Source: a virus (Duplodnaviria; Caudoviricetes). From it: a DNA stretch of 64,000 bases. The DNA lies in IMG/VR virus record IMGVR_UViG_3300028800_000093, positions 1,370 through 65,369 of that record, one strand, 5' to 3'. The notes below the pieces were generated by a model. It was not told the DNA's origin. It ran no database searches and saw nothing but the letters and a program-made list of their open reading frames with translations. The position numbers and the translations under genes are program-made. The number at the start of each line of letters is the position of its first letter. Within the stretch, counting starts at the first letter, position 1. Positions 1-64,000 of the stretch are shown one piece after another.

Positions 1-8400: not shown

Positions 8401-11400
8401 GACTTGTGCTTGAATGCTATCGTCTACGCCTAAGAAGCCAGCGGTCGAGGATATGAACACGATATCGCCAGCTGCTACGTTTGCAGCTGTGAAGTTGGGC
8501 ACTGTGCCTGAGCGATACGTGAACACAAGAGTGTCTGCGCCGCCCGAAGTTGTCTTACTGATCGTGAATGCAGTGGTGTAATCCCAATTCGGTGTACGAA
8601 CCGTTGCAACGGGCAAATAGATCAGGATGTCAATAACGTCTGATACGCCGAACGAGCTTGAGATCGTATTGCTATTCACAGACGTTGGATATGCGATACC
8701 AACACGAACGCGGTCACCTTGCGGGCCGTAATCGAAGTTGGTTGCCTGTAGTGAATAGACACCATTTGTTAGGATGGTGCGGGCTTGGCGATGCAGCTTG
8801 AAGTTTGAGAAGTCGAAGTCAAAGAACGAGGAAGGATTCGAGAGTGCCAGTGTAGACTGTGCATCGTCTGCGCTGAAGTGCTGAGCAGTTGGTGTCGATT
8901 GACTATTGACCGTCAACTGGCGCGAGATCGGGAGCAGATACGAATTGGTCTGCGAGTTGTTATCCACGATCACGTTCGATTGATCAAGCGAGTCGAACTT
9001 GTACGACGTGCGCAAGAAGAAGCGGTCGCCTTGTTCCATCACAGACTCAGGTGAATCCATATAGAGAGGCGGGATCATGGTCAACTGAGTGTTAGCAGGG
9101 TTCCAAGCAACATCAAACGAGCGTTGACCGATGTTCGAGTCGATAACGAGAGTCGAGGGAGTTACATAGCGATTGAGGATTTGTAAGAAGTCATCGCCTG
9201 AACCGCCGAGAGCTTCATAGTCAGGCACGTCGAAGATGCGGTCAGTTACCGATGCTCCGAGCACACTGTGTGTGAATGAAGGTAATCCAGCTTCTGCGTC
9301 GATGCTCGATACGAATCCGTAATAAGCTGGCACGTTCGAGAGCGGTACTCCAATGGGCAATCCAAGAGCTGATCCGCCTTGGTCTGCAGCTGCGAATAGA
9401 ATCTGACCATCAAGGTCATATGTGGCTGTTGCGATGCGAACGCTTGAGCCTTCAATGTCAGCTGATACGCCAACCAGCGATGTGTTGATCAAGTCTAAGA
9501 AGCTAACGAGTGGGAGACCACCGCCGCCGACTACGAAGTTGAGTTGCTGAACAGGTGCGGTTGAACGAACGATTGAAATGCGACTGGGCGAGGGAATTAC
9601 CGAGCCATTCATACGAACAGTTGGGCCGTCATCGACAGTCACAGTGTTCACTGTACCACTGAGTGTGACAGAGCGAATGCGCCAGAAGCCTGCGTTGGCA
9701 ATGAGCACTGCGGGATCTGTCGGGTTAGCCCATATGATGAGCCAATCGCCAGGCTGTGCAAGTGCAAAACCCGAACCGATTGGTCCAGGTTGAGCACCAG
9801 AGATGGACATCACAGTGCCAGACTTCGAGAATGTGACTGTGGTGTTTGCGCTTAAGCCGTTGGCAATTGCGAGTGCCGCGCCATCAGTCACGAGCCACAC
9901 GTTACCAGTCGTTCCAGGACCTGCGGGCAATGCCGATGTGACAGCGTTACCATTGGTGTGCTGCGAACCTGCAGTGATCTTGTCGCCTGCAGCGAGTGGT
10001 GAAGTGAATCCCACTTGGCCTGTCCATATGTTCAGAGTGTAATCTGAGGTTTGGCCTTGCGATGTCAGGATGGACGTTGGGGAAAAGATTTGTGACAGTA
10101 GTGTTCCACCAATCATAGTGATTGCAGCTGCAGAGTTTTCACCGCGAGCCGACGTGAACAGAACCGTATTGTCTTGAACTGTTGCAATGACTCCAGGCAT
10201 TAACGAGTTGAATACCTCAACCCAGATGTTGATGTCAGTAATCGAAGAACATGTTGCTGCAATGTTAAACGCTTGGAAGTCAGCGTCAGTAAACGTGGCT
10301 GTAACAGGAGGCGTTTTATCCACTGAATAGATCAGCGTCACGCCGCTAGTGATTGCAGGTGACCACGAGCTTTGAGCGCGAGTCACAACGGATGCGGTGA
10401 TACCAGCTTCATATAAGATATTGTCGTTCTTAAACAGGCTGATGTTGATGGCTTGCGATAAGCTGAAACCAATGAACTCATTGGCGTCGATGCCTGTGGA
10501 CGGAACTGTGACCTGGATGTTGTCAGAGTTCACATTGCGAGGATAAAGCACGAGGTACGTTTCGTTGCTCGCGGTAGACGCCGACCAATTGAGGTTCGGG
10601 TTACCGTTGATCGAAGCAGCTACCTCGATTGCAGTTGCAGAGCTGGGTACGCGGAAGTCGGTGGACAAGAACTGGTGAATGGTCTCGACGTTATCAACGA
10701 TAGCAGCCAAGAAATAGTTGTTGCCCATAAGGAACGGCGCAGGTAAAGCGCTTTGGACGCGAGCCTGTGCAATCGGACGTCGGCGCAATTGAACTTCAGT
10801 CTCACCGCCTAATGCGGATGCTATCACAGTCTCGAATGCTGCACCAAGGTAATTAGGCTCATAGCCGGTACCATCATCAAAGATCAGGGCTGCAGAGTTG
10901 TCTGCATACGTGATGTAATTGGTGGACGCAACTTTCTTCAGCTCATCCTTAGCGACCACGCCATCAGCCGATGCTTCGATAGCCTGTGGAGTACCTTTGG
11001 ACTTGGCAAGCTCATATGCTTTGATGCGAGCTTTGATGTCGTCGTCAGTGTCCGCGTTAGTTCCGGTATTGAAGCCGAGCGGGTTAGTGACTGTGGCCGC
11101 GAATGGAAGGCCGACAATCTGTTGGATGGTTCCAATGGATACGTTGCCGACTGTGCCTGGCGTGTTACAAATGACCGGCACGTTTACTACAGTGACTTCC
11201 CCGTCGATGATTGTCGCACCGGAAGTTGTAGCAAACGTGACTGCAGTGATCGAAGCTCCCTGCGGTGTTTGGACTGTTTGTCCAGCCGCGATGAAGCGAT
11301 TACCGCCCTGTGCCAAAACAACGGTTTCGCCGATGTTATGAAACTTCGTAGTGGGCGAGGTGCCAGCTAATGTGATTGACCAGTATGCTCCGCCCGCGAC

Positions 11401-11868
11401 CGGCGCGGTGGACACGTACTGAAGCGGGCCTTCAACATTTGACGTACCGCGTCCAATGTACAGGTTCCCGCCAGTCGACGGCATTTTGGATGCGTCGGTG
11501 ACATAAATGGTGATCGAGCCCGCGACCGCTGCCGGTTGACCAGCGTAGATGTTGGTTGCGATCTTGGTGAAGGAAATGTCCGTGATGTTGACTTGACCGT
11601 ATGCGCTAAAGGCTGCGTATATCGGGACGTTGGCATCCTTGGCCTGGCGCTGGAGTGCTTCGCCGGTTGCGCGGTCGACGGCTATAGCGTCTATCATCGC
11701 GATTTGATTGGCAGAAGCTTTGAAGAGACCTTGGGTGATACCCGCTAAAGTCTGGGTGAGAACCGATCCGTTGTTCAAGTCGATGTCTTTGCGCAAACGT
11801 GCGCGAATACTGTCGATTAGCTCACCGAAGATTTGTTCTTTTGATCTTAAATCTGGGATATCGCCCAT
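5461..11868 (-). CDS. giant baseplate wedge protein (baseplate J/gp6-like) with inserted beta domains and a CBM5/12-like module
   Basis: gpJ-like N-terminus (IDAIAVDRATGEALQR; GTNADTDDDIKARI) and C-terminus (YVNNLDVGESV...VPGVVSV); last gene of the tail module. Confidence 0.85.
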   Translation of the reverse strand: MGDIPDLRSKEQIFGELIDSIRARLRKDIDLNNGSVLTQTLAGITQGLFKASANQIAMIDAIAVDRATGEALQRQAKDANVPIYAAFSAYGQVNITDISFTKIATNIYAGQPAAVAGSITIYVTDASKMPSTGGNLYIGRGTSNVEGPLQYVSTAPVAGGAYWSITLAGTSPTTKFHNIGETVVLAQGGNRFIAAGQTVQTPQGASITAVTFATTSGATIIDGEVTVVNVPVICNTPGTVGNVSIGTIQQIVGLPFAATVTNPLGFNTGTNADTDDDIKARIKAYELAKSKGTPQAIEASADGVVAKDELKKVASTNYITYADNSAALIFDDGTGYEPNYLGAAFETVIASALGGETEVQLRRRPIAQARVQSALPAPFLMGNNYFLAAIVDNVETIHQFLSTDFRVPSSATAIEVAASINGNPNLNWSASTASNETYLVLYPRNVNSDNIQVTVPSTGIDANEFIGFSLSQAINISLFKNDNILYEAGITASVVTRAQSSWSPAITSGVTLIYSVDKTPPVTATFTDADFQAFNIAATCSSITDINIWVEVFNSLMPGVIATVQDNTVLFTSARGENSAAAITMIGGTLLSQIFSPTSILTSQGQTSDYTLNIWTGQVGFTSPLAAGDKITAGSQHTNGNAVTSALPAGPGTTGNVWLVTDGAALAIANGLSANTTVTFSKSGTVMSISGAQPGPIGSGFALAQPGDWLIIWANPTDPAVLIANAGFWRIRSVTLSGTVNTVTVDDGPTVRMNGSVIPSPSRISIVRSTAPVQQLNFVVGGGGLPLVSFLDLINTSLVGVSADIEGSSVRIATATYDLDGQILFAAADQGGSALGLPIGVPLSNVPAYYGFVSSIDAEAGLPSFTHSVLGASVTDRIFDVPDYEALGGSGDDFLQILNRYVTPSTLVIDSNIGQRSFDVAWNPANTQLTMIPPLYMDSPESVMEQGDRFFLRTSYKFDSLDQSNVIVDNNSQTNSYLLPISRQLTVNSQSTPTAQHFSADDAQSTLALSNPSSFFDFDFSNFKLHRQARTILTNGVYSLQATNFDYGPQGDRVRVGIAYPTSVNSNTISSSFGVSDVIDILIYLPVATVRTPNWDYTTAFTISKTTSGGADTLVFTYRSGTVPNFTAANVAAGDIVFISSTAGFLGVDDSIQAQVTAVTATTFTVKLPTGSYVSDAIAFSNIVNQSGVITVTAPAHGLVNHQRVGFYNTASDDGGTTFPFNTTYNVTVVDANHFTVPTPVSTPGATVLGWEVVSNVVTVLTSAPHNVIVGDVVLMSGTGVVDGYAPVSSIVAPNVFTFIRGVANNSGSAGRFDFQSFLPTTPTSTISTISSAAGLVTVNTTAAHGLSPGEVVTITGTTITAWSSATTYALNQVISFGSNNYISLQAGNVNENPASSPTWWAITSLNFTGSFVVQATPTGTQFTYYYQGQGVESGTGGSVVPSVPTGSLARSIGGMTNENLQFGQVTTTAQQIADYASTNLAGQLQISVIGSGSAPVTTSTADSNILTNYTSVSVSSFHTFLSSRRAKVSFSSVVPAGSTVTISGMTGVPAAYNGQYILLNSYLDTRLGYMVNDIQLESLAGVTADYVPGGTAVGSTPMQMMYDGENDVQSSNIQAPATVPMFTAKSAWVSTPAIGEQIRLVATTSAQVVGFWNNLVVSGFTNVGTALLTRYGREIQLATQTFGGLGAVQVTGGTANSVSVAITGSAGELTTKLGAFTVPYSLRRGLMPNMWINLANTVTQNKNIGLGELTSIKLNATNAVITAGSGTFQTQRTKSHDATTVLKIENHGAFLAVYGIAGTSMGLIANGIQEGDWVRFTNTATFNGANLGVFQVIRTFGNDTFWIQNVNAVEQMVTLAGASDITFYDYESVMPGDQLVITTDAFGPVNVGHYTVVDQSQGAGYSFPTSSTVWFTPTVQTPPSSSIVLGGEYTQVNIQEKNPTSLWKRIFAVGPGTGSYQEVLVDSPNLITKISDSLGGVAIGTSKLGFNTNVNFGKDAYKYYIGLIEELTKVIYGDPSDEINYPGIRAGGTNIGIVPAILRRVTASFGVRINSGVPFTEIISFVQSAIAGYVNNLDVGESVSISNMIAAATTVPGVVSVVVTFPTYAAGSDQIAVAANEKAFVVDPTTDLTISLVT

Positions 11869-11897
11869 TTGATTCCTTTAGCTGTCAATATACAGTC

Positions 11898-11906
11898 AAG
11901 ATTAGG
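11898..11906 (-). promoter_or_regulatory. putative late promoter motif CCTAATCTT
   Basis: one of ten copies upstream of minus-strand virion genes. Confidence 0.6.
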
Positions 11907-14510
11907 CTATCTAGGCAGCTGCGCCTGGATAGGTAAAGTCACGTTTGTATTCTGTAAACCCACCATGATCGAAACACTTACTTCTGGTCCCTGCTTGGTC
12001 ACTTCGCCCGCCACAATGCCAGTGAAACGCGGGTCAGCGTCAAACGAGGCGTTGAGGATATTGAGGATGTCCTGCGCGTTCAAGGTAGCTGTGTCGACTC
12101 CGGCTTCCACTGGGTTACCATAGGTCGGTAACTGCAGCATGGTCTGAGTCTTGGTCTGGATCTTGAGCACGGCTGCCTGAATCAGATTCGTCAGTCCATA
12201 TGCGAGTTGAACGTCGCCGCCGCCCGTGATGATGATGTCACCATTGGGGTCGAGCATGAAGTCGACTTTGGCCATCTGATACAGCGAATTAAGTTGGTCG
12301 ATCTCGGGCGAAGTCTTGAACGTCGTCTGGTAAGTAGCTGGTATGCTCGAAGGTATCGCAATCAGCATGTTTGAGTTCACTGTGTTAGGCATAAATGCTT
12401 GAATTTGCGCATTATCTGTTGGTCGATACACGGTGAGCGGTGAACCAGGAATATCCACGAAAGTGATGATGGTTTGCACGCTGTTCACGCGGTCGATGCC
12501 TGCGATCTTGCGCTTGGTCGAGGTAACCGTATTAGATACCACATTGACCACTTCGCCGACGTACATGTACTTCGAGTCAGTAACTGTGAGCGTGTCACCA
12601 CCGGCAGATGCCGTGATGGGCACGAAATAGCCAACCTCGTCGATGTACGGAGCTTTGAGCGCGTTTAGTGCTGCGATCTCAATCCAGCGATCTGCGTTGC
12701 CTAAATAGCGCAATGCGAGCTGATCGAGCGATGCTCCCATAGGGAATGGCACAAAGAAGCGGGAGATATTGTCGGTCTGGAACTGAATGCCTTGGGTCAC
12801 CGCGTAATCTGCGTAGAACGAATAGTAATCGGAACTATTGTCTGACTCAGCCAAGTCCATCATCGCGATGAAGCGATCTGTTTGGATTGCAATGTCGTTT
12901 AGGGCCGATAAGAGCACGATGTCATTCACTGTGAGCGTGTTGTAGTTCACGGGAGGAGGCGGAAGTCCCATCAATGCATTGTACGAGGCCGAACCTCCAC
13001 CGAGTGCTGCAGAGATCGACGTCGAGAAGTCAATCATCTTGTCGCGCATGGTGATTAGATCATCGGCAGTAAGTTGCAGTGCGGCATTGGTGATGTCATC
13101 GAGCTGGCTACTCACTGCAGCGGGCAAGTTCATATCGTCCACTGGGAACTGAGCAAACACTTGTGGGTAATCCGACGGATTCTTAAAGATGTTCTCTAAA
13201 GGGTCAGCTGAGTCAGCCGGTGGTTGGAACTGTTCGGCTTGTCCACTGGTCAACTTCGTTTGAGCTGAGCCAATGACTGCGGACTGAGCGCGACCATTCG
13301 CGGCAGTGCCTACGAGTGGTTGACCATTCGCGGGTTGGCCGATGGCTTGAGAAACACCATTCTGAATCGAAGAGTTGTCTGTGAAGTATTGCTTGAACGA
13401 TTCTTCCATCGCCTTGATGGTCGAACCTGAGAATGCGAAGTCAGACATATTCTTGGCGAGTCCACCAAGGTCTTTGGCCAATAGAATGATCTGACCAAGC
13501 GGTGCAATGAACGATGCCTGAATGTCGGAACGAATGCCAGACATAACGCGGTTGGCGTATGCGACAGTCGTGCGAGCTTGGTTGAGTCCATTGATGATGT
13601 TAGACAACGTGTTCTGAGTAGCGCCTGCATTGAGTGCAGAGGTTGTCTCAATGGTTCCACGTGACAAGCCAGGCAACTTCTTCTCGCGGCGATAAGCCGT
13701 CAAGCTGATGTTGTAGTTGTACTCCGTGGTGCCAGCTGATTTGGTGATAGAGTACGGGCCAAGACTACAAGCGTAATACTTGCGGTCTTTGTTCATAATG
13801 AAATACAAGCGCCAGCTTTTATTGATCGACTGTTTCTTACCGGCGAGATAGTAGTCGAGGAAACGCTCTAGGTCATGGATGCACTGATAGCCTGTGTGCA
13901 GCGTCTTGATCGTTGCGTCGTCGCCTTTATAGTTCAGTGGACCTTCATAGGTCTGGGTTGCTCCACTGAATGCCTTGAGGGTTTTGTTGAACTGATTGAC
14001 CACCGCATTGGCCGAGGAGATCGTGTTCTGAAATGCATACTGAACCGAGCGGGCTAAGTCAGACGAACCTGAACCACTTGAAGGAATAGATGCGGGCACG
14101 ACGTTGGTGCCGGTGGTTCCAGAGATCGTGATTGGGCGAAACACAGCTCCGTTGTGATTCTCGTAAATACCTTTCATGGTTGCTTCGAGAGTCGTGGACG
14201 GTTGAACGCTCACTTGAATGTTCTGTGGATTGATTGGGAACTGGAACTGCGCTATAGTTTTATTGGTGCGAGCGTCGTGAATCCAGAGTTCATAGCCGAA
14301 GTCTTTGTTGAAGTCAGGGCCTTGAATAGCGACGAAGCGCAAGAACATGTCTTGAGCTTCGAGGTTCGCGTCGATCTTATCAGAGTCGAAGCCGGACATA
14401 GGCTTGGTGCTAGCACTTGGAGCCACGATTGGATTCTTTACGAAGTCCGTCAGATTTGATATCGCGGCAGTTGCATCAGCCTGCGATTGGTTCATGTCAA
14501 AGAGTCCCAT
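11907..14510 (-). CDS. baseplate fusion protein: tube-initiator-like + LysM + gp25-like
   Basis: FPINPQNI...ITISGTTG N-terminus; SLDQLALRYLGNADRWIEIAALN (LysM); C-terminal gp25-like DGD...GLTNLIQA...PTYG. Confidence 0.7.
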   Translation of the reverse strand: MGLFDMNQSQADATAAISNLTDFVKNPIVAPSASTKPMSGFDSDKIDANLEAQDMFLRFVAIQGPDFNKDFGYELWIHDARTNKTIAQFQFPINPQNIQVSVQPSTTLEATMKGIYENHNGAVFRPITISGTTGTNVVPASIPSSGSGSSDLARSVQYAFQNTISSANAVVNQFNKTLKAFSGATQTYEGPLNYKGDDATIKTLHTGYQCIHDLERFLDYYLAGKKQSINKSWRLYFIMNKDRKYYACSLGPYSITKSAGTTEYNYNISLTAYRREKKLPGLSRGTIETTSALNAGATQNTLSNIINGLNQARTTVAYANRVMSGIRSDIQASFIAPLGQIILLAKDLGGLAKNMSDFAFSGSTIKAMEESFKQYFTDNSSIQNGVSQAIGQPANGQPLVGTAANGRAQSAVIGSAQTKLTSGQAEQFQPPADSADPLENIFKNPSDYPQVFAQFPVDDMNLPAAVSSQLDDITNAALQLTADDLITMRDKMIDFSTSISAALGGGSASYNALMGLPPPPVNYNTLTVNDIVLLSALNDIAIQTDRFIAMMDLAESDNSSDYYSFYADYAVTQGIQFQTDNISRFFVPFPMGASLDQLALRYLGNADRWIEIAALNALKAPYIDEVGYFVPITASAGGDTLTVTDSKYMYVGEVVNVVSNTVTSTKRKIAGIDRVNSVQTIITFVDIPGSPLTVYRPTDNAQIQAFMPNTVNSNMLIAIPSSIPATYQTTFKTSPEIDQLNSLYQMAKVDFMLDPNGDIIITGGGDVQLAYGLTNLIQAAVLKIQTKTQTMLQLPTYGNPVEAGVDTATLNAQDILNILNASFDADPRFTGIVAGEVTKQGPEVSVSIMVGLQNTNVTLPIQAQLPR

Positions 14511-15109
14511 TAGCTTACCGTCCCCATACCAGGCCCTGCTCCACCTACTGGAATGCCCGTAGGCGCTCCAACGATGACAACTGTCCCAGTACCCATTGTT
14601 AATAATCCAAACGTCACGCCCGTTGCAATTGCTTTCGAGAGTGGTTCGATGTTCTTTCCACCAGCTTTCGCGTCTTTGAACGCTTGCACGATATTGCTTT
14701 TCATTTCATCCATGTTCACTTGTAAAGATCCGAGTACCATCATGCCTGCGCCTAGAAACGCAGGAGTATCAGTAGTGGTTAGCTTTGGAGCAATGGCCAT
14801 GTACTGTTGAGTCGCCATCATTATGCCTGTCAAAAGCTTAAGCGCATTCGCGCCAGCCATAGTAGGTCCAGCTGCGAGTGCGATCTTAGCCATGCTGTCA
14901 GGCATTAGTCCGAGTATGCCCTGTCCAGTTCCTTGACCAACACCAGGGATAGTTCCAGTGTCGATTGTCTGAAATGATTTACCCTTCACGCTCTTGTTAA
15001 TCCCTGTAGCTAAAAGCTTGCAGAACTTTTCAAGGTTGCTGCCGTTAGCGCCCTGTTGTTTCAAGGCAGCTTGCAGAAGCTGAGCGTATTGGCCGTCGTC
15101 TAGCGCCAT
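14510..15109 (-). CDS. baseplate/spike-associated protein
   Basis: Gly-rich, directly after the spike gene. Confidence 0.6.
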   Translation of the reverse strand: MALDDGQYAQLLQAALKQQGANGSNLEKFCKLLATGINKSVKGKSFQTIDTGTIPGVGQGTGQGILGLMPDSMAKIALAAGPTMAGANALKLLTGIMMATQQYMAIAPKLTTTDTPAFLGAGMMVLGSLQVNMDEMKSNIVQAFKDAKAGGKNIEPLSKAIATGVTFGLLTMGTGTVVIVGAPTGIPVGGAGPGMGTVS

Positions 15110-15822
15110 TAGCTACCTGCCTTGAATGTTTCAACGCCCATCGTTGGTTCGCCAAAGATGCTATCCACCACGGGGTCAGTCATGGTGGTGAGCACTTGTC
15201 CGTTTGAACCTTGTACTTCAACACTCTCAGCTTGAATGACGGCTTTGCCTTGGCAAGTCGCAGTCAGCTTGTTAGTCGTCAAAGTTGTGTCGCCGGTCAC
15301 AGCAATCGTTGCATCGCCTTGAATATTTACTTGCCAGGTCTTTGCGTTGATCGTAAGTGTAGCCGCTTCCTTGTCGATGATAATACTCTCACCAGTTGAG
15401 TCGTCAAGCACAATCTTATTTGTGTTGACTTGCAGCGTCGGACCTGAATCGGATGTGACTGAGTAATTACCATCTTTGTCGATGTAGCGAACCACTTTGT
15501 TAAAGCGATTCATCCAGTACTGGCCCATTGCAGGGTTCTGCGGAGCAACGTAAGCGCGAGTTCCGTGTTGAATTACTCCGCACGATCTGTCACCACGCGG
15601 AAACTTGATCATAACTTTGTCGCCAACTGCCATGATGATATCTTCAAACGAGTCTTGACCGCCGAAGCGATCTTCACGGATGCAGCGTGTCGGAATGGCA
15701 GCGTACCCGTCGGCTGTGACGAGCACTTCGTATTCAGTCTGGTACTTGCCAGAGTTGTCCACGTGGTCAGGAGGCCAGACGTTCTGAATCATGCCGAAGT
15801 AGTATGAATCCAACGTACTCAT
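15109..15822 (-). CDS. baseplate central spike (gpV/gp5-like)
   Basis: OB-fold-like N-terminus (VGDKVMIKFPRGD), beta-strand repeats; follows the hub gene. Confidence 0.75.
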   Translation of the reverse strand: MSTLDSYYFGMIQNVWPPDHVDNSGKYQTEYEVLVTADGYAAIPTRCIREDRFGGQDSFEDIIMAVGDKVMIKFPRGDRSCGVIQHGTRAYVAPQNPAMGQYWMNRFNKVVRYIDKDGNYSVTSDSGPTLQVNTNKIVLDDSTGESIIIDKEAATLTINAKTWQVNIQGDATIAVTGDTTLTTNKLTATCQGKAVIQAESVEVQGSNGQVLTTMTDPVVDSIFGEPTMGVETFKAGS

Positions 15823-18029
15823 GTTGTATTCCTACCCTTGGTTTGTTTCTTCTTGGATACCAATGACTCACCGCGATTGTCGCGACCTTTGCGAGAGCCT
15901 GTGTTCTGAATGTCGGTGATGCCAGGCAAGTTGTTGATGTTGGACAAGCTGTCGATGCTGTCGAAGTTCGAGTTGCCCACTGCGTATGACGGCGGGTTGA
16001 CCTTCGAGTCTAGAGACTTCGCGATCATACCATTTGAAACTGTAAGCGTGGTCGTGAACACCTTGCTGCCGTTACCCGCGAGCGAACCTGAGTGAGAGAC
16101 GGCTTCGATGTGGAATAGAACGCCACGTACTTGGCAGTTATCGCCTTCGCATATTGGTTCTTGCACGCCTTCGAGAACAATTGTACCGGCAAGCTTAAGG
16201 TGACCGTTGAATGACCAGTCTGCGCGGAGCCGAGCTAAGATCGGAGTGATAGTACCAGTGCCATCAGAGATAACGTCAAAGTTACACTCTGTGATGTCGG
16301 CGCGTAGGCCGTGGCGCTGGACGTCTTTCTCATCGCACACGTAGTTATGTGCGTTGAGTTGATTGATCTTCAGGCTTTCTTGTGTGAGTCCGCTTGTGCC
16401 ATTGAAGCCCAACATCTCGATACCAGCTGATCGTCCCCAGACTTGAACGAAGTTGATGCGGTTAGCCTCATTGGATGAGACGTTCACGCTTTTGATCACA
16501 GACTCATGGATAATCCAGCGCGGGAGGTTTGCGAACATCGTGCGCTCAGTGCTCAGTGCGTCAACAGGATTCTGTTTGACGTAATTGTCAGTGAGCTTCT
16601 TAGTGTCTTTCGAGTCGCCGTCAGTCGATTGGTTGTCTCTTATAGTGGACACGCCTTTGGACTCTTTACTAGTGGGTCCGCTGGTCGGCTGAAACACTGG
16701 TGCAACCTTGAGCAGATACTGAAACAGATTGGTGCTGAACGGCTTCTCGCGAACAATCAGGCTCGGCATGATCTTGCCATCGCGGTTGATGCGAAGTGCC
16801 GTGTACATTTCGTTGCAAACAGGATTCAGGAATTGGCTATAGATGTTCCAGAACGTATTGTTTTCCCAGATGGGCGGGATCTTAAACGGAATGAATCCTT
16901 TGCAGGACGTTGGTGTTTTATAGAACACTGTGTCCTTGACCTGAGTCTCAGGCGTGAATATGGGCGAGAAGTCAACCCACGGCTTCTTGCCGGTGGATGC
17001 ATACTTCTGAAGGCCCATGTAAACGCTGTAGCACTGCCATAGTTTGTTCTTGGTCTTGCGGCCAAGGATAGTAGAGGCAGTCTTGGGGATTCCGATTGCA
17101 TCGCTGAACACGCCTTGCGCATTCGGATTAGCGTGCTTGACAGCTTGATCGGCCTGGTTGTTCTTCAGATCAATGCCCATCGTTATAATGAAGAGCAGGC
17201 CAATGATTGCTTCAGGGCTTGATTGGTTCGAGGGTGTCTTGCCGTCAATGCGGCGATAGAAGTTGTCGAACGCCTTGGATAAATTAGTGAGTGCGACTTC
17301 GAGACCATTCGAGATAGACTTGCCAGGTATAGACGGTTGAGTTGCGACAGTCGATTGCTTGCCAAGTGCTTTGATCTGATTGGTGTAGAAGTTTGTGCCC
17401 GCAGCTTCCTGGTCACCGGCCAGTGCTTCCACTTGGATATTGGCTGCGACGAACGTGTAGTAAACGCTTGATGCAAGCTCAATGAACGACTGACATGAGA
17501 TGACTTGCGTCAGAGTGCGAGTACCATTCTGCATGATCGAGTCATTGGACGGAGTTCCCATCACTCGACCGCAGAACTTCAAGCCTGACTGCCACGAGTT
17601 GAAACCGACGTTAGGATTGGTCGTGCTCTGGCGCAATGAACGTGGACCTGCACCGTTTGGTCCCATCAAATCATCGAGGATATTGTCGATTGAATCTTGA
17701 GTCGATGCCATCCAAACAAATACCCAATCACCAGGAGCTACAGCGTTTTGATAGTCTATTTCCCCGAGCTTCATAGTGATGGTCGCGGATTTCTGGAACG
17801 AACCTTTCGGAGCATTGGTCTGTACGTCAACGCAATCATTCTCGACTACGAGTAGCGAGCGTTCTGCGAAAGCATCTTCTTCACCGCGAAACATTGCACC
17901 AGGCGTTTTGAAACGCACGAATGCAACGCACCAAGAGGGATTACGATCCTTCTTGATACCTGCAGAGTCCTTGTTCCAGGAACCTTCTGCAAACTCTTCA
18001 GCTGAAATGAGATACTTTGGTGTCGACAT
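15819..18029 (-). CDS. baseplate hub protein (gp27/gpD-like)
   Basis: lies between tape measure and spike; C-terminal FHIEAVSH...FTTTLTVSNG hub signature. Confidence 0.75.
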   Translation of the reverse strand: MSTPKYLISAEEFAEGSWNKDSAGIKKDRNPSWCVAFVRFKTPGAMFRGEEDAFAERSLLVVENDCVDVQTNAPKGSFQKSATITMKLGEIDYQNAVAPGDWVFVWMASTQDSIDNILDDLMGPNGAGPRSLRQSTTNPNVGFNSWQSGLKFCGRVMGTPSNDSIMQNGTRTLTQVISCQSFIELASSVYYTFVAANIQVEALAGDQEAAGTNFYTNQIKALGKQSTVATQPSIPGKSISNGLEVALTNLSKAFDNFYRRIDGKTPSNQSSPEAIIGLLFIITMGIDLKNNQADQAVKHANPNAQGVFSDAIGIPKTASTILGRKTKNKLWQCYSVYMGLQKYASTGKKPWVDFSPIFTPETQVKDTVFYKTPTSCKGFIPFKIPPIWENNTFWNIYSQFLNPVCNEMYTALRINRDGKIMPSLIVREKPFSTNLFQYLLKVAPVFQPTSGPTSKESKGVSTIRDNQSTDGDSKDTKKLTDNYVKQNPVDALSTERTMFANLPRWIIHESVIKSVNVSSNEANRINFVQVWGRSAGIEMLGFNGTSGLTQESLKINQLNAHNYVCDEKDVQRHGLRADITECNFDVISDGTGTITPILARLRADWSFNGHLKLAGTIVLEGVQEPICEGDNCQVRGVLFHIEAVSHSGSLAGNGSKVFTTTLTVSNGMIAKSLDSKVNPPSYAVGNSNFDSIDSLSNINNLPGITDIQNTGSRKGRDNRGESLVSKKKQTKGRNTT

Positions 18030-20374
18030 TAGCCTTGTTGTCCTCTAGACATCTTCTGCTTAGTACCATTGTATGGGGTTGCTGGGTGAGAAACCTTGGC
18101 GGCTGCCTCAGTGCTGAGTTTTGCACCAACTTCACGAACTGCTTTGGCGGCTTCACTGAATCCACCGTTGATTGCTTTGACCATTGCATCGGTAACTGTC
18201 TGGCCAGTCTTCGCGAGAAGATCGTCCATTGAACCTTCAGCTGCAGTTGCTTTCTGAGCTTCACCTGCTGCCTGGATGTCTGACATGTTCTGACGGCTTG
18301 CAGCTGGTTGACCAGCGACTTCATTGTTGGACGCTTGAGCACTCAAGGACTCGCCAAGTGTTGCTCCGCGTTGACCTTCAGCCATTGCGGTATCGTCGCC
18401 AGCTTTGTTGCCCAATTGGAAGCGAGTGGTCAAATCACCGCCGCCTGCAGCTTTCATGTCAGTGACGTTCTGTTTGCCGAGTACGAAGTCGTTCAGCTCT
18501 TGGAATTGTCCACCTGCTCCGCTGATTGCCTTAGCCACGTCTTTAGCAGTGAGTTTAGTTCCACGCTTGTTGTTAATGTAGTTTGCAATGACCTGTTGAG
18601 TGTTGGGATTCTGAACGCCCATCTTCTGGAACGCTTTGATCATCACGATGTTTTCTACACCGAGTTGACGCAGCTTGCCTTCCAAGATCATATCGAAGCC
18701 AGATGACTGACCACCGCCGAACAAGTTATTGCCCGCTTGCGTGGCTTCCATACCGATAGCGGTAGCTTCCGTGCGGTTCATACCAGGCTGGTTCGCGCCG
18801 ATTGCGCCGGATACTGGAGCAAGTACGTTACCCAGATCAGCTGCTGAACCGCCACGAGTTGCAGCGATTGATGCACCAAAGTCATTCATTGACGAGCGTT
18901 GGCCGATGTTCTCTGCACCGCCTAGACCAGCACGCATGGCAGCTGAGCCTGCTCCTGTCTGTGCGCCGAGAAGGTTGCCGTTACCGAGTGCAACGGAGCG
19001 AGTCATAGCGATCTGCGCTTGCTGACTGAATCCTAAGCGATAATTGTTGTTCGTCCAAGTATTGATGCCGGACATGCTGAGCGGATTCAAGCCTTGGTTT
19101 GCCATGATCTGCTGAGTGATCATGTCACGCTCTGGACTCACGCCAGCTGCATGTGCTGCGGCTGATGCAGCGTGCTGGGTTGACATACCCCACATGCGCT
19201 GATTGAGTTCGAGGTTGCGACCTTCGAGCATGAGCAATTCGCCGACCTTATCAAGAAGGATGCCATAAGCTTCTTTGTCGCGGGAACGGAATTGACCAAT
19301 GTTTTCTGCGTGAATTTCTTCGCGAGACTTCTCTTGGGAACCAGCTTGATAATAGCGATATGCTCCGTATCCTGCACCGGCTACTGCACCAGCTGCGAGA
19401 GTCCACGGATTCATCAAGGCCGCGCCTGCAGTTGCGCCGCCCATCATACCGGCCATGACCATTGTTCCGATACCGACTCCGATACCAGTTCCTACGCCTG
19501 CTAGACCTTGAGTTTCTTTTTGCTGAGCGCGGTACTGACCCGCTTCTTTATTCTGGTACGCTGCGGTTCCAGGGATTGTATTCTCTTCACCGAGGCCGAG
19601 GCTCTTCAACATGCTGACTGTGACTTGACCTTGCTGAGCTTCTTGAGCTGCAGACAAACGCAAGCGACGAGTCGCGAGATAGCCGTCCATTTCCTTGGTG
19701 TACTCTTGGCGAACGCCTGCGCCGCCGTAAGCTTCCTGCATCTGCGAAAGCGCGAGTGGTGCGCGGAAGCCTGCTGACAATGCGCCAGGTCCCCACTGCA
19801 TTAAGCCGCCGATGGTTCCAAGCTGACCTAAGCCGAGCAAATTTGCGCCTTGTGAGAGTCCAGGGACTGGTGTGGCCATGCGAACTTGCGCAGCCATTTC
19901 GTTCATCTGGTATTGCTTGGCGACATACTCGCCCATCATCTTGTTCTTTTCAGTGTTCAGTGAGCCGGTCTGTTTCTGGTACTCATCTTCGCCCATGTGA
20001 GCGCGTTTGGTGCTGAGGTTTTCCAGTTGACGCTCTGTGTCTTTTATCTTGCCAATTGTCGCGTCGATCTCGGCTTGCATACCTTTGACTTCATGCTTCA
20101 TGCCGTCAAGAATGCCTTTGTACGACTTACCCATGAAGTCGTTGGCTTTGCGGCCCATTTCATCAAACGAAGACATGAGACCGCCCAAACCTTTTTGGGA
20201 TTTGGTGATGGTCTCAAGGGACATGGTGAGTTCTTTGAAGCGACGGTCGACACCTTCGAGCGAATAAGCGCCCGTGCGCCCGAAGTCATTCATGCGGGTT
20301 TCGGCCTGCTTGAGCATGTCAAGCACTTGGTCCATGCCCTGCATTTTTGCTTCAAAAGTTAGCTTGGCTGCCAT
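18029..20374 (-). CDS. tape measure protein
   Basis: helical, Ala/Gly/Gln-rich, hydrophobic central patch; follows two chaperone-sized genes. Confidence 0.8.
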   Translation of the reverse strand: MAAKLTFEAKMQGMDQVLDMLKQAETRMNDFGRTGAYSLEGVDRRFKELTMSLETITKSQKGLGGLMSSFDEMGRKANDFMGKSYKGILDGMKHEVKGMQAEIDATIGKIKDTERQLENLSTKRAHMGEDEYQKQTGSLNTEKNKMMGEYVAKQYQMNEMAAQVRMATPVPGLSQGANLLGLGQLGTIGGLMQWGPGALSAGFRAPLALSQMQEAYGGAGVRQEYTKEMDGYLATRRLRLSAAQEAQQGQVTVSMLKSLGLGEENTIPGTAAYQNKEAGQYRAQQKETQGLAGVGTGIGVGIGTMVMAGMMGGATAGAALMNPWTLAAGAVAGAGYGAYRYYQAGSQEKSREEIHAENIGQFRSRDKEAYGILLDKVGELLMLEGRNLELNQRMWGMSTQHAASAAAHAAGVSPERDMITQQIMANQGLNPLSMSGINTWTNNNYRLGFSQQAQIAMTRSVALGNGNLLGAQTGAGSAAMRAGLGGAENIGQRSSMNDFGASIAATRGGSAADLGNVLAPVSGAIGANQPGMNRTEATAIGMEATQAGNNLFGGGQSSGFDMILEGKLRQLGVENIVMIKAFQKMGVQNPNTQQVIANYINNKRGTKLTAKDVAKAISGAGGQFQELNDFVLGKQNVTDMKAAGGGDLTTRFQLGNKAGDDTAMAEGQRGATLGESLSAQASNNEVAGQPAASRQNMSDIQAAGEAQKATAAEGSMDDLLAKTGQTVTDAMVKAINGGFSEAAKAVREVGAKLSTEAAAKVSHPATPYNGTKQKMSRGQQG

Positions 20375-20877
20375 TAATCCTCTTCGTCGATATCGTCAAA
20401 AACAGGTGGGTCGAATGGGTTGACGGTGATGGTTTTCGTGTCCTTTGAAAGATTAGGCTTGTCTATAAGGATGCCATTTGAATCCGGTTTGATCTTTTTC
20501 TGAGCGATTTCAAGGTCTTGCTTCAAACTCTTGGCATGCAAGGCCGCGATCTCTTGCTCATACCAATCATCGTCCTCTGCCTCAACTTGAGCCATCTCTT
20601 CTTTGAACGTCGGGCTGTCCACGGCCAAGGTATTGATTATGATCTGGTTTAAGTGCTGAGCGTCTTCATCTGAGCCGCTGGCGAGCGCCCAATAGTGGTC
20701 TTCGTAATAATGACGCAGCACGTATTCAATCGGATAAGCTTCCACTTCCTTGAGAGGTGTGTGGAACTCACGTGAGAACCAGCGGCATTTCGATTTGTAC
20801 CACGCCTCTGGTGATTGCTCATCGGCTTCAGCGAGAGCGATTACCCGCAGCGCGTTTATGACGGCGGGATTGCTCAT
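20374..20877 (-). CDS. tail assembly chaperone (second)
   Basis: acidic protein immediately upstream of the tape measure gene. Confidence 0.55.
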   Translation of the reverse strand: MSNPAVINALRVIALAEADEQSPEAWYKSKCRWFSREFHTPLKEVEAYPIEYVLRHYYEDHYWALASGSDEDAQHLNQIIINTLAVDSPTFKEEMAQVEAEDDDWYEQEIAALHAKSLKQDLEIAQKKIKPDSNGILIDKPNLSKDTKTITVNPFDPPVFDDIDEED

Positions 20878-20880
20878 CGT

Positions 20881-21297
20881 TTAGTCTTCGGCTTCGCCTT
20901 CGTTGGCAGTGATTTTCTTGGCAGATTTAGTAAGCTTTTCAACAGCTTGCTTGCCATTGCCGATGATCTCTGCGTCGCGCTCTTCGACTTTGAGCGTCAC
21001 AAGACGGAAGAGTTCGCCGATCACATTGGCGTCTTTCAGCTCAATGCCGTTGTCGGAGTCGGTCCACCATTTCGGGCCTTCGACAATGCGCACGAAGAGT
21101 TGGCCGAGCATGTATGCCTCGCCCATCACGGACGGAGCCACGCCTGTCGGGTTTGCACCGATCAGCATTCTGCGGCGCTCGTCGGCGGCGAAGTTCGCAC
21201 GGCGATCAAGAACAGTCTCGATGCTGAATTTGCCTTGATAGACGTGTCTAGTGCTTTCACCAGTTATGTCTAGGCTGATTTGTTTAATTGTATCCAC
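20881..21297 (-). CDS. tail assembly chaperone
   Basis: position, GGAGG RBS, GPKWW motif typical of large-myovirus chaperones. Confidence 0.6.
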   Translation of the reverse strand: MDTIKQISLDITGESTRHVYQGKFSIETVLDRRANFAADERRRMLIGANPTGVAPSVMGEAYMLGQLFVRIVEGPKWWTDSDNGIELKDANVIGELFRLVTLKVEERDAEIIGNGKQAVEKLTKSAKKITANEGEAED

Positions 21298-21425
21298 GGG
21301 TTACCTCCGTTATTGTAAAGCATTGTAAAGTGTGACATTATGAATCTGGATTGACGAAATTGTCAGTTCAAACGCGTAATGACCCACTGGGCAGTCAAAG
21401 CATAATACAACAATTTCATTTGATA

Positions 21426-21454
21426 CTTGCGAGATTAGGCTTCTGTGGTATTAT
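21426..21454 (+). promoter_or_regulatory. sigma70/extended -10 promoter overlapping a divergent late motif
   Basis: TTGCGA...TGG-TATTAT; CCTAATCTC on the minus strand at 21431-21439. Confidence 0.55.
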
Positions 21455-21898
21455 GTGTTTGTGAACACTGAAAAACGCGTCCATGTACTCGGGCTCGTCC
21501 CGAGGGAACAAATTCTTTTGAAGGTCATCTTGGCGAACTTGGTCGCTGGCTTTATTGACAAATCTGTCATTGAGTCTCCGTGGGTTACGCCGGATGAGGT
21601 TGCGCTCAAAGCCGAGAGCACAGTCAAATTATTTCAACGGTACAATGAGTTCTGTGAAATGCTCTGCACTGAATCCACAATGGGTCGGGCGAAGCCGAAG
21701 GTACTCATGCTTGGGCCGACGCTGATGAAGTACTGCCTGCTCGCGGCTGAAGGCTACGATGAGCAGAACAACTTTCTGACCAAAGATCAGAAGGATGCTC
21801 TCGCGGGCCAGTGGTATGAGTTGAAGAAAAAGATTGTAGAATCATCGAAACACACGTATACCAGTTGGGAAATCGAAAAAGCTCGACATACTAAATAG
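21455..21898 (+). CDS. hypothetical protein
   Basis: 147-aa ORF heading the plus-strand cassette; start uncertain. Confidence 0.65.
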   Translation: MFVNTEKRVHVLGLVPREQILLKVILANLVAGFIDKSVIESPWVTPDEVALKAESTVKLFQRYNEFCEMLCTESTMGRAKPKVLMLGPTLMKYCLLAAEGYDEQNNFLTKDQKDALAGQWYELKKKIVESSKHTYTSWEIEKARHTK

Positions 21899-21905
21899 GA
21901 GTCCC

Positions 21906-22796
21906 ATGAAGCTTTACATTTTTGACACGCAAAACATTTTCTATCGCTCGTTCTACGCACCGGAAGGATTGACCACTTCCTACGGTATGCCAGTGCAAGG
22001 CCTTCACGGTTTGGTTCGCATGGTCCATAGCATCATGCGCGATCACAAGCCGGACCTTGTAGCTTTCGCGATGGAAGGCGGCGGTCAGAACCTTCGCAAG
22101 AATTTGGACCCTACATATAAGGCTAATCGCACCGAGCCGCCTGACGATCTCAAAATCCAGATTCAGATTTTGCCAGAGCTGATGGAGGCCATGGGCTATC
22201 CGACTGTGAAGTATGAAGGCTACGAGGCCGATGACACGATTGCGTCGCTTTGCAAGAAGGCTACTGAGCAAGGCATTCACTCTGTGATCGTCAGCTCTGA
22301 CAAAGACTTCTGCCAACTGATCAGTCCTACGGTCACCATGTTCAATATTTCCAAAGGTGAGTTGATCGACCCGATTGCTGTTGAAATGCGCTACGGTGTA
22401 ACTCCGAAGCAGTTCCTCGACTACCTCTCTATCGTTGGCGACACAGCTGACAATATCAAGGGTGTCAAAGGAATCGGCGACAAAGGTGCTGCGAAGCTCC
22501 TTGGTGAATTCGGAACACTCGAATCCATTTACCAGAACATTGGTCTGGTCAAGGGCGCGAATCAGGCTAAGCTCAAGGCATCCGAGAAGGATGTATTCTT
22601 GGCAAAGAAGCTCGTATCGTTCCTCGAAACGCCCATGGGCGAAGTCGATTTAAAACTTTGGTGCAAGTATGGTGGTCCGCGTGTCGAACAAGCTCGTGCT
22701 TTGTTTCGTCGCTTGGAGTTCCGTGAACTTGAAACAATGCTTCTAGGCGGTCAGACTGTGCAAGTCGGCGGCGTGGAAATTGGAGTCCGCAAATGA
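21906..22796 (+). CDS. 5'-3' exonuclease / flap endonuclease (Pol I N-terminal-like)
   Basis: YKANR, YEADD, SSDKD, GDTADNIKGVKGIG motifs. Confidence 0.95.
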   Translation: MKLYIFDTQNIFYRSFYAPEGLTTSYGMPVQGLHGLVRMVHSIMRDHKPDLVAFAMEGGGQNLRKNLDPTYKANRTEPPDDLKIQIQILPELMEAMGYPTVKYEGYEADDTIASLCKKATEQGIHSVIVSSDKDFCQLISPTVTMFNISKGELIDPIAVEMRYGVTPKQFLDYLSIVGDTADNIKGVKGIGDKGAAKLLGEFGTLESIYQNIGLVKGANQAKLKASEKDVFLAKKLVSFLETPMGEVDLKLWCKYGGPRVEQARALFRRLEFRELETMLLGGQTVQVGGVEIGVRK

Positions 22797-23272
22797 TCGT
22801 CGTAGGCAAAAACCCTCTCATCAAAGAATTGTCCGGCAGCCGCATTGAATTCTTCGCACCTCCGCCATCGGACCCGACACCTGGAACAGTTGCTGCCAAA
22901 GAGATGATTCTCGTCGGCGGTAAGACCAGTCGCATTGTGATTCCTTTCTCGGTGAGAGTGATCGCGGGTGGGAAGCTTGACCTTGACTTCTCAGTCTCTG
23001 AGAAGCTCGCTGCAGCTGGTGTAAACCTCATTGGCGCTTACTGGGATGGTTCTAAGGTCACCGTATACCTGATGCCTCTCGAAGGTATCGACGTTCATGT
23101 ACCGTTCAGCGTAGCGTTGATCGTTGGCACTCTGGTCCAGGTCGCGACCTATAAGCAAGTCCAAGAAGGTGTGGTTGGAGCAATGGTGTCTGGCTTCAGC
23201 GAAGAAGGCGTGATGATTCTCGACAAGAAATCTGAGAAGCGTGTCGCTAAAACTCGGAAGGCTCGTAAATGA
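22793..23272 (+). CDS. possible degenerate trimeric dUTPase-fold protein
   Basis: beta-rich spacing resembles dUTPase but the catalytic motifs are absent. Confidence 0.4.
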   Translation: MIVVGKNPLIKELSGSRIEFFAPPPSDPTPGTVAAKEMILVGGKTSRIVIPFSVRVIAGGKLDLDFSVSEKLAAAGVNLIGAYWDGSKVTVYLMPLEGIDVHVPFSVALIVGTLVQVATYKQVQEGVVGAMVSGFSEEGVMILDKKSEKRVAKTRKARK

Positions 23273-23967
23273 AACTGATGGCTATCGACTGTGAAATGAA
23301 TCAACCGTCCGGCAAACTCATTCAGATCGGAGCAGTTGCATTCGATCCTCTGACCGGCGAGATTCTTGATCGCGTGGCAGCTTACGTGAACCCTGGCGAA
23401 CAACTCAATCCCGAGATCACTACTCTCACTCGCATAACACAGGAGAAGGTCGATGGTGGACTTACGCCTGAACAGGCTTATAGACTCCTCAAACAATTCG
23501 CAGAAACTAATAAAGTGTTCCGCAACCCCGTCGTTTGGGGATCTGGCGACTCGAATGATGCAAAAGAAATCTACAAGCAGTCCAGTGTTCAAGAAGAAAA
23601 TTTTATGGGACATCGTGTAATTGACGTCAAGACCATTTGTCAGATTCGCTCAATCGTTCTGAAGGGTGACGTTGCCGGTGGGCTGCGCGAGTACCTGAAG
23701 CGCATTGGTCGTCAATGGGACCCGAAGTACGGTGAGCCGCATGACGCGCTGGCAGATGCACTTAACACGGTGCATTGCTTTATGATGTATTCCGAATTTA
23801 TGACTGCCTTCACTCACATCGAAAAGTACCACGAGCAATTCGCCAAGCCCGAGAATAAGGGTAAGTGGCAAGGCGTCCTCAAGAAGCTTGCTGTGGACAT
23901 CGGCGCTCAGATTAAGTGTCTGGCCGCGCTGCAGTCATTGAAAGATGATTTGGAAGGTCAGAACTAG
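23269..23967 (+). CDS. DEDDh 3'-5' exonuclease
   Basis: IDCE...D...HDALADA. Confidence 0.9.
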   Translation: MKLMAIDCEMNQPSGKLIQIGAVAFDPLTGEILDRVAAYVNPGEQLNPEITTLTRITQEKVDGGLTPEQAYRLLKQFAETNKVFRNPVVWGSGDSNDAKEIYKQSSVQEENFMGHRVIDVKTICQIRSIVLKGDVAGGLREYLKRIGRQWDPKYGEPHDALADALNTVHCFMMYSEFMTAFTHIEKYHEQFAKPENKGKWQGVLKKLAVDIGAQIKCLAALQSLKDDLEGQN

Positions 23968-24305
23968 TCTTGTTTCTTGTCGTCGCCGTCAACGCTCATG
24001 GACTTGCCATCGCCTTGCATTTTGCGACCGAGATAAAATCCACCGCACGCCAAAAATAGTTGCAGCGAATATGACGCAGCGTTCTGAATTGCGGTCTGCG
24101 TCTCAGGCCCTGGAGCGAAGTCGCTGGACAAGTGAGCGATCACAGACACGATAAAGAGAAGTGCGCAGAGTACGCAGAGGTTTAAAGAGATCCAGTACGA
24201 TGTGACTGTGACCGAACCTTTGCCGGTCTTGGGGTCTCTGGCCATCGGGAGTGGAAATCCGTCTCTGTTCCAGTTATTAAAAGTTTCTTTGATCTTTTGC
24301 CACAT
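23964..24305 (-). CDS. holin-like membrane protein
   Basis: two hydrophobic helices and a charged C-terminus. Confidence 0.55.
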   Translation of the reverse strand: MWQKIKETFNNWNRDGFPLPMARDPKTGKGSVTVTSYWISLNLCVLCALLFIVSVIAHLSSDFAPGPETQTAIQNAASYSLQLFLACGGFYLGRKMQGDGKSMSVDGDDKKQD

Positions 24306-24595
24306 TACATTTTACCCATGAGTTTGAGTACGAATGCGGCGACGGCGGTAGCAGCTGCTGCGATTGAGGCTGCCCATTTTGTGAAGTGCATAATTGATTG
24401 TCTGGCCGCTTTTTTAACTTCGATGTGCGCAAGGTGCGCTTTCATTGGATGGATTTCTGCTTCGAGAATGTCTGTGCGTTTGACGTGGTATTCCAAAGAG
24501 TCCGTATTACGCGACAGGGTAACATTCAGTTGCCCTAATTGATCGACTACTTTGTCCAATTTGGATTCCATGCGTTCTAGACGTTCGTCGCTCAT
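24305..24595 (-). CDS. coiled-coil + TM protein (XhlA/holin-like)
   Basis: ERLERMESKLD coiled coil, C-terminal TM segment; late motif upstream at 24628-24636. Confidence 0.6.
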   Translation of the reverse strand: MSDERLERMESKLDKVVDQLGQLNVTLSRNTDSLEYHVKRTDILEAEIHPMKAHLAHIEVKKAARQSIMHFTKWAASIAAAATAVAAFVLKLMGKM

Positions 24596-24631
24596 AATTT
24601 CCCCGCGATAGTTGACTTCGCAGGTAAAAGA

Positions 24632-25159
24632 TTAGGTATTCGACTGACCCCAGACGGGAGGCAGAGATTTTATCAATGGATACAGGTCTTTAGGCGTTAA
24701 ATCATCCAGGATCTCTTTGGATTGGAGGCAGTTGGCATTCTCAAGAAGTGCCGCGACGAACGCACTGCACCAATAGGTATCGCCAACCGTTCTGAAGGGA
24801 TTGTGGATTTTCCAGCCAACAAAAGCGGCCATTTGAACGAGTGCTAAACCCAAACATCCGATGGTTCCATAGGGCACGCCGAGCTTGCTCTCAGCGAATG
24901 TCTTGGCATCCTTGTCGATGGCTGGGTCAACATTGAAATCGAACGAATAGATGATCTTTTCAGCGGCCAAGAACTCTGCTTCGATCATTGCATTGACGAA
25001 CGTATGACTTGCTTGGTAATAGACTGGTAGGCCCGTTGTGTCGTCTACCACCTTGATGGCGACGTGTGAGTAGGGGGTTCCTTCCGATGCCATGATCGCC
25101 CAAGAGAACGGTGCGAACCACGTTGTAGCTTTCGAGAATACGACAGTTATTGTTTTCAT
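24632..25159 (-). CDS. permuted papain-like NlpC/P60 (YiiX/YaeF-like) enzyme
   Basis: YSHVAI, LGVPY, YWCSAFV, TPKDL. Confidence 0.85.
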   Translation of the reverse strand: MKTITVVFSKATTWFAPFSWAIMASEGTPYSHVAIKVVDDTTGLPVYYQASHTFVNAMIEAEFLAAEKIIYSFDFNVDPAIDKDAKTFAESKLGVPYGTIGCLGLALVQMAAFVGWKIHNPFRTVGDTYWCSAFVAALLENANCLQSKEILDDLTPKDLYPLIKSLPPVWGQSNT

Positions 25160-25494
25160 AAACTTGAGATTACCTGAATCATTTTGTTCCTCATCCATTG
25201 GATGCGGTCGGGGGTTAAAAACGGAGCCATATCGGGGGTAACTACTACTTTACTCAATGCGTTGTAAGCTAGAATTAGTGAACCTTCAGAGCCGTAGACC
25301 ATAACCTGATTAAGTGCAGCTCCAACCGCTGCGGCTTGCGCACTGGTGATGCCCATTGCCAAATTCTCAGCTGCGAATTCCGCAATCATAACGACCCAGA
25401 TAGCCTGGGCCTTTTGTACGGTGCTCAAGCACTTGTTGTACACTGGTTGACTAATATTAAAATAGGTCGATGAACCGTCTGGATTGATTGCCAT
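25156..25494 (-). CDS. fibre-associated hypothetical protein
   Basis: coupled gene downstream of the fibre genes. Confidence 0.65.
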   Translation of the reverse strand: MAINPDGSSTYFNISQPVYNKCLSTVQKAQAIWVVMIAEFAAENLAMGITSAQAAAVGAALNQVMVYGSEGSLILAYNALSKVVVTPDMAPFLTPDRIQWMRNKMIQVISSL

Positions 25495-25676
25495 TACTCG
25501 AATACCAAAAACATTTTGCCCGTATCGGCATTCAACGCGGGAGTCATATCAACTACTGGTTGACCTTCAAACCAATACTGCTGGGTTCCGGTTTGACTGG
25601 GCTCGAATCGAACTCCCTCAACCGGACTGCCGTCAGTGTAATATTTCTGACCACCTTGTGGATCTACTGCATTCAC
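25494..25676 (-). CDS. small fibre-associated protein
   Basis: AGGAG RBS; internal repeat YYTDGSPV / YWFEGQPV. Confidence 0.65.
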   Translation of the reverse strand: MNAVDPQGGQKYYTDGSPVEGVRFEPSQTGTQQYWFEGQPVVDMTPALNADTGKMFLVFE

Positions 25677-25684
25677 ATCATCTC

Positions 25685-28564
25685 CTAGGAGTTTACACTC
25701 CAGTCATCGACATTTACCCAACCAGCTGTGCCATCAGCATCTATATAAAAAGTTACCGCGCAATCATCCGTCACTGCCGCTATTGTTGCCGTAAGGAGTT
25801 GGAAGGCTCCGTTAGCAGCGTTAGTTGACGAAGCTAATACCACGTCGGTGTTGTTGCCCGTAGCCGCGTCCGCTCGTTGAATCAAGCGCACTTGGTTTCC
25901 GTTGTAGGCCGTTCCGTCACCGGCAACCGACTTGCGAACAAAGACGTTGATCACCGCTGTTTGACCATTAGGAACCGCGATCTTTTTGTACCCGCTCTGA
26001 ATTTTATTCGCAGCGTTACTGGGAGTCAGGCGCTCAGAAGGCGAGGCTTTGTTCCAGATTATAGTGTCGGGTTTGGTTGTGCCAAACTTCTTCCACGTCA
26101 TATGGTTGCCAGCGGTCTGTTGATGGCGAGCCGAGCTGATCTGCCCACCTTCGATCATATTTCCAGGTGTTGCAACCTGCGTGGCGGAATTCATAATACA
26201 GTTGCGGAAAAACAAGCGCGGGTAAATGTTGGCTGCGGATATTTGAACATCTCCAGTCGCAAACTGAGTAGTGACTCCCATAGTGCAATTGTCGATGTAA
26301 GATTCTTTCGTATCATTACCCACCGCGATTCCGACTGGAGTCACGAGAGTAGTTCCTGCGTTCAATACTAAATTGCGCAGGAAGGTATTGCCCGTCGAAC
26401 TGCTATACTGAACGCAGGCCGTGGCATTACCGAACATCGTGCCTGTGTCGAATATCGTATCGAAGGTGTTACCTATGACCATGCCGTAAGTAGAGTTGCG
26501 CCACGACGTGAGATTCGATATATAGCCGTATGGGTTGTTGCCGAAGTTTGTGATACCGGCAAAGTTGAGTCCTACGCCAGTGTTCGAGTGTGCTGTCAAG
26601 TTGTTGATCGTGCCCATTACGCCAGAAGTTTGCGCTTGCGCAACGACCATCCCTTGAGTCAAGCCAGATACGGCAGTGATATTTGTGATGGTTCCATACA
26701 GATTGCTAAGTGAAAAGCACGATGCGCCGGACAGAATCACGATGACGTTGTTGATCGAAACGCTTGTGGCTGTTCCACCTGTTGTAATTACGCCAGAGCC
26801 TACGATATTATAAAGATTCGTATTGCTGATAGAGATATTGGCGTTGGCAGCAGCGTTACAGTTGATGCCTGTCGAACTTGCCACGTTGAAGTCGTGAATC
26901 GAACAGTTATTGATTGTAGCTGAGCCGGTGGTCGTATCCAAATCTATGCCGCGCTTCGATGCAGTTGCCGAACCCATGTTGAAAAATTCTGTGGACTCGA
27001 AATCTACGACTGATGCAAGTGCGCAGTGGACATAAGTTTGAAGCGTGGTGCTCAAGCTGAATATTTGCACGTTGCGTGTCAAGTTAATAAGTTCTGCTAC
27101 AACACCAGCTGTTCCACCGCCGCCATGCGCGTTGGTGAGACCTGTGATCGTCAGCGTAGTTCCAGATGCGTCTGCGGTCAAGGCTTTAGCTTCGCTCTGT
27201 AAGCGTGTCTGAGTAGTCGCCGCTAGTGCGATGACGTTACCGTTTTTCCATCCAGTGGCCACGTTAGTAGTAAGAGAGGTTGCCGACACAGAGGCGTCTG
27301 CAGCTAACAGTGCAGAATTCGTGATTACGTTCCCGCCAGTGTTCATCATACCGCCAGAACGAACTTCCAATCCGAATTGTACGTTGGACGCACAAACGAT
27401 TTCTAGTTGAGCTGTGCTGGTTGAAGGCATTGGAGTGCCAGCTGTTCCGATGTTGAATGTTGCGCCAGAATAAACGGTGGGAGCATTGGCAATTCTGAAG
27501 TAATAAGCGGTCGAGGCAGCTGTACCATACGCGAAGGTACCTAGGTCGGCGATTTGCAAACCTCCCCAAGACGTCGTATTGGTATTGTCCATGGTCACGG
27601 TATATGAATTCAAAACACCAGGACTCGTATGATCGCCAGCGATATACATTGTGTCGCCGGATGCGGGAGCTTGATTGGTCGTGGTGCGCAGGATTCGAGC
27701 CCAATCACCGGCAGTTGCAGAGCGGTATGGTGTTATGTTACCAGCCGTTGTGCCAGAAATTTGTAAAGTGTAATTTGTGCCAGCGTTCAGGGTTACGCTC
27801 GAAGGCAAGATGAACTGTGCGAACCCGTTGTTAGACGTAGCGTTGACAGTCGATAGATCAGCTGCAGCTACGACGACGAGCGTATCTGCTACTCCAGATA
27901 TATTGTAGAATCCTAAGCCCGTCACTCCTCCGACTGCGCTCGGTGCGCCAGTGAGAGTGAAAGTGGTTGCGGTGGGCGTGGTCGCAACAGTATACGTTCC
28001 GTTAAATGAAGGAGTAGCCGTTGATCCTTTGATCGTGATCTGGGTCGAACCAGCCGTAAATCCGTGAGCGGCAGTTGTCGTAAATACTGGAACGGCGACT
28101 AGAGTGTTCGACGCGATATTGGCTAGTGGTGTTTGCCAAGTTCCGGCTGTACCAGCAACTGTTACGCTGACTGGTACCGTGAACGTATTGGCGTCTAGGA
28201 CAGTGACCGTGTAAGGGCCGGTCAATGCGGGCGTTGAGTTTGTACCTGCGAGTAAGACAGCTTCTCCAGTTACTAAACCGTGATTTGCCGAAACAACGTG
28301 CGTGGGGTTGGCGATTGAAATTGCTGTAACGGTTCCGTTTTTTCCAAGTTTTACAGCTACGTTTCCTAACAAAGTGTGCGACAGAACTTTTAAGGCTAAA
28401 GCATCTATCGTGATAGCGCCAGGAGCGAACGATTGGCTAGCTACCCACGACGTCGTACTTGCTGATGATGCCGCTTCAGAATCTTGAAACGATGTTGTAT
28501 CCGCCGCACTCCAAGTGCCAGCTGCAGACATGTTTCCTGTTTTATTGTTGATTAGGAATGCCAT
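25685..28564 (-). CDS. tail fibre/spike with parallel beta-helix region
   Basis: two HGL/HGF beta-barrel units, Asn/Thr-rich INNLTAHSN-type repeats. Confidence 0.75.
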   Translation of the reverse strand: MAFLINNKTGNMSAAGTWSAADTTSFQDSEAASSASTTSWVASQSFAPGAITIDALALKVLSHTLLGNVAVKLGKNGTVTAISIANPTHVVSANHGLVTGEAVLLAGTNSTPALTGPYTVTVLDANTFTVPVSVTVAGTAGTWQTPLANIASNTLVAVPVFTTTAAHGFTAGSTQITIKGSTATPSFNGTYTVATTPTATTFTLTGAPSAVGGVTGLGFYNISGVADTLVVVAAADLSTVNATSNNGFAQFILPSSVTLNAGTNYTLQISGTTAGNITPYRSATAGDWARILRTTTNQAPASGDTMYIAGDHTSPGVLNSYTVTMDNTNTTSWGGLQIADLGTFAYGTAASTAYYFRIANAPTVYSGATFNIGTAGTPMPSTSTAQLEIVCASNVQFGLEVRSGGMMNTGGNVITNSALLAADASVSATSLTTNVATGWKNGNVIALAATTQTRLQSEAKALTADASGTTLTITGLTNAHGGGGTAGVVAELINLTRNVQIFSLSTTLQTYVHCALASVVDFESTEFFNMGSATASKRGIDLDTTTGSATINNCSIHDFNVASSTGINCNAAANANISISNTNLYNIVGSGVITTGGTATSVSINNVIVILSGASCFSLSNLYGTITNITAVSGLTQGMVVAQAQTSGVMGTINNLTAHSNTGVGLNFAGITNFGNNPYGYISNLTSWRNSTYGMVIGNTFDTIFDTGTMFGNATACVQYSSSTGNTFLRNLVLNAGTTLVTPVGIAVGNDTKESYIDNCTMGVTTQFATGDVQISAANIYPRLFFRNCIMNSATQVATPGNMIEGGQISSARHQQTAGNHMTWKKFGTTKPDTIIWNKASPSERLTPSNAANKIQSGYKKIAVPNGQTAVINVFVRKSVAGDGTAYNGNQVRLIQRADAATGNNTDVVLASSTNAANGAFQLLTATIAAVTDDCAVTFYIDADGTAGWVNVDDWSVNS

Positions 28565-28809
28565 TATTGATCTCCTGAGTCTGCTTGAGCCGCCAAGTCA
28601 GCTTGCGCTTGATTGTAGGCGTTGGTCGCTGAAATAATTTCTGGAGCTGCCTGCGAATACAGAAACGAATCATCAATTTGTGACGGGTCGATCTTAAAAG
28701 ACTTCTCTACGCGCACCATGGGCATGCCATCTTCAAGATCCTCCAGAACGAGCGTGTAGTTCGTTGCTCCGAACTGCACGTGTTTATTAATGAATCGGTA
28801 CCTGTACAT
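28564..28809 (-). CDS. small fibre-associated protein
   Basis: coupled between two fibre genes. Confidence 0.6.
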   Translation of the reverse strand: MYRYRFINKHVQFGATNYTLVLEDLEDGMPMVRVEKSFKIDPSQIDDSFLYSQAAPEIISATNAYNQAQADLAAQADSGDQ

Positions 28810-28810
28810 C

Positions 28811-31800
28811 TTAGAATCCTTTACTCACTGCAACCACGTTCCATTTGCTCTGGGCAGCATTGTAGATGCAGCCGATGTAATCGGTTTTATTTGCACCACT
28901 AGATAATACCACAGAAATGATATCGAGGCCGAATGTGAACACTGGGTCAAATGACAAAGTGCGTCCACCTGTAGCATCCTGCGTTATGCGGTATGTGATC
29001 TTTTGACCGTCGACAGGATTGGTTGGAGCCGAAAGATTACGATTGCCCGCGAGAGTGACCGTGAAGGTGTTACCCTTCGAGGCGTCGGTTGCGATGTTTG
29101 CGCCGTCAACCAGAGCTACAACGGCAGTTTTTAAAGCCGTAGTCATCTGAGCTGTTGCGATTTGATCGTTCGTATCGGGCAACACATAGATGCGGTCTGC
29201 GGTGTTTGCAGAGCCATCAAAGGTTCTTACGAAACCATTCGTGCCCTTCCAAGCGAAACGACCGATTGAATCCGAGAAGAGTCTGAAGCCGCTCGTGGGA
29301 GTGCCAGGAGCTGCTGACTGTGAATTATGGCCAGTATATCCAGAACCTGCAGAGCCAGTCACTACCATGCCGCCGTTGATCTGCATCAACTCAACGCCAT
29401 TGTCTGTGGTTGTACCTACGAGGATGCGACCAGTGGAATTGATGCGCATGCGTTCAGAAGATGTGGTTGTAGTGGTTGGCGTGGTGCTGAATGAAATGTA
29501 CGTCGCCATTGAGGTTGTCGAGAATGTCTCGTCGGCGACGATATTTATAATACCAGTCGAAGATGCGGCGAAGGCAGACGTGCCATACCCGCGACCGCTG
29601 AAGAAGGTCAAAGTAGTTCCAGCAACGGTAGCTGAAGGACTTCCGATGGTTCCAGCGGCTTGTCTTCCACGGAATCCGACATTGGAGCCGTAACCAGTAA
29701 CTTGAACGCCCTTTGTTACGCCAGAGCTGTTTACGATGTCGAGTACTGCGTTGGTAGCAGGAGCTGTTCCGATACCAACCGCGTGATTAGTTCCATCAAC
29801 AACGAAATCTGTTGAATTGACGGATAGGGCGGCGAGTGCGGTATTGGTGACTGCTAAAGTGCCGGTGAATGTTTTGTTTCCCGCGAAACTTTGCGTCGAA
29901 ATGTTGACCATGCCAGGAGCTGAAACACTTGCGCTTTGGGCGTAGATGTTATTGGCTGCGTCAATGCTTAAACCGTTTGCAGCTGCGCCATTACCGTCGA
30001 TTGCGCCGACTGTTGTAACATATAATAGCATGGCTGCGACGTTGGCGACAGATAGGTCGCTGGGGTTCGCTGTCGCACCAGTGTTATTGCCCTTTAGAGT
30101 GTGGGCAGCCATCTGAGCCAGTTTAGAATTGCTGACTACATTCGCTTGAATGAGAGTTGCACTTTGAGTTCCCGCAACATCACCAGCAAGCGAGCCTGTG
30201 AAAGTAGAAGATGAGCCGGATACGTTTCCGGTTACGTTACCAGTCAGATTAGACGTGATCATGGTCGCTGCGAAATTGCCCGATGCGTCGCGAGTTACGA
30301 TTGCATTTGCAGTGTCGGCTGAATCGGCAGTCGTGTTTGCGTTCGGTAAAATGCCGGTGACAGTGCTTGCGCTCAGTGCAAAGCGTGTTGTAACCCAAGT
30401 GGTCGGAGTCGTATCAATAGTGATAGGCGCTGCGGTGGTTTGTCTCCAGACAGAGCCAGCGTAGGTTGTTCCGAGGCGCACCAGCGTCGTGATGAACTGG
30501 AATGACTGAGTGGTTCCACCAGTGGGGTACCAAGACGGGCGAGTCCAAGCGCCGACGTGGGCTTGCCAAGGACCGTTCTGAGCAGGGGTCGTTTGCGCAG
30601 TACATAAGACGAGCGTATTATCGGCAGTTGTAACACCGTCGATGGTTTGGAATCCGCTTAGGCCGATGTTCGCGGTCGCGACAACTGCTACAGCTGGCTT
30701 GTTGGCCAGAGAAGCTTTGGTATCTGTAACTGCACCGACCGAGATTGTCGTAACGCCAGTGTCAGTTAACGTAATATCACCAGATACTGTCTGCGGTGCA
30801 AAGACGGTTCCGTTTGAAATCAGGATCTGAGCATCTGTTCCAACGGTGGGCGAGATCGTGTCGAGCTTCGTTTTGTCTGCTGCAGACATAAAACCGTTGG
30901 CGGTCTCAGTTGCGACAGCGTGTAAGGTTGGGCTTGTCTGATTGCCGTGAGCATGGACGTGATCAGCGCGAGCGCCTGAAGGAGATGAACCGACGCCGTT
31001 TGACGTACCAATTTGAACAGGTACATCGACCGGAACTTCAACGAACAATCCATTTGCGTGAATACTGACAGAAGCCAAGATGCTAGAAACGTCGGCTGCG
31101 TCGGAGGAAAGTTGAAGGTTCGCACTAAGTTGTTGGCCAGTGAGCGTAAGGTGAATCGAATTGGTGTTGAGGATAGTGATGTCACCAGTATTCGAGCCGG
31201 ATACGTTAGAGGCGGTGACAGTTCCAGAGAACAAACCATTTCCGATCACGTCTAATGCTTGAGCGGGCGTCGGTTGATTGATGCCTACGCGATTGTCGTT
31301 CGTATCTACGACCAGTGTGTTTGCACCAACTAAGAGTGCATCTGCACTCAAGACGTTGATGGTCAATGCGCCAGTCATCGTATCGCCGGATTTCAATACA
31401 TTCAAGGAGGCTGCGCCGGTTACGTTACCGACCAAATTGGCTGTGATGGTGGACGCTACAAAGTTGCCAGAGCTGTCTCGGCGAACGATTTGGCTTGCGG
31501 TGTTTGAGGCCGTGGCCGCATTTGCGAGGACTTCTGCAGAGTGGATATTTGCTGCAGACGAACCTCCAACTGAAAGAACAGTCACCGCACCGGAGTGGTT
31601 CATACTTGCATCGGAAGATAACGACACAAGCTGATACTTCGATGCGGTGCTGTTCCAAACTAAAATTTGCGTATCTGACGGAACGGAATTTGTTACAGCG
31701 AATCCTTGGATTCCAGTAACAGTTGCAGCTGCAGCTCCTGGGCCTGTAGCTGTCACGTCGCCTGTAAGAGACGTGATCGACGATCCGACTGTCGCGCCGA

Positions 31801-32599
31801 TCTGCCCTTGCAACTTCTCGAAAGCTTGCAATATAGAATCTGTAGCCGACAATGCAATATTACTACCAACTACATAGCCAGTCAAGAGCTTGCCGGTTAC
31901 GACTGTGGAAGCGATTGCGGTTGCACCTTGTGTTCCGGTCACATCTCCAGCCAAAGAGCCAGTGAAGGATGCTGCGGAGCCGGATGCGTTGCCTGTGACA
32001 TTACCAATTAAATTAGCAGTTATAACTGCGGCTGCGAAATTGCCAGATGCGTCACGGCGAACAATCTGATTGCCAGTGTTTGCGCTAGTTGCAGCATTAG
32101 CAAGAATTTCAGCTGCGTGGATATTTGCTGCAGATGAACCGCCGACCGAGATTACAACCGTCGTGCTTTGAGTTCCGTTTACGTCACCGCCGAGCGAGCC
32201 ACTCCAGTTTACTGACGTTAGCGAAGATGTTGCGGTCGCGGCATTACCGTTTAAATTGGCCGTGATCGTAGAAGCTACGAAGTTACCAGATGAGTCCCTG
32301 CGAACGATTTCGCTGAATGTGTTGGCTGGAGTTGCAGCATTTGCGAGAAGAGTTGCCGTCGCGATGTTAGCTGCGGACTGACCGCCAACCGATATTACGA
32401 CCGTAGCAGCTGCACCAGGACCAGTGCCTGTTACATCGCCCGTCAAGCTAGTGATACCGTCGGCAGAACCGATTGCAGTTTCTACGCCGAGTGCCGACAA
32501 GACATAAACAACGCCGTCTGTCTTGGCATACATACTGATCAGGCCTGAGTCTGGCGGGGTCGGTGTGGCTGATAATTCGTTAAATGTAATTTTTGCCAT
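28811..32599 (-). CDS. long tail fibre protein with internal repeats
   Basis: four IV(R/T)RD(S/A)SGNF repeats, repeated LxGDVxGT, ERMRINSTG fibre motif. Confidence 0.85.
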   Translation of the reverse strand: MAKITFNELSATPTPPDSGLISMYAKTDGVVYVLSALGVETAIGSADGITSLTGDVTGTGPGAAATVVISVGGQSAANIATATLLANAATPANTFSEIVRRDSSGNFVASTITANLNGNAATATSSLTSVNWSGSLGGDVNGTQSTTVVISVGGSSAANIHAAEILANAATSANTGNQIVRRDASGNFAAAVITANLIGNVTGNASGSAASFTGSLAGDVTGTQGATAIASTVVTGKLLTGYVVGSNIALSATDSILQAFEKLQGQIGATVGSSITSLTGDVTATGPGAAAATVTGIQGFAVTNSVPSDTQILVWNSTASKYQLVSLSSDASMNHSGAVTVLSVGGSSAANIHSAEVLANAATASNTASQIVRRDSSGNFVASTITANLVGNVTGAASLNVLKSGDTMTGALTINVLSADALLVGANTLVVDTNDNRVGINQPTPAQALDVIGNGLFSGTVTASNVSGSNTGDITILNTNSIHLTLTGQQLSANLQLSSDAADVSSILASVSIHANGLFVEVPVDVPVQIGTSNGVGSSPSGARADHVHAHGNQTSPTLHAVATETANGFMSAADKTKLDTISPTVGTDAQILISNGTVFAPQTVSGDITLTDTGVTTISVGAVTDTKASLANKPAVAVVATANIGLSGFQTIDGVTTADNTLVLCTAQTTPAQNGPWQAHVGAWTRPSWYPTGGTTQSFQFITTLVRLGTTYAGSVWRQTTAAPITIDTTPTTWVTTRFALSASTVTGILPNANTTADSADTANAIVTRDASGNFAATMITSNLTGNVTGNVSGSSSTFTGSLAGDVAGTQSATLIQANVVSNSKLAQMAAHTLKGNNTGATANPSDLSVANVAAMLLYVTTVGAIDGNGAAANGLSIDAANNIYAQSASVSAPGMVNISTQSFAGNKTFTGTLAVTNTALAALSVNSTDFVVDGTNHAVGIGTAPATNAVLDIVNSSGVTKGVQVTGYGSNVGFRGRQAAGTIGSPSATVAGTTLTFFSGRGYGTSAFAASSTGIINIVADETFSTTSMATYISFSTTPTTTTTSSERMRINSTGRILVGTTTDNGVELMQINGGMVVTGSAGSGYTGHNSQSAAPGTPTSGFRLFSDSIGRFAWKGTNGFVRTFDGSANTADRIYVLPDTNDQIATAQMTTALKTAVVALVDGANIATDASKGNTFTVTLAGNRNLSAPTNPVDGQKITYRITQDATGGRTLSFDPVFTFGLDIISVVLSSGANKTDYIGCIYNAAQSKWNVVAVSKGF

Positions 32600-32607
32600 G
32601 GTATCTC

Positions 32608-33267
32608 CTAGATCAGTTTAAGTTCGGCGTCGCCGAGTAAAATTATGTCGCCCGAAATCAATTCAACATCAGTGCTGATTACCGAGTACTTGTCTGGAAC
32701 CGTCACATCTGCAAGAATTTGCCGGTTGAAGGCAAATGCCTGAGCTTGGATTGCTCCGCTATCTTGAAGGATCGCTTTCGAGTCTTCGATCAAGTTGCCA
32801 GACGTTCCATTCCAGCGGGTGATAGCTTTGTCGGTCGATGAGCCTGGTCCGACAACATCACCTGAACCACCACCGCCTGTGCTATTCGGGCCTTCGAGGA
32901 AGAGTACGCCAGCCGTTGCATCTTGAGCAATGACGGTTGCAATCTTTGGTCCGAGAGGAGTGGTGGATAAATTGCCGGACGCATCGCAGAACAGAAAGGT
33001 ACCGACTCCCCAAGCTGCAGTGTTCACGTTGTACATGAAGCCAAGGCACCAAATGTATGAGCCCATGCCTGTCGGGATTGCTGCTTGGGTTACACCGCGA
33101 ACGACGTCTACTCCGCCGATTGCAACCGCAACCTCGGGGTATAGAGTACCCATGCCAACGAACTTGACGCACTTTAAAGGACCAGGAATGGTCGCGCCAG
33201 TGTCGTTCTGAACAATCTGTTGTGATGGGCCGTGAAGATCCGTGCCCGCTAAATCCTTATGGAACAT
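32608..33267 (-). CDS. virion structural/fibre-associated protein
   Basis: GDVVGPGSSTDKAITRWNGTSG fibre motif. Confidence 0.7.
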   Translation of the reverse strand: MFHKDLAGTDLHGPSQQIVQNDTGATIPGPLKCVKFVGMGTLYPEVAVAIGGVDVVRGVTQAAIPTGMGSYIWCLGFMYNVNTAAWGVGTFLFCDASGNLSTTPLGPKIATVIAQDATAGVLFLEGPNSTGGGGSGDVVGPGSSTDKAITRWNGTSGNLIEDSKAILQDSGAIQAQAFAFNRQILADVTVPDKYSVISTDVELISGDIILLGDAELKLI

Positions 33268-33504
33268 TTACCCCACCGTCACTACGTTGCCGTCATTGTC
33301 AATTACGACCGTCGGCCCGTCTGGTATTTGAGAGTTACTTGCTACGTCGAAAGTCATGCGCGGTTGACCAGCCTGATTAAGGGTCGCGGTCACAATTCGA
33401 TCTGCATTGAAGTTGCGCACCATATCCAATTTCTTGGTTATGGGGTTCAACACCAATTCATCGTCGTCTGTTGGAACTGGATTTGGAGCCGTCGTGCCTG
33501 CCAT
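33268..33504 (-). CDS. small structural protein
   Basis: coupled gene in the late operon. Confidence 0.6.
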   Translation of the reverse strand: MAGTTAPNPVPTDDDELVLNPITKKLDMVRNFNADRIVTATLNQAGQPRMTFDVASNSQIPDGPTVVIDNDGNVVTVG

Positions 33505-34160
33505 TAAATCACCGTGGTCTGATAGTCTATGGGTTTATTGGCCGTGTTGTATGTCACATCGACCGTGTATTTCAAAACTGTTGCCAGATAGAACTGGTAC
33601 TGGCTTGCCTTGCCGTTTGCGCCGTAGACGATTTTAACGTCATCAGTATAGGGCAGCGGATCGGCGGGCGTGCCAGTATCAACGATGATGCGGACTTTGC
33701 CGTTGGCATCAAGGCTTGTGTCGATTGGAGCGCCATACTTATTGACTAGCAAATTGCGCAGGGCGGTCGCGGGCTCTTCTTGGTAAACGGCGCGAAGGAC
33801 CAGCTCAGACCCGAACTTGTTGCGGTTAACTTCGCCCATTTGGAGCGTTCCGCCGTTAAACGCAACTGGATTGGCATATGGTCCGGTGATTCCCGTCCCG
33901 ATTGAACCAACTTGAATTTGGGTGTCGTTTAGAACGCGCTTGATCTCAAAATCTTGAGCGTTGCCAGAAAGATCGGTGAGTACGATGGGTGCTTTAGGGT
34001 GTAGGCCAAACGTGTCGGACACCGTGATAACGGAGTTCGCGACTGCAATAGGTGAAAGGAAAACGGACAGCCACTGCTGCTCCCGTAGATCCGGTGCGTT
34101 TGCCACTTTTATACCTCGGCCTGGTGAGCCGTTGCTACCCGTGTAGCTGACTCGAACCAT
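33504..34160 (-). CDS. virion structural protein
   Basis: first gene after the late motif at 34175-34183. Confidence 0.7.
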   Translation of the reverse strand: MVRVSYTGSNGSPGRGIKVANAPDLREQQWLSVFLSPIAVANSVITVSDTFGLHPKAPIVLTDLSGNAQDFEIKRVLNDTQIQVGSIGTGITGPYANPVAFNGGTLQMGEVNRNKFGSELVLRAVYQEEPATALRNLLVNKYGAPIDTSLDANGKVRIIVDTGTPADPLPYTDDVKIVYGANGKASQYQFYLATVLKYTVDVTYNTANKPIDYQTTVI

Positions 34161-34191
34161 TCCGAGTCACTCAGAAGATTAGGTTCTGAAG

Positions 34192-34224
34192 GTAGTTGAC
34201 TTGGCCGGTCAAGAATGGCATACT
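34192..34224 (+). promoter_or_regulatory. sigma70 promoter with IscR/Rrf2-type operator
   Basis: TTGACT-17-CATACT; palindrome TTGACT-N5-GGTCAA over the -35 box. Confidence 0.65.
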
Positions 34225-34240
34225 GTGTCAGAGGTGGCCC

Positions 34241-34507
34241 ATGTTTGGAAACAAAGAATTGGATGGATTTGAGTACCAAGGGTTCGTGTACAGTTACGAC
34301 TTGGAAGTCTCTTCCGACAACTGCAAAACTGACCATTTCGTCACCAAAGACGGCAAGCGCACCGAAATGGATTGGTCGCCGTACTCTAACCCGAGCGCGG
34401 AGGATTTCAAGCTCTGGATTGATCTTGGTATGCCGCGACGCGTCGGAATCGGGCCTTTGAATGAGCGAGATTTGGCCAATCTCAAATTGAAACAAGGACT
34501 TAAATAA
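34241..34507 (+). CDS. hypothetical protein
   Basis: GAGG RBS before the ATG at 34241. Confidence 0.7.
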   Translation: MFGNKELDGFEYQGFVYSYDLEVSSDNCKTDHFVTKDGKRTEMDWSPYSNPSAEDFKLWIDLGMPRRVGIGPLNERDLANLKLKQGLK

Positions 34508-34508
34508 A

Positions 34509-34539
34509 AGTTGACTTTTTAAGTCAACTGCGAGATATT
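34509..34539 (+). promoter_or_regulatory. sigma70 promoter with perfect palindromic operator
   Basis: AGTTGACTT-TTT-AAGTCAACT; TTGACT-17-GATATT. Confidence 0.65.
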
Positions 34540-34545
34540 GAGCTA

Positions 34546-34637
34546 GCAAGGTGTCCTGGGTGTAACCAGGCGATGGATAGGTCCCCCGACCCATAAGTCC
34601 GGCATCAAAGCCGGTTCCGGTTAGAACGGGCCTTGCA
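34546..34637 (+). ncRNA. tRNA-like cloverleaf / structured leader RNA
   Basis: 7-bp closing stem GCAAGGT/GCCTTGC enclosing four hairpins; begins at the predicted TSS. Confidence 0.5.
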
Positions 34638-34654
34638 TTTAACAAAGAGGGTGT

Positions 34655-35059
34655 ATGGATCAGCAAGAATTGTTCGACAATCCAGTGATTCCACCGCCGC
34701 CCGAAGACCACGACGAAGTGGTCAAGCGCGTGACGGTTATTGATGCCCTACCAGGCGGCATCGGCCAGACGGCCCAGCCCTTAGCCGAGCCCATTGAAAT
34801 TCTGCATTTCGTTTCGGTGAAGGTCAAGGATAGCCTCGACAAGCCGTCCATCGTGCCCATCAAGCTTATCACCGCCGAACAGGGTATGGAGCTGGTCAAG
34901 GCCGATCAATTCTCGCGGGCGATGGTCCCACAGAAGTCACAGTGCAAGAGCTGTGACGCGGAACTTCCTGCAGATCGTAGCCTTCACTGCCACACGTGCC
35001 GCCCAAGCCTTGGCGAAGATCCTGGTGGTTTCCTTTACTGTGGAGTATCCGGTGAATAA
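34655..35059 (+). CDS. hypothetical protein with C-terminal zinc finger
   Basis: CKSC...CHTC. Confidence 0.7.
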   Translation: MDQQELFDNPVIPPPPEDHDEVVKRVTVIDALPGGIGQTAQPLAEPIEILHFVSVKVKDSLDKPSIVPIKLITAEQGMELVKADQFSRAMVPQKSQCKSCDAELPADRSLHCHTCRPSLGEDPGGFLYCGVSGE

Positions 35060-35288
35060 AAAAGACGTGCTCGTCATTGGCCCGCACGAACTTGGCGCGA
35101 TCAAACTCGCTGCACTTCGCGTATTCCATGAAACGCACACCTTGCCGGAAGATGGTAAGGAAGCTCAGATTTACATGATTTTGGAAGGCTTTCACACGTT
35201 TTTGAAGTCGAAGGGGATTGACCCAGGCTTCCGCGTTAAACCAGTAAGGGAGGACCATGGAGACACAACACCACTCGACGATCTCTAA
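35052..35288 (+). CDS. hypothetical protein
   Basis: GTG start with GGAG RBS, trimmed from the longer ORF. Confidence 0.6.
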   Translation: MNKKDVLVIGPHELGAIKLAALRVFHETHTLPEDGKEAQIYMILEGFHTFLKSKGIDPGFRVKPVREDHGDTTPLDDL

Positions 35289-35469
35289 GCCGAGAAAGTT
35301 GAATAAAGAGCAGAAGGCTTTGCGGTTGGAATTGGCCAAAGTTGCTATGGCGGCGATTATTGCCAAGCATCCTCCCGTTACGAACGATGGCATTGGCGAA
35401 ATCTATGATCAGGTTGCGGTCGGTGCGTTTTCCTATGCCGATGCGATGATGAAGGAAATGGCCAAATGA
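35257..35469 (+). CDS. hypothetical protein
   Basis: GGAGG RBS; AKVAMAAII...AFSYADAMM, a pattern common in small phage proteins. Confidence 0.7.
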   Translation: METQHHSTISKPRKLNKEQKALRLELAKVAMAAIIAKHPPVTNDGIGEIYDQVAVGAFSYADAMMKEMAK

Positions 35470-36017
35470 AGGTTTTGTTCATAGGCGCAAACCCATCACC
35501 GAAAAATACCGACGCGACGGTTCCTTTTGAAGGAACTCAGTCCGGCGAGATTTTAAAGACGTGGATTCATATCCTCGGGATCAAACCTGAAGATTGTGGA
35601 TTTTTGAACATCAGCGACACGGTGACAAAGGAAGTTTCGCAGATCAAAAAGAAGGATATCGACATTCAGACATTTTTCTTCAACGTATGCATGAAGAGCG
35701 CCGAAATGTTTCACGGGCAGCCGCTCGCGACGCTGATCTTGAGCGCCAAGCTCCAAAGCGAAAACCGACTCAACGCGGCATTTGAAAAGCAGTCTGACGC
35801 GGATCTGAAAAAGCACCTCGCACTTATGGATGAAACGGATATGCCCAAAATCATTCCGCTGGGTAAGCTAGCGGCGTGGGGTATTGAGCAGACAGGCCTG
35901 GAGTTTCACGAACTTCCGCATCCTTCTGGCCGGAACCGTAAACTCAACGATAAGGACGCGCTGCAGAAAACGCTTGATGATTGTCGGGCGTGGTTGTATA
36001 GTGAACCTGTTAAGTAA
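35466..36017 (+). CDS. uracil-DNA glycosylase superfamily protein
   Basis: VLFIGANPS, PFEGTQSG, IPLGKLA, LPHPSGRNR. Confidence 0.85.
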   Translation: MKVLFIGANPSPKNTDATVPFEGTQSGEILKTWIHILGIKPEDCGFLNISDTVTKEVSQIKKKDIDIQTFFFNVCMKSAEMFHGQPLATLILSAKLQSENRLNAAFEKQSDADLKKHLALMDETDMPKIIPLGKLAAWGIEQTGLEFHELPHPSGRNRKLNDKDALQKTLDDCRAWLYSEPVK

Positions 36018-36037
36018 ACTTACCTCGGAGGTAAACA

Positions 36038-36520
36038 ATGGTTAAAGCACTCAAATTGTCGGCGAAGGATTTAAGATATCCTCTTCAGCAACTATTGGAG
36101 AATCTCGCCGTCATCCACAATAACCGCGCATACACGGGTTACGTCTTCTTCGCTGAATCTGATCTGAAAGAGTTGCGACGCAACTACCGCCGATTGGTTC
36201 GCAAGGAATTCCCAAAGGCTAAGAAGTATGCCATCGACGCGAAAGTGAATGAGTATTTCTATTCACTCTCCACGAACATGAGCCTTGAAAAAGTGGTCAA
36301 GCCTGGATTTGTCTTAGTGGATTATGATGGGATCGGCAACAGCATTCGTAAGCTGGAAGAAAATGAGCGTGAAGAGCAGGCCCGCAAATACGCTGCCGAG
36401 CGTCTGATGTTGGAAGATGCAGCGGCTAGGGCCGAGCACGCCAAATACAATCATGCGTTGTTACCCAGGTGCGTGGTCAAGTTTTTCGTCGATAATTTTG
36501 GAGAGCCCACACGGAGCTAA
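36038..36520 (+). CDS. hypothetical protein
   Basis: GGAGG RBS, 160 aa. Confidence 0.7.
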   Translation: MVKALKLSAKDLRYPLQQLLENLAVIHNNRAYTGYVFFAESDLKELRRNYRRLVRKEFPKAKKYAIDAKVNEYFYSLSTNMSLEKVVKPGFVLVDYDGIGNSIRKLEENEREEQARKYAAERLMLEDAAARAEHAKYNHALLPRCVVKFFVDNFGEPTRS

Positions 36521-36521
36521 G

Positions 36522-36866
36522 ATGAAGATGCCTGAGAAGGTTCGGCTATCGGTCGACCTTATCAAATTCCTGAAAAATCTCCCTGACGACAAGCCGCGCC
36601 GAGTGAAAGACTTGGCTGCGGTGCTCGGCACTACGGAGAATTTTCTTCACCAGATCGTTTGCCATCTGAATAAAGAAGGCATGATCTATGTGACCAAGGG
36701 TCCATACGGCGGAGTTCGCGCTGCGGAGCCACATAAGGACGTCAACTTGCTTGATATCTATCGTTTGTTTGGGTATATGCTTGGCATCAAAGCTGGCACC
36801 AACTTGACTTACAGTGATCGGATTGAAAACAAGATTCGCGACTTTATTTCTACGTTTGTTATTTGA
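36522..36866 (+). CDS. Rrf2-family (IscR/NsrR-like) winged-helix regulator
   Basis: DLAAVLGTTENFLHQIVCHLNKEG HTH, KGPYGG wing, VNLLDIY. Confidence 0.85.
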   Translation: MKMPEKVRLSVDLIKFLKNLPDDKPRRVKDLAAVLGTTENFLHQIVCHLNKEGMIYVTKGPYGGVRAAEPHKDVNLLDIYRLFGYMLGIKAGTNLTYSDRIENKIRDFISTFVI

Positions 36867-36879
36867 CTTGATTAGTCAA
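36863..36879. promoter_or_regulatory. palindromic operator TTGACT-N5-AGTCAA
   Basis: third copy; overlaps the Rrf2 stop codon upstream of the envelope genes. Confidence 0.5.
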
Positions 36880-36924
36880 CTGTTTTGCGTTACACTGAAT
36901 TTGCTTTAAACCAATGGAGGATTT

Positions 36925-37380
36925 ATGAAGAAGTTTTTAATTTTAGCCCTGTTCTCGTTAGCGGTACATGCAGAAGAGAAGTCCGTCACTCAGAGCGGAA
37001 ACACCATCAACATCAACGTGAACAAAGGTGGATGCTGCGAGCCGAAGTGCAAGCAACAGAAACCTAAAGTGATCACAAAGACCGTAGTCAAGGAAGTAAT
37101 CGTTGAGAAGCCGGTCGAAGTGATCGTTGAAAAACCTGTCGACCACACTATCTATGTGACCAAAACGGTCACTAAGAAAGTTCAAAAGAAAAACCGCATT
37201 TCTCTGTTGGGCGGATTAGGTCCGACCCGAATCGACCAACCTCAGAACAACCGCGTGGATTTAATCCGTGGTCCTGTGGGCGGCGCGATGTATCAACGCA
37301 TGTTGAACGAATCCTTGAGTGTAGGTATTCAAGGGCAAACCAACCAGACAGTGCTCGGCACCGTCGGCTTTGATTTCTAG
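36925..37380 (+). CDS. secreted protein with OMP-like beta C-terminus
   Basis: signal peptide ending VHA, VEKPV repeats, amphipathic strands ending VGFDF. Confidence 0.7.
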
Positions 37381-37393
37381 AAAGGAATCACAA

Positions 37394-38326
37394 ATGAAAC
37401 AAATCATCTTAGCACTCAGTCTAGTTTTGTTGAGCGGATGCGGGCGAGTAATGGACTCCCGCTTTATGAGCGCACCTGGCGGCGGTAACACGCTGACGGA
37501 AACGCCCGCTACTCCGGCACAATGCCCGAATGGTGGAACAGTTTTGAATGTCAACGGAAACCAATCCATCGTTTGTAACGGTGCTCCTGGAGCCAACGGT
37601 TCCAACGGCAGCAATGGATCGAATGGTGCAGCTGGTCCGCAAGGTCCTGCAGGTGCCACTGGAGCCCAAGGCGCTACAGGAGCCACGGGCGCTACAGGTG
37701 CAACGGGAGCCACTGGTGCTACCGGCGCAGCTGGCCACAACGGTACTAATGGAACGAACGGGACCAATGGAACCAACGGCACCAACGGCACCAATGGAAC
37801 CAATGGAACCAACGGAGCGGGTTATCAGCCTGGTTTGTTGTGTGACGTTTATTCCATCAAACAAGCTGACGAGAATGGTACTGTGAATTGGAATACCCTA
37901 TTATCCGATGGGACTTTCAAATTCTCGACCGTACTTGCAAACTTGAATGTGCCGAACCAAAGCGCAAATGATTTGTTCGCCAGCTTCACCGCAGCGCAGC
38001 AAGCTTTGCTCGGATACACAGACTATGCCCTGGACTGCAGTGGCTACATCAACGTACCTGAGACGGGACTTTACAATCTCGTGCAAGGCAGTGATGATGG
38101 TTCTGAATTGGCAATCGACAACACGATCTTGATCAACATGCCTGACTTGCAACCCTATGCAACTTCGAGCAAGCAGGTTCAATTGTTCGCCGGTCGCCAC
38201 ACCTTCAACGTGCTTTACTTCCAAGGTCCTCAGACCAACATCGGTCTGACTTTGACTTGGCAAGGTCCTGCCAATCAAGGCTTAGGCGCTGCAGTGACTG
38301 TCCCCGCGTCAGCGTTTACCCATTAA
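37394..38326 (+). CDS. lipoprotein with collagen-like repeat and PA14 domain
   Basis: lipobox LSGC; Gly-X-Y run; [11 protein letters not shown]...[10 protein letters not shown]14 motif. Confidence 0.9.
37575..37822 (+). repeat. 9-bp-period collagen-coding repeat
   Basis: tandem codon units for GSN, GAT and GTN. Confidence 0.85.
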
Positions 38327-38329
38327 ACG

Positions 38330-38359
38330 AAAAAGGCCAGGTTTCCCTGGCCTCTTTTA
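38330..38359. terminator. bidirectional intrinsic terminator
   Basis: AGGCCAGG-TTTC-CCTGGCCT flanked by an A-run and a T-run between convergent genes. Confidence 0.8.
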
Positions 38360-38381
38360 TTCCATATTCTGATTTGAAATA

Positions 38382-38858
38382 TTATGTGCCGTCGTCTAAG
38401 TTGGCGGCTGATGCGGCTTCGTCGTCTCCGCCTTGTGCGATTCCGAACTCGTCCTCGCCCTTGATTCCGATGATGTCAATGCGGATATCCGACACGCCGC
38501 GAGCGGCAACGCCTGAACTCCAACCTTGAACGCGACAACCGGAAGCTTCAAAGATCGTGGTATTTGTCTGGCGGTCGAGCACAGACACGTTGAAATCTTC
38601 TTCAGTCAAAAGATTTTTGAGCAAGGTAGCGTTGGCGACCTTGTACGGACCAGCATTCACAACGCGATAACCGCTCAAGGACAGCTGAACAGCTTCTTGA
38701 GTGGTGGGCGTGATCTCTGCCGGATTGTACCGACCGAGGATGAATTGCGGGTCTTTCCCTTGGCGGATTGACCAAGTGCATTGCGAAAACAAACCGACCA
38801 AGGCTCCGTTAATCAGAATCTTGGCCCGCGCACCTGTTAAAATCTTAGCTTGTGCCAT
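38382..38858 (-). CDS. tail tube protein
   Basis: 158 aa directly after the sheath; LGRYNPAEI and FEASGCRV pattern of large-myovirus tubes. Confidence 0.85.
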   Translation of the reverse strand: MAQAKILTGARAKILINGALVGLFSQCTWSIRQGKDPQFILGRYNPAEITPTTQEAVQLSLSGYRVVNAGPYKVANATLLKNLLTEEDFNVSVLDRQTNTTIFEASGCRVQGWSSGVAARGVSDIRIDIIGIKGEDEFGIAQGGDDEAASAANLDDGT

Positions 38859-38869
38859 GTGTTATGCTC

Positions 38870-41659
38870 CTATTGCGATGCCGATTGAGTTACTTGGCTG
38901 ACAAGCAACGAGATCGGAACGAAGTATATAAGGCCGTTCAGCTTGATCTCTGCTTTCAGAACCATTGCGGGTCCAATGAGATTGGCCGTTGCGTTCTTAT
39001 AGCCCTTCGGCGCATCGGACGAAGCCGAAATCCAGCGCAGGCGCTTGTAGTTGAACATTGAAGCGTCCAAGATACTGAGAGCGCCCTGTGCGGTGATCTC
39101 TGCTGCGGATTTCCCGTCGACTTGGCGGTCGAAGGTGTCGATGAGACTGAGAGTGATAAGATCGGAAACGTAGATCGCTTGCACCGAGTTGTAAACGAAA
39201 TTGTTGTCGACACTGTATGTCGTTTGGTCCGAAACCCAACGGAATCCGCCAGTAGCCACAGGCTGCATGAACAGAAGTCCAGTTTTGAGTGCGTCGATAC
39301 GATCACCAGGAGACGTCGGGTCCCATCCGCTGACTGCGCCAAGGCCGTTGATGTTCGCGAATTTCTTCACGATGCCTTTGTAACCGGCAGCGGCTTGCAT
39401 ACCAGCTGCAACGATTGAGGACATCCACGGTTGGAACAACGTCGGAGCACCGGCAGAGTTGACGCCTTGAACGGGCTGCATCGAAAGTGCAAAGCGGTAG
39501 TTGGCGAGTGAGCCAGCTGCTTCGCGGATCTTCGAGTAAACATCCTGTTTGGAGCCGAAACCTTGACGGTTGTTGCGCATTTCAATCTCAGACATCAAGA
39601 TGACGTGTGAGCTGAGGTACTCATTGATCGCGTCGATGGTGTACGTCGAAGACGAGTCGGTCAAACCGGCTGCGATATCGAGAGTAGCATCTTGCGAGAT
39701 CAAGGTGATCACGAAATTTGTGACGAGGCGTTGGCATGCGTCGATACCGGCCACGAAAGCGGCAGAAGTCGTTCCGTTTTTCGCACCGTTGTGCAAGAAT
39801 TGGAAGGACGGAGTTGCATCGGGCAGACCAGGCATTTCGACAACCCAGTTCACCAGCGTATCAACATTCACGGCAGCTTGCCAGTTCGATGCATCCGATT
39901 TGATACGAGCGTTCATCACGTCCGGCAAAGTCGAAGATGCGTTATAAGTTCCTTCGTCAAGAGTCGAGGGAGCTTGCGAGCTGTAGCGGGCAGAGCCGAG
40001 CGAAGCAGACCAGTTGGTTTGCGAATTGATGTAGGCCACAAGGTCTGACATCGTAACGAATTGCTGATAAGTGCAAGTGAATGCAACAACCGAACCAATT
40101 TTGAATTGGATGCTGGTCGGGCCGACAACTACGCTTGCGCTGTTGCCTTCGTAACCGACTTGGAGAATCACGTTACCGCCGCCTTGATAAGCTTTGGAGT
40201 AGCTGAGACCTTGGAGGATCGTCAACTGCATGATTTCTTCAGAAGCCGAGATGAGTTGCGAGTTCGAGAGACCTTCGTCTTCTCCGGAAGCATTCAAGAA
40301 GATGGTGTGAACATCGCCTTCAAATGCCATCGTTTTACCAGCACCTTGCAAGACAGCTTGCAAAAGTTGGATGGGTTCTGCGCCAGACGCATATGCAACT
40401 GAGCCAGTTCCAGTTCCAGAAGAACCTTCGCTGATGCGAGTTGCGGATACAGTCGTCGAAGTACCTGCGGTAACTTGATAGAAGCCTGCTTGAACTGTGC
40501 TGAATGCAGAGGGTACAGTCAAGATGTCGCCAGCCTGTGGGATCGCGTTAAAGAACGTCGATGCAGGCGTTTGAATCTGGATCTGCGAACCGTTGTTTAA
40601 CAACACATTGTATGTGCCGTAAACGCCTAGCATGAAGTCACGGCTGGTGCCGGTGACGTTCTGGATGTTGATCTCGGAGTAGAGGATAATGTCAGTGTCA
40701 TCTGCGTGGGTTGCGCCGGTAGCAGCTACGAGAGCGCCATTCGTTGCAACAGCCTGCAGAGTCAAAGTAGCCGAGGTAACCGTGTTGGTCACGCCAGTCA
40801 CGATGTAGGTTCCTGCGTTGGCTTGCGCGGTTCCTGCGATAGACGAGTTTTGTGCAGAGCCGTAATCGCCAGAAGCAGGGATAACTGCTACGTCGCCGAT
40901 TACAGGAGCGTTTGCCCAGAGGCTTCCAGCTTGCAATGTGACTTGCAAAGTTTTTGCGCTGAGGACAGCTGCCGTCAAAGTTAAAGCAGTGGTGCTAACC
41001 AATTTCTTATGACCACCGTTCACCAATGTGCCTGCAGCTACGTTTTCCAAAGCGGAAACGAGAGCGTCAGGAGCCATCTTAGCAGTGATCGCGGTAGAGA
41101 GTAATGCTCCACCGTTTTCGCGGATTCCAACTGTCACAGTGCCGGACAATGCCGGAGCGTATGCGAAGAGTCCGGTTTGCGGAGCAACTTCAGGTTGGAA
41201 AACTTCGGATTGATACTGGATCAAGTTGCCAGGAGCGCCAGGTTTCAAAGCTGTAGCGTTGGCATACGTCGGGCCAGTTGCGGGAGTCAAAGCAGCGCCT
41301 TCTGCGCGGATCATCAAAGAGCCGGTTGCAGGCGAGGACATGTTGGTTTTCACGATGCGGATCAAAGACACTGCGCCCAAGATGTTCGGGTCGTTTGCTG
41401 CGTCGATGATTTTGTTCACTGCGTCCACGATGGGTCCAGAGCCGTATTTGGCGAGAACTTTCGTGTACTGATCAGGAGTGTACTGAACAGCGGACAAGTC
41501 TGGTTCGTCGAGGAAGCCAGGACCTTGGTCAGCTTCACCAACGATAGTCACGACGCCAGCGGAAGCAGTTTGTGACACGCCTTGCAAAACGGCGAGTGAC
41601 ACATACGTGCCAGGGTCGATTAGCGTTATGCCATCATCTGTTGTATAAGACTGAGCCAT
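38870..41659 (-). CDS. contractile tail sheath protein
   Basis: PGTY...IVGEADQGP N-terminus, GFRWVSDQTTY C-terminus, large internal insertion domains. Confidence 0.92.
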   Translation of the reverse strand: MAQSYTTDDGITLIDPGTYVSLAVLQGVSQTASAGVVTIVGEADQGPGFLDEPDLSAVQYTPDQYTKVLAKYGSGPIVDAVNKIIDAANDPNILGAVSLIRIVKTNMSSPATGSLMIRAEGAALTPATGPTYANATALKPGAPGNLIQYQSEVFQPEVAPQTGLFAYAPALSGTVTVGIRENGGALLSTAITAKMAPDALVSALENVAAGTLVNGGHKKLVSTTALTLTAAVLSAKTLQVTLQAGSLWANAPVIGDVAVIPASGDYGSAQNSSIAGTAQANAGTYIVTGVTNTVTSATLTLQAVATNGALVAATGATHADDTDIILYSEINIQNVTGTSRDFMLGVYGTYNVLLNNGSQIQIQTPASTFFNAIPQAGDILTVPSAFSTVQAGFYQVTAGTSTTVSATRISEGSSGTGTGSVAYASGAEPIQLLQAVLQGAGKTMAFEGDVHTIFLNASGEDEGLSNSQLISASEEIMQLTILQGLSYSKAYQGGGNVILQVGYEGNSASVVVGPTSIQFKIGSVVAFTCTYQQFVTMSDLVAYINSQTNWSASLGSARYSSQAPSTLDEGTYNASSTLPDVMNARIKSDASNWQAAVNVDTLVNWVVEMPGLPDATPSFQFLHNGAKNGTTSAAFVAGIDACQRLVTNFVITLISQDATLDIAAGLTDSSSTYTIDAINEYLSSHVILMSEIEMRNNRQGFGSKQDVYSKIREAAGSLANYRFALSMQPVQGVNSAGAPTLFQPWMSSIVAAGMQAAAGYKGIVKKFANINGLGAVSGWDPTSPGDRIDALKTGLLFMQPVATGGFRWVSDQTTYSVDNNFVYNSVQAIYVSDLITLSLIDTFDRQVDGKSAAEITAQGALSILDASMFNYKRLRWISASSDAPKGYKNATANLIGPAMVLKAEIKLNGLIYFVPISLLVSQVTQSASQ

Positions 41660-41687
41660 TTAAAATACCTCCGAACTACAAATAAGA

Positions 41688-41951
41688 TTAGGTTCTGAAT
41701 CCAAAGTCGCGAAGTCCATCATTGAACTTTTTGTAGTGCATGAACCCACGAGCTTCAAAATGCTTTTTCACGGCGACTTTGAGAGAGGGTTTGAACTTGT
41801 ACTTACTTTGGGTTTGCAACCACCAACGATCAAAAGAAATCGGAATGTCAGGCGTTTTAGCCGCAACCGGCGCTTGCGCAACAGGAGCGGGTGAGGCGTC
41901 TTCTGAAACAACTACGAATTCTTTGGCTTCTTCTTTTCGCTTTTGGTTCAT
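41688..41951 (-). CDS. small conserved protein upstream of the sheath
   Basis: position; ends FNDGLRDFG. Confidence 0.65.
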   Translation of the reverse strand: MNQKRKEEAKEFVVVSEDASPAPVAQAPVAAKTPDIPISFDRWWLQTQSKYKFKPSLKVAVKKHFEARGFMHYKKFNDGLRDFGFRT

Positions 41952-41952
41952 A

Positions 41953-42807
41953 TTAGCATCCTTGTTTCATGTGTTTGGGCTTCCAAGGCTTAGCCAAGTC
42001 AGCTTTAATTTCTTCTTTCGACATGCGCATGCCAGCCGGTTTCGGCATAGCAGGTTGACCCATGCCAGGAGGCTTCGGGCCTGCACCAGCCGGTTTCGGC
42101 ATAGCGGGCTTTGCCATTCCAGGAGCTTTGGGAGCTGCCGGTGCGCCAGCGGGAGCCGGTGCGCCGAAGGCTTTGGTAAGCTCTTCAAACTTCTTAGGGT
42201 CATCTTTTGCGGCTTTGAGCAAAACTTTCGCTTGATTCAAAATATCTTCAGCTTTCATTGCCGGAGCAGGCGCGGCGGGAGCTGCGGGCTTCTGCGCGGG
42301 AACACCACCGGCAACGCGATTAGCGGGTGAACGCTCTTGTTGCGGGCCGTGGATCGTATGCAAATGGGCGAGCATGGCCTTTTGCTTCTCGGGAGTGTCG
42401 AGGATCTTTAACGCATGATGTAACGATTCATCGCCTTCAGCTACATTGTGAGCTTCAGCGGGCGCGGATTGAGGAGGATGCGGCTTGTCGTCTTTATGCA
42501 TGGGCGCAGCTGCGGCGGGCTTAGTCGCGGGCATTGCGTCTTTTTGCATGTCAGGATGTTCCGACGGTTTCTTTTCAGAACTGATCTCGCCGCCTTGATC
42601 TGCAGCAGGAATATCGCTTTTTTTGATTTTCTTGTCGCGAAGATCGGCTTTGCGCTGATTTTCCATGGTGCGCTTTTCGAGCGCGGTACGCTCAGGAGAA
42701 GCTTTGGGAGCGGCACCTTTGGAAGCCTTTGTAAGTTCCTCAAATTGCTGGGGATTTTCCTTAGCGACTTTGAGAAGGTCTTGGGCCTGTTTCAGTACGT
42801 CTTTCAT
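41953..42807 (-). CDS. low-complexity putative internal head protein
   Basis: Pro/Ala/Lys-rich; duplicated D(V/I)LxQA...FEELTKA unit. Confidence 0.7.
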   Translation of the reverse strand: MKDVLKQAQDLLKVAKENPQQFEELTKASKGAAPKASPERTALEKRTMENQRKADLRDKKIKKSDIPAADQGGEISSEKKPSEHPDMQKDAMPATKPAAAAPMHKDDKPHPPQSAPAEAHNVAEGDESLHHALKILDTPEKQKAMLAHLHTIHGPQQERSPANRVAGGVPAQKPAAPAAPAPAMKAEDILNQAKVLLKAAKDDPKKFEELTKAFGAPAPAGAPAAPKAPGMAKPAMPKPAGAGPKPPGMGQPAMPKPAGMRMSKEEIKADLAKPWKPKHMKQGC

Positions 42808-42852
42808 GTTCACTCTACACCTCTCCACGAGATAGTTTCAATACAGGATAGA

Positions 42853-44679
42853 TTAGGTTCTTGCTTTCAGGAGCCTGCGAAGGCTAAGTGGTTCCGATTT
42901 CTTAGTGTCAACGCCGTGCTTCAAAGCTTCCATGACTTCTTTTTGAATCTGAGGATTGCCCTTGATGTGCTCTTCGAGACCAGGGTACGATTTGTCGTAC
43001 TGACCGTGAATATAGAGACCGACCTTGCGATTGTTCTTATCGGCTGCAGCCAAATCACTTTCCATGGCATCGGCGTATCCAGCTTTCTTCATCGAAGCTT
43101 CATCGGGGAACACGACGGCGTGCGGCTTGCTCGGGTCAATCAAGTGATCGTACTTCGAGCCCATTGACTGAACGACGTTGAAGTTCGGCAGCTTCTCAAG
43201 TTCATTGAGCCGCGAGCGAAGATTCGGGTGATGACTCTTGGTGTACGCATAAAATTTCACGTCAGGGTGAGCCTTCGCGATTTCGGTCCACTTGTCAATG
43301 TACTGAGGCGAATAGAAATCACCAGAGTCGTGAACACGTATTGCCTTGATCGCTTTCGCGCCCTTGGCAGTCTTTGCTTTTTGAATCATGTCGACCATCT
43401 TTGGCACGAAATCTTCTTTCTGTGACGCAAGCCAGTTCGACACGCGGGGAGGCATTGTCGTTTTCCAGAAGCGAAGAAATGAGCCCGTGTCGGCGTAGCA
43501 ATATTTTGCGCACGAGCCAGCACCAGGACATGTTTCGATTGGAACCAGATTGAATGATGCAATGCCGTCTTTCGCTAGCTTGGAATTCGTAGTACTCAGA
43601 GAAACCTTCGTCTTTTCAGGGTCGGCCATGAGCTGACTTTTGACGTCTTGAACGCGTGCCCGTTGATTGGGTCGCTCGGTTTTCGGATTGTACGGTTTCG
43701 GAGCTTCTGCTGCCGGAGCAACTGGAGCTGCTGAAACATTCTTTGCATCATCTTCTGCTTTACCAAATAAATTACCAAATTCTTGAGCGACGTTCGCTAG
43801 GCCGGTTTTTTCAGGCAGACCACCGCTCATAGCTTGTTGAACTTGATGGCCTCTCTCTTGTAACGAAGGTCCGGTCGACGTTGTTTCAGTCGGAGGAATT
43901 GGGACTTGACCACCGTCTTTCTCAAGCTTCTTCTTTGCGGTTGGATGCTCGTCTTTGACCGTGGCATATCCAGGCTTTGCATTCGGGTGAGTTTGGCCAG
44001 GTTCTTCGCCAATACCTAAAAGCTTAAGCGACATGCGCTTGCCTTCCGGTACGTTCTTGCGCCAAACATCTGCGACAAACTTTGCAGCTTGTTCGCGAAG
44101 CGGATGTTCTTGTGGAATGACATTGCCAGCTGCAAAATGCTGCTTCAATTCATGCGGAATTTCGATTCCAGCGATATGGGTCGCAGGTGCCAATTTAGGA
44201 GCTGGTGCTGGCGACACTTGCGCCGCAGCGGGTTTGGCAGATTGGGGATTCACGCCAACTTTCTTGCCGACCAAGAAGCGATTCTTGACCAGGACTTTTC
44301 CGAAGCCAGTTTTGGCGGGAGCTTGAGCCGACGGCGCTAAAACGATGCGACCGTGCGGATTTGACGGCTGATCGCGCAAGCCCGCCGCTGTGCTAGTATG
44401 GGTCTGCGGAGCTGGTTTTGGCTGAACTGGCTTTTTGAATCCACGACGCATTGTGGCAATGTATGAATTTTTTCTCATTTCTTCTTTGGTGTCACCGTAT
44501 AGTTTGGCGTCAGAACCTGATGTAGTGCTATGATCGGCAGACGAAACGGCAGCTTTGCTGCTATCATCGTTGGAAACCGGCGTAGCTCCTTGGGAATCAG
44601 CGGAAGGCTGATCGGCAGAATTATATGCGCCTTCTGCGGTCGTTCCATTGATTTCGGTCATGTCGTCGTGATCGCTCAT
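42853..44679 (-). CDS. disordered N-terminus + GP88-like (Cys-cluster) domain
   Basis: NSKL...TCPGAGSCAKYCYA...IRVHDSGDFY...FYAYTK. Confidence 0.75.
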   Translation of the reverse strand: MSDHDDMTEINGTTAEGAYNSADQPSADSQGATPVSNDDSSKAAVSSADHSTTSGSDAKLYGDTKEEMRKNSYIATMRRGFKKPVQPKPAPQTHTSTAAGLRDQPSNPHGRIVLAPSAQAPAKTGFGKVLVKNRFLVGKKVGVNPQSAKPAAAQVSPAPAPKLAPATHIAGIEIPHELKQHFAAGNVIPQEHPLREQAAKFVADVWRKNVPEGKRMSLKLLGIGEEPGQTHPNAKPGYATVKDEHPTAKKKLEKDGGQVPIPPTETTSTGPSLQERGHQVQQAMSGGLPEKTGLANVAQEFGNLFGKAEDDAKNVSAAPVAPAAEAPKPYNPKTERPNQRARVQDVKSQLMADPEKTKVSLSTTNSKLAKDGIASFNLVPIETCPGAGSCAKYCYADTGSFLRFWKTTMPPRVSNWLASQKEDFVPKMVDMIQKAKTAKGAKAIKAIRVHDSGDFYSPQYIDKWTEIAKAHPDVKFYAYTKSHHPNLRSRLNELEKLPNFNVVQSMGSKYDHLIDPSKPHAVVFPDEASMKKAGYADAMESDLAAADKNNRKVGLYIHGQYDKSYPGLEEHIKGNPQIQKEVMEALKHGVDTKKSEPLSLRRLLKART

Positions 44680-44694
44680 AGTTCAAAGATTAGG

Positions 44695-45834
44695 CTAATA
44701 GGTCCTGATGACCTGATCGCCTGCCTTCAGCTCAGCTGGGTGAAATTTGACGCCGGTAGCCTCGGAAGTAAGGGCTGGGCCAAGCTTGCTGAACTTCTCG
44801 TAATCCTCTTTGTCGATGGGGATATACGGAGTTGAGCCTTTCATGTTCATAATTTTCTTAGGAGCACCGTAAACCAGCAGGATGTGCATCTCTTTGCCGT
44901 CAACGCCCTTTAGCACATGCGGCTTGAAGATCATATCCTTCGCGTCGATTGGCTCGTGAAATTTCTGGCCTTCGATGGTACGCTGGATAGTTTGATGGTC
45001 GATCTGGTTCATGTCGCCAAAATTCTTAACCGTCATCTTGGTGGTCTTACCGTGAAGCGAAACAGGAATTTGTAGAACCATGTTAATCGGCGCTGGCGCG
45101 GGAGCTGGTTGTTCCGACTTTTTTATTTTACCATCCGGTCCAATGAATTTGTTTGCAAATGCGCGACCGGCTTCTGTCATATCGGGTGAACGAGCAAGTT
45201 TCTTACCGGACAACTTCTGGGCGTGAGAGGCCATCGCTGAGCCAATGCCCTTACGCTGATACTTCTGCTTGACTTCAAAATTGAACGGCATAATGCCGTC
45301 TTTCTTGTGAGTGACGGCTAAGAATCCAACTTGTTTACCGCCCATCTGATACCGCACGATAAAGTCGTGCTTCTTAGGATTAAACGCACTTGGCTCAACC
45401 ACAAAAGGCTCGACCTTGATTTTACCGGACGCTTTGGTGATCGGAGCAGGAGGAGTTTTCTTGATCCAGTCGGAAACGATATTGTGCTCGGTCGGTACGT
45501 GAAGATTCTCGTGGGTGTTCGGGTCTAGAAATTTGAACGTGACAAATTCTTTGTCGGGGTCTGCTTTGGCATCAGGCAATTGACCGGCTGGGTGAACACC
45601 GTGAAACAGAATGATATTGTTTTGGCCGTAGGTGCGCTCATGGACTTTTTCGATCTTTACGCCCTTGAGACCAGTTTCTTCTTCGAGTTCGCGAGTTGCT
45701 GATTCGTGATCGGTTTCGCCTGGGTGACAATGACCACCAGCGCATGCCCACTTTTTATTGTCGCGGCGCAGGCCGTGCAAGAATAGGTTCGGCTCAGTCG
45801 GATGTTGAATTGCGATGACGGCTATCTTCTTCAT
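44695..45834 (-). CDS. Nudix hydrolase-GNAT acetyltransferase fusion
   Basis: Nudix box GHCHPGETDHESATRELEEETGL; GNAT motif A YQRKGIG. Confidence 0.85.
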   Translation of the reverse strand: MKKIAVIAIQHPTEPNLFLHGLRRDNKKWACAGGHCHPGETDHESATRELEEETGLKGVKIEKVHERTYGQNNIILFHGVHPAGQLPDAKADPDKEFVTFKFLDPNTHENLHVPTEHNIVSDWIKKTPPAPITKASGKIKVEPFVVEPSAFNPKKHDFIVRYQMGGKQVGFLAVTHKKDGIMPFNFEVKQKYQRKGIGSAMASHAQKLSGKKLARSPDMTEAGRAFANKFIGPDGKIKKSEQPAPAPAPINMVLQIPVSLHGKTTKMTVKNFGDMNQIDHQTIQRTIEGQKFHEPIDAKDMIFKPHVLKGVDGKEMHILLVYGAPKKIMNMKGSTPYIPIDKEDYEKFSKLGPALTSEATGVKFHPAELKAGDQVIRTY

Positions 45835-46829
45835 TCCAGATCGCCCTTGAATTTTTTATTGCGACGTTTGATCTCATCGCCGACCATTTCCCAGCCTTGA
45901 TCTGCGGCTTGCTCTTGATAAGCCTTTGGGGTCTTAGGCCCATCAATGATGAAGATGCCGCCTTTGATGCCTTGTAACTTGGGAGCTGCGTACTTGATAA
46001 AGTCGGCTTGCACTTGGCCCATTAAGCTCATCATGCATGACCATACCATTTCAGTGCCGTTGAAGTGTGGATTCTGTTGAATATCGCCGACGTTGAATGT
46101 CGAGAGTCCAAACCCACGACGCTCAAGGTACGCTTCTTTGTAGCGCAGCATGATGTACTGTCCGATCTGACGAAGCCAAAGGGCTTGATTCAGGTTTGAC
46201 TCAGCGTGCATGCCGATGGCAAAAGTTTCGTCTAGGAATACTAGTTCCTTCTGAAGATTCCAAAGGCTCGTCGGTGGTGCGATGTAACAGTTCGTGAAGT
46301 CGTCTGTTGTACCCGCCAGAATTTGGAACTGGGTAAGACCCACTAACTTGCGAATGATATATGCTTTGCCGCTCTTCTTAGAAACCAAGAATTGGCCGAC
46401 GAACATTTTATTAGTGTTCTCGCCGGTAGGGAGAGTCATTGTTCCATCGACTGAATTATACGCGCTTGGCGTGAAGGTCTGGTAAACCTTTTGAACTTCC
46501 TGCGTGATGCCGCCTGGCGAGATTTCACTCTCCATTGAATCATCAGACAATGAAGCGCGTTCGGTCATTTCGCGGGAGGACAAGCGCACGATAGTGAAGC
46601 ACGGGAAGCGTGGCGTGTCGACTCGATTATTGAGATAGACTTGAATGTCATTGCCCAAGAACCATTCGACTGCAGCAGACGCTTCCTTCTGCCCATAGTC
46701 GGACTTAGAGAGTGGGTCATGCGCGAGACCGTCAAAGATATCCCACAGAATCCAATTGTTCTTGCGAAGGTCCGCAAGTGCGCCTTCGATCATGCTTTTG
46801 ATTAGGATGTCTGTTGCTAGGATTCCCAT
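45831..46829 (-). CDS. neck/tail terminator-like virion protein
   Basis: position upstream of the sheath; PRFPCFTIV motif. Confidence 0.55.
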   Translation of the reverse strand: MGILATDILIKSMIEGALADLRKNNWILWDIFDGLAHDPLSKSDYGQKEASAAVEWFLGNDIQVYLNNRVDTPRFPCFTIVRLSSREMTERASLSDDSMESEISPGGITQEVQKVYQTFTPSAYNSVDGTMTLPTGENTNKMFVGQFLVSKKSGKAYIIRKLVGLTQFQILAGTTDDFTNCYIAPPTSLWNLQKELVFLDETFAIGMHAESNLNQALWLRQIGQYIMLRYKEAYLERRGFGLSTFNVGDIQQNPHFNGTEMVWSCMMSLMGQVQADFIKYAAPKLQGIKGGIFIIDGPKTPKAYQEQAADQGWEMVGDEIKRRNKKFKGDLE

Positions 46830-47818
46830 TACGGCACCGACAAACTTTCTTCAAGTTTTTTGATGATGTTGATCCACTCTTTGTCGGCCCATTCTTTCGT
46901 TTGCTGTATAGAATTGAACGCGTCAACACGCGGGTACATCCAGCGGCCTTCGAGCTTATGTTTTGAAGATATGACGCGAAAAACCACGGTCTCTTTCTGG
47001 ACTTTGGCTTTGCCGGTCTTTTTATCGCGCATGATTTCGCCCTTACCATTGCGCTTGACTCGCTGGCTTACGACCGCACCGGCAAGCTTAAAGATACCGC
47101 CGTGAGGCTGTAGTCCGGTCTGGCCGATCTTGGCCAAGGCCTTATTCAATTCTTCAGCTGCAGCTTGGGTACGCGGCTTCGAGAATAGGTCGGGAGCCTG
47201 ATGCTGCGGAGTGCGAGAGTGCATGTCGAGCTTGTGGAGAATTCCTAACTTTGGTTCGCCGCTTGCGTTCTTTTCAATTTTGGTGAGCGATATCTTTTGG
47301 GTCTTGGCCTGTTGGCGAATCAACTCAGCGAATCCTGCCTTAGCACCTTTGGCGTCGGCTTTTCCTTCGGTCTGCTTCATGGGGATAGCGCGGTACAAGG
47401 AACCGTCTTTGGCTCGCTTGACGCCCTTAGCGCCAGGCTTTAAAAGCCATTCGCCCATGAATGTTTCTTCGCGGCCTTCTTCAAGCCAGCGAATGTTCTC
47501 GTCGAGTTCAACGACCCAGATGCCATCAGTGACTTTATTCCAGCGAACGTGTTTGACTGTTTGGTCAATTGCGGGATTTTGCGCAGATTGCCCGTGAGCA
47601 TTCTTACCGTAACGATCAAGACCTAAGAAGAACTGTCTTTTGAAGTCGTCGTTTGCCCATTTTTGTCTTGCGAGATTTACAATGTGGGCATGAGCAGCTA
47701 CCGACAAGGTTTCGACCGCATCGACTACTCTGTCTTCGATCACATCCCTGGTCGTGCGGAGTTGTTCCGCAATCGCAGAAACGTCTACTCTGAATCTGAA
47801 TGCGGCTTGGTTGTTCAC
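46829..47818 (-). CDS. tail completion/neck protein
   Basis: WLEEG, YRAIP, VFRVISSK...WMYP motifs of large-myovirus neck proteins. Confidence 0.65.
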   Translation of the reverse strand: MNNQAAFRFRVDVSAIAEQLRTTRDVIEDRVVDAVETLSVAAHAHIVNLARQKWANDDFKRQFFLGLDRYGKNAHGQSAQNPAIDQTVKHVRWNKVTDGIWVVELDENIRWLEEGREETFMGEWLLKPGAKGVKRAKDGSLYRAIPMKQTEGKADAKGAKAGFAELIRQQAKTQKISLTKIEKNASGEPKLGILHKLDMHSRTPQHQAPDLFSKPRTQAAAEELNKALAKIGQTGLQPHGGIFKLAGAVVSQRVKRNGKGEIMRDKKTGKAKVQKETVVFRVISSKHKLEGRWMYPRVDAFNSIQQTKEWADKEWINIIKKLEESLSVP

Positions 47819-49038
47819 TCACGAACCCCTTCCGTGCCAGACTTAGCCTTGGCGTTATGTGATGCAACGGAAATTACGTCGCCTTTGAGATCCTTCACTT
47901 GACCTGCGGCGACAGAACGCCATTTAGCTTTACCGTCAACCATAAGTTTTTTCTTGCGGCCTTTTACGGTGCCGACAGGATAACGAATGGCGATTGCTTT
48001 GTTCAACTCTTCGGTTAAACCGACAAGTTCAGACTTCTTGGTTGACTGTTTGGCTTTGGCCATATCGACAAGCTTGTGAACCAGACCCATGATCTTTTTG
48101 AAGGCTTCAGGATTCTTTTCCTGTAGCGACATTAAGCCTGGGAGTTTTTCTTGCACTGAGGCGAGGAGGTTTCCGATTTTATCGGTTGAAGCATCAGTAT
48201 CATCCGTATCGTCAGAATCCGAATCATCACTGTCGCTGTCACTATCGTCATCGCTATCATCATCGCCGTCATCTTTTTTACCTTTCTTGGAATCGGAGTC
48301 TTCAGAGTCCTTGGACTTTTTCTGTTTGGTCTCGGTATCGGGTTTGTCTTTTTTCTTCTCACCAGAAACTGCTTCAAGCAAACTGCCTGGCGGCTGTTTC
48401 TCTTGCTCGGCCTGTTGCTGCTGTTGCTGTTGAGCTTGTGCTTGCATTTGCTGAGCAGGACCCATCAACTGCTGAATAGTCGCATTGATCAACGCGCCTT
48501 CAGCTTGCAATTGCTGCTGAGCATCCAAGCCAGGCACGTACTTCCCGACGCCAGGTGCAGATGCATCGGGAGGCGGTGACTTCGGGTGAGTCATATCGTA
48601 CTGATTTGGCTGCGGACCAAACACATCGTCTTCAATTTGAAGAGACTTGCGCATCTCTTTGTACGAATCATCTTTCGGATCATACAATTCGATATCGTTT
48701 GTGAACGTAGATTTCTTGGCGGCTAGGGATGCTTCACGCAGATCGAGGCCCATGCCGACTGACATCATTGCGCCGAACACTTCGCGATAACCTGCAAGGA
48801 TAAGCGGGAGTTCTTCTGCTACGGTGATCGGGACTTGAAGCACTTGACGATCATACGTGGAAAGCGCGACTGAGCCGCCCTTCTCACCGACGAGCTGATT
48901 CATCTTGGTCGAAATGCTTTTGAGTTGATAGTCCAGGTCTTTAGCTTCTGCGAAGTAGCCTGAGTCTACGAGATCGCGGACTTTATCGGCTACGCCGTCT
49001 GTAGCTATGAGGACCCACACTGTGGTCTGTGTGCTCAC
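47815..49038 (-). CDS. degenerate mCpol-like nucleotidyltransferase domain + low-complexity tail
   Basis: SVGMGLDLREASLAAK C-terminal pattern; altered DGD and GGD sites; poly-Q and Asp/Ser tracts. Confidence 0.55.
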   Translation of the reverse strand: MSTQTTVWVLIATDGVADKVRDLVDSGYFAEAKDLDYQLKSISTKMNQLVGEKGGSVALSTYDRQVLQVPITVAEELPLILAGYREVFGAMMSVGMGLDLREASLAAKKSTFTNDIELYDPKDDSYKEMRKSLQIEDDVFGPQPNQYDMTHPKSPPPDASAPGVGKYVPGLDAQQQLQAEGALINATIQQLMGPAQQMQAQAQQQQQQQAEQEKQPPGSLLEAVSGEKKKDKPDTETKQKKSKDSEDSDSKKGKKDDGDDDSDDDSDSDSDDSDSDDTDDTDASTDKIGNLLASVQEKLPGLMSLQEKNPEAFKKIMGLVHKLVDMAKAKQSTKKSELVGLTEELNKAIAIRYPVGTVKGRKKKLMVDGKAKWRSVAAGQVKDLKGDVISVASHNAKAKSGTEGVRE

Positions 49039-51179
49039 GATACACCAAACTTTCTCTTTATCAGCAAGGCTGATTTGAGCGTTAAAAGGAACAGCTTAAC
49101 CACTTCTGGGTCAGCTCCCTTGGCAAACGCCAGGCTGAAATTGCCGTCAGACTTCTTCATAACCTGAACGAATTTATACGGCTTGCCTTCTTCATCTTTC
49201 TTCATAACCAAGAAACATGCGCACGGCTGAAACTTGGGATTGCCGTCTTTATCTTTCACGAATTCAGCGACTCCGCAGTTCTGGCAAGCGGACTTGTAAA
49301 GCTGCTCTTCAGTTGCGTGTGAAATCACGGACTTGCCGAGTTTGTTTCTGAAATACTCGTCTTTTTGCATAGTCGGATTCTTGGGTTGAACAGCGCCAGG
49401 AGTCTTGGGCGGTTTGTATCCGCCCGTGCCCGATGCGTCAGCCTGCGCCGAAGCTTGCTTTGCGGCGGCTTGCGCCGGAGCATTGGAAGGAGGTATTGGA
49501 GCTTTGGGAGCCAATGCTTTCGCGGGACCGTTCGGTTGACCTGCGCCCATCGGCTTATCAGCTTTGCCGAATCCACCAAGACCTAGGCCGACTCCGCCCA
49601 TCACGCGACCGTGTGCTGTAGGACTAGCTTTAGCGTCTGCTGCAATACCAGAAGCTGCAGATGAACTGCCTCCGCTGGAAGGTTCAGCTGCAAACATTGG
49701 AAATGCGATTCCGCCGCCAGCGGGTTTCTTGGCATTGGTAACACCGCCGCCTCCCGAGGGAGACGATTGGCTGGTGACCTGCTTGCCCTTTTCTTCTTTC
49801 TTCACATGCTCAGGCAATTTCTTGCCCTTGGTTGCTTCATCCCACTCGTGAACGTGAGCTTTACCGCCGAGAGCTTTAGTACCATCGTCGGTGTGTGCCC
49901 AGCGACGCTGAGCATCGGACACGTAAGGCTTCGAGAGTTTTTCGGCAGCTTTACGGAAATAGGAATTGCATTTGTCGAGTTTCGGATTCGGCGCAACGGG
50001 CGCAGACGATTGACGAGGCGAAGAAGTGTCTGCGGGCGCATGTGGTGCCATGGAATCTTTCTTGATGCCGTCGGCGCTGATGCGCTGTTGAATGCCCTTT
50101 TGCTGATGCTGATCTTGTTCTGCACCGGCCATGCGCGGGCTAGAAATATTACGAGCAGCTTGCATAGACGGAGCCATCGACTCTTTTGAGAACGGCTTCT
50201 CTGTATGCGGAGTATCCGATACTCTTACACCTTCAGCCATTTGGCGAGGTTTCGGTACCGGAGTGGCGGGCATGTCTTCTTTCTTAAATGGAGTTTCTTT
50301 CGAGGGAATTTCTGCGCGTCCTTTGGATTCAGGTGCAACTTTTGTCTTGGGATCAATAACGAGATCGGCGGCATCTTTGCCTCTCAAGTCTCGAACTTCT
50401 AGAGTGCCCATGCCAGGCGTTTTGATGTCGGGATTGTTCTTCAAGTCTTTATTGTGGTCTTTACCGACTTGCTCTGCCGATTTACCCTCGGTGAGTTTGC
50501 CTTGCTGATCTTTCACTTCTTTCTCCGATACCTTGTCAAGCTCGCTCTCGAATCTATCACGTGACAATTGCTTAGCGCAGAGAGCGTCTACAAGTTTGCC
50601 GATGACGGCAGTCATTTCGCGGACATTGGCGTGGGACATTTGCCATTTGATGTTTTCAGGGTCATCTGGCGGAGTACAATTTGACATGCCGATCATGCTG
50701 CGAACCATGTCGAGATCAGGGCCTTCGGCTTTAGGTTCGTTCAAATGCGGATTGGCCGTCGCTTCTTCTGCAACGAGATCGTCTGAACTCTTAGGCTTCT
50801 CATCGCCGAACGAATCATAAAGTTCGCCTACCGTCATCATGTGGCCGGACACTGCAGGAAGGGATTGCTTCTCGAACGTATGGATGATCTTTCCGCCCTG
50901 AACGTATTCGGCGCGGTATTGATCGTCGGCCTGCTTTTCAAAGTGAATCATAATATCATCGCGGCCAGGAAACTTGACATCGAGAATATTGCCAGGTTTC
51001 ATAGGCTTGATGTTTTGGACAAGCCAAGAGATGATGGTTCGCGGAACGACAATCAACGGCAGATAGTACTCCAGCGGGTCAATTACCGCTGCAGTCTTCT
51101 GCTTAAAAATGGCTTTCTCAAGGGTTTCATACCCCTGATTGCCAAGAATTGATTTTAGCAGCTTCGTGCTGTCGTTCAT
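49035..51179 (-). CDS. large putative internal head protein with C-terminal Zn-binding motif
   Basis: many phi-x-K-[ASDE] motifs; CQNC...CAC. Confidence 0.7.
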   Translation of the reverse strand: MNDSTKLLKSILGNQGYETLEKAIFKQKTAAVIDPLEYYLPLIVVPRTIISWLVQNIKPMKPGNILDVKFPGRDDIMIHFEKQADDQYRAEYVQGGKIIHTFEKQSLPAVSGHMMTVGELYDSFGDEKPKSSDDLVAEEATANPHLNEPKAEGPDLDMVRSMIGMSNCTPPDDPENIKWQMSHANVREMTAVIGKLVDALCAKQLSRDRFESELDKVSEKEVKDQQGKLTEGKSAEQVGKDHNKDLKNNPDIKTPGMGTLEVRDLRGKDAADLVIDPKTKVAPESKGRAEIPSKETPFKKEDMPATPVPKPRQMAEGVRVSDTPHTEKPFSKESMAPSMQAARNISSPRMAGAEQDQHQQKGIQQRISADGIKKDSMAPHAPADTSSPRQSSAPVAPNPKLDKCNSYFRKAAEKLSKPYVSDAQRRWAHTDDGTKALGGKAHVHEWDEATKGKKLPEHVKKEEKGKQVTSQSSPSGGGGVTNAKKPAGGGIAFPMFAAEPSSGGSSSAASGIAADAKASPTAHGRVMGGVGLGLGGFGKADKPMGAGQPNGPAKALAPKAPIPPSNAPAQAAAKQASAQADASGTGGYKPPKTPGAVQPKNPTMQKDEYFRNKLGKSVISHATEEQLYKSACQNCGVAEFVKDKDGNPKFQPCACFLVMKKDEEGKPYKFVQVMKKSDGNFSLAFAKGADPEVVKLFLLTLKSALLIKRKFGVS

Positions 51180-51191
51180 CGAAAGACCGCC

Positions 51192-51590
51192 TTACGAGTT
51201 GCTGCCGGAATTTGGATTCAATTTAAGGTCATCGTTGATCAGGTATCCGAAGCAAGTTGCTGCACTACAGATAATGTAGTTGTTTGTATACACGGCGATC
51301 AGCGTGTAATCCATAGGTTTCAGGGCGATGCCATCTGCGCCGCCTGTCGGAGCAGTGACTGCATTGGTCGTACCGAGTTTAGCCCATGCAGTGGTCGCGC
51401 TGTTGTTGTAAACGGCGACGATGGAACCAAGTTCCACGCCGACAGCTGCATTCAACGCTCCGAGGATCGTAGGATATCCGAGTATCGGGCCGAGCTGCTT
51501 CATTGCACCAGAATGTTGGTTGAATGAGCCTTCAGTCGCGTCTGCCGCGCTATACCGATCTTGTGAGGCTTTTGTTCTTTTGGCGTTCAT
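51192..51590 (-). CDS. virion structural protein
   Basis: late motif at 51613-51621, AGGAG RBS. Confidence 0.65.
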   Translation of the reverse strand: MNAKRTKASQDRYSAADATEGSFNQHSGAMKQLGPILGYPTILGALNAAVGVELGSIVAVYNNSATTAWAKLGTTNAVTAPTGGADGIALKPMDYTLIAVYTNNYIICSAATCFGYLINDDLKLNPNSGSNS

Positions 51591-51622
51591 GGGAATCTCC
51601 TATATAATCAACAAGATTAGGC

Positions 51623-52555
51623 TCAAAGCATTCCGCCGTTGGAACTGCCGTCATTTGGCCCAGTTACCCCACCGACAGGAGGTGGGTTCTGGTATCTCTG
51701 ATCCATTCTCGATTGATTTGGGTCGTTGTTCACATCGCTAAGTACTTGTTCTCTCATCACTAAAGCTTGAAACGGCATGCGTTCAAGTTTACGGTCAAAG
51801 GTCAACATGTCTGTGATCTGACTCACGCGGATTTCATGCAGCATTTTTGCCACGATGAAATAGGGTGTGTATCTGTACCGGATTGCATAGACGGTGCCGC
51901 GATTGGTCTTCTCATTGAAACCTGGCCGGTTCTGGGTCAGCCATTTGATGAAACCTTCGGGCGTGATCGAAAAATCAGTGTCTTGCTTGTATTCTTTGCC
52001 ATCTGCGTCACGAAGATATTCCACGAACGTGGCCGGATACTGCAGCTTGTCAACGCCGGTCGAATTGGCTTCAATGTACTGGACGGCGATTACTCGCACT
52101 TCAACGTCTTTTAGGTAGAAGCGGTCCCACTTGCCGATCACTACTTCTTCGCGGTTGCCGCACTCGTCCGGCTCGCCGGACTCATATTGCATAGGGAATG
52201 TCACAATGGCAGTATCGGCCTCGGTCACACCTTCGACTTCGATGTTCCAGTCAGACGTATTGCTGCTGAAAAAGATGTGCATCGAGCCAGCTTCCTTGTA
52301 AATGAAGTTGTCATCGGACTGACGCTTGGACTGAACCGCATGAATGTCGCCGATGGACGCCATACCGGACGGGTCTGGGAAGGCGCGGTAGTGAATTACG
52401 TCAACGCCCTGACTTTTGATCAACTGGTTGAACGCATCTCGGTCAAACGACTGTTGGTACTGTGCCAGCTGAATAATTTGCTGCATACCGTCGAGAGGCT
52501 GGTTCTGTCTTTTGCGGGGTCCACCGCGTCTGCGGGGAGCTGCTTTGTCGGCCAT
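51623..52555 (-). CDS. head closure/neck protein
   Basis: FNQLIKSQG, WDRFYL, YAIRYRYTPYFIV...HEIR pattern. Confidence 0.65.
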   Translation of the reverse strand: MADKAAPRRRGGPRKRQNQPLDGMQQIIQLAQYQQSFDRDAFNQLIKSQGVDVIHYRAFPDPSGMASIGDIHAVQSKRQSDDNFIYKEAGSMHIFFSSNTSDWNIEVEGVTEADTAIVTFPMQYESGEPDECGNREEVVIGKWDRFYLKDVEVRVIAVQYIEANSTGVDKLQYPATFVEYLRDADGKEYKQDTDFSITPEGFIKWLTQNRPGFNEKTNRGTVYAIRYRYTPYFIVAKMLHEIRVSQITDMLTFDRKLERMPFQALVMREQVLSDVNNDPNQSRMDQRYQNPPPVGGVTGPNDGSSNGGML

Positions 52556-52557
52556 AC

Positions 52558-53067
52558 CTACTCCTTAAACAGATCAGATAATTCGTCGTGATCTTGAGCG
52601 CACATCGCGGGCACCGTCATGGTAAGGTCGCGAACGAGTGCATGTCTGCTGATTTTGCCAGCTTTGATTTCTTCTTGAGCTTCGCTTTTGCTCATTACTT
52701 CGATCTTGCCCTTGGAAACGTCATACACGACGAAGGTGTCGGCGGCGGTTGCTTCGACTTTGCTGAGGGATACGGTCGGCATGAACATCACCTTACGAAG
52801 CTTTTGGAACAAGTCTTCTTCCGACTTGATCAGGTCGCGCTCGGATTTCTTGAAGTCTGAATCCCAAATGATCTTTTCTTTTTTGCCAGCGAGGAACTGG
52901 GCTATGGCGCGATGAGGCGCGGCACCTATAGAGCATGTGTTGCCGGACTCGTCCTTGCAAAAGAATGCGTGCAGACCACCTTTGGTGGAAATGTAAACGA
53001 CCGGACGACCGTCGTCAGTCTTACCGGCTATGGACTTGCTATCTATCTGGTCTGCGCTAATTTTCAT
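52558..53067 (-). CDS. hypothetical virion-associated protein
   Basis: FKKSE and LIKSE motifs. Confidence 0.65.
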   Translation of the reverse strand: MKISADQIDSKSIAGKTDDGRPVVYISTKGGLHAFFCKDESGNTCSIGAAPHRAIAQFLAGKKEKIIWDSDFKKSERDLIKSEEDLFQKLRKVMFMPTVSLSKVEATAADTFVVYDVSKGKIEVMSKSEAQEEIKAGKISRHALVRDLTMTVPAMCAQDHDELSDLFKE

Positions 53068-54116
53068 ACGGTTTTGTTAGCCTGCTTGATGTTGGATTTT
53101 AATTTCTCTTCTGGCGTCATCATAGATTGAGGCTTGATCGAATCAAGCTCTTCGTCGCGAATGCGGCCCATATCGGGCGTGAAGTTGGAGTCGCGAGTCG
53201 GCTCTTCAGTCAACTCGTCTTCGCGCCGCTTGTACCAGTTCTTCACTCGCATTGCGAAATCGGAACTGTCAACTGCAGTCTGCGTCTTCTTGATATCGCT
53301 GGCGGGAGTACGCTTAGGAGCGTAGGGGTTTAGCTTGTCAAGTTGCTTGAACTTCGACACGTAATCACTGTGGACTAATTTGTCGGTCGTGATGTCCGTC
53401 GGATGCAAGTTGTGGCCATGTAACCAAGCGAACGCAGCTTTGTTTGCATTGCCGCCTTGTCTCTGATGTACGTGCTCTGCGAGCTTGCGGGCTAAACCAA
53501 GTTCCACTTTCGGATTCTGCTTGAGGTGTGCTTCAAGTTTATCGTGCGACATTTGCGGAAGGTCTTTGTATTCCGGCTTGAGGGAGCCGTCGCGCTGCAT
53601 GCGGCCAACGATTTCATCGACCGTAGGCTTAAGAAGTCCCCAACGCCCTATAGCGCGAGTGCCCTTAAACTTGCCTGACTGTATAGGCTTGTGTTTCACG
53701 TTTTTCCCACCAGTCGATTCGATCTGTTCCACGTTCCAAAGGAAGTGATCCATTGGATGGGTTCCAAAATCTTCTGAATGATCTTCTGCTTGGGCCACTG
53801 CCGGAGGAGCCGACGGCTTAAACTGCGGGCGGTGCATCTGGCTACCCATTGGACTGACTGCAGTCGCGAGGCTTAGTCCGACAGCCGTAGCTTTTTGACG
53901 AAGAGACTTTGAGATGTCAGTGTTTTCTACCCACGAAGACATGGCATGGCCGTCGATGTATTCCGAAACAGCTTCCACGGCTTCTTTCAAGGTCTCGCAG
54001 GACATCGCGATCTCTTGTGTCATCGGGAACATCATAAAAACAGGATTCAAATCTTCTATGTCGGAGATTTTGAAGAACTGCTTGTCTTGGTTCGGCGATT
54101 GAACAAATAAAATCAT
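53064..54116 (-). CDS. lytic transglycosylase (SLT/lysozyme-like) domain protein
   Basis: QIESTGG (catalytic Glu), AIGRWGLL, AAFAWLHG. Confidence 0.7.
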   Translation of the reverse strand: MILFVQSPNQDKQFFKISDIEDLNPVFMMFPMTQEIAMSCETLKEAVEAVSEYIDGHAMSSWVENTDISKSLRQKATAVGLSLATAVSPMGSQMHRPQFKPSAPPAVAQAEDHSEDFGTHPMDHFLWNVEQIESTGGKNVKHKPIQSGKFKGTRAIGRWGLLKPTVDEIVGRMQRDGSLKPEYKDLPQMSHDKLEAHLKQNPKVELGLARKLAEHVHQRQGGNANKAAFAWLHGHNLHPTDITTDKLVHSDYVSKFKQLDKLNPYAPKRTPASDIKKTQTAVDSSDFAMRVKNWYKRREDELTEEPTRDSNFTPDMGRIRDEELDSIKPQSMMTPEEKLKSNIKQANKTV

Positions 54117-55909
54117 GCAGCCTGCCTTTCGCTGATCAGTCGACGAAAGTGATCTGCCCAGCTTTTGAGGATATCGCGTTTAGCGGCTGGGAGTTGATCA
54201 ATTGCATCGGCGATTGCCGCCATATGCGCATACTTTGGTCCGTCGGGATGCCACGTGTCCGAGAAGTGCCGCAGCATTTGATTGCGTGGGTCTACGTCGG
54301 GTTCGTTTCTGATCGCTTTCGTTTCCAAGTATGGATTCTCCGCAAGTGACTTAAATGTTTCTCCAGCTTCTTCGGGTGTCATGCCCGAGATTATGTTTCT
54401 GACGCCGCTGTTGAGCAAGGACCTTTGTTTGAAAGTCAGCTTGCCCTTCTTGTTGACTATATCAGAAATTGCCGAGAGAGCATCCTTTTTATTGCTTGGA
54501 AGAGATTTCAATTGCTTAGCAGTGATTTTTGGCGTGGCAGGTGACGAATTGCGCGTATCCTGGAATGCATGATGCAGTGAGCTAACATCATACATATTGT
54601 CGCCTTCGGGATCTGCTTGCATCGCGGTGTTCCAGTTGTTCATCTTGTGCCAGCGATTATTGAAATTGTCGCGGACGTGATTGCGCACGTCAGGATCTTT
54701 GATGTGTGCGACCTGACTTTCGAGTTCGTCTTTGATCTTCTGGCCGTGCTGTGACCACCAGTCAACTAGCTCGTGGTGAGAAGAGAAGCCCTGCGCTCCG
54801 CGATGTAAGTGGTGCAACGCAGATTTGGTGATGTAGGCCATTGGGGTCTCTTTGACTTGCGACATTTCTGGATCAGCTGATGCCATCCACTTGGCTCTCG
54901 GGCCTTCGCGGAGTATCTTTGAGTACTGCATGTTGCGTTCGTGATCAATCGCTAAAACTGGATTGTATCCTTGCACATTCGTCGTGTCGGGCGAGACCAG
55001 GAGATTACCCCAGTGCCTGTCAAGGTTGTTTGTCAGATAGTCCATCACGCCGATCTTATGAATGTCGGTCGGGTTGACTTGATACTTGTCTTTGTTGTAG
55101 GACTTCGCGCCCATCTCGTAACCATGTGCAAATTTATGCACAGTTAAAGGCACACCTTTATGCTCATGCGCTGACACATCTTCGGCGAGATCACCGATGT
55201 TGCCAGCGTTGAACAAGGCTTTGGTCGCCATAGTCGCCCAGCCAAGAATAGGATGTTTGACCCAGGACTTGGTTGCTGATTCGATTTCGCGGTGATACGG
55301 TTTGGCCATATACTTGTTGGGCGAATGGGGATACTCAGTATCTTCGATTTCGTGAACCATCTTGGGTGAAATTCCCTTTTCATCCAGCTTACTGGCGGGG
55401 AATTCCATATTTTTATCATTGAGCATTTTGGCGTGCTCAGGGTGAACTGGGAACTGAGTAATGTGCGGCTTTGCATCAACGACAAGATTAGCATCTTCAT
55501 TGTGCTTCTTAGCTACGCGGTTCCAATCCTTTTCTTTGACTGCCTTTTTCAAATCGGAAATGGTCAGATTCTGGAGTGAGCTTGCAGCCCACGTGCCGAA
55601 TTCGTAAACGGATTTTTCCAGGAGTTGTCGGTGAAAGTTGCTGGGTAAACTGTCGAGAGTTTCCTGGCGATATCCAGGAACCGTCAGATATTTCTTGAGA
55701 AAATGAAGGCCCATGTGGTCGGGCGCAAACTGTTGCTTAACGATGAATGGAACATGCTTTGCGACAAGTTCGCCGAACGCTGCTCGGCCTTCCGGCCCGA
55801 GTTCAGACTCAAGGGCTTCCATGAATTCACCAAGGGAGATCGTCCCAACGGGTTCGGTCTTTTCTAAGGACTGATCTCGCTGAGATAGCCAACGCTTGAT
55901 GCTCTTCAT
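54113..55909 (-). CDS. HipA/PI3-4-kinase-like atypical kinase
   Basis: YMAKP, MDYLTNNLDRHWGNLLV catalytic loop, AIDHE. Confidence 0.8.
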   Translation of the reverse strand: MKSIKRWLSQRDQSLEKTEPVGTISLGEFMEALESELGPEGRAAFGELVAKHVPFIVKQQFAPDHMGLHFLKKYLTVPGYRQETLDSLPSNFHRQLLEKSVYEFGTWAASSLQNLTISDLKKAVKEKDWNRVAKKHNEDANLVVDAKPHITQFPVHPEHAKMLNDKNMEFPASKLDEKGISPKMVHEIEDTEYPHSPNKYMAKPYHREIESATKSWVKHPILGWATMATKALFNAGNIGDLAEDVSAHEHKGVPLTVHKFAHGYEMGAKSYNKDKYQVNPTDIHKIGVMDYLTNNLDRHWGNLLVSPDTTNVQGYNPVLAIDHERNMQYSKILREGPRAKWMASADPEMSQVKETPMAYITKSALHHLHRGAQGFSSHHELVDWWSQHGQKIKDELESQVAHIKDPDVRNHVRDNFNNRWHKMNNWNTAMQADPEGDNMYDVSSLHHAFQDTRNSSPATPKITAKQLKSLPSNKKDALSAISDIVNKKGKLTFKQRSLLNSGVRNIISGMTPEEAGETFKSLAENPYLETKAIRNEPDVDPRNQMLRHFSDTWHPDGPKYAHMAAIADAIDQLPAAKRDILKSWADHFRRLISERQAA

Positions 55910-55910
55910 G

Positions 55911-57161
55911 TTACACGTTAGATGTGAAGAATGAGTTGCCGAACATTACCTTGAGGTGCTTGATGATCATGGCGTATCGCTTTTCCAATTTATCCAAGCG
56001 AAGTTCGATCAATTCGATGATGCGATCTGTGACGGACTGCGACAAGCCATCGACGCTCATGGACTGAGATGCAATCCTGAACAACGGCAACATGACTTCG
56101 AGCGCATAAATTGCCGCTGCGGAGCCGATTGCCTCATTGACGATGACCGGAACCATTCCTTCTGGGTCCATCAAACCTGTTTCGCACTCGACAGTCCAGA
56201 ACGCAGGCAAAAAGCCCAACGCTCCAATGACTTGCAATAATGCTGAACCAGTGAGTGAACCGGCCTGTGCTTCAAAGCCGAGACCGCCGCCAGAGAACAC
56301 CACTCCAAGCGGAACGACGTTGAGCAGACCGCGAGTTGCGTTGCCCATTTCAATCCATTCGTTTGGAATGCGATAAATTTCTGAACCGGACGGGAAGCGA
56401 TGATCGTGTTTCGGTTTTGAAGTCGCTGTTGCCCAGAAAGCCGGTGTCATTATCGGTACATTGCCGAGATTTCCGACCTGCTGCGAAACATACAGATTGT
56501 TGTTGTACTTTACGACTGCGCCGATGCCATAGGTGGTCACGTTTGACCATGCACCATCCCACGCAGCTAGAGTCCATTGCGCAGGCGATGTGTCAGGCTG
56601 ATTTCCGACGTTGGCACTCACTGCAGAAGCATAGCTTGAGCCATTCCAAGTGACGATTGCGCCGAGTCCATAGGGAGTTCCCAAGTGCCAAGGATTGGTG
56701 TGTCGCGGGCTTTGGCCGTCTGGAAATAAACCCTCGTGATCGTTTTCCAAAGAAACTGATTCTTCTTCGCCGAAATCATTGATCGAACCATACGCTGCCG
56801 AGCAGATCGCAAGGCGCTTCACGCGGCGGATGGGTTTGAACGGGATTTCAAGTGCGACGAACTGAGCATAAAGTTGCGGATCGAATGGCATGCGATGGCG
56901 TACAAGGCGCGTTTGCACGCTGGTCTTAGCTTCCAATTGGAACCGTCCAAGCCCGCGTTTGATGAAAGATTCGAGATCCTTCGGTCCAAGGCGTTCTTTG
57001 GTCAGCGGCGAGATAAGCGGAATGCCGAACAGATAGCTGCGGGCCATCGTTTCGCCGTCAATGAGAGGTTCCAGCTCTGCGTACAGGCCGGTGCCATCTA
57101 TTTGGCGTTCGGGGAAGGTTGCACCAGTCCCCTTTTTGGCTTTCTTCATGTTGGTTGACAT
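55911..57161 (-). CDS. head-tail adaptor (neck) with two inserted CBM5/12-like modules
   Basis: YLFGIPL and SQSMSVDGLSQS adaptor motifs; two W...Y..G.IV...Y...N.G..P...W units. Confidence 0.75.
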   Translation of the reverse strand: MSTNMKKAKKGTGATFPERQIDGTGLYAELEPLIDGETMARSYLFGIPLISPLTKERLGPKDLESFIKRGLGRFQLEAKTSVQTRLVRHRMPFDPQLYAQFVALEIPFKPIRRVKRLAICSAAYGSINDFGEEESVSLENDHEGLFPDGQSPRHTNPWHLGTPYGLGAIVTWNGSSYASAVSANVGNQPDTSPAQWTLAAWDGAWSNVTTYGIGAVVKYNNNLYVSQQVGNLGNVPIMTPAFWATATSKPKHDHRFPSGSEIYRIPNEWIEMGNATRGLLNVVPLGVVFSGGGLGFEAQAGSLTGSALLQVIGALGFLPAFWTVECETGLMDPEGMVPVIVNEAIGSAAAIYALEVMLPLFRIASQSMSVDGLSQSVTDRIIELIELRLDKLEKRYAMIIKHLKVMFGNSFFTSNV

Positions 57162-57580
57162 TATGCGTAAAACCTATTGCTGCCTGTGCCAGAGGCGACT
57201 AAACGACCTTCCGGCAAAAGGGTTTGGATTGAAGTTCCGTCGGTGAGAGTCAGGGTCATATTGCCTTGAATCACATCGTTCGGCATAATCGTGATCTTCC
57301 AAATCGAGCGGTCGTCGGCGGGGAACGCCATTACCGCAACGCGTTGAACTACCAAGCACGAGTCTAAGTTATCGAAATTAGCTACTAATGTGGCAGCAGA
57401 CGACGGCATGTAGCGGGTCGGGCAATCGGTGTCGCACGCGTTTGCGCAACCGCTCGATGAGATAGAAACAATCTGGATGTACATATCCTGACCACTACCG
57501 TTAACGTGTTCAAATTGCGGAACGACGTCGTATGCATTGACGTTGTAGACGCTTTCTAGGAAAACAAAGGCTAGCTTCAT
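57161..57580 (-). CDS. virion structural protein
   Basis: first gene after the late motif at 57613-57621; GGAGG RBS. Confidence 0.65.
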   Translation of the reverse strand: MKLAFVFLESVYNVNAYDVVPQFEHVNGSGQDMYIQIVSISSSGCANACDTDCPTRYMPSSAATLVANFDNLDSCLVVQRVAVMAFPADDRSIWKITIMPNDVIQGNMTLTLTDGTSIQTLLPEGRLVASGTGSNRFYA

Positions 57581-57616
57581 AGGCGCAATCCTCCAAAAGG
57601 ATGTACGCCCATAAGA

Positions 57617-58324
57617 TTAGGCTCTTGTCTTGCCACGTTTCTGCTTGGATTTACCCTGTCTTTTCGGCTGTTTACCGCCGCGCATGGCTTGTTCCATAGC
57701 AACTTGCTGATCATACGAGGGATGATTGCCGAGGAACATTGACGGAGGTGCGTTGTTGGTGCGCGGAATACCAATATGGTCAACGATTCCCCACGTGCGG
57801 GCAGTCGCGGCGGTTAAAGTCCAGTCGGCATTGTGCTTCGACTTGATTTTGTCGTCGAAATCTTTTAAAGTCTTGCCGGTGTCTTCGGCTAAATTTTGGA
57901 ACAATTTCTTATTCAACATGGCCGTGACTTTGGCGGACTCTTGCACATCAGCGTTTTTACCTACTGCGAAGCTCGACACTTGATGGATCAGGATGTGCAT
58001 GTCTTTGGCCGCGAAACGATAGCCCTTGGTACCTGCCGCGAGCAGCGATGCTCCACAAGACATTGCCATTCCAACGCCGATGGTAGCGACCGGCTTGTGC
58101 GATGACTTGATCAAGTCGCGGATTGCGGTAAGGGCATAAACCTCGCCGCCGTAGCTGTTGATGAACACTGGAATGATCTGGCACTCTTGGTCTTTTTCGA
58201 GTTCCATGAATTTATCATAGAATCTGATCACCGCGTCGCTGTCGAAATCTGTGACCCAGACCATCTTACTGTCCGGTGCCATCGACAACATTCGCATCAA
58301 GTCCTTCTCCATACCGTTACTCAT
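57617..58324 (-). CDS. clpP: ClpP-family serine protease
   Basis: INSYGGEV, GMAMSCG (Ser), ILIHQ (His), ADWTLTA (Asp), WGIVDHI. Confidence 0.92.
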   Translation of the reverse strand: MSNGMEKDLMRMLSMAPDSKMVWVTDFDSDAVIRFYDKFMELEKDQECQIIPVFINSYGGEVYALTAIRDLIKSSHKPVATIGVGMAMSCGASLLAAGTKGYRFAAKDMHILIHQVSSFAVGKNADVQESAKVTAMLNKKLFQNLAEDTGKTLKDFDDKIKSKHNADWTLTAATARTWGIVDHIGIPRTNNAPPSMFLGNHPSYDQQVAMEQAMRGGKQPKRQGKSKQKRGKTRA

Positions 58325-58634
58325 CGTCTCTCCCGTCGGTGGTTCTGATTCGTTTACTTTCGTCGTTCGTTTTTACATTGCTCACAACAAGTTTCACTAT
58401 GGAATCATCTTCGGCGCGAACCGGCGTGATCCATGGCGGGTTGTCGCTGTCATCAAGACTCAGTGACTCAGGGTATCCAGTACGGCCAACAAAACATTTC
58501 CAGACAGGTCCGTCGATCACTAGGAAGCCGCCGATCACGAGACCGTCTGAATTGACTACGGGGAAAACTTCAAAGGCTGGAGTCCAGCCGTCGAACGCGA
58601 CAACGAATTTTTTGGTGACATCACTTTCGTTCAT
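58317..58634 (-). CDS. hypothetical protein
   Basis: start trimmed to MNESD with GGAG RBS. Confidence 0.6.
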   Translation of the reverse strand: MNESDVTKKFVVAFDGWTPAFEVFPVVNSDGLVIGGFLVIDGPVWKCFVGRTGYPESLSLDDSDNPPWITPVRAEDDSIVKLVVSNVKTNDESKRIRTTDGRDDE

Positions 58635-58896
58635 TTTGGTCTCCACCTTGGGCTTTGAAGGAAAAGTTTCCTTTATCGTCGAGGCCATAGGTCTTCTTGG
58701 TAAATTCGATTGCACTGTCGGACACATACCACATGACAATGTTCAATGCCGCGCTGAGTATGGCGTCGAGCGGGACGGGTTGCTCGCACAGTAACAGGAG
58801 ACCTACACAACCTAAATTCAGCACGCCTAAGAACATGTTTGCTTTTGAAAACACTTGAAAAATTTTAAGCTTGGTTCTGGGTTTTATTTGAAGCAT
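58621..58896 (-). CDS. two-TM membrane protein
   Basis: start trimmed to MLQIK with GGAG RBS. Confidence 0.6.
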   Translation of the reverse strand: MLQIKPRTKLKIFQVFSKANMFLGVLNLGCVGLLLLCEQPVPLDAILSAALNIVMWYVSDSAIEFTKKTYGLDDKGNFSFKAQGGDQNERK

Positions 58897-59416
58897 ACCT
58901 TCTCCTGTATTGTTTCTCAAAGTGACGCGACATCTTAGTGTATACCTTGACGGGCGGTCTTTTACCAGTGATATAAAACTGGAAGTAATACCACATGTCA
59001 ACGCGGCGTGTTGCGAGGAATTTGTAGCGCGGTATTTTTAGGTCCAGGTCGTGGAACACCGCGTCTTGAAGTTTGGCGTCATTTTTCTCGGTGAGCCAAA
59101 TCAAGTAACGGTGACCTTTGGATATAGGAGGTTGACCTTTGACCCAATTGGCGTCAGCTTCCAAAGCAGCGGTGACTTCCGCATCTTCTTTACGATTGGC
59201 CGCGATCCATCCACGGTGGTGGGCCAACTCGTGGACAAGTGCTAGAATTAAACTGGTTTTTGATTGGCGTGTCCAGCGGTAAACTGTGATTTTGGTTCCG
59301 TCATTATGCCATTCGGCTTCTGGGTCGCCACGCTTGTAGACCTTCCACTCGATTTTAATGCCGAGTCCAGCCGCGTACTTTTCTATGCGAGCGATTTCTT
59401 TGTCACGAATTCCCAT
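58865..59416 (-). CDS. zincin-like HExxH metallopeptidase (ImmA/IrrE-like)
   Basis: LVHELAH followed by a downstream E..A helix. Confidence 0.7.
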   Translation of the reverse strand: MGIRDKEIARIEKYAAGLGIKIEWKVYKRGDPEAEWHNDGTKITVYRWTRQSKTSLILALVHELAHHRGWIAANRKEDAEVTAALEADANWVKGQPPISKGHRYLIWLTEKNDAKLQDAVFHDLDLKIPRYKFLATRRVDMWYYFQFYITGKRPPVKVYTKMSRHFEKQYRRRYASNKTQNQA

Positions 59417-59431
59417 AAGGCATAATACCAG

Positions 59432-59457
59432 GAAAACGGGCTGGATGTCCAGCCCGC
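59432..59457 (-). terminator. intrinsic terminator adjacent to an extended -10 promoter
   Basis: CGGGCTGGA-CA-TCCAGCCCG-TTTT, then TGGTATTAT. Confidence 0.7.
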
Positions 59458-59464
59458 TCCGAAT

Positions 59465-59734
59465 CTATTTTGCAGCTTCTAACATTACTGCGGTAGGAGC
59501 TGTCCAGCCAGGTGCATCCGACGCGATGTGTGATAACCAGATTTTGCCTGCCATCACTTCCGTTGCCAACTGCATTGCTCCGACAAGTCCCATCTGATTG
59601 CTGGGGAAGGGATTGTGTTCCACTTGCCCGCCTTTTTGCATCGCGATCAGGACTCTGTATCCCACTTTGGGGTCCAGGATTACCTGGACCAGTTTGTGGT
59701 TGACGATTACTTCGCCTTTGATTTTGGTGCTCAT
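59465..59734 (-). CDS. hypothetical protein
   Basis: TAATG-coupled to the DUF932 gene. Confidence 0.65.
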   Translation of the reverse strand: MSTKIKGEVIVNHKLVQVILDPKVGYRVLIAMQKGGQVEHNPFPSNQMGLVGAMQLATEVMAGKIWLSHIASDAPGWTAPTAVMLEAAK

Positions 59735-60699
59735 TAGATTGCACCGCCGGTTGACATTGCGACTGCGACTTTCATAGCACGAGCGTTGATGTCTTTGCTC
59801 TGACCAAACCAGAGGCTATCTGCACGCTTGTCGGCGTCATCTTTAGCTTCGTGGCTCAAGTACTGAGTGACACCGTTGTACAAACCCCACATTGTTCCAC
59901 GTGAACCGGAAAGGTCTGCGCCGAAGCCTGTTTCAAAGAGCTTCGTGATATTCTCAGTCAAACCAGTCAAGCGAGTTTGCTGACGCTCGGTGATTTCTTC
60001 AGCCGAGAATTTCGGATAGAACACTTCGCGAACGAAGGTCTTGAGATCGGCTTCGTTGACTCCGCAGCGAACCATTGCTTTGTACTGTTCGCCGGTAGCC
60101 TCGAACTGTTGATTGGCTACGTTCACCATTTCGCGAACTTTTTCGAGAGCGATTTCGATTTTTGCAGTGTGACGAACGCGGAGAAGAGCTGCGTCCGTTG
60201 CGTTGATGGCCGATGCCAAGGTGTTAGCGCAAACTACGCGGATAGGAGAGAAACCCACCATTGCCGACGCAATTCCGTCATGGCGATTGGTGAGAAGGAG
60301 ATACTTGCGAACCAAGTCGTTCGGAGCGATTTCCATCGGATTGCGATTCAACTGGGCCAAAACCCAAATCTTGCGACCGCCATCCAAAGAACCAGCGGTT
60401 TCAAGAGTCACTTCGCCAGAATCGACGAAGGGCTGGAAGAAATCGAAAGCCTTTTCGTTTTGGAGGGGAGTGTAGACCTTGCCAACTTCACCGAGCTTAG
60501 CGCCGTCGGTGTTGCGGATGATTGCTGAAGTGTCGCACAGGCGACCGTCGGCCAAATACATCGGAGTTTTGGTGACTCCCCAATTCAAGCCCGCAAGCTT
60601 GATACCTTCTGCAATGGAAGGTGCAGCTGCAATGACTTTGCCCAGCTTGTGCCAGGGAACTTCTTTGACGCTGAACATATTTTCGACTTGGTGACTCAT
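59734..60699 (-). CDS. DUF932 / TIGR03299-family protein
   Basis: PWHKLG, ETAGSLDGGRKIW, SPIRVVCANT, GTMWGLYNGVT. Confidence 0.9.
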   Translation of the reverse strand: MSHQVENMFSVKEVPWHKLGKVIAAAPSIAEGIKLAGLNWGVTKTPMYLADGRLCDTSAIIRNTDGAKLGEVGKVYTPLQNEKAFDFFQPFVDSGEVTLETAGSLDGGRKIWVLAQLNRNPMEIAPNDLVRKYLLLTNRHDGIASAMVGFSPIRVVCANTLASAINATDAALLRVRHTAKIEIALEKVREMVNVANQQFEATGEQYKAMVRCGVNEADLKTFVREVFYPKFSAEEITERQQTRLTGLTENITKLFETGFGADLSGSRGTMWGLYNGVTQYLSHEAKDDADKRADSLWFGQSKDINARAMKVAVAMSTGGAI

Positions 60700-60733
60700 T
60701 TATTTCTCCTTGTGAGTTACTTGATACACAATT

Positions 60734-60762
60734 AGTATCTCACAAGCGTTGCGACTTTGCAA
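60734..60762 (-). promoter_or_regulatory. sigma70-type promoter
   Basis: TTGCAA-17-GATACT with a TG extension. Confidence 0.7.
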
Positions 60763-60814
60763 GCTGCGTCACGCAGTTTCCCAAAATAGGTCAATATTCG
60801 CCTAATTTAGGGAA

Positions 60815-61393
60815 TTACAATGTCAGAAGCACCTCAAGGCTTGCCACGCAGAGGTGTGTATCACCTTTGGCCGTGTGCAGTAGGTGTTCGGCAACGGTTA
60901 CGCCTAAATATTTGGCTAAAATTTCGAGTTTCAATTTGAGATCAGAGGGGAGCTTCCCTTTCATCTTCAAACCCTTCGCAATCGGAACGGTATCAAGCGT
61001 GTGATAATCAGTGAACTTGCGCCACACTTGTTCGACAAGCAAATTAGCGGTCACAAATTTATCGTCAAAGGGTTCGTTGTGCCCGATACGCACAAGCCGG
61101 TTGCGCCCGCCGTCGGATTCCTTGTCGAGGAACCGATAGAGGGTGAGTGCGGCATCGTCGCGGGTCATGGCGACTTGATCATGCTTTTCGAGATTGATTC
61201 GATTGATCTTCAAAGCTTCGTCGGTATAGACGTACTTTTCGCCAGGGTTTGGCTTAACCTTCAGGTCCAGCTCATCGTGCAGCGTGAACTTGCAATTCTG
61301 GTACGTGTAAATACCAAAATACGCGGTAAGCAGGCTGTGAGACCGATGGTGTAGACCACCAGTCTCCGTGTCGTATGCGACGAATTTTTCCAT
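60815..61393 (-). CDS. DEDDh 3'-5' exonuclease (DnaQ-like)
   Basis: YDTETGGL, GHNEPFD, HTAKGD. Confidence 0.92.
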   Translation of the reverse strand: MEKFVAYDTETGGLHHRSHSLLTAYFGIYTYQNCKFTLHDELDLKVKPNPGEKYVYTDEALKINRINLEKHDQVAMTRDDAALTLYRFLDKESDGGRNRLVRIGHNEPFDDKFVTANLLVEQVWRKFTDYHTLDTVPIAKGLKMKGKLPSDLKLKLEILAKYLGVTVAEHLLHTAKGDTHLCVASLEVLLTL

Positions 61394-62637
61394 TACTCAG
61401 GGTCTCGTATGTCGATGCCCACTCCGTGGAATGGAACGGGTTCATCACCTTCGGTCAGGTTGGCGTAGCGTACCGTGAGGAATTTGCCTTGCCATAAGGA
61501 ATGGTCCTCGAAGTACTCTTTCAAGTACGACAGCGGACCATCTTTCTTGCAGGTGAAAACGAATCCCTCTTTGGTTTTGCAAACGAATGAGCCTACATGA
61601 CCTTGAAGTTTGCCGGAACCTTCTTCAATGCCGGTGATCTCAAACTCTTCGTCAACAAATTTCTTCACCTTGAGCAGATCGTAGGAACGCTTGTTCTGCG
61701 TGTACTTGCCCGCGCCGTTGCGGAGCATTGCACCTTCATAACCAAGAGCGCGAAGGTCTAGCATGATGGCGTCGACTGCTTCAGGGCTATCGACCATGCC
61801 GGTTTGCACGCAGCGCACGGTTTTCATGTCGGTGACAGTCGAGAATAATACTTGAAGTTCGTCGTAGCGATCAACGAATGATTTGTCGGTCACCATGTCG
61901 TAAACGTGGTACTCGACCAGCTCGAATCGGCCTTTCGGCACTTTTGAACGAACGCACGAGCCAAGTTCTTGGAACGTAAACGCATCTGGAGTTTTGACGC
62001 CAGTGTAATCGTCCGAAGCTTCATTGACCTGGGCATTGAACAGTTCGCCGTCCAAAATTACATTCTCGGTGAACGACTCTTCCAACACCTTATTGATGTG
62101 CGGCACGCCAGTGATTACTTCCCGTTTGCGAGAGAAGAGTGTGGCTTTGCCGTCTTTAATGACCGCGATGCAGCGATGGCCGTTCAATTTGGCCTGAATG
62201 TACGCGGGCCATTTGACCTTGTTGGGGAACTCAGCGAATTTCTGAGCGAGCATCGGGAAGATGCCTGCGTCGCCGGTTTGATCGTCAAGCTTTTGAGTGC
62301 GAGCGTCATATTCGGTTTCGACGTAGCCCTTTTTCTTTTGCTTGTCCCACTTGCCCTTGGCATTCTTTTGAGCTTGCTCGTAGGCGGTCGTGGCGTTGGC
62401 CTTACCAGCGTTTTTACCAGACTTGACCGTATCGGACGTCCGTTGTGGGCTTGGCGTACCAAGCTGACCGTAGACCGTGACAACGGCTGCCTGGCCTGTT
62501 GCCGTCAACTCTTCTGCGAAGATATCCCAATACTGAATTGCGCCGGTATTGGTTTTCTTGAAGAGACGCGGGAACCGTTTTACTACTGGGACGCGAGCTG
62601 AGGTGTCGAGATTGCCTAAACTTCCAGCGGAGTTCAT
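61393..62637 (-). CDS. lig: ATP-dependent DNA ligase
   Basis: motif I KLNG, LDGEL, EGAMLR, LLKVK, C-terminal OB domain ending IRD. Confidence 0.92.
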   Translation of the reverse strand: MNSAGSLGNLDTSARVPVVKRFPRLFKKTNTGAIQYWDIFAEELTATGQAAVVTVYGQLGTPSPQRTSDTVKSGKNAGKANATTAYEQAQKNAKGKWDKQKKKGYVETEYDARTQKLDDQTGDAGIFPMLAQKFAEFPNKVKWPAYIQAKLNGHRCIAVIKDGKATLFSRKREVITGVPHINKVLEESFTENVILDGELFNAQVNEASDDYTGVKTPDAFTFQELGSCVRSKVPKGRFELVEYHVYDMVTDKSFVDRYDELQVLFSTVTDMKTVRCVQTGMVDSPEAVDAIMLDLRALGYEGAMLRNGAGKYTQNKRSYDLLKVKKFVDEEFEITGIEEGSGKLQGHVGSFVCKTKEGFVFTCKKDGPLSYLKEYFEDHSLWQGKFLTVRYANLTEGDEPVPFHGVGIDIRDPE

Positions 62638-63138
62638 TTATTGGCCTTTCTGTTGGGAATATTTTTGAAATTCATCTTCTATTACAGAGTTGAGCTGTTC
62701 AAGCTCTTCGGGAGTCCTTGGGCGTTGATTGGTCAAGGTAACCACGCGAATATAGCCGGATGCGAAAGCGCAGTGGCCGTCACCAAGTTTGCAAACGCCA
62801 TCCGAGCCGTTTAGCATGCGAAGAATAAGCGGGTTAATGGTTTCAATACAAATGCGCGGGTCTTCGAGAAGCTTGGCCACGAGTTCGGGTTGAGACTGAA
62901 TGCGGGCGAGACAACCTTGAACCAAGGCTTCTCCGCTGATGAATTCAGCCTTCTCTTCCAAAAGAATTCGTGCGACTTGGAGCTTGGCGCGTTTGTCTTG
63001 AGCTGTCGGCTCTGGTTTATTCGAGCTGATTGAGCTTAGGCCTAAAACCGCCGCAAAAACGGCGACTACTGCCAAAACAACGATCACAGCCTTGCGTGCA
63101 TTATTTTTCACTTTTGACTCTTGATTCATTAGGTCCAT
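62638..63138 (-). CDS. membrane-anchored protein
   Basis: N-terminal TM segment, four Cys, GGAGG RBS, TGGTATTAT upstream. Confidence 0.7.
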   Translation of the reverse strand: MDLMNQESKVKNNARKAVIVVLAVVAVFAAVLGLSSISSNKPEPTAQDKRAKLQVARILLEEKAEFISGEALVQGCLARIQSQPELVAKLLEDPRICIETINPLILRMLNGSDGVCKLGDGHCAFASGYIRVVTLTNQRPRTPEELEQLNSVIEDEFQKYSQQKGQ

Positions 63139-63186
63139 GGAACCTCCATGAACCCATAATACCACGTTTCTCGTATTGGTCCAGTG

Positions 63187-63540
63187 TTAATTTCTGCGAC
63201 CTTGGGAGATATCGGTTACCAATCCGGCAACCGGACGGGTAGGAGCAGGTGCTAAGATCCCGCGACGGCGAAGCTCTTCGCGCTCGAATTGAGTGTGCTT
63301 GCCTATGAAATTGATTTTGCGCTCCAAACGATCAAAGCGTTCTTTAGCCGTTGCGTCATGGTTGGCCAATCGCATGTTGACGTCTGCCACTCCAAGACCA
63401 GTGCGGAGGACTGCGAAAAGACGCGGAATGATCGTGTGGCGATTGCGGTAAATATAGATGGCCGCGAATGCCTCTGCTGCAACGTAAACCACGCAGAACA
63501 AAATCCCGATAACCGACAAGACGTTTAAAATTGTGTTCAT
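63187..63540 (-). CDS. membrane protein
   Basis: start trimmed to MNTIL with GGAGG RBS; N-terminal TM segment. Confidence 0.65.
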   Translation of the reverse strand: MNTILNVLSVIGILFCVVYVAAEAFAAIYIYRNRHTIIPRLFAVLRTGLGVADVNMRLANHDATAKERFDRLERKINFIGKHTQFEREELRRRGILAPAPTRPVAGLVTDISQGRRN

Positions 63541-63589
63541 AAAATCCTCCATTGAATACAGTTTACGCGAAGTGTCGGAGGATTGCAAA

Positions 63590-63988
63590 CTATTTTGATA
63601 GAAACGACTCAAGATGAGATTTAAGGATGGTCGTGGCCACATTACGCAGGTGGAACTCGCTGGCTCCCATCGGGACAATGCCTTGGAAACGACGATATGA
63701 GTAGGCTAGGTCCAAAACATGTTCAATTGCCATCTTGCGTGCCGCGACTTCAGCCGACATATCCCCATTTAAGGTTGAGCGTATGGTGTTGCATGTGAGC
63801 GGGCGGTTGCGCATGATCGCGCCAACTTCGCCCATGAAATCAGCAATGGCTTCAGTGCCTATAGTGTTCGCGGTTGGAGATTCCAACAAATTGGCGATTA
63901 AAAAACGAATATCAGACACATAAAATGCTGCCTTTTGGCGAGACATGCGGCGGGAAGCGAATTCGGCGTAGTTGTAAACGCGGCCCAT
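63590..63988 (-). CDS. hypothetical protein
   Basis: 132-aa ORF at the window edge. Confidence 0.6.
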   Translation of the reverse strand: MGRVYNYAEFASRRMSRQKAAFYVSDIRFLIANLLESPTANTIGTEAIADFMGEVGAIMRNRPLTCNTIRSTLNGDMSAEVAARKMAIEHVLDLAYSYRRFQGIVPMGASEFHLRNVATTILKSHLESFLSK

Positions 63989-64000
63989 GAAATAATCGTG

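Follow-up and report, generated by a model that had tools for sequence, protein, structure and literature searches.

Eight linker-rich late proteins of a probable myovirus carry a putative prohead-protease motif

Introduction

Lys-Ser cleavage is part of capsid maturation in the phages A511 and HK97. In T4, the internal proteins IPI-III and Alt are late, head-carried proteins that are cut at the motif of the prohead protease gp21 and injected with the DNA. The protease of phiKZ and SPN3US cuts after Glu in an [S/A/G]-x-E motif. Some of the facts on the T4 internal proteins are covered in parts of PMC5512222 and of the preprint 10.64898/2026.03.04.709575. For phiKZ and SPN3US (gp175/gp245), parts of PMC10052503 describe many head-internal proteins that are cut at a short consensus, which is also repeated within long propeptides; preferences are given at P4 and P1', the protease cuts itself at its own C-terminal part, and 13 of 14 mapped cuts in SPN3US remove N-terminal propeptides. 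Polyvalent proteins, which hold multiple conflict-type enzyme domains per polypeptide, are encoded with virion genes and are predicted to be packaged and injected, with domain release proposed to occur via built-in metallopeptidase domains (Iyer et al. 2017, parts of PMC5512222). The Dar proteins of phage P1 (DarA, DdrB, Hdf) are head-packaged, proteolytically processed and anti-defence (parts of PMC5512222 and PMC12810830).

The window analysed here is a stretch of 64,000 nucleotides from an IMG/VR record. It is best explained as part of an uncultivated myovirus of roughly 140-170 kb, whose head and neck genes are best explained as related to those of Myxococcus phage Mx1 and, more distantly, Bacillus phage SPO1. 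A sequence-only reading had proposed that eight late genes, interleaved with neck genes, encode enzyme polyproteins that are packaged in the head and cut at a recurring lysine motif.

The locus and its proteins

Positions 41953-55909 hold 12 minus-strand ORFs, co-oriented and abutting or overlapping. Four are conserved neck-type genes, and the eight that had been described are extra; these have no counterpart between the capsid and sheath genes of SPO1. The genes and their neighbours are as follows.

38870..41659, minus strand: tail sheath at the module end (context); 37% identical to the sheath annotated in Mx1 and weakly matching that of SPO1
41953..42828, minus strand: 291-aa Pro/Ala/Lys-rich protein (sequence and pattern search; one orthologue, in L002)
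42853..44679, minus strand: 608-aa protein, about 300 disordered residues and then a GP88 domain (Pfam GP88, E 7.2e-36)
44695..45834, minus strand: 379-aa protein with, in order, a Nudix domain, a GNAT-like domain and a C-domain (NUDIX in Pfam at 38.2 bits, cut-off 21.1)
45831..46829, minus strand: 332-aa conserved structural-module protein (orthologues in 12 loci, 30-67% identity)
46829..47818, minus strand: 329-aa neck-type protein (orthologues in 14 loci, several of which weakly match SPO1 gp7.1)
47815..49038, minus strand: 407-aa protein; by alignment an mCpol/GGDEF-like N-domain, a Q-rich and acidic disordered middle, a conserved helix and a small C-domain
49035..51179, minus strand: 714-aa linker-rich protein with an N-terminal fold, a long disordered middle and a C-terminal four-cysteine domain
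51192..51590, minus strand: 132-aa conserved small structural-module protein (orthologues in 9 loci), without motif excess
51623..52555, minus strand: 310-aa neck-type protein, SPO1 gp6.4-like, not cargo (phrog_1004; tblastn matches to Mx1, 35%, and to SPO1 gp6.4; 94 homologues)
52558..53067, minus strand: 169-aa protein carrying the motif twice in tandem (10 sequences aligned, Mx1 among them)
53064..54116, minus strand: 350-aa protein whose central domain, at about residues 105-275, is lysozyme/SLT-like
54113..55909, minus strand: 598-aa kinase-like protein, putative cargo (PI3/PI4-kinase or HipA-type catalytic motif; orthologues in 7 loci)
55911..57161, minus strand: 416-aa neck or fibre protein resembling SPO1 gp6.3, with CBM5/12 inserted (context)
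57617..58324, minus strand: ClpP-like serine protease S14 (context; Pfam CLP_protease, E 4e-32), also matching PHROG head-maturation-protease families

The description of the set as enzyme cargo holds for five of the eight non-neck, linker-rich proteins, in which enzyme-like domains were found; no enzyme domain was detected in the 169-, 714- and 291-aa proteins using Pfam and PHROG. Among the domains that had been named, Nudix and GP88 pass their Pfam cut-offs, the kinase-like domain just does so (PI3_PI4_kinase, 27.5 bits, cut-off 27.1), and GNAT stays below it (23.6 bits, cut-off 27). The AlphaFold2 model of the 379-aa protein gave NudC, Nudt12 and RppH as top Foldseek matches. An mCpol match in Pfam was obtained for 3 of 13 orthologues of the 407-aa protein (best E 2e-11) and not for the window's own protein. 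The proposed transglycosylase is backed by ESM Atlas leads to SLT clusters (feature scores 0.94-0.95, structure TM 0.56-0.69), while neither a PDB profile search nor Pfam gave a match for the 350-aa protein, in which E133-S134 is invariant. The 714-aa protein has no family match in Pfam or PHROG; its C632, C635, C653 and C655 are invariant, and 392 of its 714 residues have pLDDT<50 in the AlphaFold2 model. Homologues of GP88 lie near the right end of mycobacteriophage genomes of about 50 kb. In the 291-aa protein, the element K-[ED]-[ND]-P-x-x-F-E-E-L-T-K/A occurs twice.

Motif excess in the window

The eight non-neck proteins together hold 35 copies of [hydrophobic]-x-K-[S/A], where their composition predicts 18.4, and none of 500 shuffles reached the observed count; the four neck proteins have 6 against 3.8 (reached in 87 of 500). 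Taking all 12 module proteins together, [LIVMFYT]xK[SA] was found 41 times, compared with 21.2 expected from global shuffles (0/200) and 21.9 from local shuffles in 10- or 20-residue blocks (0/300), and the strict form [LIVMF]xK[SA][ED] 9 times against 2.1-2.4. Permuted control motifs in the same 12 proteins gave ratios of 0.85-1.95, none significant, and no excess was seen in the other 63 window proteins (50 vs 44 for the loose form, 1 vs 3.2-3.4 for the strict form). The enrichment relative to the rest of the window, which the sequence-only reading had put forward as a check, is thus present, and both kinds of shuffle and the permuted controls speak against lysine content alone as its explanation. 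The motif is short and was chosen after the sequence had been looked at. In the window alone, KSE ranks 29th among 159 tripeptides.

The candidate sites are listed below, with the slash marking the putative cut.

55853..55867, minus strand: L-E-K17/T-E, candidate site in the kinase-like protein
55538..55552, minus strand: L-K-K122/A-V, candidate site in the kinase-like protein (K in 6/7 orthologues; flank identity 0.36)
53901..53915, minus strand: I-S-K70/S-L, ahead of the SLT-like domain (K in 9/9 orthologues, K-[S/A] in 7/9)
53280..53294, minus strand: I-K-K277/T-Q, behind the SLT-like domain (K in 9/9 orthologues; flank identity 0.22)
52819..52854, minus strand: F-K-K74/S-E and L-I-K81/S-E in the 169-aa protein (K81 kept in 11/12 orthologues, 9 of them with K-[S/A]; L-S-K-S-E in Mx1 and L013)
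49557..49571, minus strand: F-G-K539/A-D in the 714-aa protein (K in 10/12 orthologues; flank identity 0.24; pLDDT<50)
49326..49340, minus strand: L-G-K616/S-V, directly ahead of the C-terminal cysteine domain of the 714-aa protein (K in 11/12 orthologues; within pLDDT<50 segment 608-622)
48640..48654, minus strand: M-R-K131/S-L, behind the N-domain of the 407-aa protein (K in 7/12 orthologues)
47992..48042, minus strand: T-K-K335/S-E and L-N-K347/A-I, ahead of the C-terminal domain of the 407-aa protein (K335 in 11/12 orthologues, K347 in 10/12)
45427..45441, minus strand: I-T-K134/A-S, Nudix-GNAT linker of the 379-aa protein (pLDDT<50 segment 127-146; K in 3/11 orthologues by alignment)
45112..45126, minus strand: I-K-K239/S-E, linker behind the GNAT-like domain (pLDDT<50 segment 235-273; K in 10/11 orthologues; flank identity 0.17)
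43753..43767, minus strand: F-G-K307/A-E, ahead of the GP88 domain (kept in both of the two orthologues that align there, three in total)
42892..42906, minus strand: T-K-K594/S-E, near the C-terminus of the 608-aa protein
42166..42735, minus strand: L-T-K34/A, I-K-K70/S-D and L-T-K219/A in the 291-aa protein (single orthologue only)

All 19 motif instances listed earlier are present. Their placement at domain borders is borne out by I-T-K134/A-S and I-K-K239/S-E, both in low-confidence linkers; several others fall in predicted folded domains, and the list therefore mixes likely sites with chance matches. Of the 8 loose-motif sites in the 714-aa protein, its model places only 2 or 3 in disordered stretches. 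The helix ahead of T-K-K594/S-E is common to the 608- and 407-aa proteins (local similarity PGL..KNP..TKKSE). If cut at L-E-K17/T-E, a candidate from sequence, the kinase-like protein would lose an N-terminal leader of 17 residues. Where this site aligns, L005 and L007 have I-K-K-S-E or V-K-K-S-E, and L002 has L-E-K-T-G.

Conservation in relatives and in head proteins

The strict motif was found to be enriched in the matching module of all 16 related loci examined (15 from IMG/VR, and Mx1). In 15 of these, at most 1 of 200 shuffles reached the observed count, and in L011 it was 7 of 200; the module of L002 has 12 motifs against 2.1 expected. Flanking genes of these loci lack the enrichment unless the scaffold is included. 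A tripeptide scan of eight divergent related modules, run without the initial pattern, placed KSE first (57 vs 12.2, z 12.8), with 12 against 1.45 expected in Mx1 alone. At 109 K[SA][ED] sites, a hydrophobic residue stands two before the lysine in 67% against a background of 28%, other positions are near background, and Ala, not Ser, follows the lysine in 37. Strict-motif lysines form conserved islands in variable linkers (identity 0.74 vs 0.34 in the flanks, n=8), in contrast to other lysines (0.38 vs 0.37, n=327; Mann-Whitney p = 4.5e-4).

The term polyprotein suits the relatives, whose fused proteins reach 1,533 aa, more than the window, in which a domain mostly has a gene to itself. In the fused orthologues the motif lies just outside Pfam domains, for instance 10-35 residues past Nudix. 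By a hand tally of about 16 junctions in fused proteins, gene ends of relatives lie within 5 residues of the motif at only 4, compared with a chance expectation of 1-2 that is an estimate without a computed control. One of those four counts only if the hydrophobic residue may stand immediately ahead of the lysine (A-L-K/S), outside the search pattern. The domain set across relatives comprises Nudix, GNAT, VTC, ART-PolyVal (found in the Mx1 orthologue), S-AdoMet lyase, mCpol and kinase, the same repertoire as is described for packaged polyvalent proteins in parts of PMC5512222.

The window contig stops about 2.4 kb before the capsid gene, and its own genes for capsid, scaffold and S78 protease would follow past that end; the protease link therefore rests on relatives. 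There, the motif is present at the capsid N-terminus, where the sequence-only reading had advised looking: L-V-K14/T-L-E-A-G in relatives, aligned with Lys23 of SPO1 (L-N-K23/A-L-E-A-G), and L-R-K-A-M-E-A-G in Mx1. Scaffold proteins are the most motif-rich of all, with a 14- to 20-fold enrichment (22 strict motifs vs 1.1 expected in six scaffolds of relatives; 12 phi-x-K-S vs 0.83 in that of SPO1). SPO1 gp3.2 is a Pfam Peptidase_S78 protein. In relatives and Mx1, the homologous sequence forms the N-domain of a protein of 532-1,239 aa, in which the motif recurs after the prohead protease domain: the chain runs via L-A-K-S-I-E-A-G into a PI3/PI4-kinase-like domain, a paralogue of the kinase in the module. 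An enzyme domain of this kind is therefore physically tethered to a prohead component. In relatives, five giant proteins of 2,000-2,200 aa encoded in the interval from protease to scaffold have, if anything, fewer motifs than expected (36 vs 47); location in the head module is by itself no predictor of the motif. The only six, small SPO1 genes between capsid and sheath show no excess (5 vs 6.1).

Interpretation

Computation shows how the genes are arranged, that the motif is in excess and conserved, that it lies in linkers, and that it is identical with sites in capsid, scaffold and protease proteins of relatives and of SPO1. On this basis the eight genes are best read as encoding substrates of an SPO1/HK97-type prohead protease, a putative split form of "polyvalent" head cargo, because the capsid, scaffold and post-S78 sites carry their motif. 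The core of the sequence-only reading, a prohead-protease site between domains, thus gains strong comparative support from capsid, scaffold, S78 and fused orthologues; from the same evidence we infer the packaging, cleavage by this protease at that exact bond, and ejection into the host. Eight extra late genes would have been inserted among the neck genes, and their products probably are loaded into the assembling prohead, cut apart and injected. The lineage's HK97/SPO1-type (Peptidase_S78) protease would cut them within the prohead. The most probable place of cutting is behind the lysine in [hydrophobic]-x-K/[S,A,T], a motif after which Glu or Asp frequently comes next; this choice of bond follows A511 and HK97. 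Such cleavage would strip leaders and disordered spacers and free compact kinase-like, SLT-like, mCpol-like, Nudix, GNAT-like and GP88 domains. Retained in the head, these would reach the host along with the DNA and serve there, ready-made, as enzymes for takeover or anti-defence. We give this full model a probability of about 0.55. The eight genes sit among neck genes and not beside the scaffold, which is a counterpoint to head cargo.

It is unlikely, if the most plausible of the alternatives, that the proteins are protease substrates serving mainly as assembly core or scaffold-like filler, cut and expelled before or during DNA packaging with little or nothing injected. The Pro/Ala/Gln/acid-rich disordered stretches of the 291-, 714- and 407-aa proteins resemble relatives' scaffolds, which are richest in the motif, and three of the eight have no enzyme domain; however, five have compact enzyme-like domains with few sites inside and sites bracketing them, which suggests that these domains are preserved and not degraded, and an SLT-like domain has no obvious prohead role. 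A little less probable again is that the proteins belong to the neck, collar or tail, or are late products in the cytoplasm, and are processed by an enzyme other than an in-head S78 protease. The ClpP-like protease at 57617-58324 is a possible candidate, since the genes lie between neck genes and adjoin it, and ClpP-like genes occur in 3 of 5 related records searched, Mx1 among them. Yet the Mx1 gene is about 115 kb away from the module although the motif is strongest there, a search of the record that contains L002, 86% complete, gave no such gene despite the many motifs in the L002 module, the retrieved SPO1 head gene cluster has the S78 protease and no ClpP-like gene, and the motif matches the capsid N-terminal site common with SPO1.

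Kinase-like domains encoded in the module and fused to the protease, and the frequent position of the motif ahead of acidic, helix-prone sequence, might instead point to phosphorylation or another modification of these sites by phage kinases, to a preference for capping helices, or to a signal that targets the protein and is not cut. This is improbable: the 37 sites with Ala cannot accept phosphate, the other 63 window proteins lack the enrichment, and the scaffold and capsid N-terminus, which also bear the motif, are usual prohead-protease substrates. Least probable, and already disfavoured, is that linkers rich in lysine, serine and glutamate produce the excess by chance or through their composition. 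The post hoc choice of a short motif and the instances within folded domains would fit it, but the shuffles, permuted controls, rest of the window, unbiased tripeptide scan, conservation islands and recurrence in all 16 related loci examined speak against it.

Comparison with known systems

With T4, the eight proteins would share that they are non-structural or enzyme proteins, late, head-borne, marked by the motif of the phage's own protease and injected; the predicted 17-residue leader of the kinase-like protein, ending in the motif, is a further likeness. The differences are that T4 gp21 cuts after Glu in I/L-x-E (parts of 10.64898/2026.03.04.709575), compared with a Lys-Ser/Ala motif and a putative S78-type protease here, and that the present genes lie among neck genes and encode multidomain proteins with internal sites. 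As in phiKZ and SPN3US, motifs lie past the protease domain, in the S78 fusion proteins of relatives. Those phages, however, use a T4 gp21-like protease, and unlike the SPN3US cuts, the sites predicted here are mostly between domains. In SPO1-like (Herelleviridae) and HK97-like capsid maturation, the S78 protease is homologous, the capsid site aligns and the SPO1 scaffold has 12 phi-x-K-S sites, whereas SPO1 is without the eight inserted genes. The P1 Dar proteins are similar in being head-packaged, processed anti-defence proteins, as is predicted here, but no sequence relationship was found, and phage type and processing differ. Polyvalent proteins likewise combine Nudix and GNAT; no built-in metallopeptidase domain was detected by Pfam in the window or in fused relatives, the linkers carry the capsid-protease motif instead, and the window set is largely split into separate genes. 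Packaged head cargo is already known; at this locus its putative counterpart has linkers with a capsid-protease motif, and the set is split into genes among neck genes.

Identity of the phage and gene order

The window makes up nearly the whole of a 65,369-nt viral contig, and a megablast search with the whole region returned no near-identical record among 50,697 phage records. Its relatives were found through a 310-aa protein that is 35% identical to a protein of Myxococcus phage Mx1 and also resembles SPO1 gp6.4. Metagenomes hold 94 homologues of this protein, many of them on contigs of 140-170 kb, and an identical copy is present on a 109-kb contig. Scanning viral contigs with the single protein gave no match; a profile of the homologues was required, and it retrieved 16 IMG/VR loci (L002-L017), each taken with flanks of up to 10 kb. 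BLASTP showed that the gene order is conserved across these loci and Mx1. Judged from the homology to Mx1, the size of the homologue contigs and the conserved gene order, the window is a fragment of a large Mx1-like myovirus.

In SPO1, the genes run in the order portal, protease, scaffold, capsid, gp6.2, 6.3, 6.4, 7.1, 7.2, 8.1, sheath and tube. The corresponding block of the window reads as follows.

Late genes of the window, in minus-strand order
1: 57617-58324, minus, ClpP-like serine protease (S14), just upstream of the neck genes
2: minus, 139-aa protein
3: 55911-57161, minus, gp6.3-like protein (416 aa)
4: minus, kinase-like protein (598 aa)
5: minus, 350-aa protein
6: minus, 169-aa protein
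7: 51623-52555, minus, gp6.4-like protein (310 aa)
8: minus, 132-aa protein
9: minus, 714-aa protein
10: minus, 407-aa protein
11: minus, 329-aa protein (orthologues weakly match SPO1 gp7.1)
12: minus, 332-aa protein
13: minus, Nudix-GNAT protein (379 aa)
14: minus, GP88 protein (608 aa)
15: minus, 291-aa protein
16: minus, 87-aa protein
17: minus, sheath (929 aa) and tube

Between the gp6.3-like and sheath genes lies a module of 12 co-oriented ORFs that abut or overlap, within the late structural block. Comparison with SPO1 and Mx1 bears out the sequence-only reading in that eight late genes are interleaved with neck genes. A scan of the module found no promoter- or terminator-like sites above shuffles. 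By mapping, the contig stops about 2.4 kb before the capsid gene and so lacks the genes for the phage's own capsid protein, scaffold and protease; a metagenome scan for its capsid and scaffold genes yielded one 1,632-nt contig only.

The 416-aa protein was considered as a capsid candidate and rejected, as it does not resemble the Mx1 capsid protein and is SPO1 gp6.3-like instead. This neck/fibre protein is longer than in the relatives (292-355 aa), the insertion consisting of two CBM5/12-type carbohydrate-binding stretches. Genes for a DUF932 protein, a DnaQ-like exonuclease and an ATP-dependent DNA ligase (59734-62637, minus) stand between the off-contig capsid gene and the neck genes, splitting a block that is contiguous in SPO1. 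Elsewhere, a 2,135-aa protein (5461-11868, minus) has a baseplate-wedge-like N-terminal region.

Excess of the lysine motif

The module proteins had been proposed to share a recurring phi-x-K-[S/A] motif (phi, hydrophobic) as a candidate prohead-protease site. In its loose form, [LIVMFYT]xK[SA], the motif occurs 41 times in the 12 proteins (4,619 aa), against 21.2 expected from whole-protein shuffles (0/200 reaching the observed count) and 21.9 from shuffles in blocks of 10 or 20 residues (0/300), which control for linkers locally rich in Lys, Ser and Glu. The strict form, [LIVMF]xK[SA][ED], occurs nine times against 2.1-2.4. Permuted control motifs gave ratios of 0.85-1.95, none significant, and in the 63 other window proteins (16,362 aa) the loose motif was found 50 times against 44 and the strict motif once against 3.2-3.4. 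In the window's remaining tail and baseplate proteins K[SA][ED] is less frequent than expected (6 vs 11.9). The eight inserted proteins alone have 35 loose motifs against 18.4 (0/500 shuffles) and the four neck proteins six against 3.8 (87/500). Lysine content alone therefore does not explain the frequency of the motif, given the shuffles, the control motifs and the 63-protein background, and the original observation as a whole is confirmed.

The same signal is found in the relatives. Sixteen loci were compared, namely Mx1 and 15 of the 16 IMG/VR loci; L014, which begins at the gp6.4-like gene and has no defined module, was left out. In each of the 16, the homologous module holds three to eight times as many strict motifs as expected, and this count was reached in at most 1/200 shuffles in 15 loci and in 7/200 in L011. 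Genes outside the module show no enrichment except in L012, Mx1 and L017, and the sets of L012 and Mx1 include the scaffold region. When all tripeptides were scanned in eight divergent modules pooled, with the proposed pattern left aside, KSE came first (57 vs 12.2, z 12.8). Its rank in single loci is 1 in Mx1 (12 vs 1.45), 2 in L009, 4 in L015 and 6 in L017; it is low in L013 and L016, and in the window on its own KSE stands only 29th among 159 tripeptides. The position two before Lys is occupied by a hydrophobic residue in 67% of 109 K[SA][ED] sites, against a background of 28%, with little departure from background at the other flanking positions. With KSE ranked at the top and a hydrophobic residue two before Lys, the proposed pattern emerges from the data itself.

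Conservation and placement of the sites

Conservation was assessed in alignments with 7-16 orthologues. Strict-motif lysines (n = 8) showed an identity of 0.74, with 0.34 at the flanks, and other lysines (n = 327) 0.38, with 0.37 at the flanks (Mann-Whitney p = 4.5e-4, strict-motif against other lysines).

Sites and their retention
L-I-K81-S-E: 169-aa protein, conserved in 11 of 12 orthologues (L-S-K-S-E in Mx1)
T-K-K335-S-E: kept in 11 of 12 orthologues
I-K-K239-S-E: kept in 10 of 11 orthologues
F-G-K539-A-D: kept in 10 of 12 orthologues
I-S-K70-S-L and I-K-K277-T-Q: bracketing the SLT-like domain, 9 of 9 orthologues each

AlphaFold2, run on an alignment of eight sequences, gave a model of the Nudix-GNAT protein with a mean pLDDT of 66; residues 1-126, the Nudix domain, are mostly at 85 or above, and both motifs fall in linkers with pLDDT below 50. 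The sites listed for the 714-aa protein fared unevenly in a poor model (mean pLDDT 52): the two strong sites K539 and K616 are in disordered parts, and K9, K22, K676 and K702 are in predicted folded parts, so some of the listed sites are probably left uncut.

The K[SA][ED] sites of fused orthologues lie just outside Pfam domains. The GNAT domain of L004 (300-370) has a site at 275 on one side and sites at 371 and 392 on the other, the S-AdoMet lyase domain of L016 (232-324) has sites at 221 and 355, and a site follows the Nudix domain by 9-35 residues in Mx1, L005, L008, L010, L011 and L015. One match inside a domain, G-G-K-S-E in Mx1, is read as a false positive, since its position is what we take to be the Nudix signature region. 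A weak test is offered by the ends of the relatives' genes, which by hand tally come within five residues of the motif at 4 of about 16 fused-protein junctions, against a chance expectation of one or two that is an estimate and not a computed control; one of the four needs the hydrophobic residue directly before Lys, outside the search pattern used.

Probable link to the prohead protease

As the window contig stops before the capsid gene, the upstream regions of five relatives (L026-L030) were fetched. Their genes run in the order portal, a 532-583 aa protein, a protein of about 200 aa, a giant protein of 1,989-2,200 aa, one of about 150 aa, one of about 280 aa that is read as the scaffold from its position and composition, and the capsid protein of 462-463 aa. 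SPO1 gp3.2 scores above the cut-off for Pfam Peptidase_S78. BLASTP aligned it in all five relatives to the N-terminal 150-260 residues of the 532-583 aa protein, and in Mx1 to those of the 1,239-aa 'putative prohead protease' (all matches E 3e-11 to 6e-6); the relatives' protease domains gave no direct Pfam S78 match.

The capsid N-termini read L-V-K14-T-L-E-A-G-N in the relatives, L-R-K-A-M-E-A-G-N in Mx1 and L-N-K23-A-L-E-A-G-H in SPO1. Six scaffold-like proteins of the relatives hold 22 strict motifs against 1.1 (0/500), and the SPO1 scaffold 12 phi-x-K-S against 0.83 (0/500); the SPO1 neck and tail proteins hold five against 6.1. The motif also follows the catalytic domain of the protease, as L-D-K-S-L-E-A-G in SPO1 and L-A-K-S-I-E-A-G in L030. 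Its occurrence at capsid N-termini, in scaffolds and in the protease tail identifies phi-x-K-[S/A/T], at the level of sequence, as the mark of the expected protease substrates of this lineage, with one enzyme domain tethered to the protease.

That domain is PI3/PI4-kinase-like: the relatives' protease protein continues into it (26.4 bits against a cut-off of 27.1), and BLASTP relates it to the module kinases (E 4e-6 and 7e-9). An HMM built from the kinase orthologues found no match in the protease fusions, and the similarity rests on BLASTP and Pfam. The fusion proteins are 532-1,239 aa long, with an N-terminal SPO1-type protease domain and a C-terminal PI3/PI4-kinase or HipA-like domain, and L-A-K-S-I-E-A-G-M-Y-N-V, which copies the capsid N-terminal motif, stands between the protease and kinase-like parts.

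Protease-kinase fusions and giant ORFs
L026: fusion 12181-13932; giant ORF 5064-11576
L027: fusion 14115-15830; giant ORF 6947-13522
L028: fusion 13773-15443; giant ORF 6150-12500
L029: fusion 4737-6335; giant ORF 6939-12908
L030: fusion 1563-3311; giant ORF 3897-10499
L001 (Mx1): fusion 1924-5643

The giant ORF, which each of the five relatives has between its protease and scaffold genes, gave no family match and shows no motif enrichment (36 vs 47 expected).

The responsible protease would be either the S78-type enzyme or the ClpP-like protein. As in the window, a ClpP-like gene adjoins the module in six of 16 related loci (15 IMG/VR loci and Mx1); several of the 16 stop short upstream. Related records have one to three ClpP-like copies; in Mx1 the gene is far from the head module, and none was found in one 86%-complete related record. 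The window ClpP-like protein is unrelated to the annotated prohead protease of Mx1.

The proteins and their domains

In the window, the kinase-like domain is just over its Pfam cut-off, Nudix has a Pfam match (best Foldseek matches NudC, Nudt12 and RppH), the GNAT-like domain is below cut-off and GP88 is matched with E 7e-36. An mCpol-like domain is matched by Pfam in 3 of 13 orthologues and not in the window's copy. The SLT-like domain of the 350-aa protein comes from ESM Atlas leads only, and a PDB profile search with this protein had no meaningful match. No enzyme domain was recognised in the 169-, 714- and 291-aa proteins. The relatives add VTC, ART-PolyVal, S-AdoMet lyase/DUF3293, LRV repeats and DUF5661, and their fusions reach 1,533 aa.

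At least two unrelated conflict-type domains per polypeptide are found in the window in the 379-aa protein (Nudix, GNAT-like and a C-domain), the other seven inserted proteins having at most one recognised enzyme domain each. Multi-domain fusions of the relatives include Nudix-GNAT-VTC and GNAT-kinase, and a 1,479-aa protein of Mx1 combines an N-terminal domain (weak YunG match, phrog_12251) with GNAT, ART-PolyVal and Nudix. Mycobacteriophage genomes of about 50 kb carry GP88 homologues close to their right end. That arm holds the early genes, as would suit a pre-made delivery here.

Four invariant cysteines (C632, C635, C653 and C655) at the C-terminus of the 714-aa protein (49146-49290) suggest that this mostly disordered protein ends in a small zinc-binding domain. 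Motif sites in three of the inserted proteins are preceded by a helix element, K-[EDG]-[ND]-P-x-x-[FIL]-[KEQ]-[KEQ], which may be a targeting or scaffold-binding element. In L010 (62-5103) and the L004 module, long arrays of LRV units are fused to a 169-aa-type domain.

Positions of the helix element
42166-42735: 291-aa protein, twice
42907-42990: GP88 protein
48043-48120: 407-aa protein

Interpretation

The sequence-only reading took these proteins to be cut by the prohead protease, packaged in the head and injected. The first part is supported by the motif on capsid, scaffold and protease proteins of relatives and SPO1, and the eight proteins are very likely substrates of the prohead protease of this lineage. 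As such they are probably head cargo, which would be packaged and injected into the host. A511 and HK97 proteins are cleaved after Lys, and by analogy the scissile bond here would follow the motif lysine.

A more far-reaching reading, to which we give a probability of about 0.4, is that in this widespread uncultivated Mx1-like clade the capsid-maturation protease doubles as the polyprotein processor of a fast-shuffling, plug-and-play set of injected enzymes. The set would include kinase, Nudix, GNAT, ART, SAM lyase, VTC, nucleotide cyclase, SLT and GP88 domains. Linkers of the type [hydrophobic]-x-K/S-E would serve as universal junctions, allowing domains to be fused, split and swapped among genes without loss of delivery, and one effector domain would even form a single protein with the protease. 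Sequence alone could then suffice to deduce the mature injected proteome.

If true, this would unite prohead-protease-processed ejection proteins with polyvalent conflict proteins, hitherto described separately, and would provide a sequence rule that predicts pre-made, injected phage proteins and their cut positions. GP88 and, in Mx1, L5 gp82-like domains could act before any phage gene expression; other phages encode these domains near the right genome end, outside the structural genes. The motif would also be a natural signal for cargo loading and release, and a candidate for protein delivery by phage heads. Since Mx1 is cultivable and has the strongest motif signal, a direct test is possible in that phage.

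Comparison with known systems

The domain repertoire and gene context of the present set match polyvalent proteins as described by Iyer et al. 2017 (PMC5512222), where head packaging and domain release by built-in metallopeptidases were proposed. The virion context is of this type, with portal, S78 protease, scaffold and capsid genes upstream in the relatives. A built-in metallopeptidase (MPTase) or MuF/portal fusion is common in polyvalent proteins but not obligatory; neither had a Pfam match in the window proteins and 14 fused orthologues scanned. A search of open-access papers and bioRxiv found no paper on polyvalent proteins cut by a prohead protease, nor on a Lys-Ser/Ala prohead-protease motif in SPO1-like phages, and for Mx1 itself it turned up a genome announcement only.

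In SPN3US, 14 cuts were mapped at the protease consensus in nine head proteins; long propeptides contain further consensus sites, and the protease also cleaves itself (PMC10052503). T4 gp21 cuts after Glu in I/L-x-E (bioRxiv 10.64898/2026.03.04.709575). The present case, as read from genes, would work alike. It differs from both in that this lineage has an S78-type protease and a Lys-Ser/Ala motif, most sites are inter-domain, and the genes stand among neck genes.
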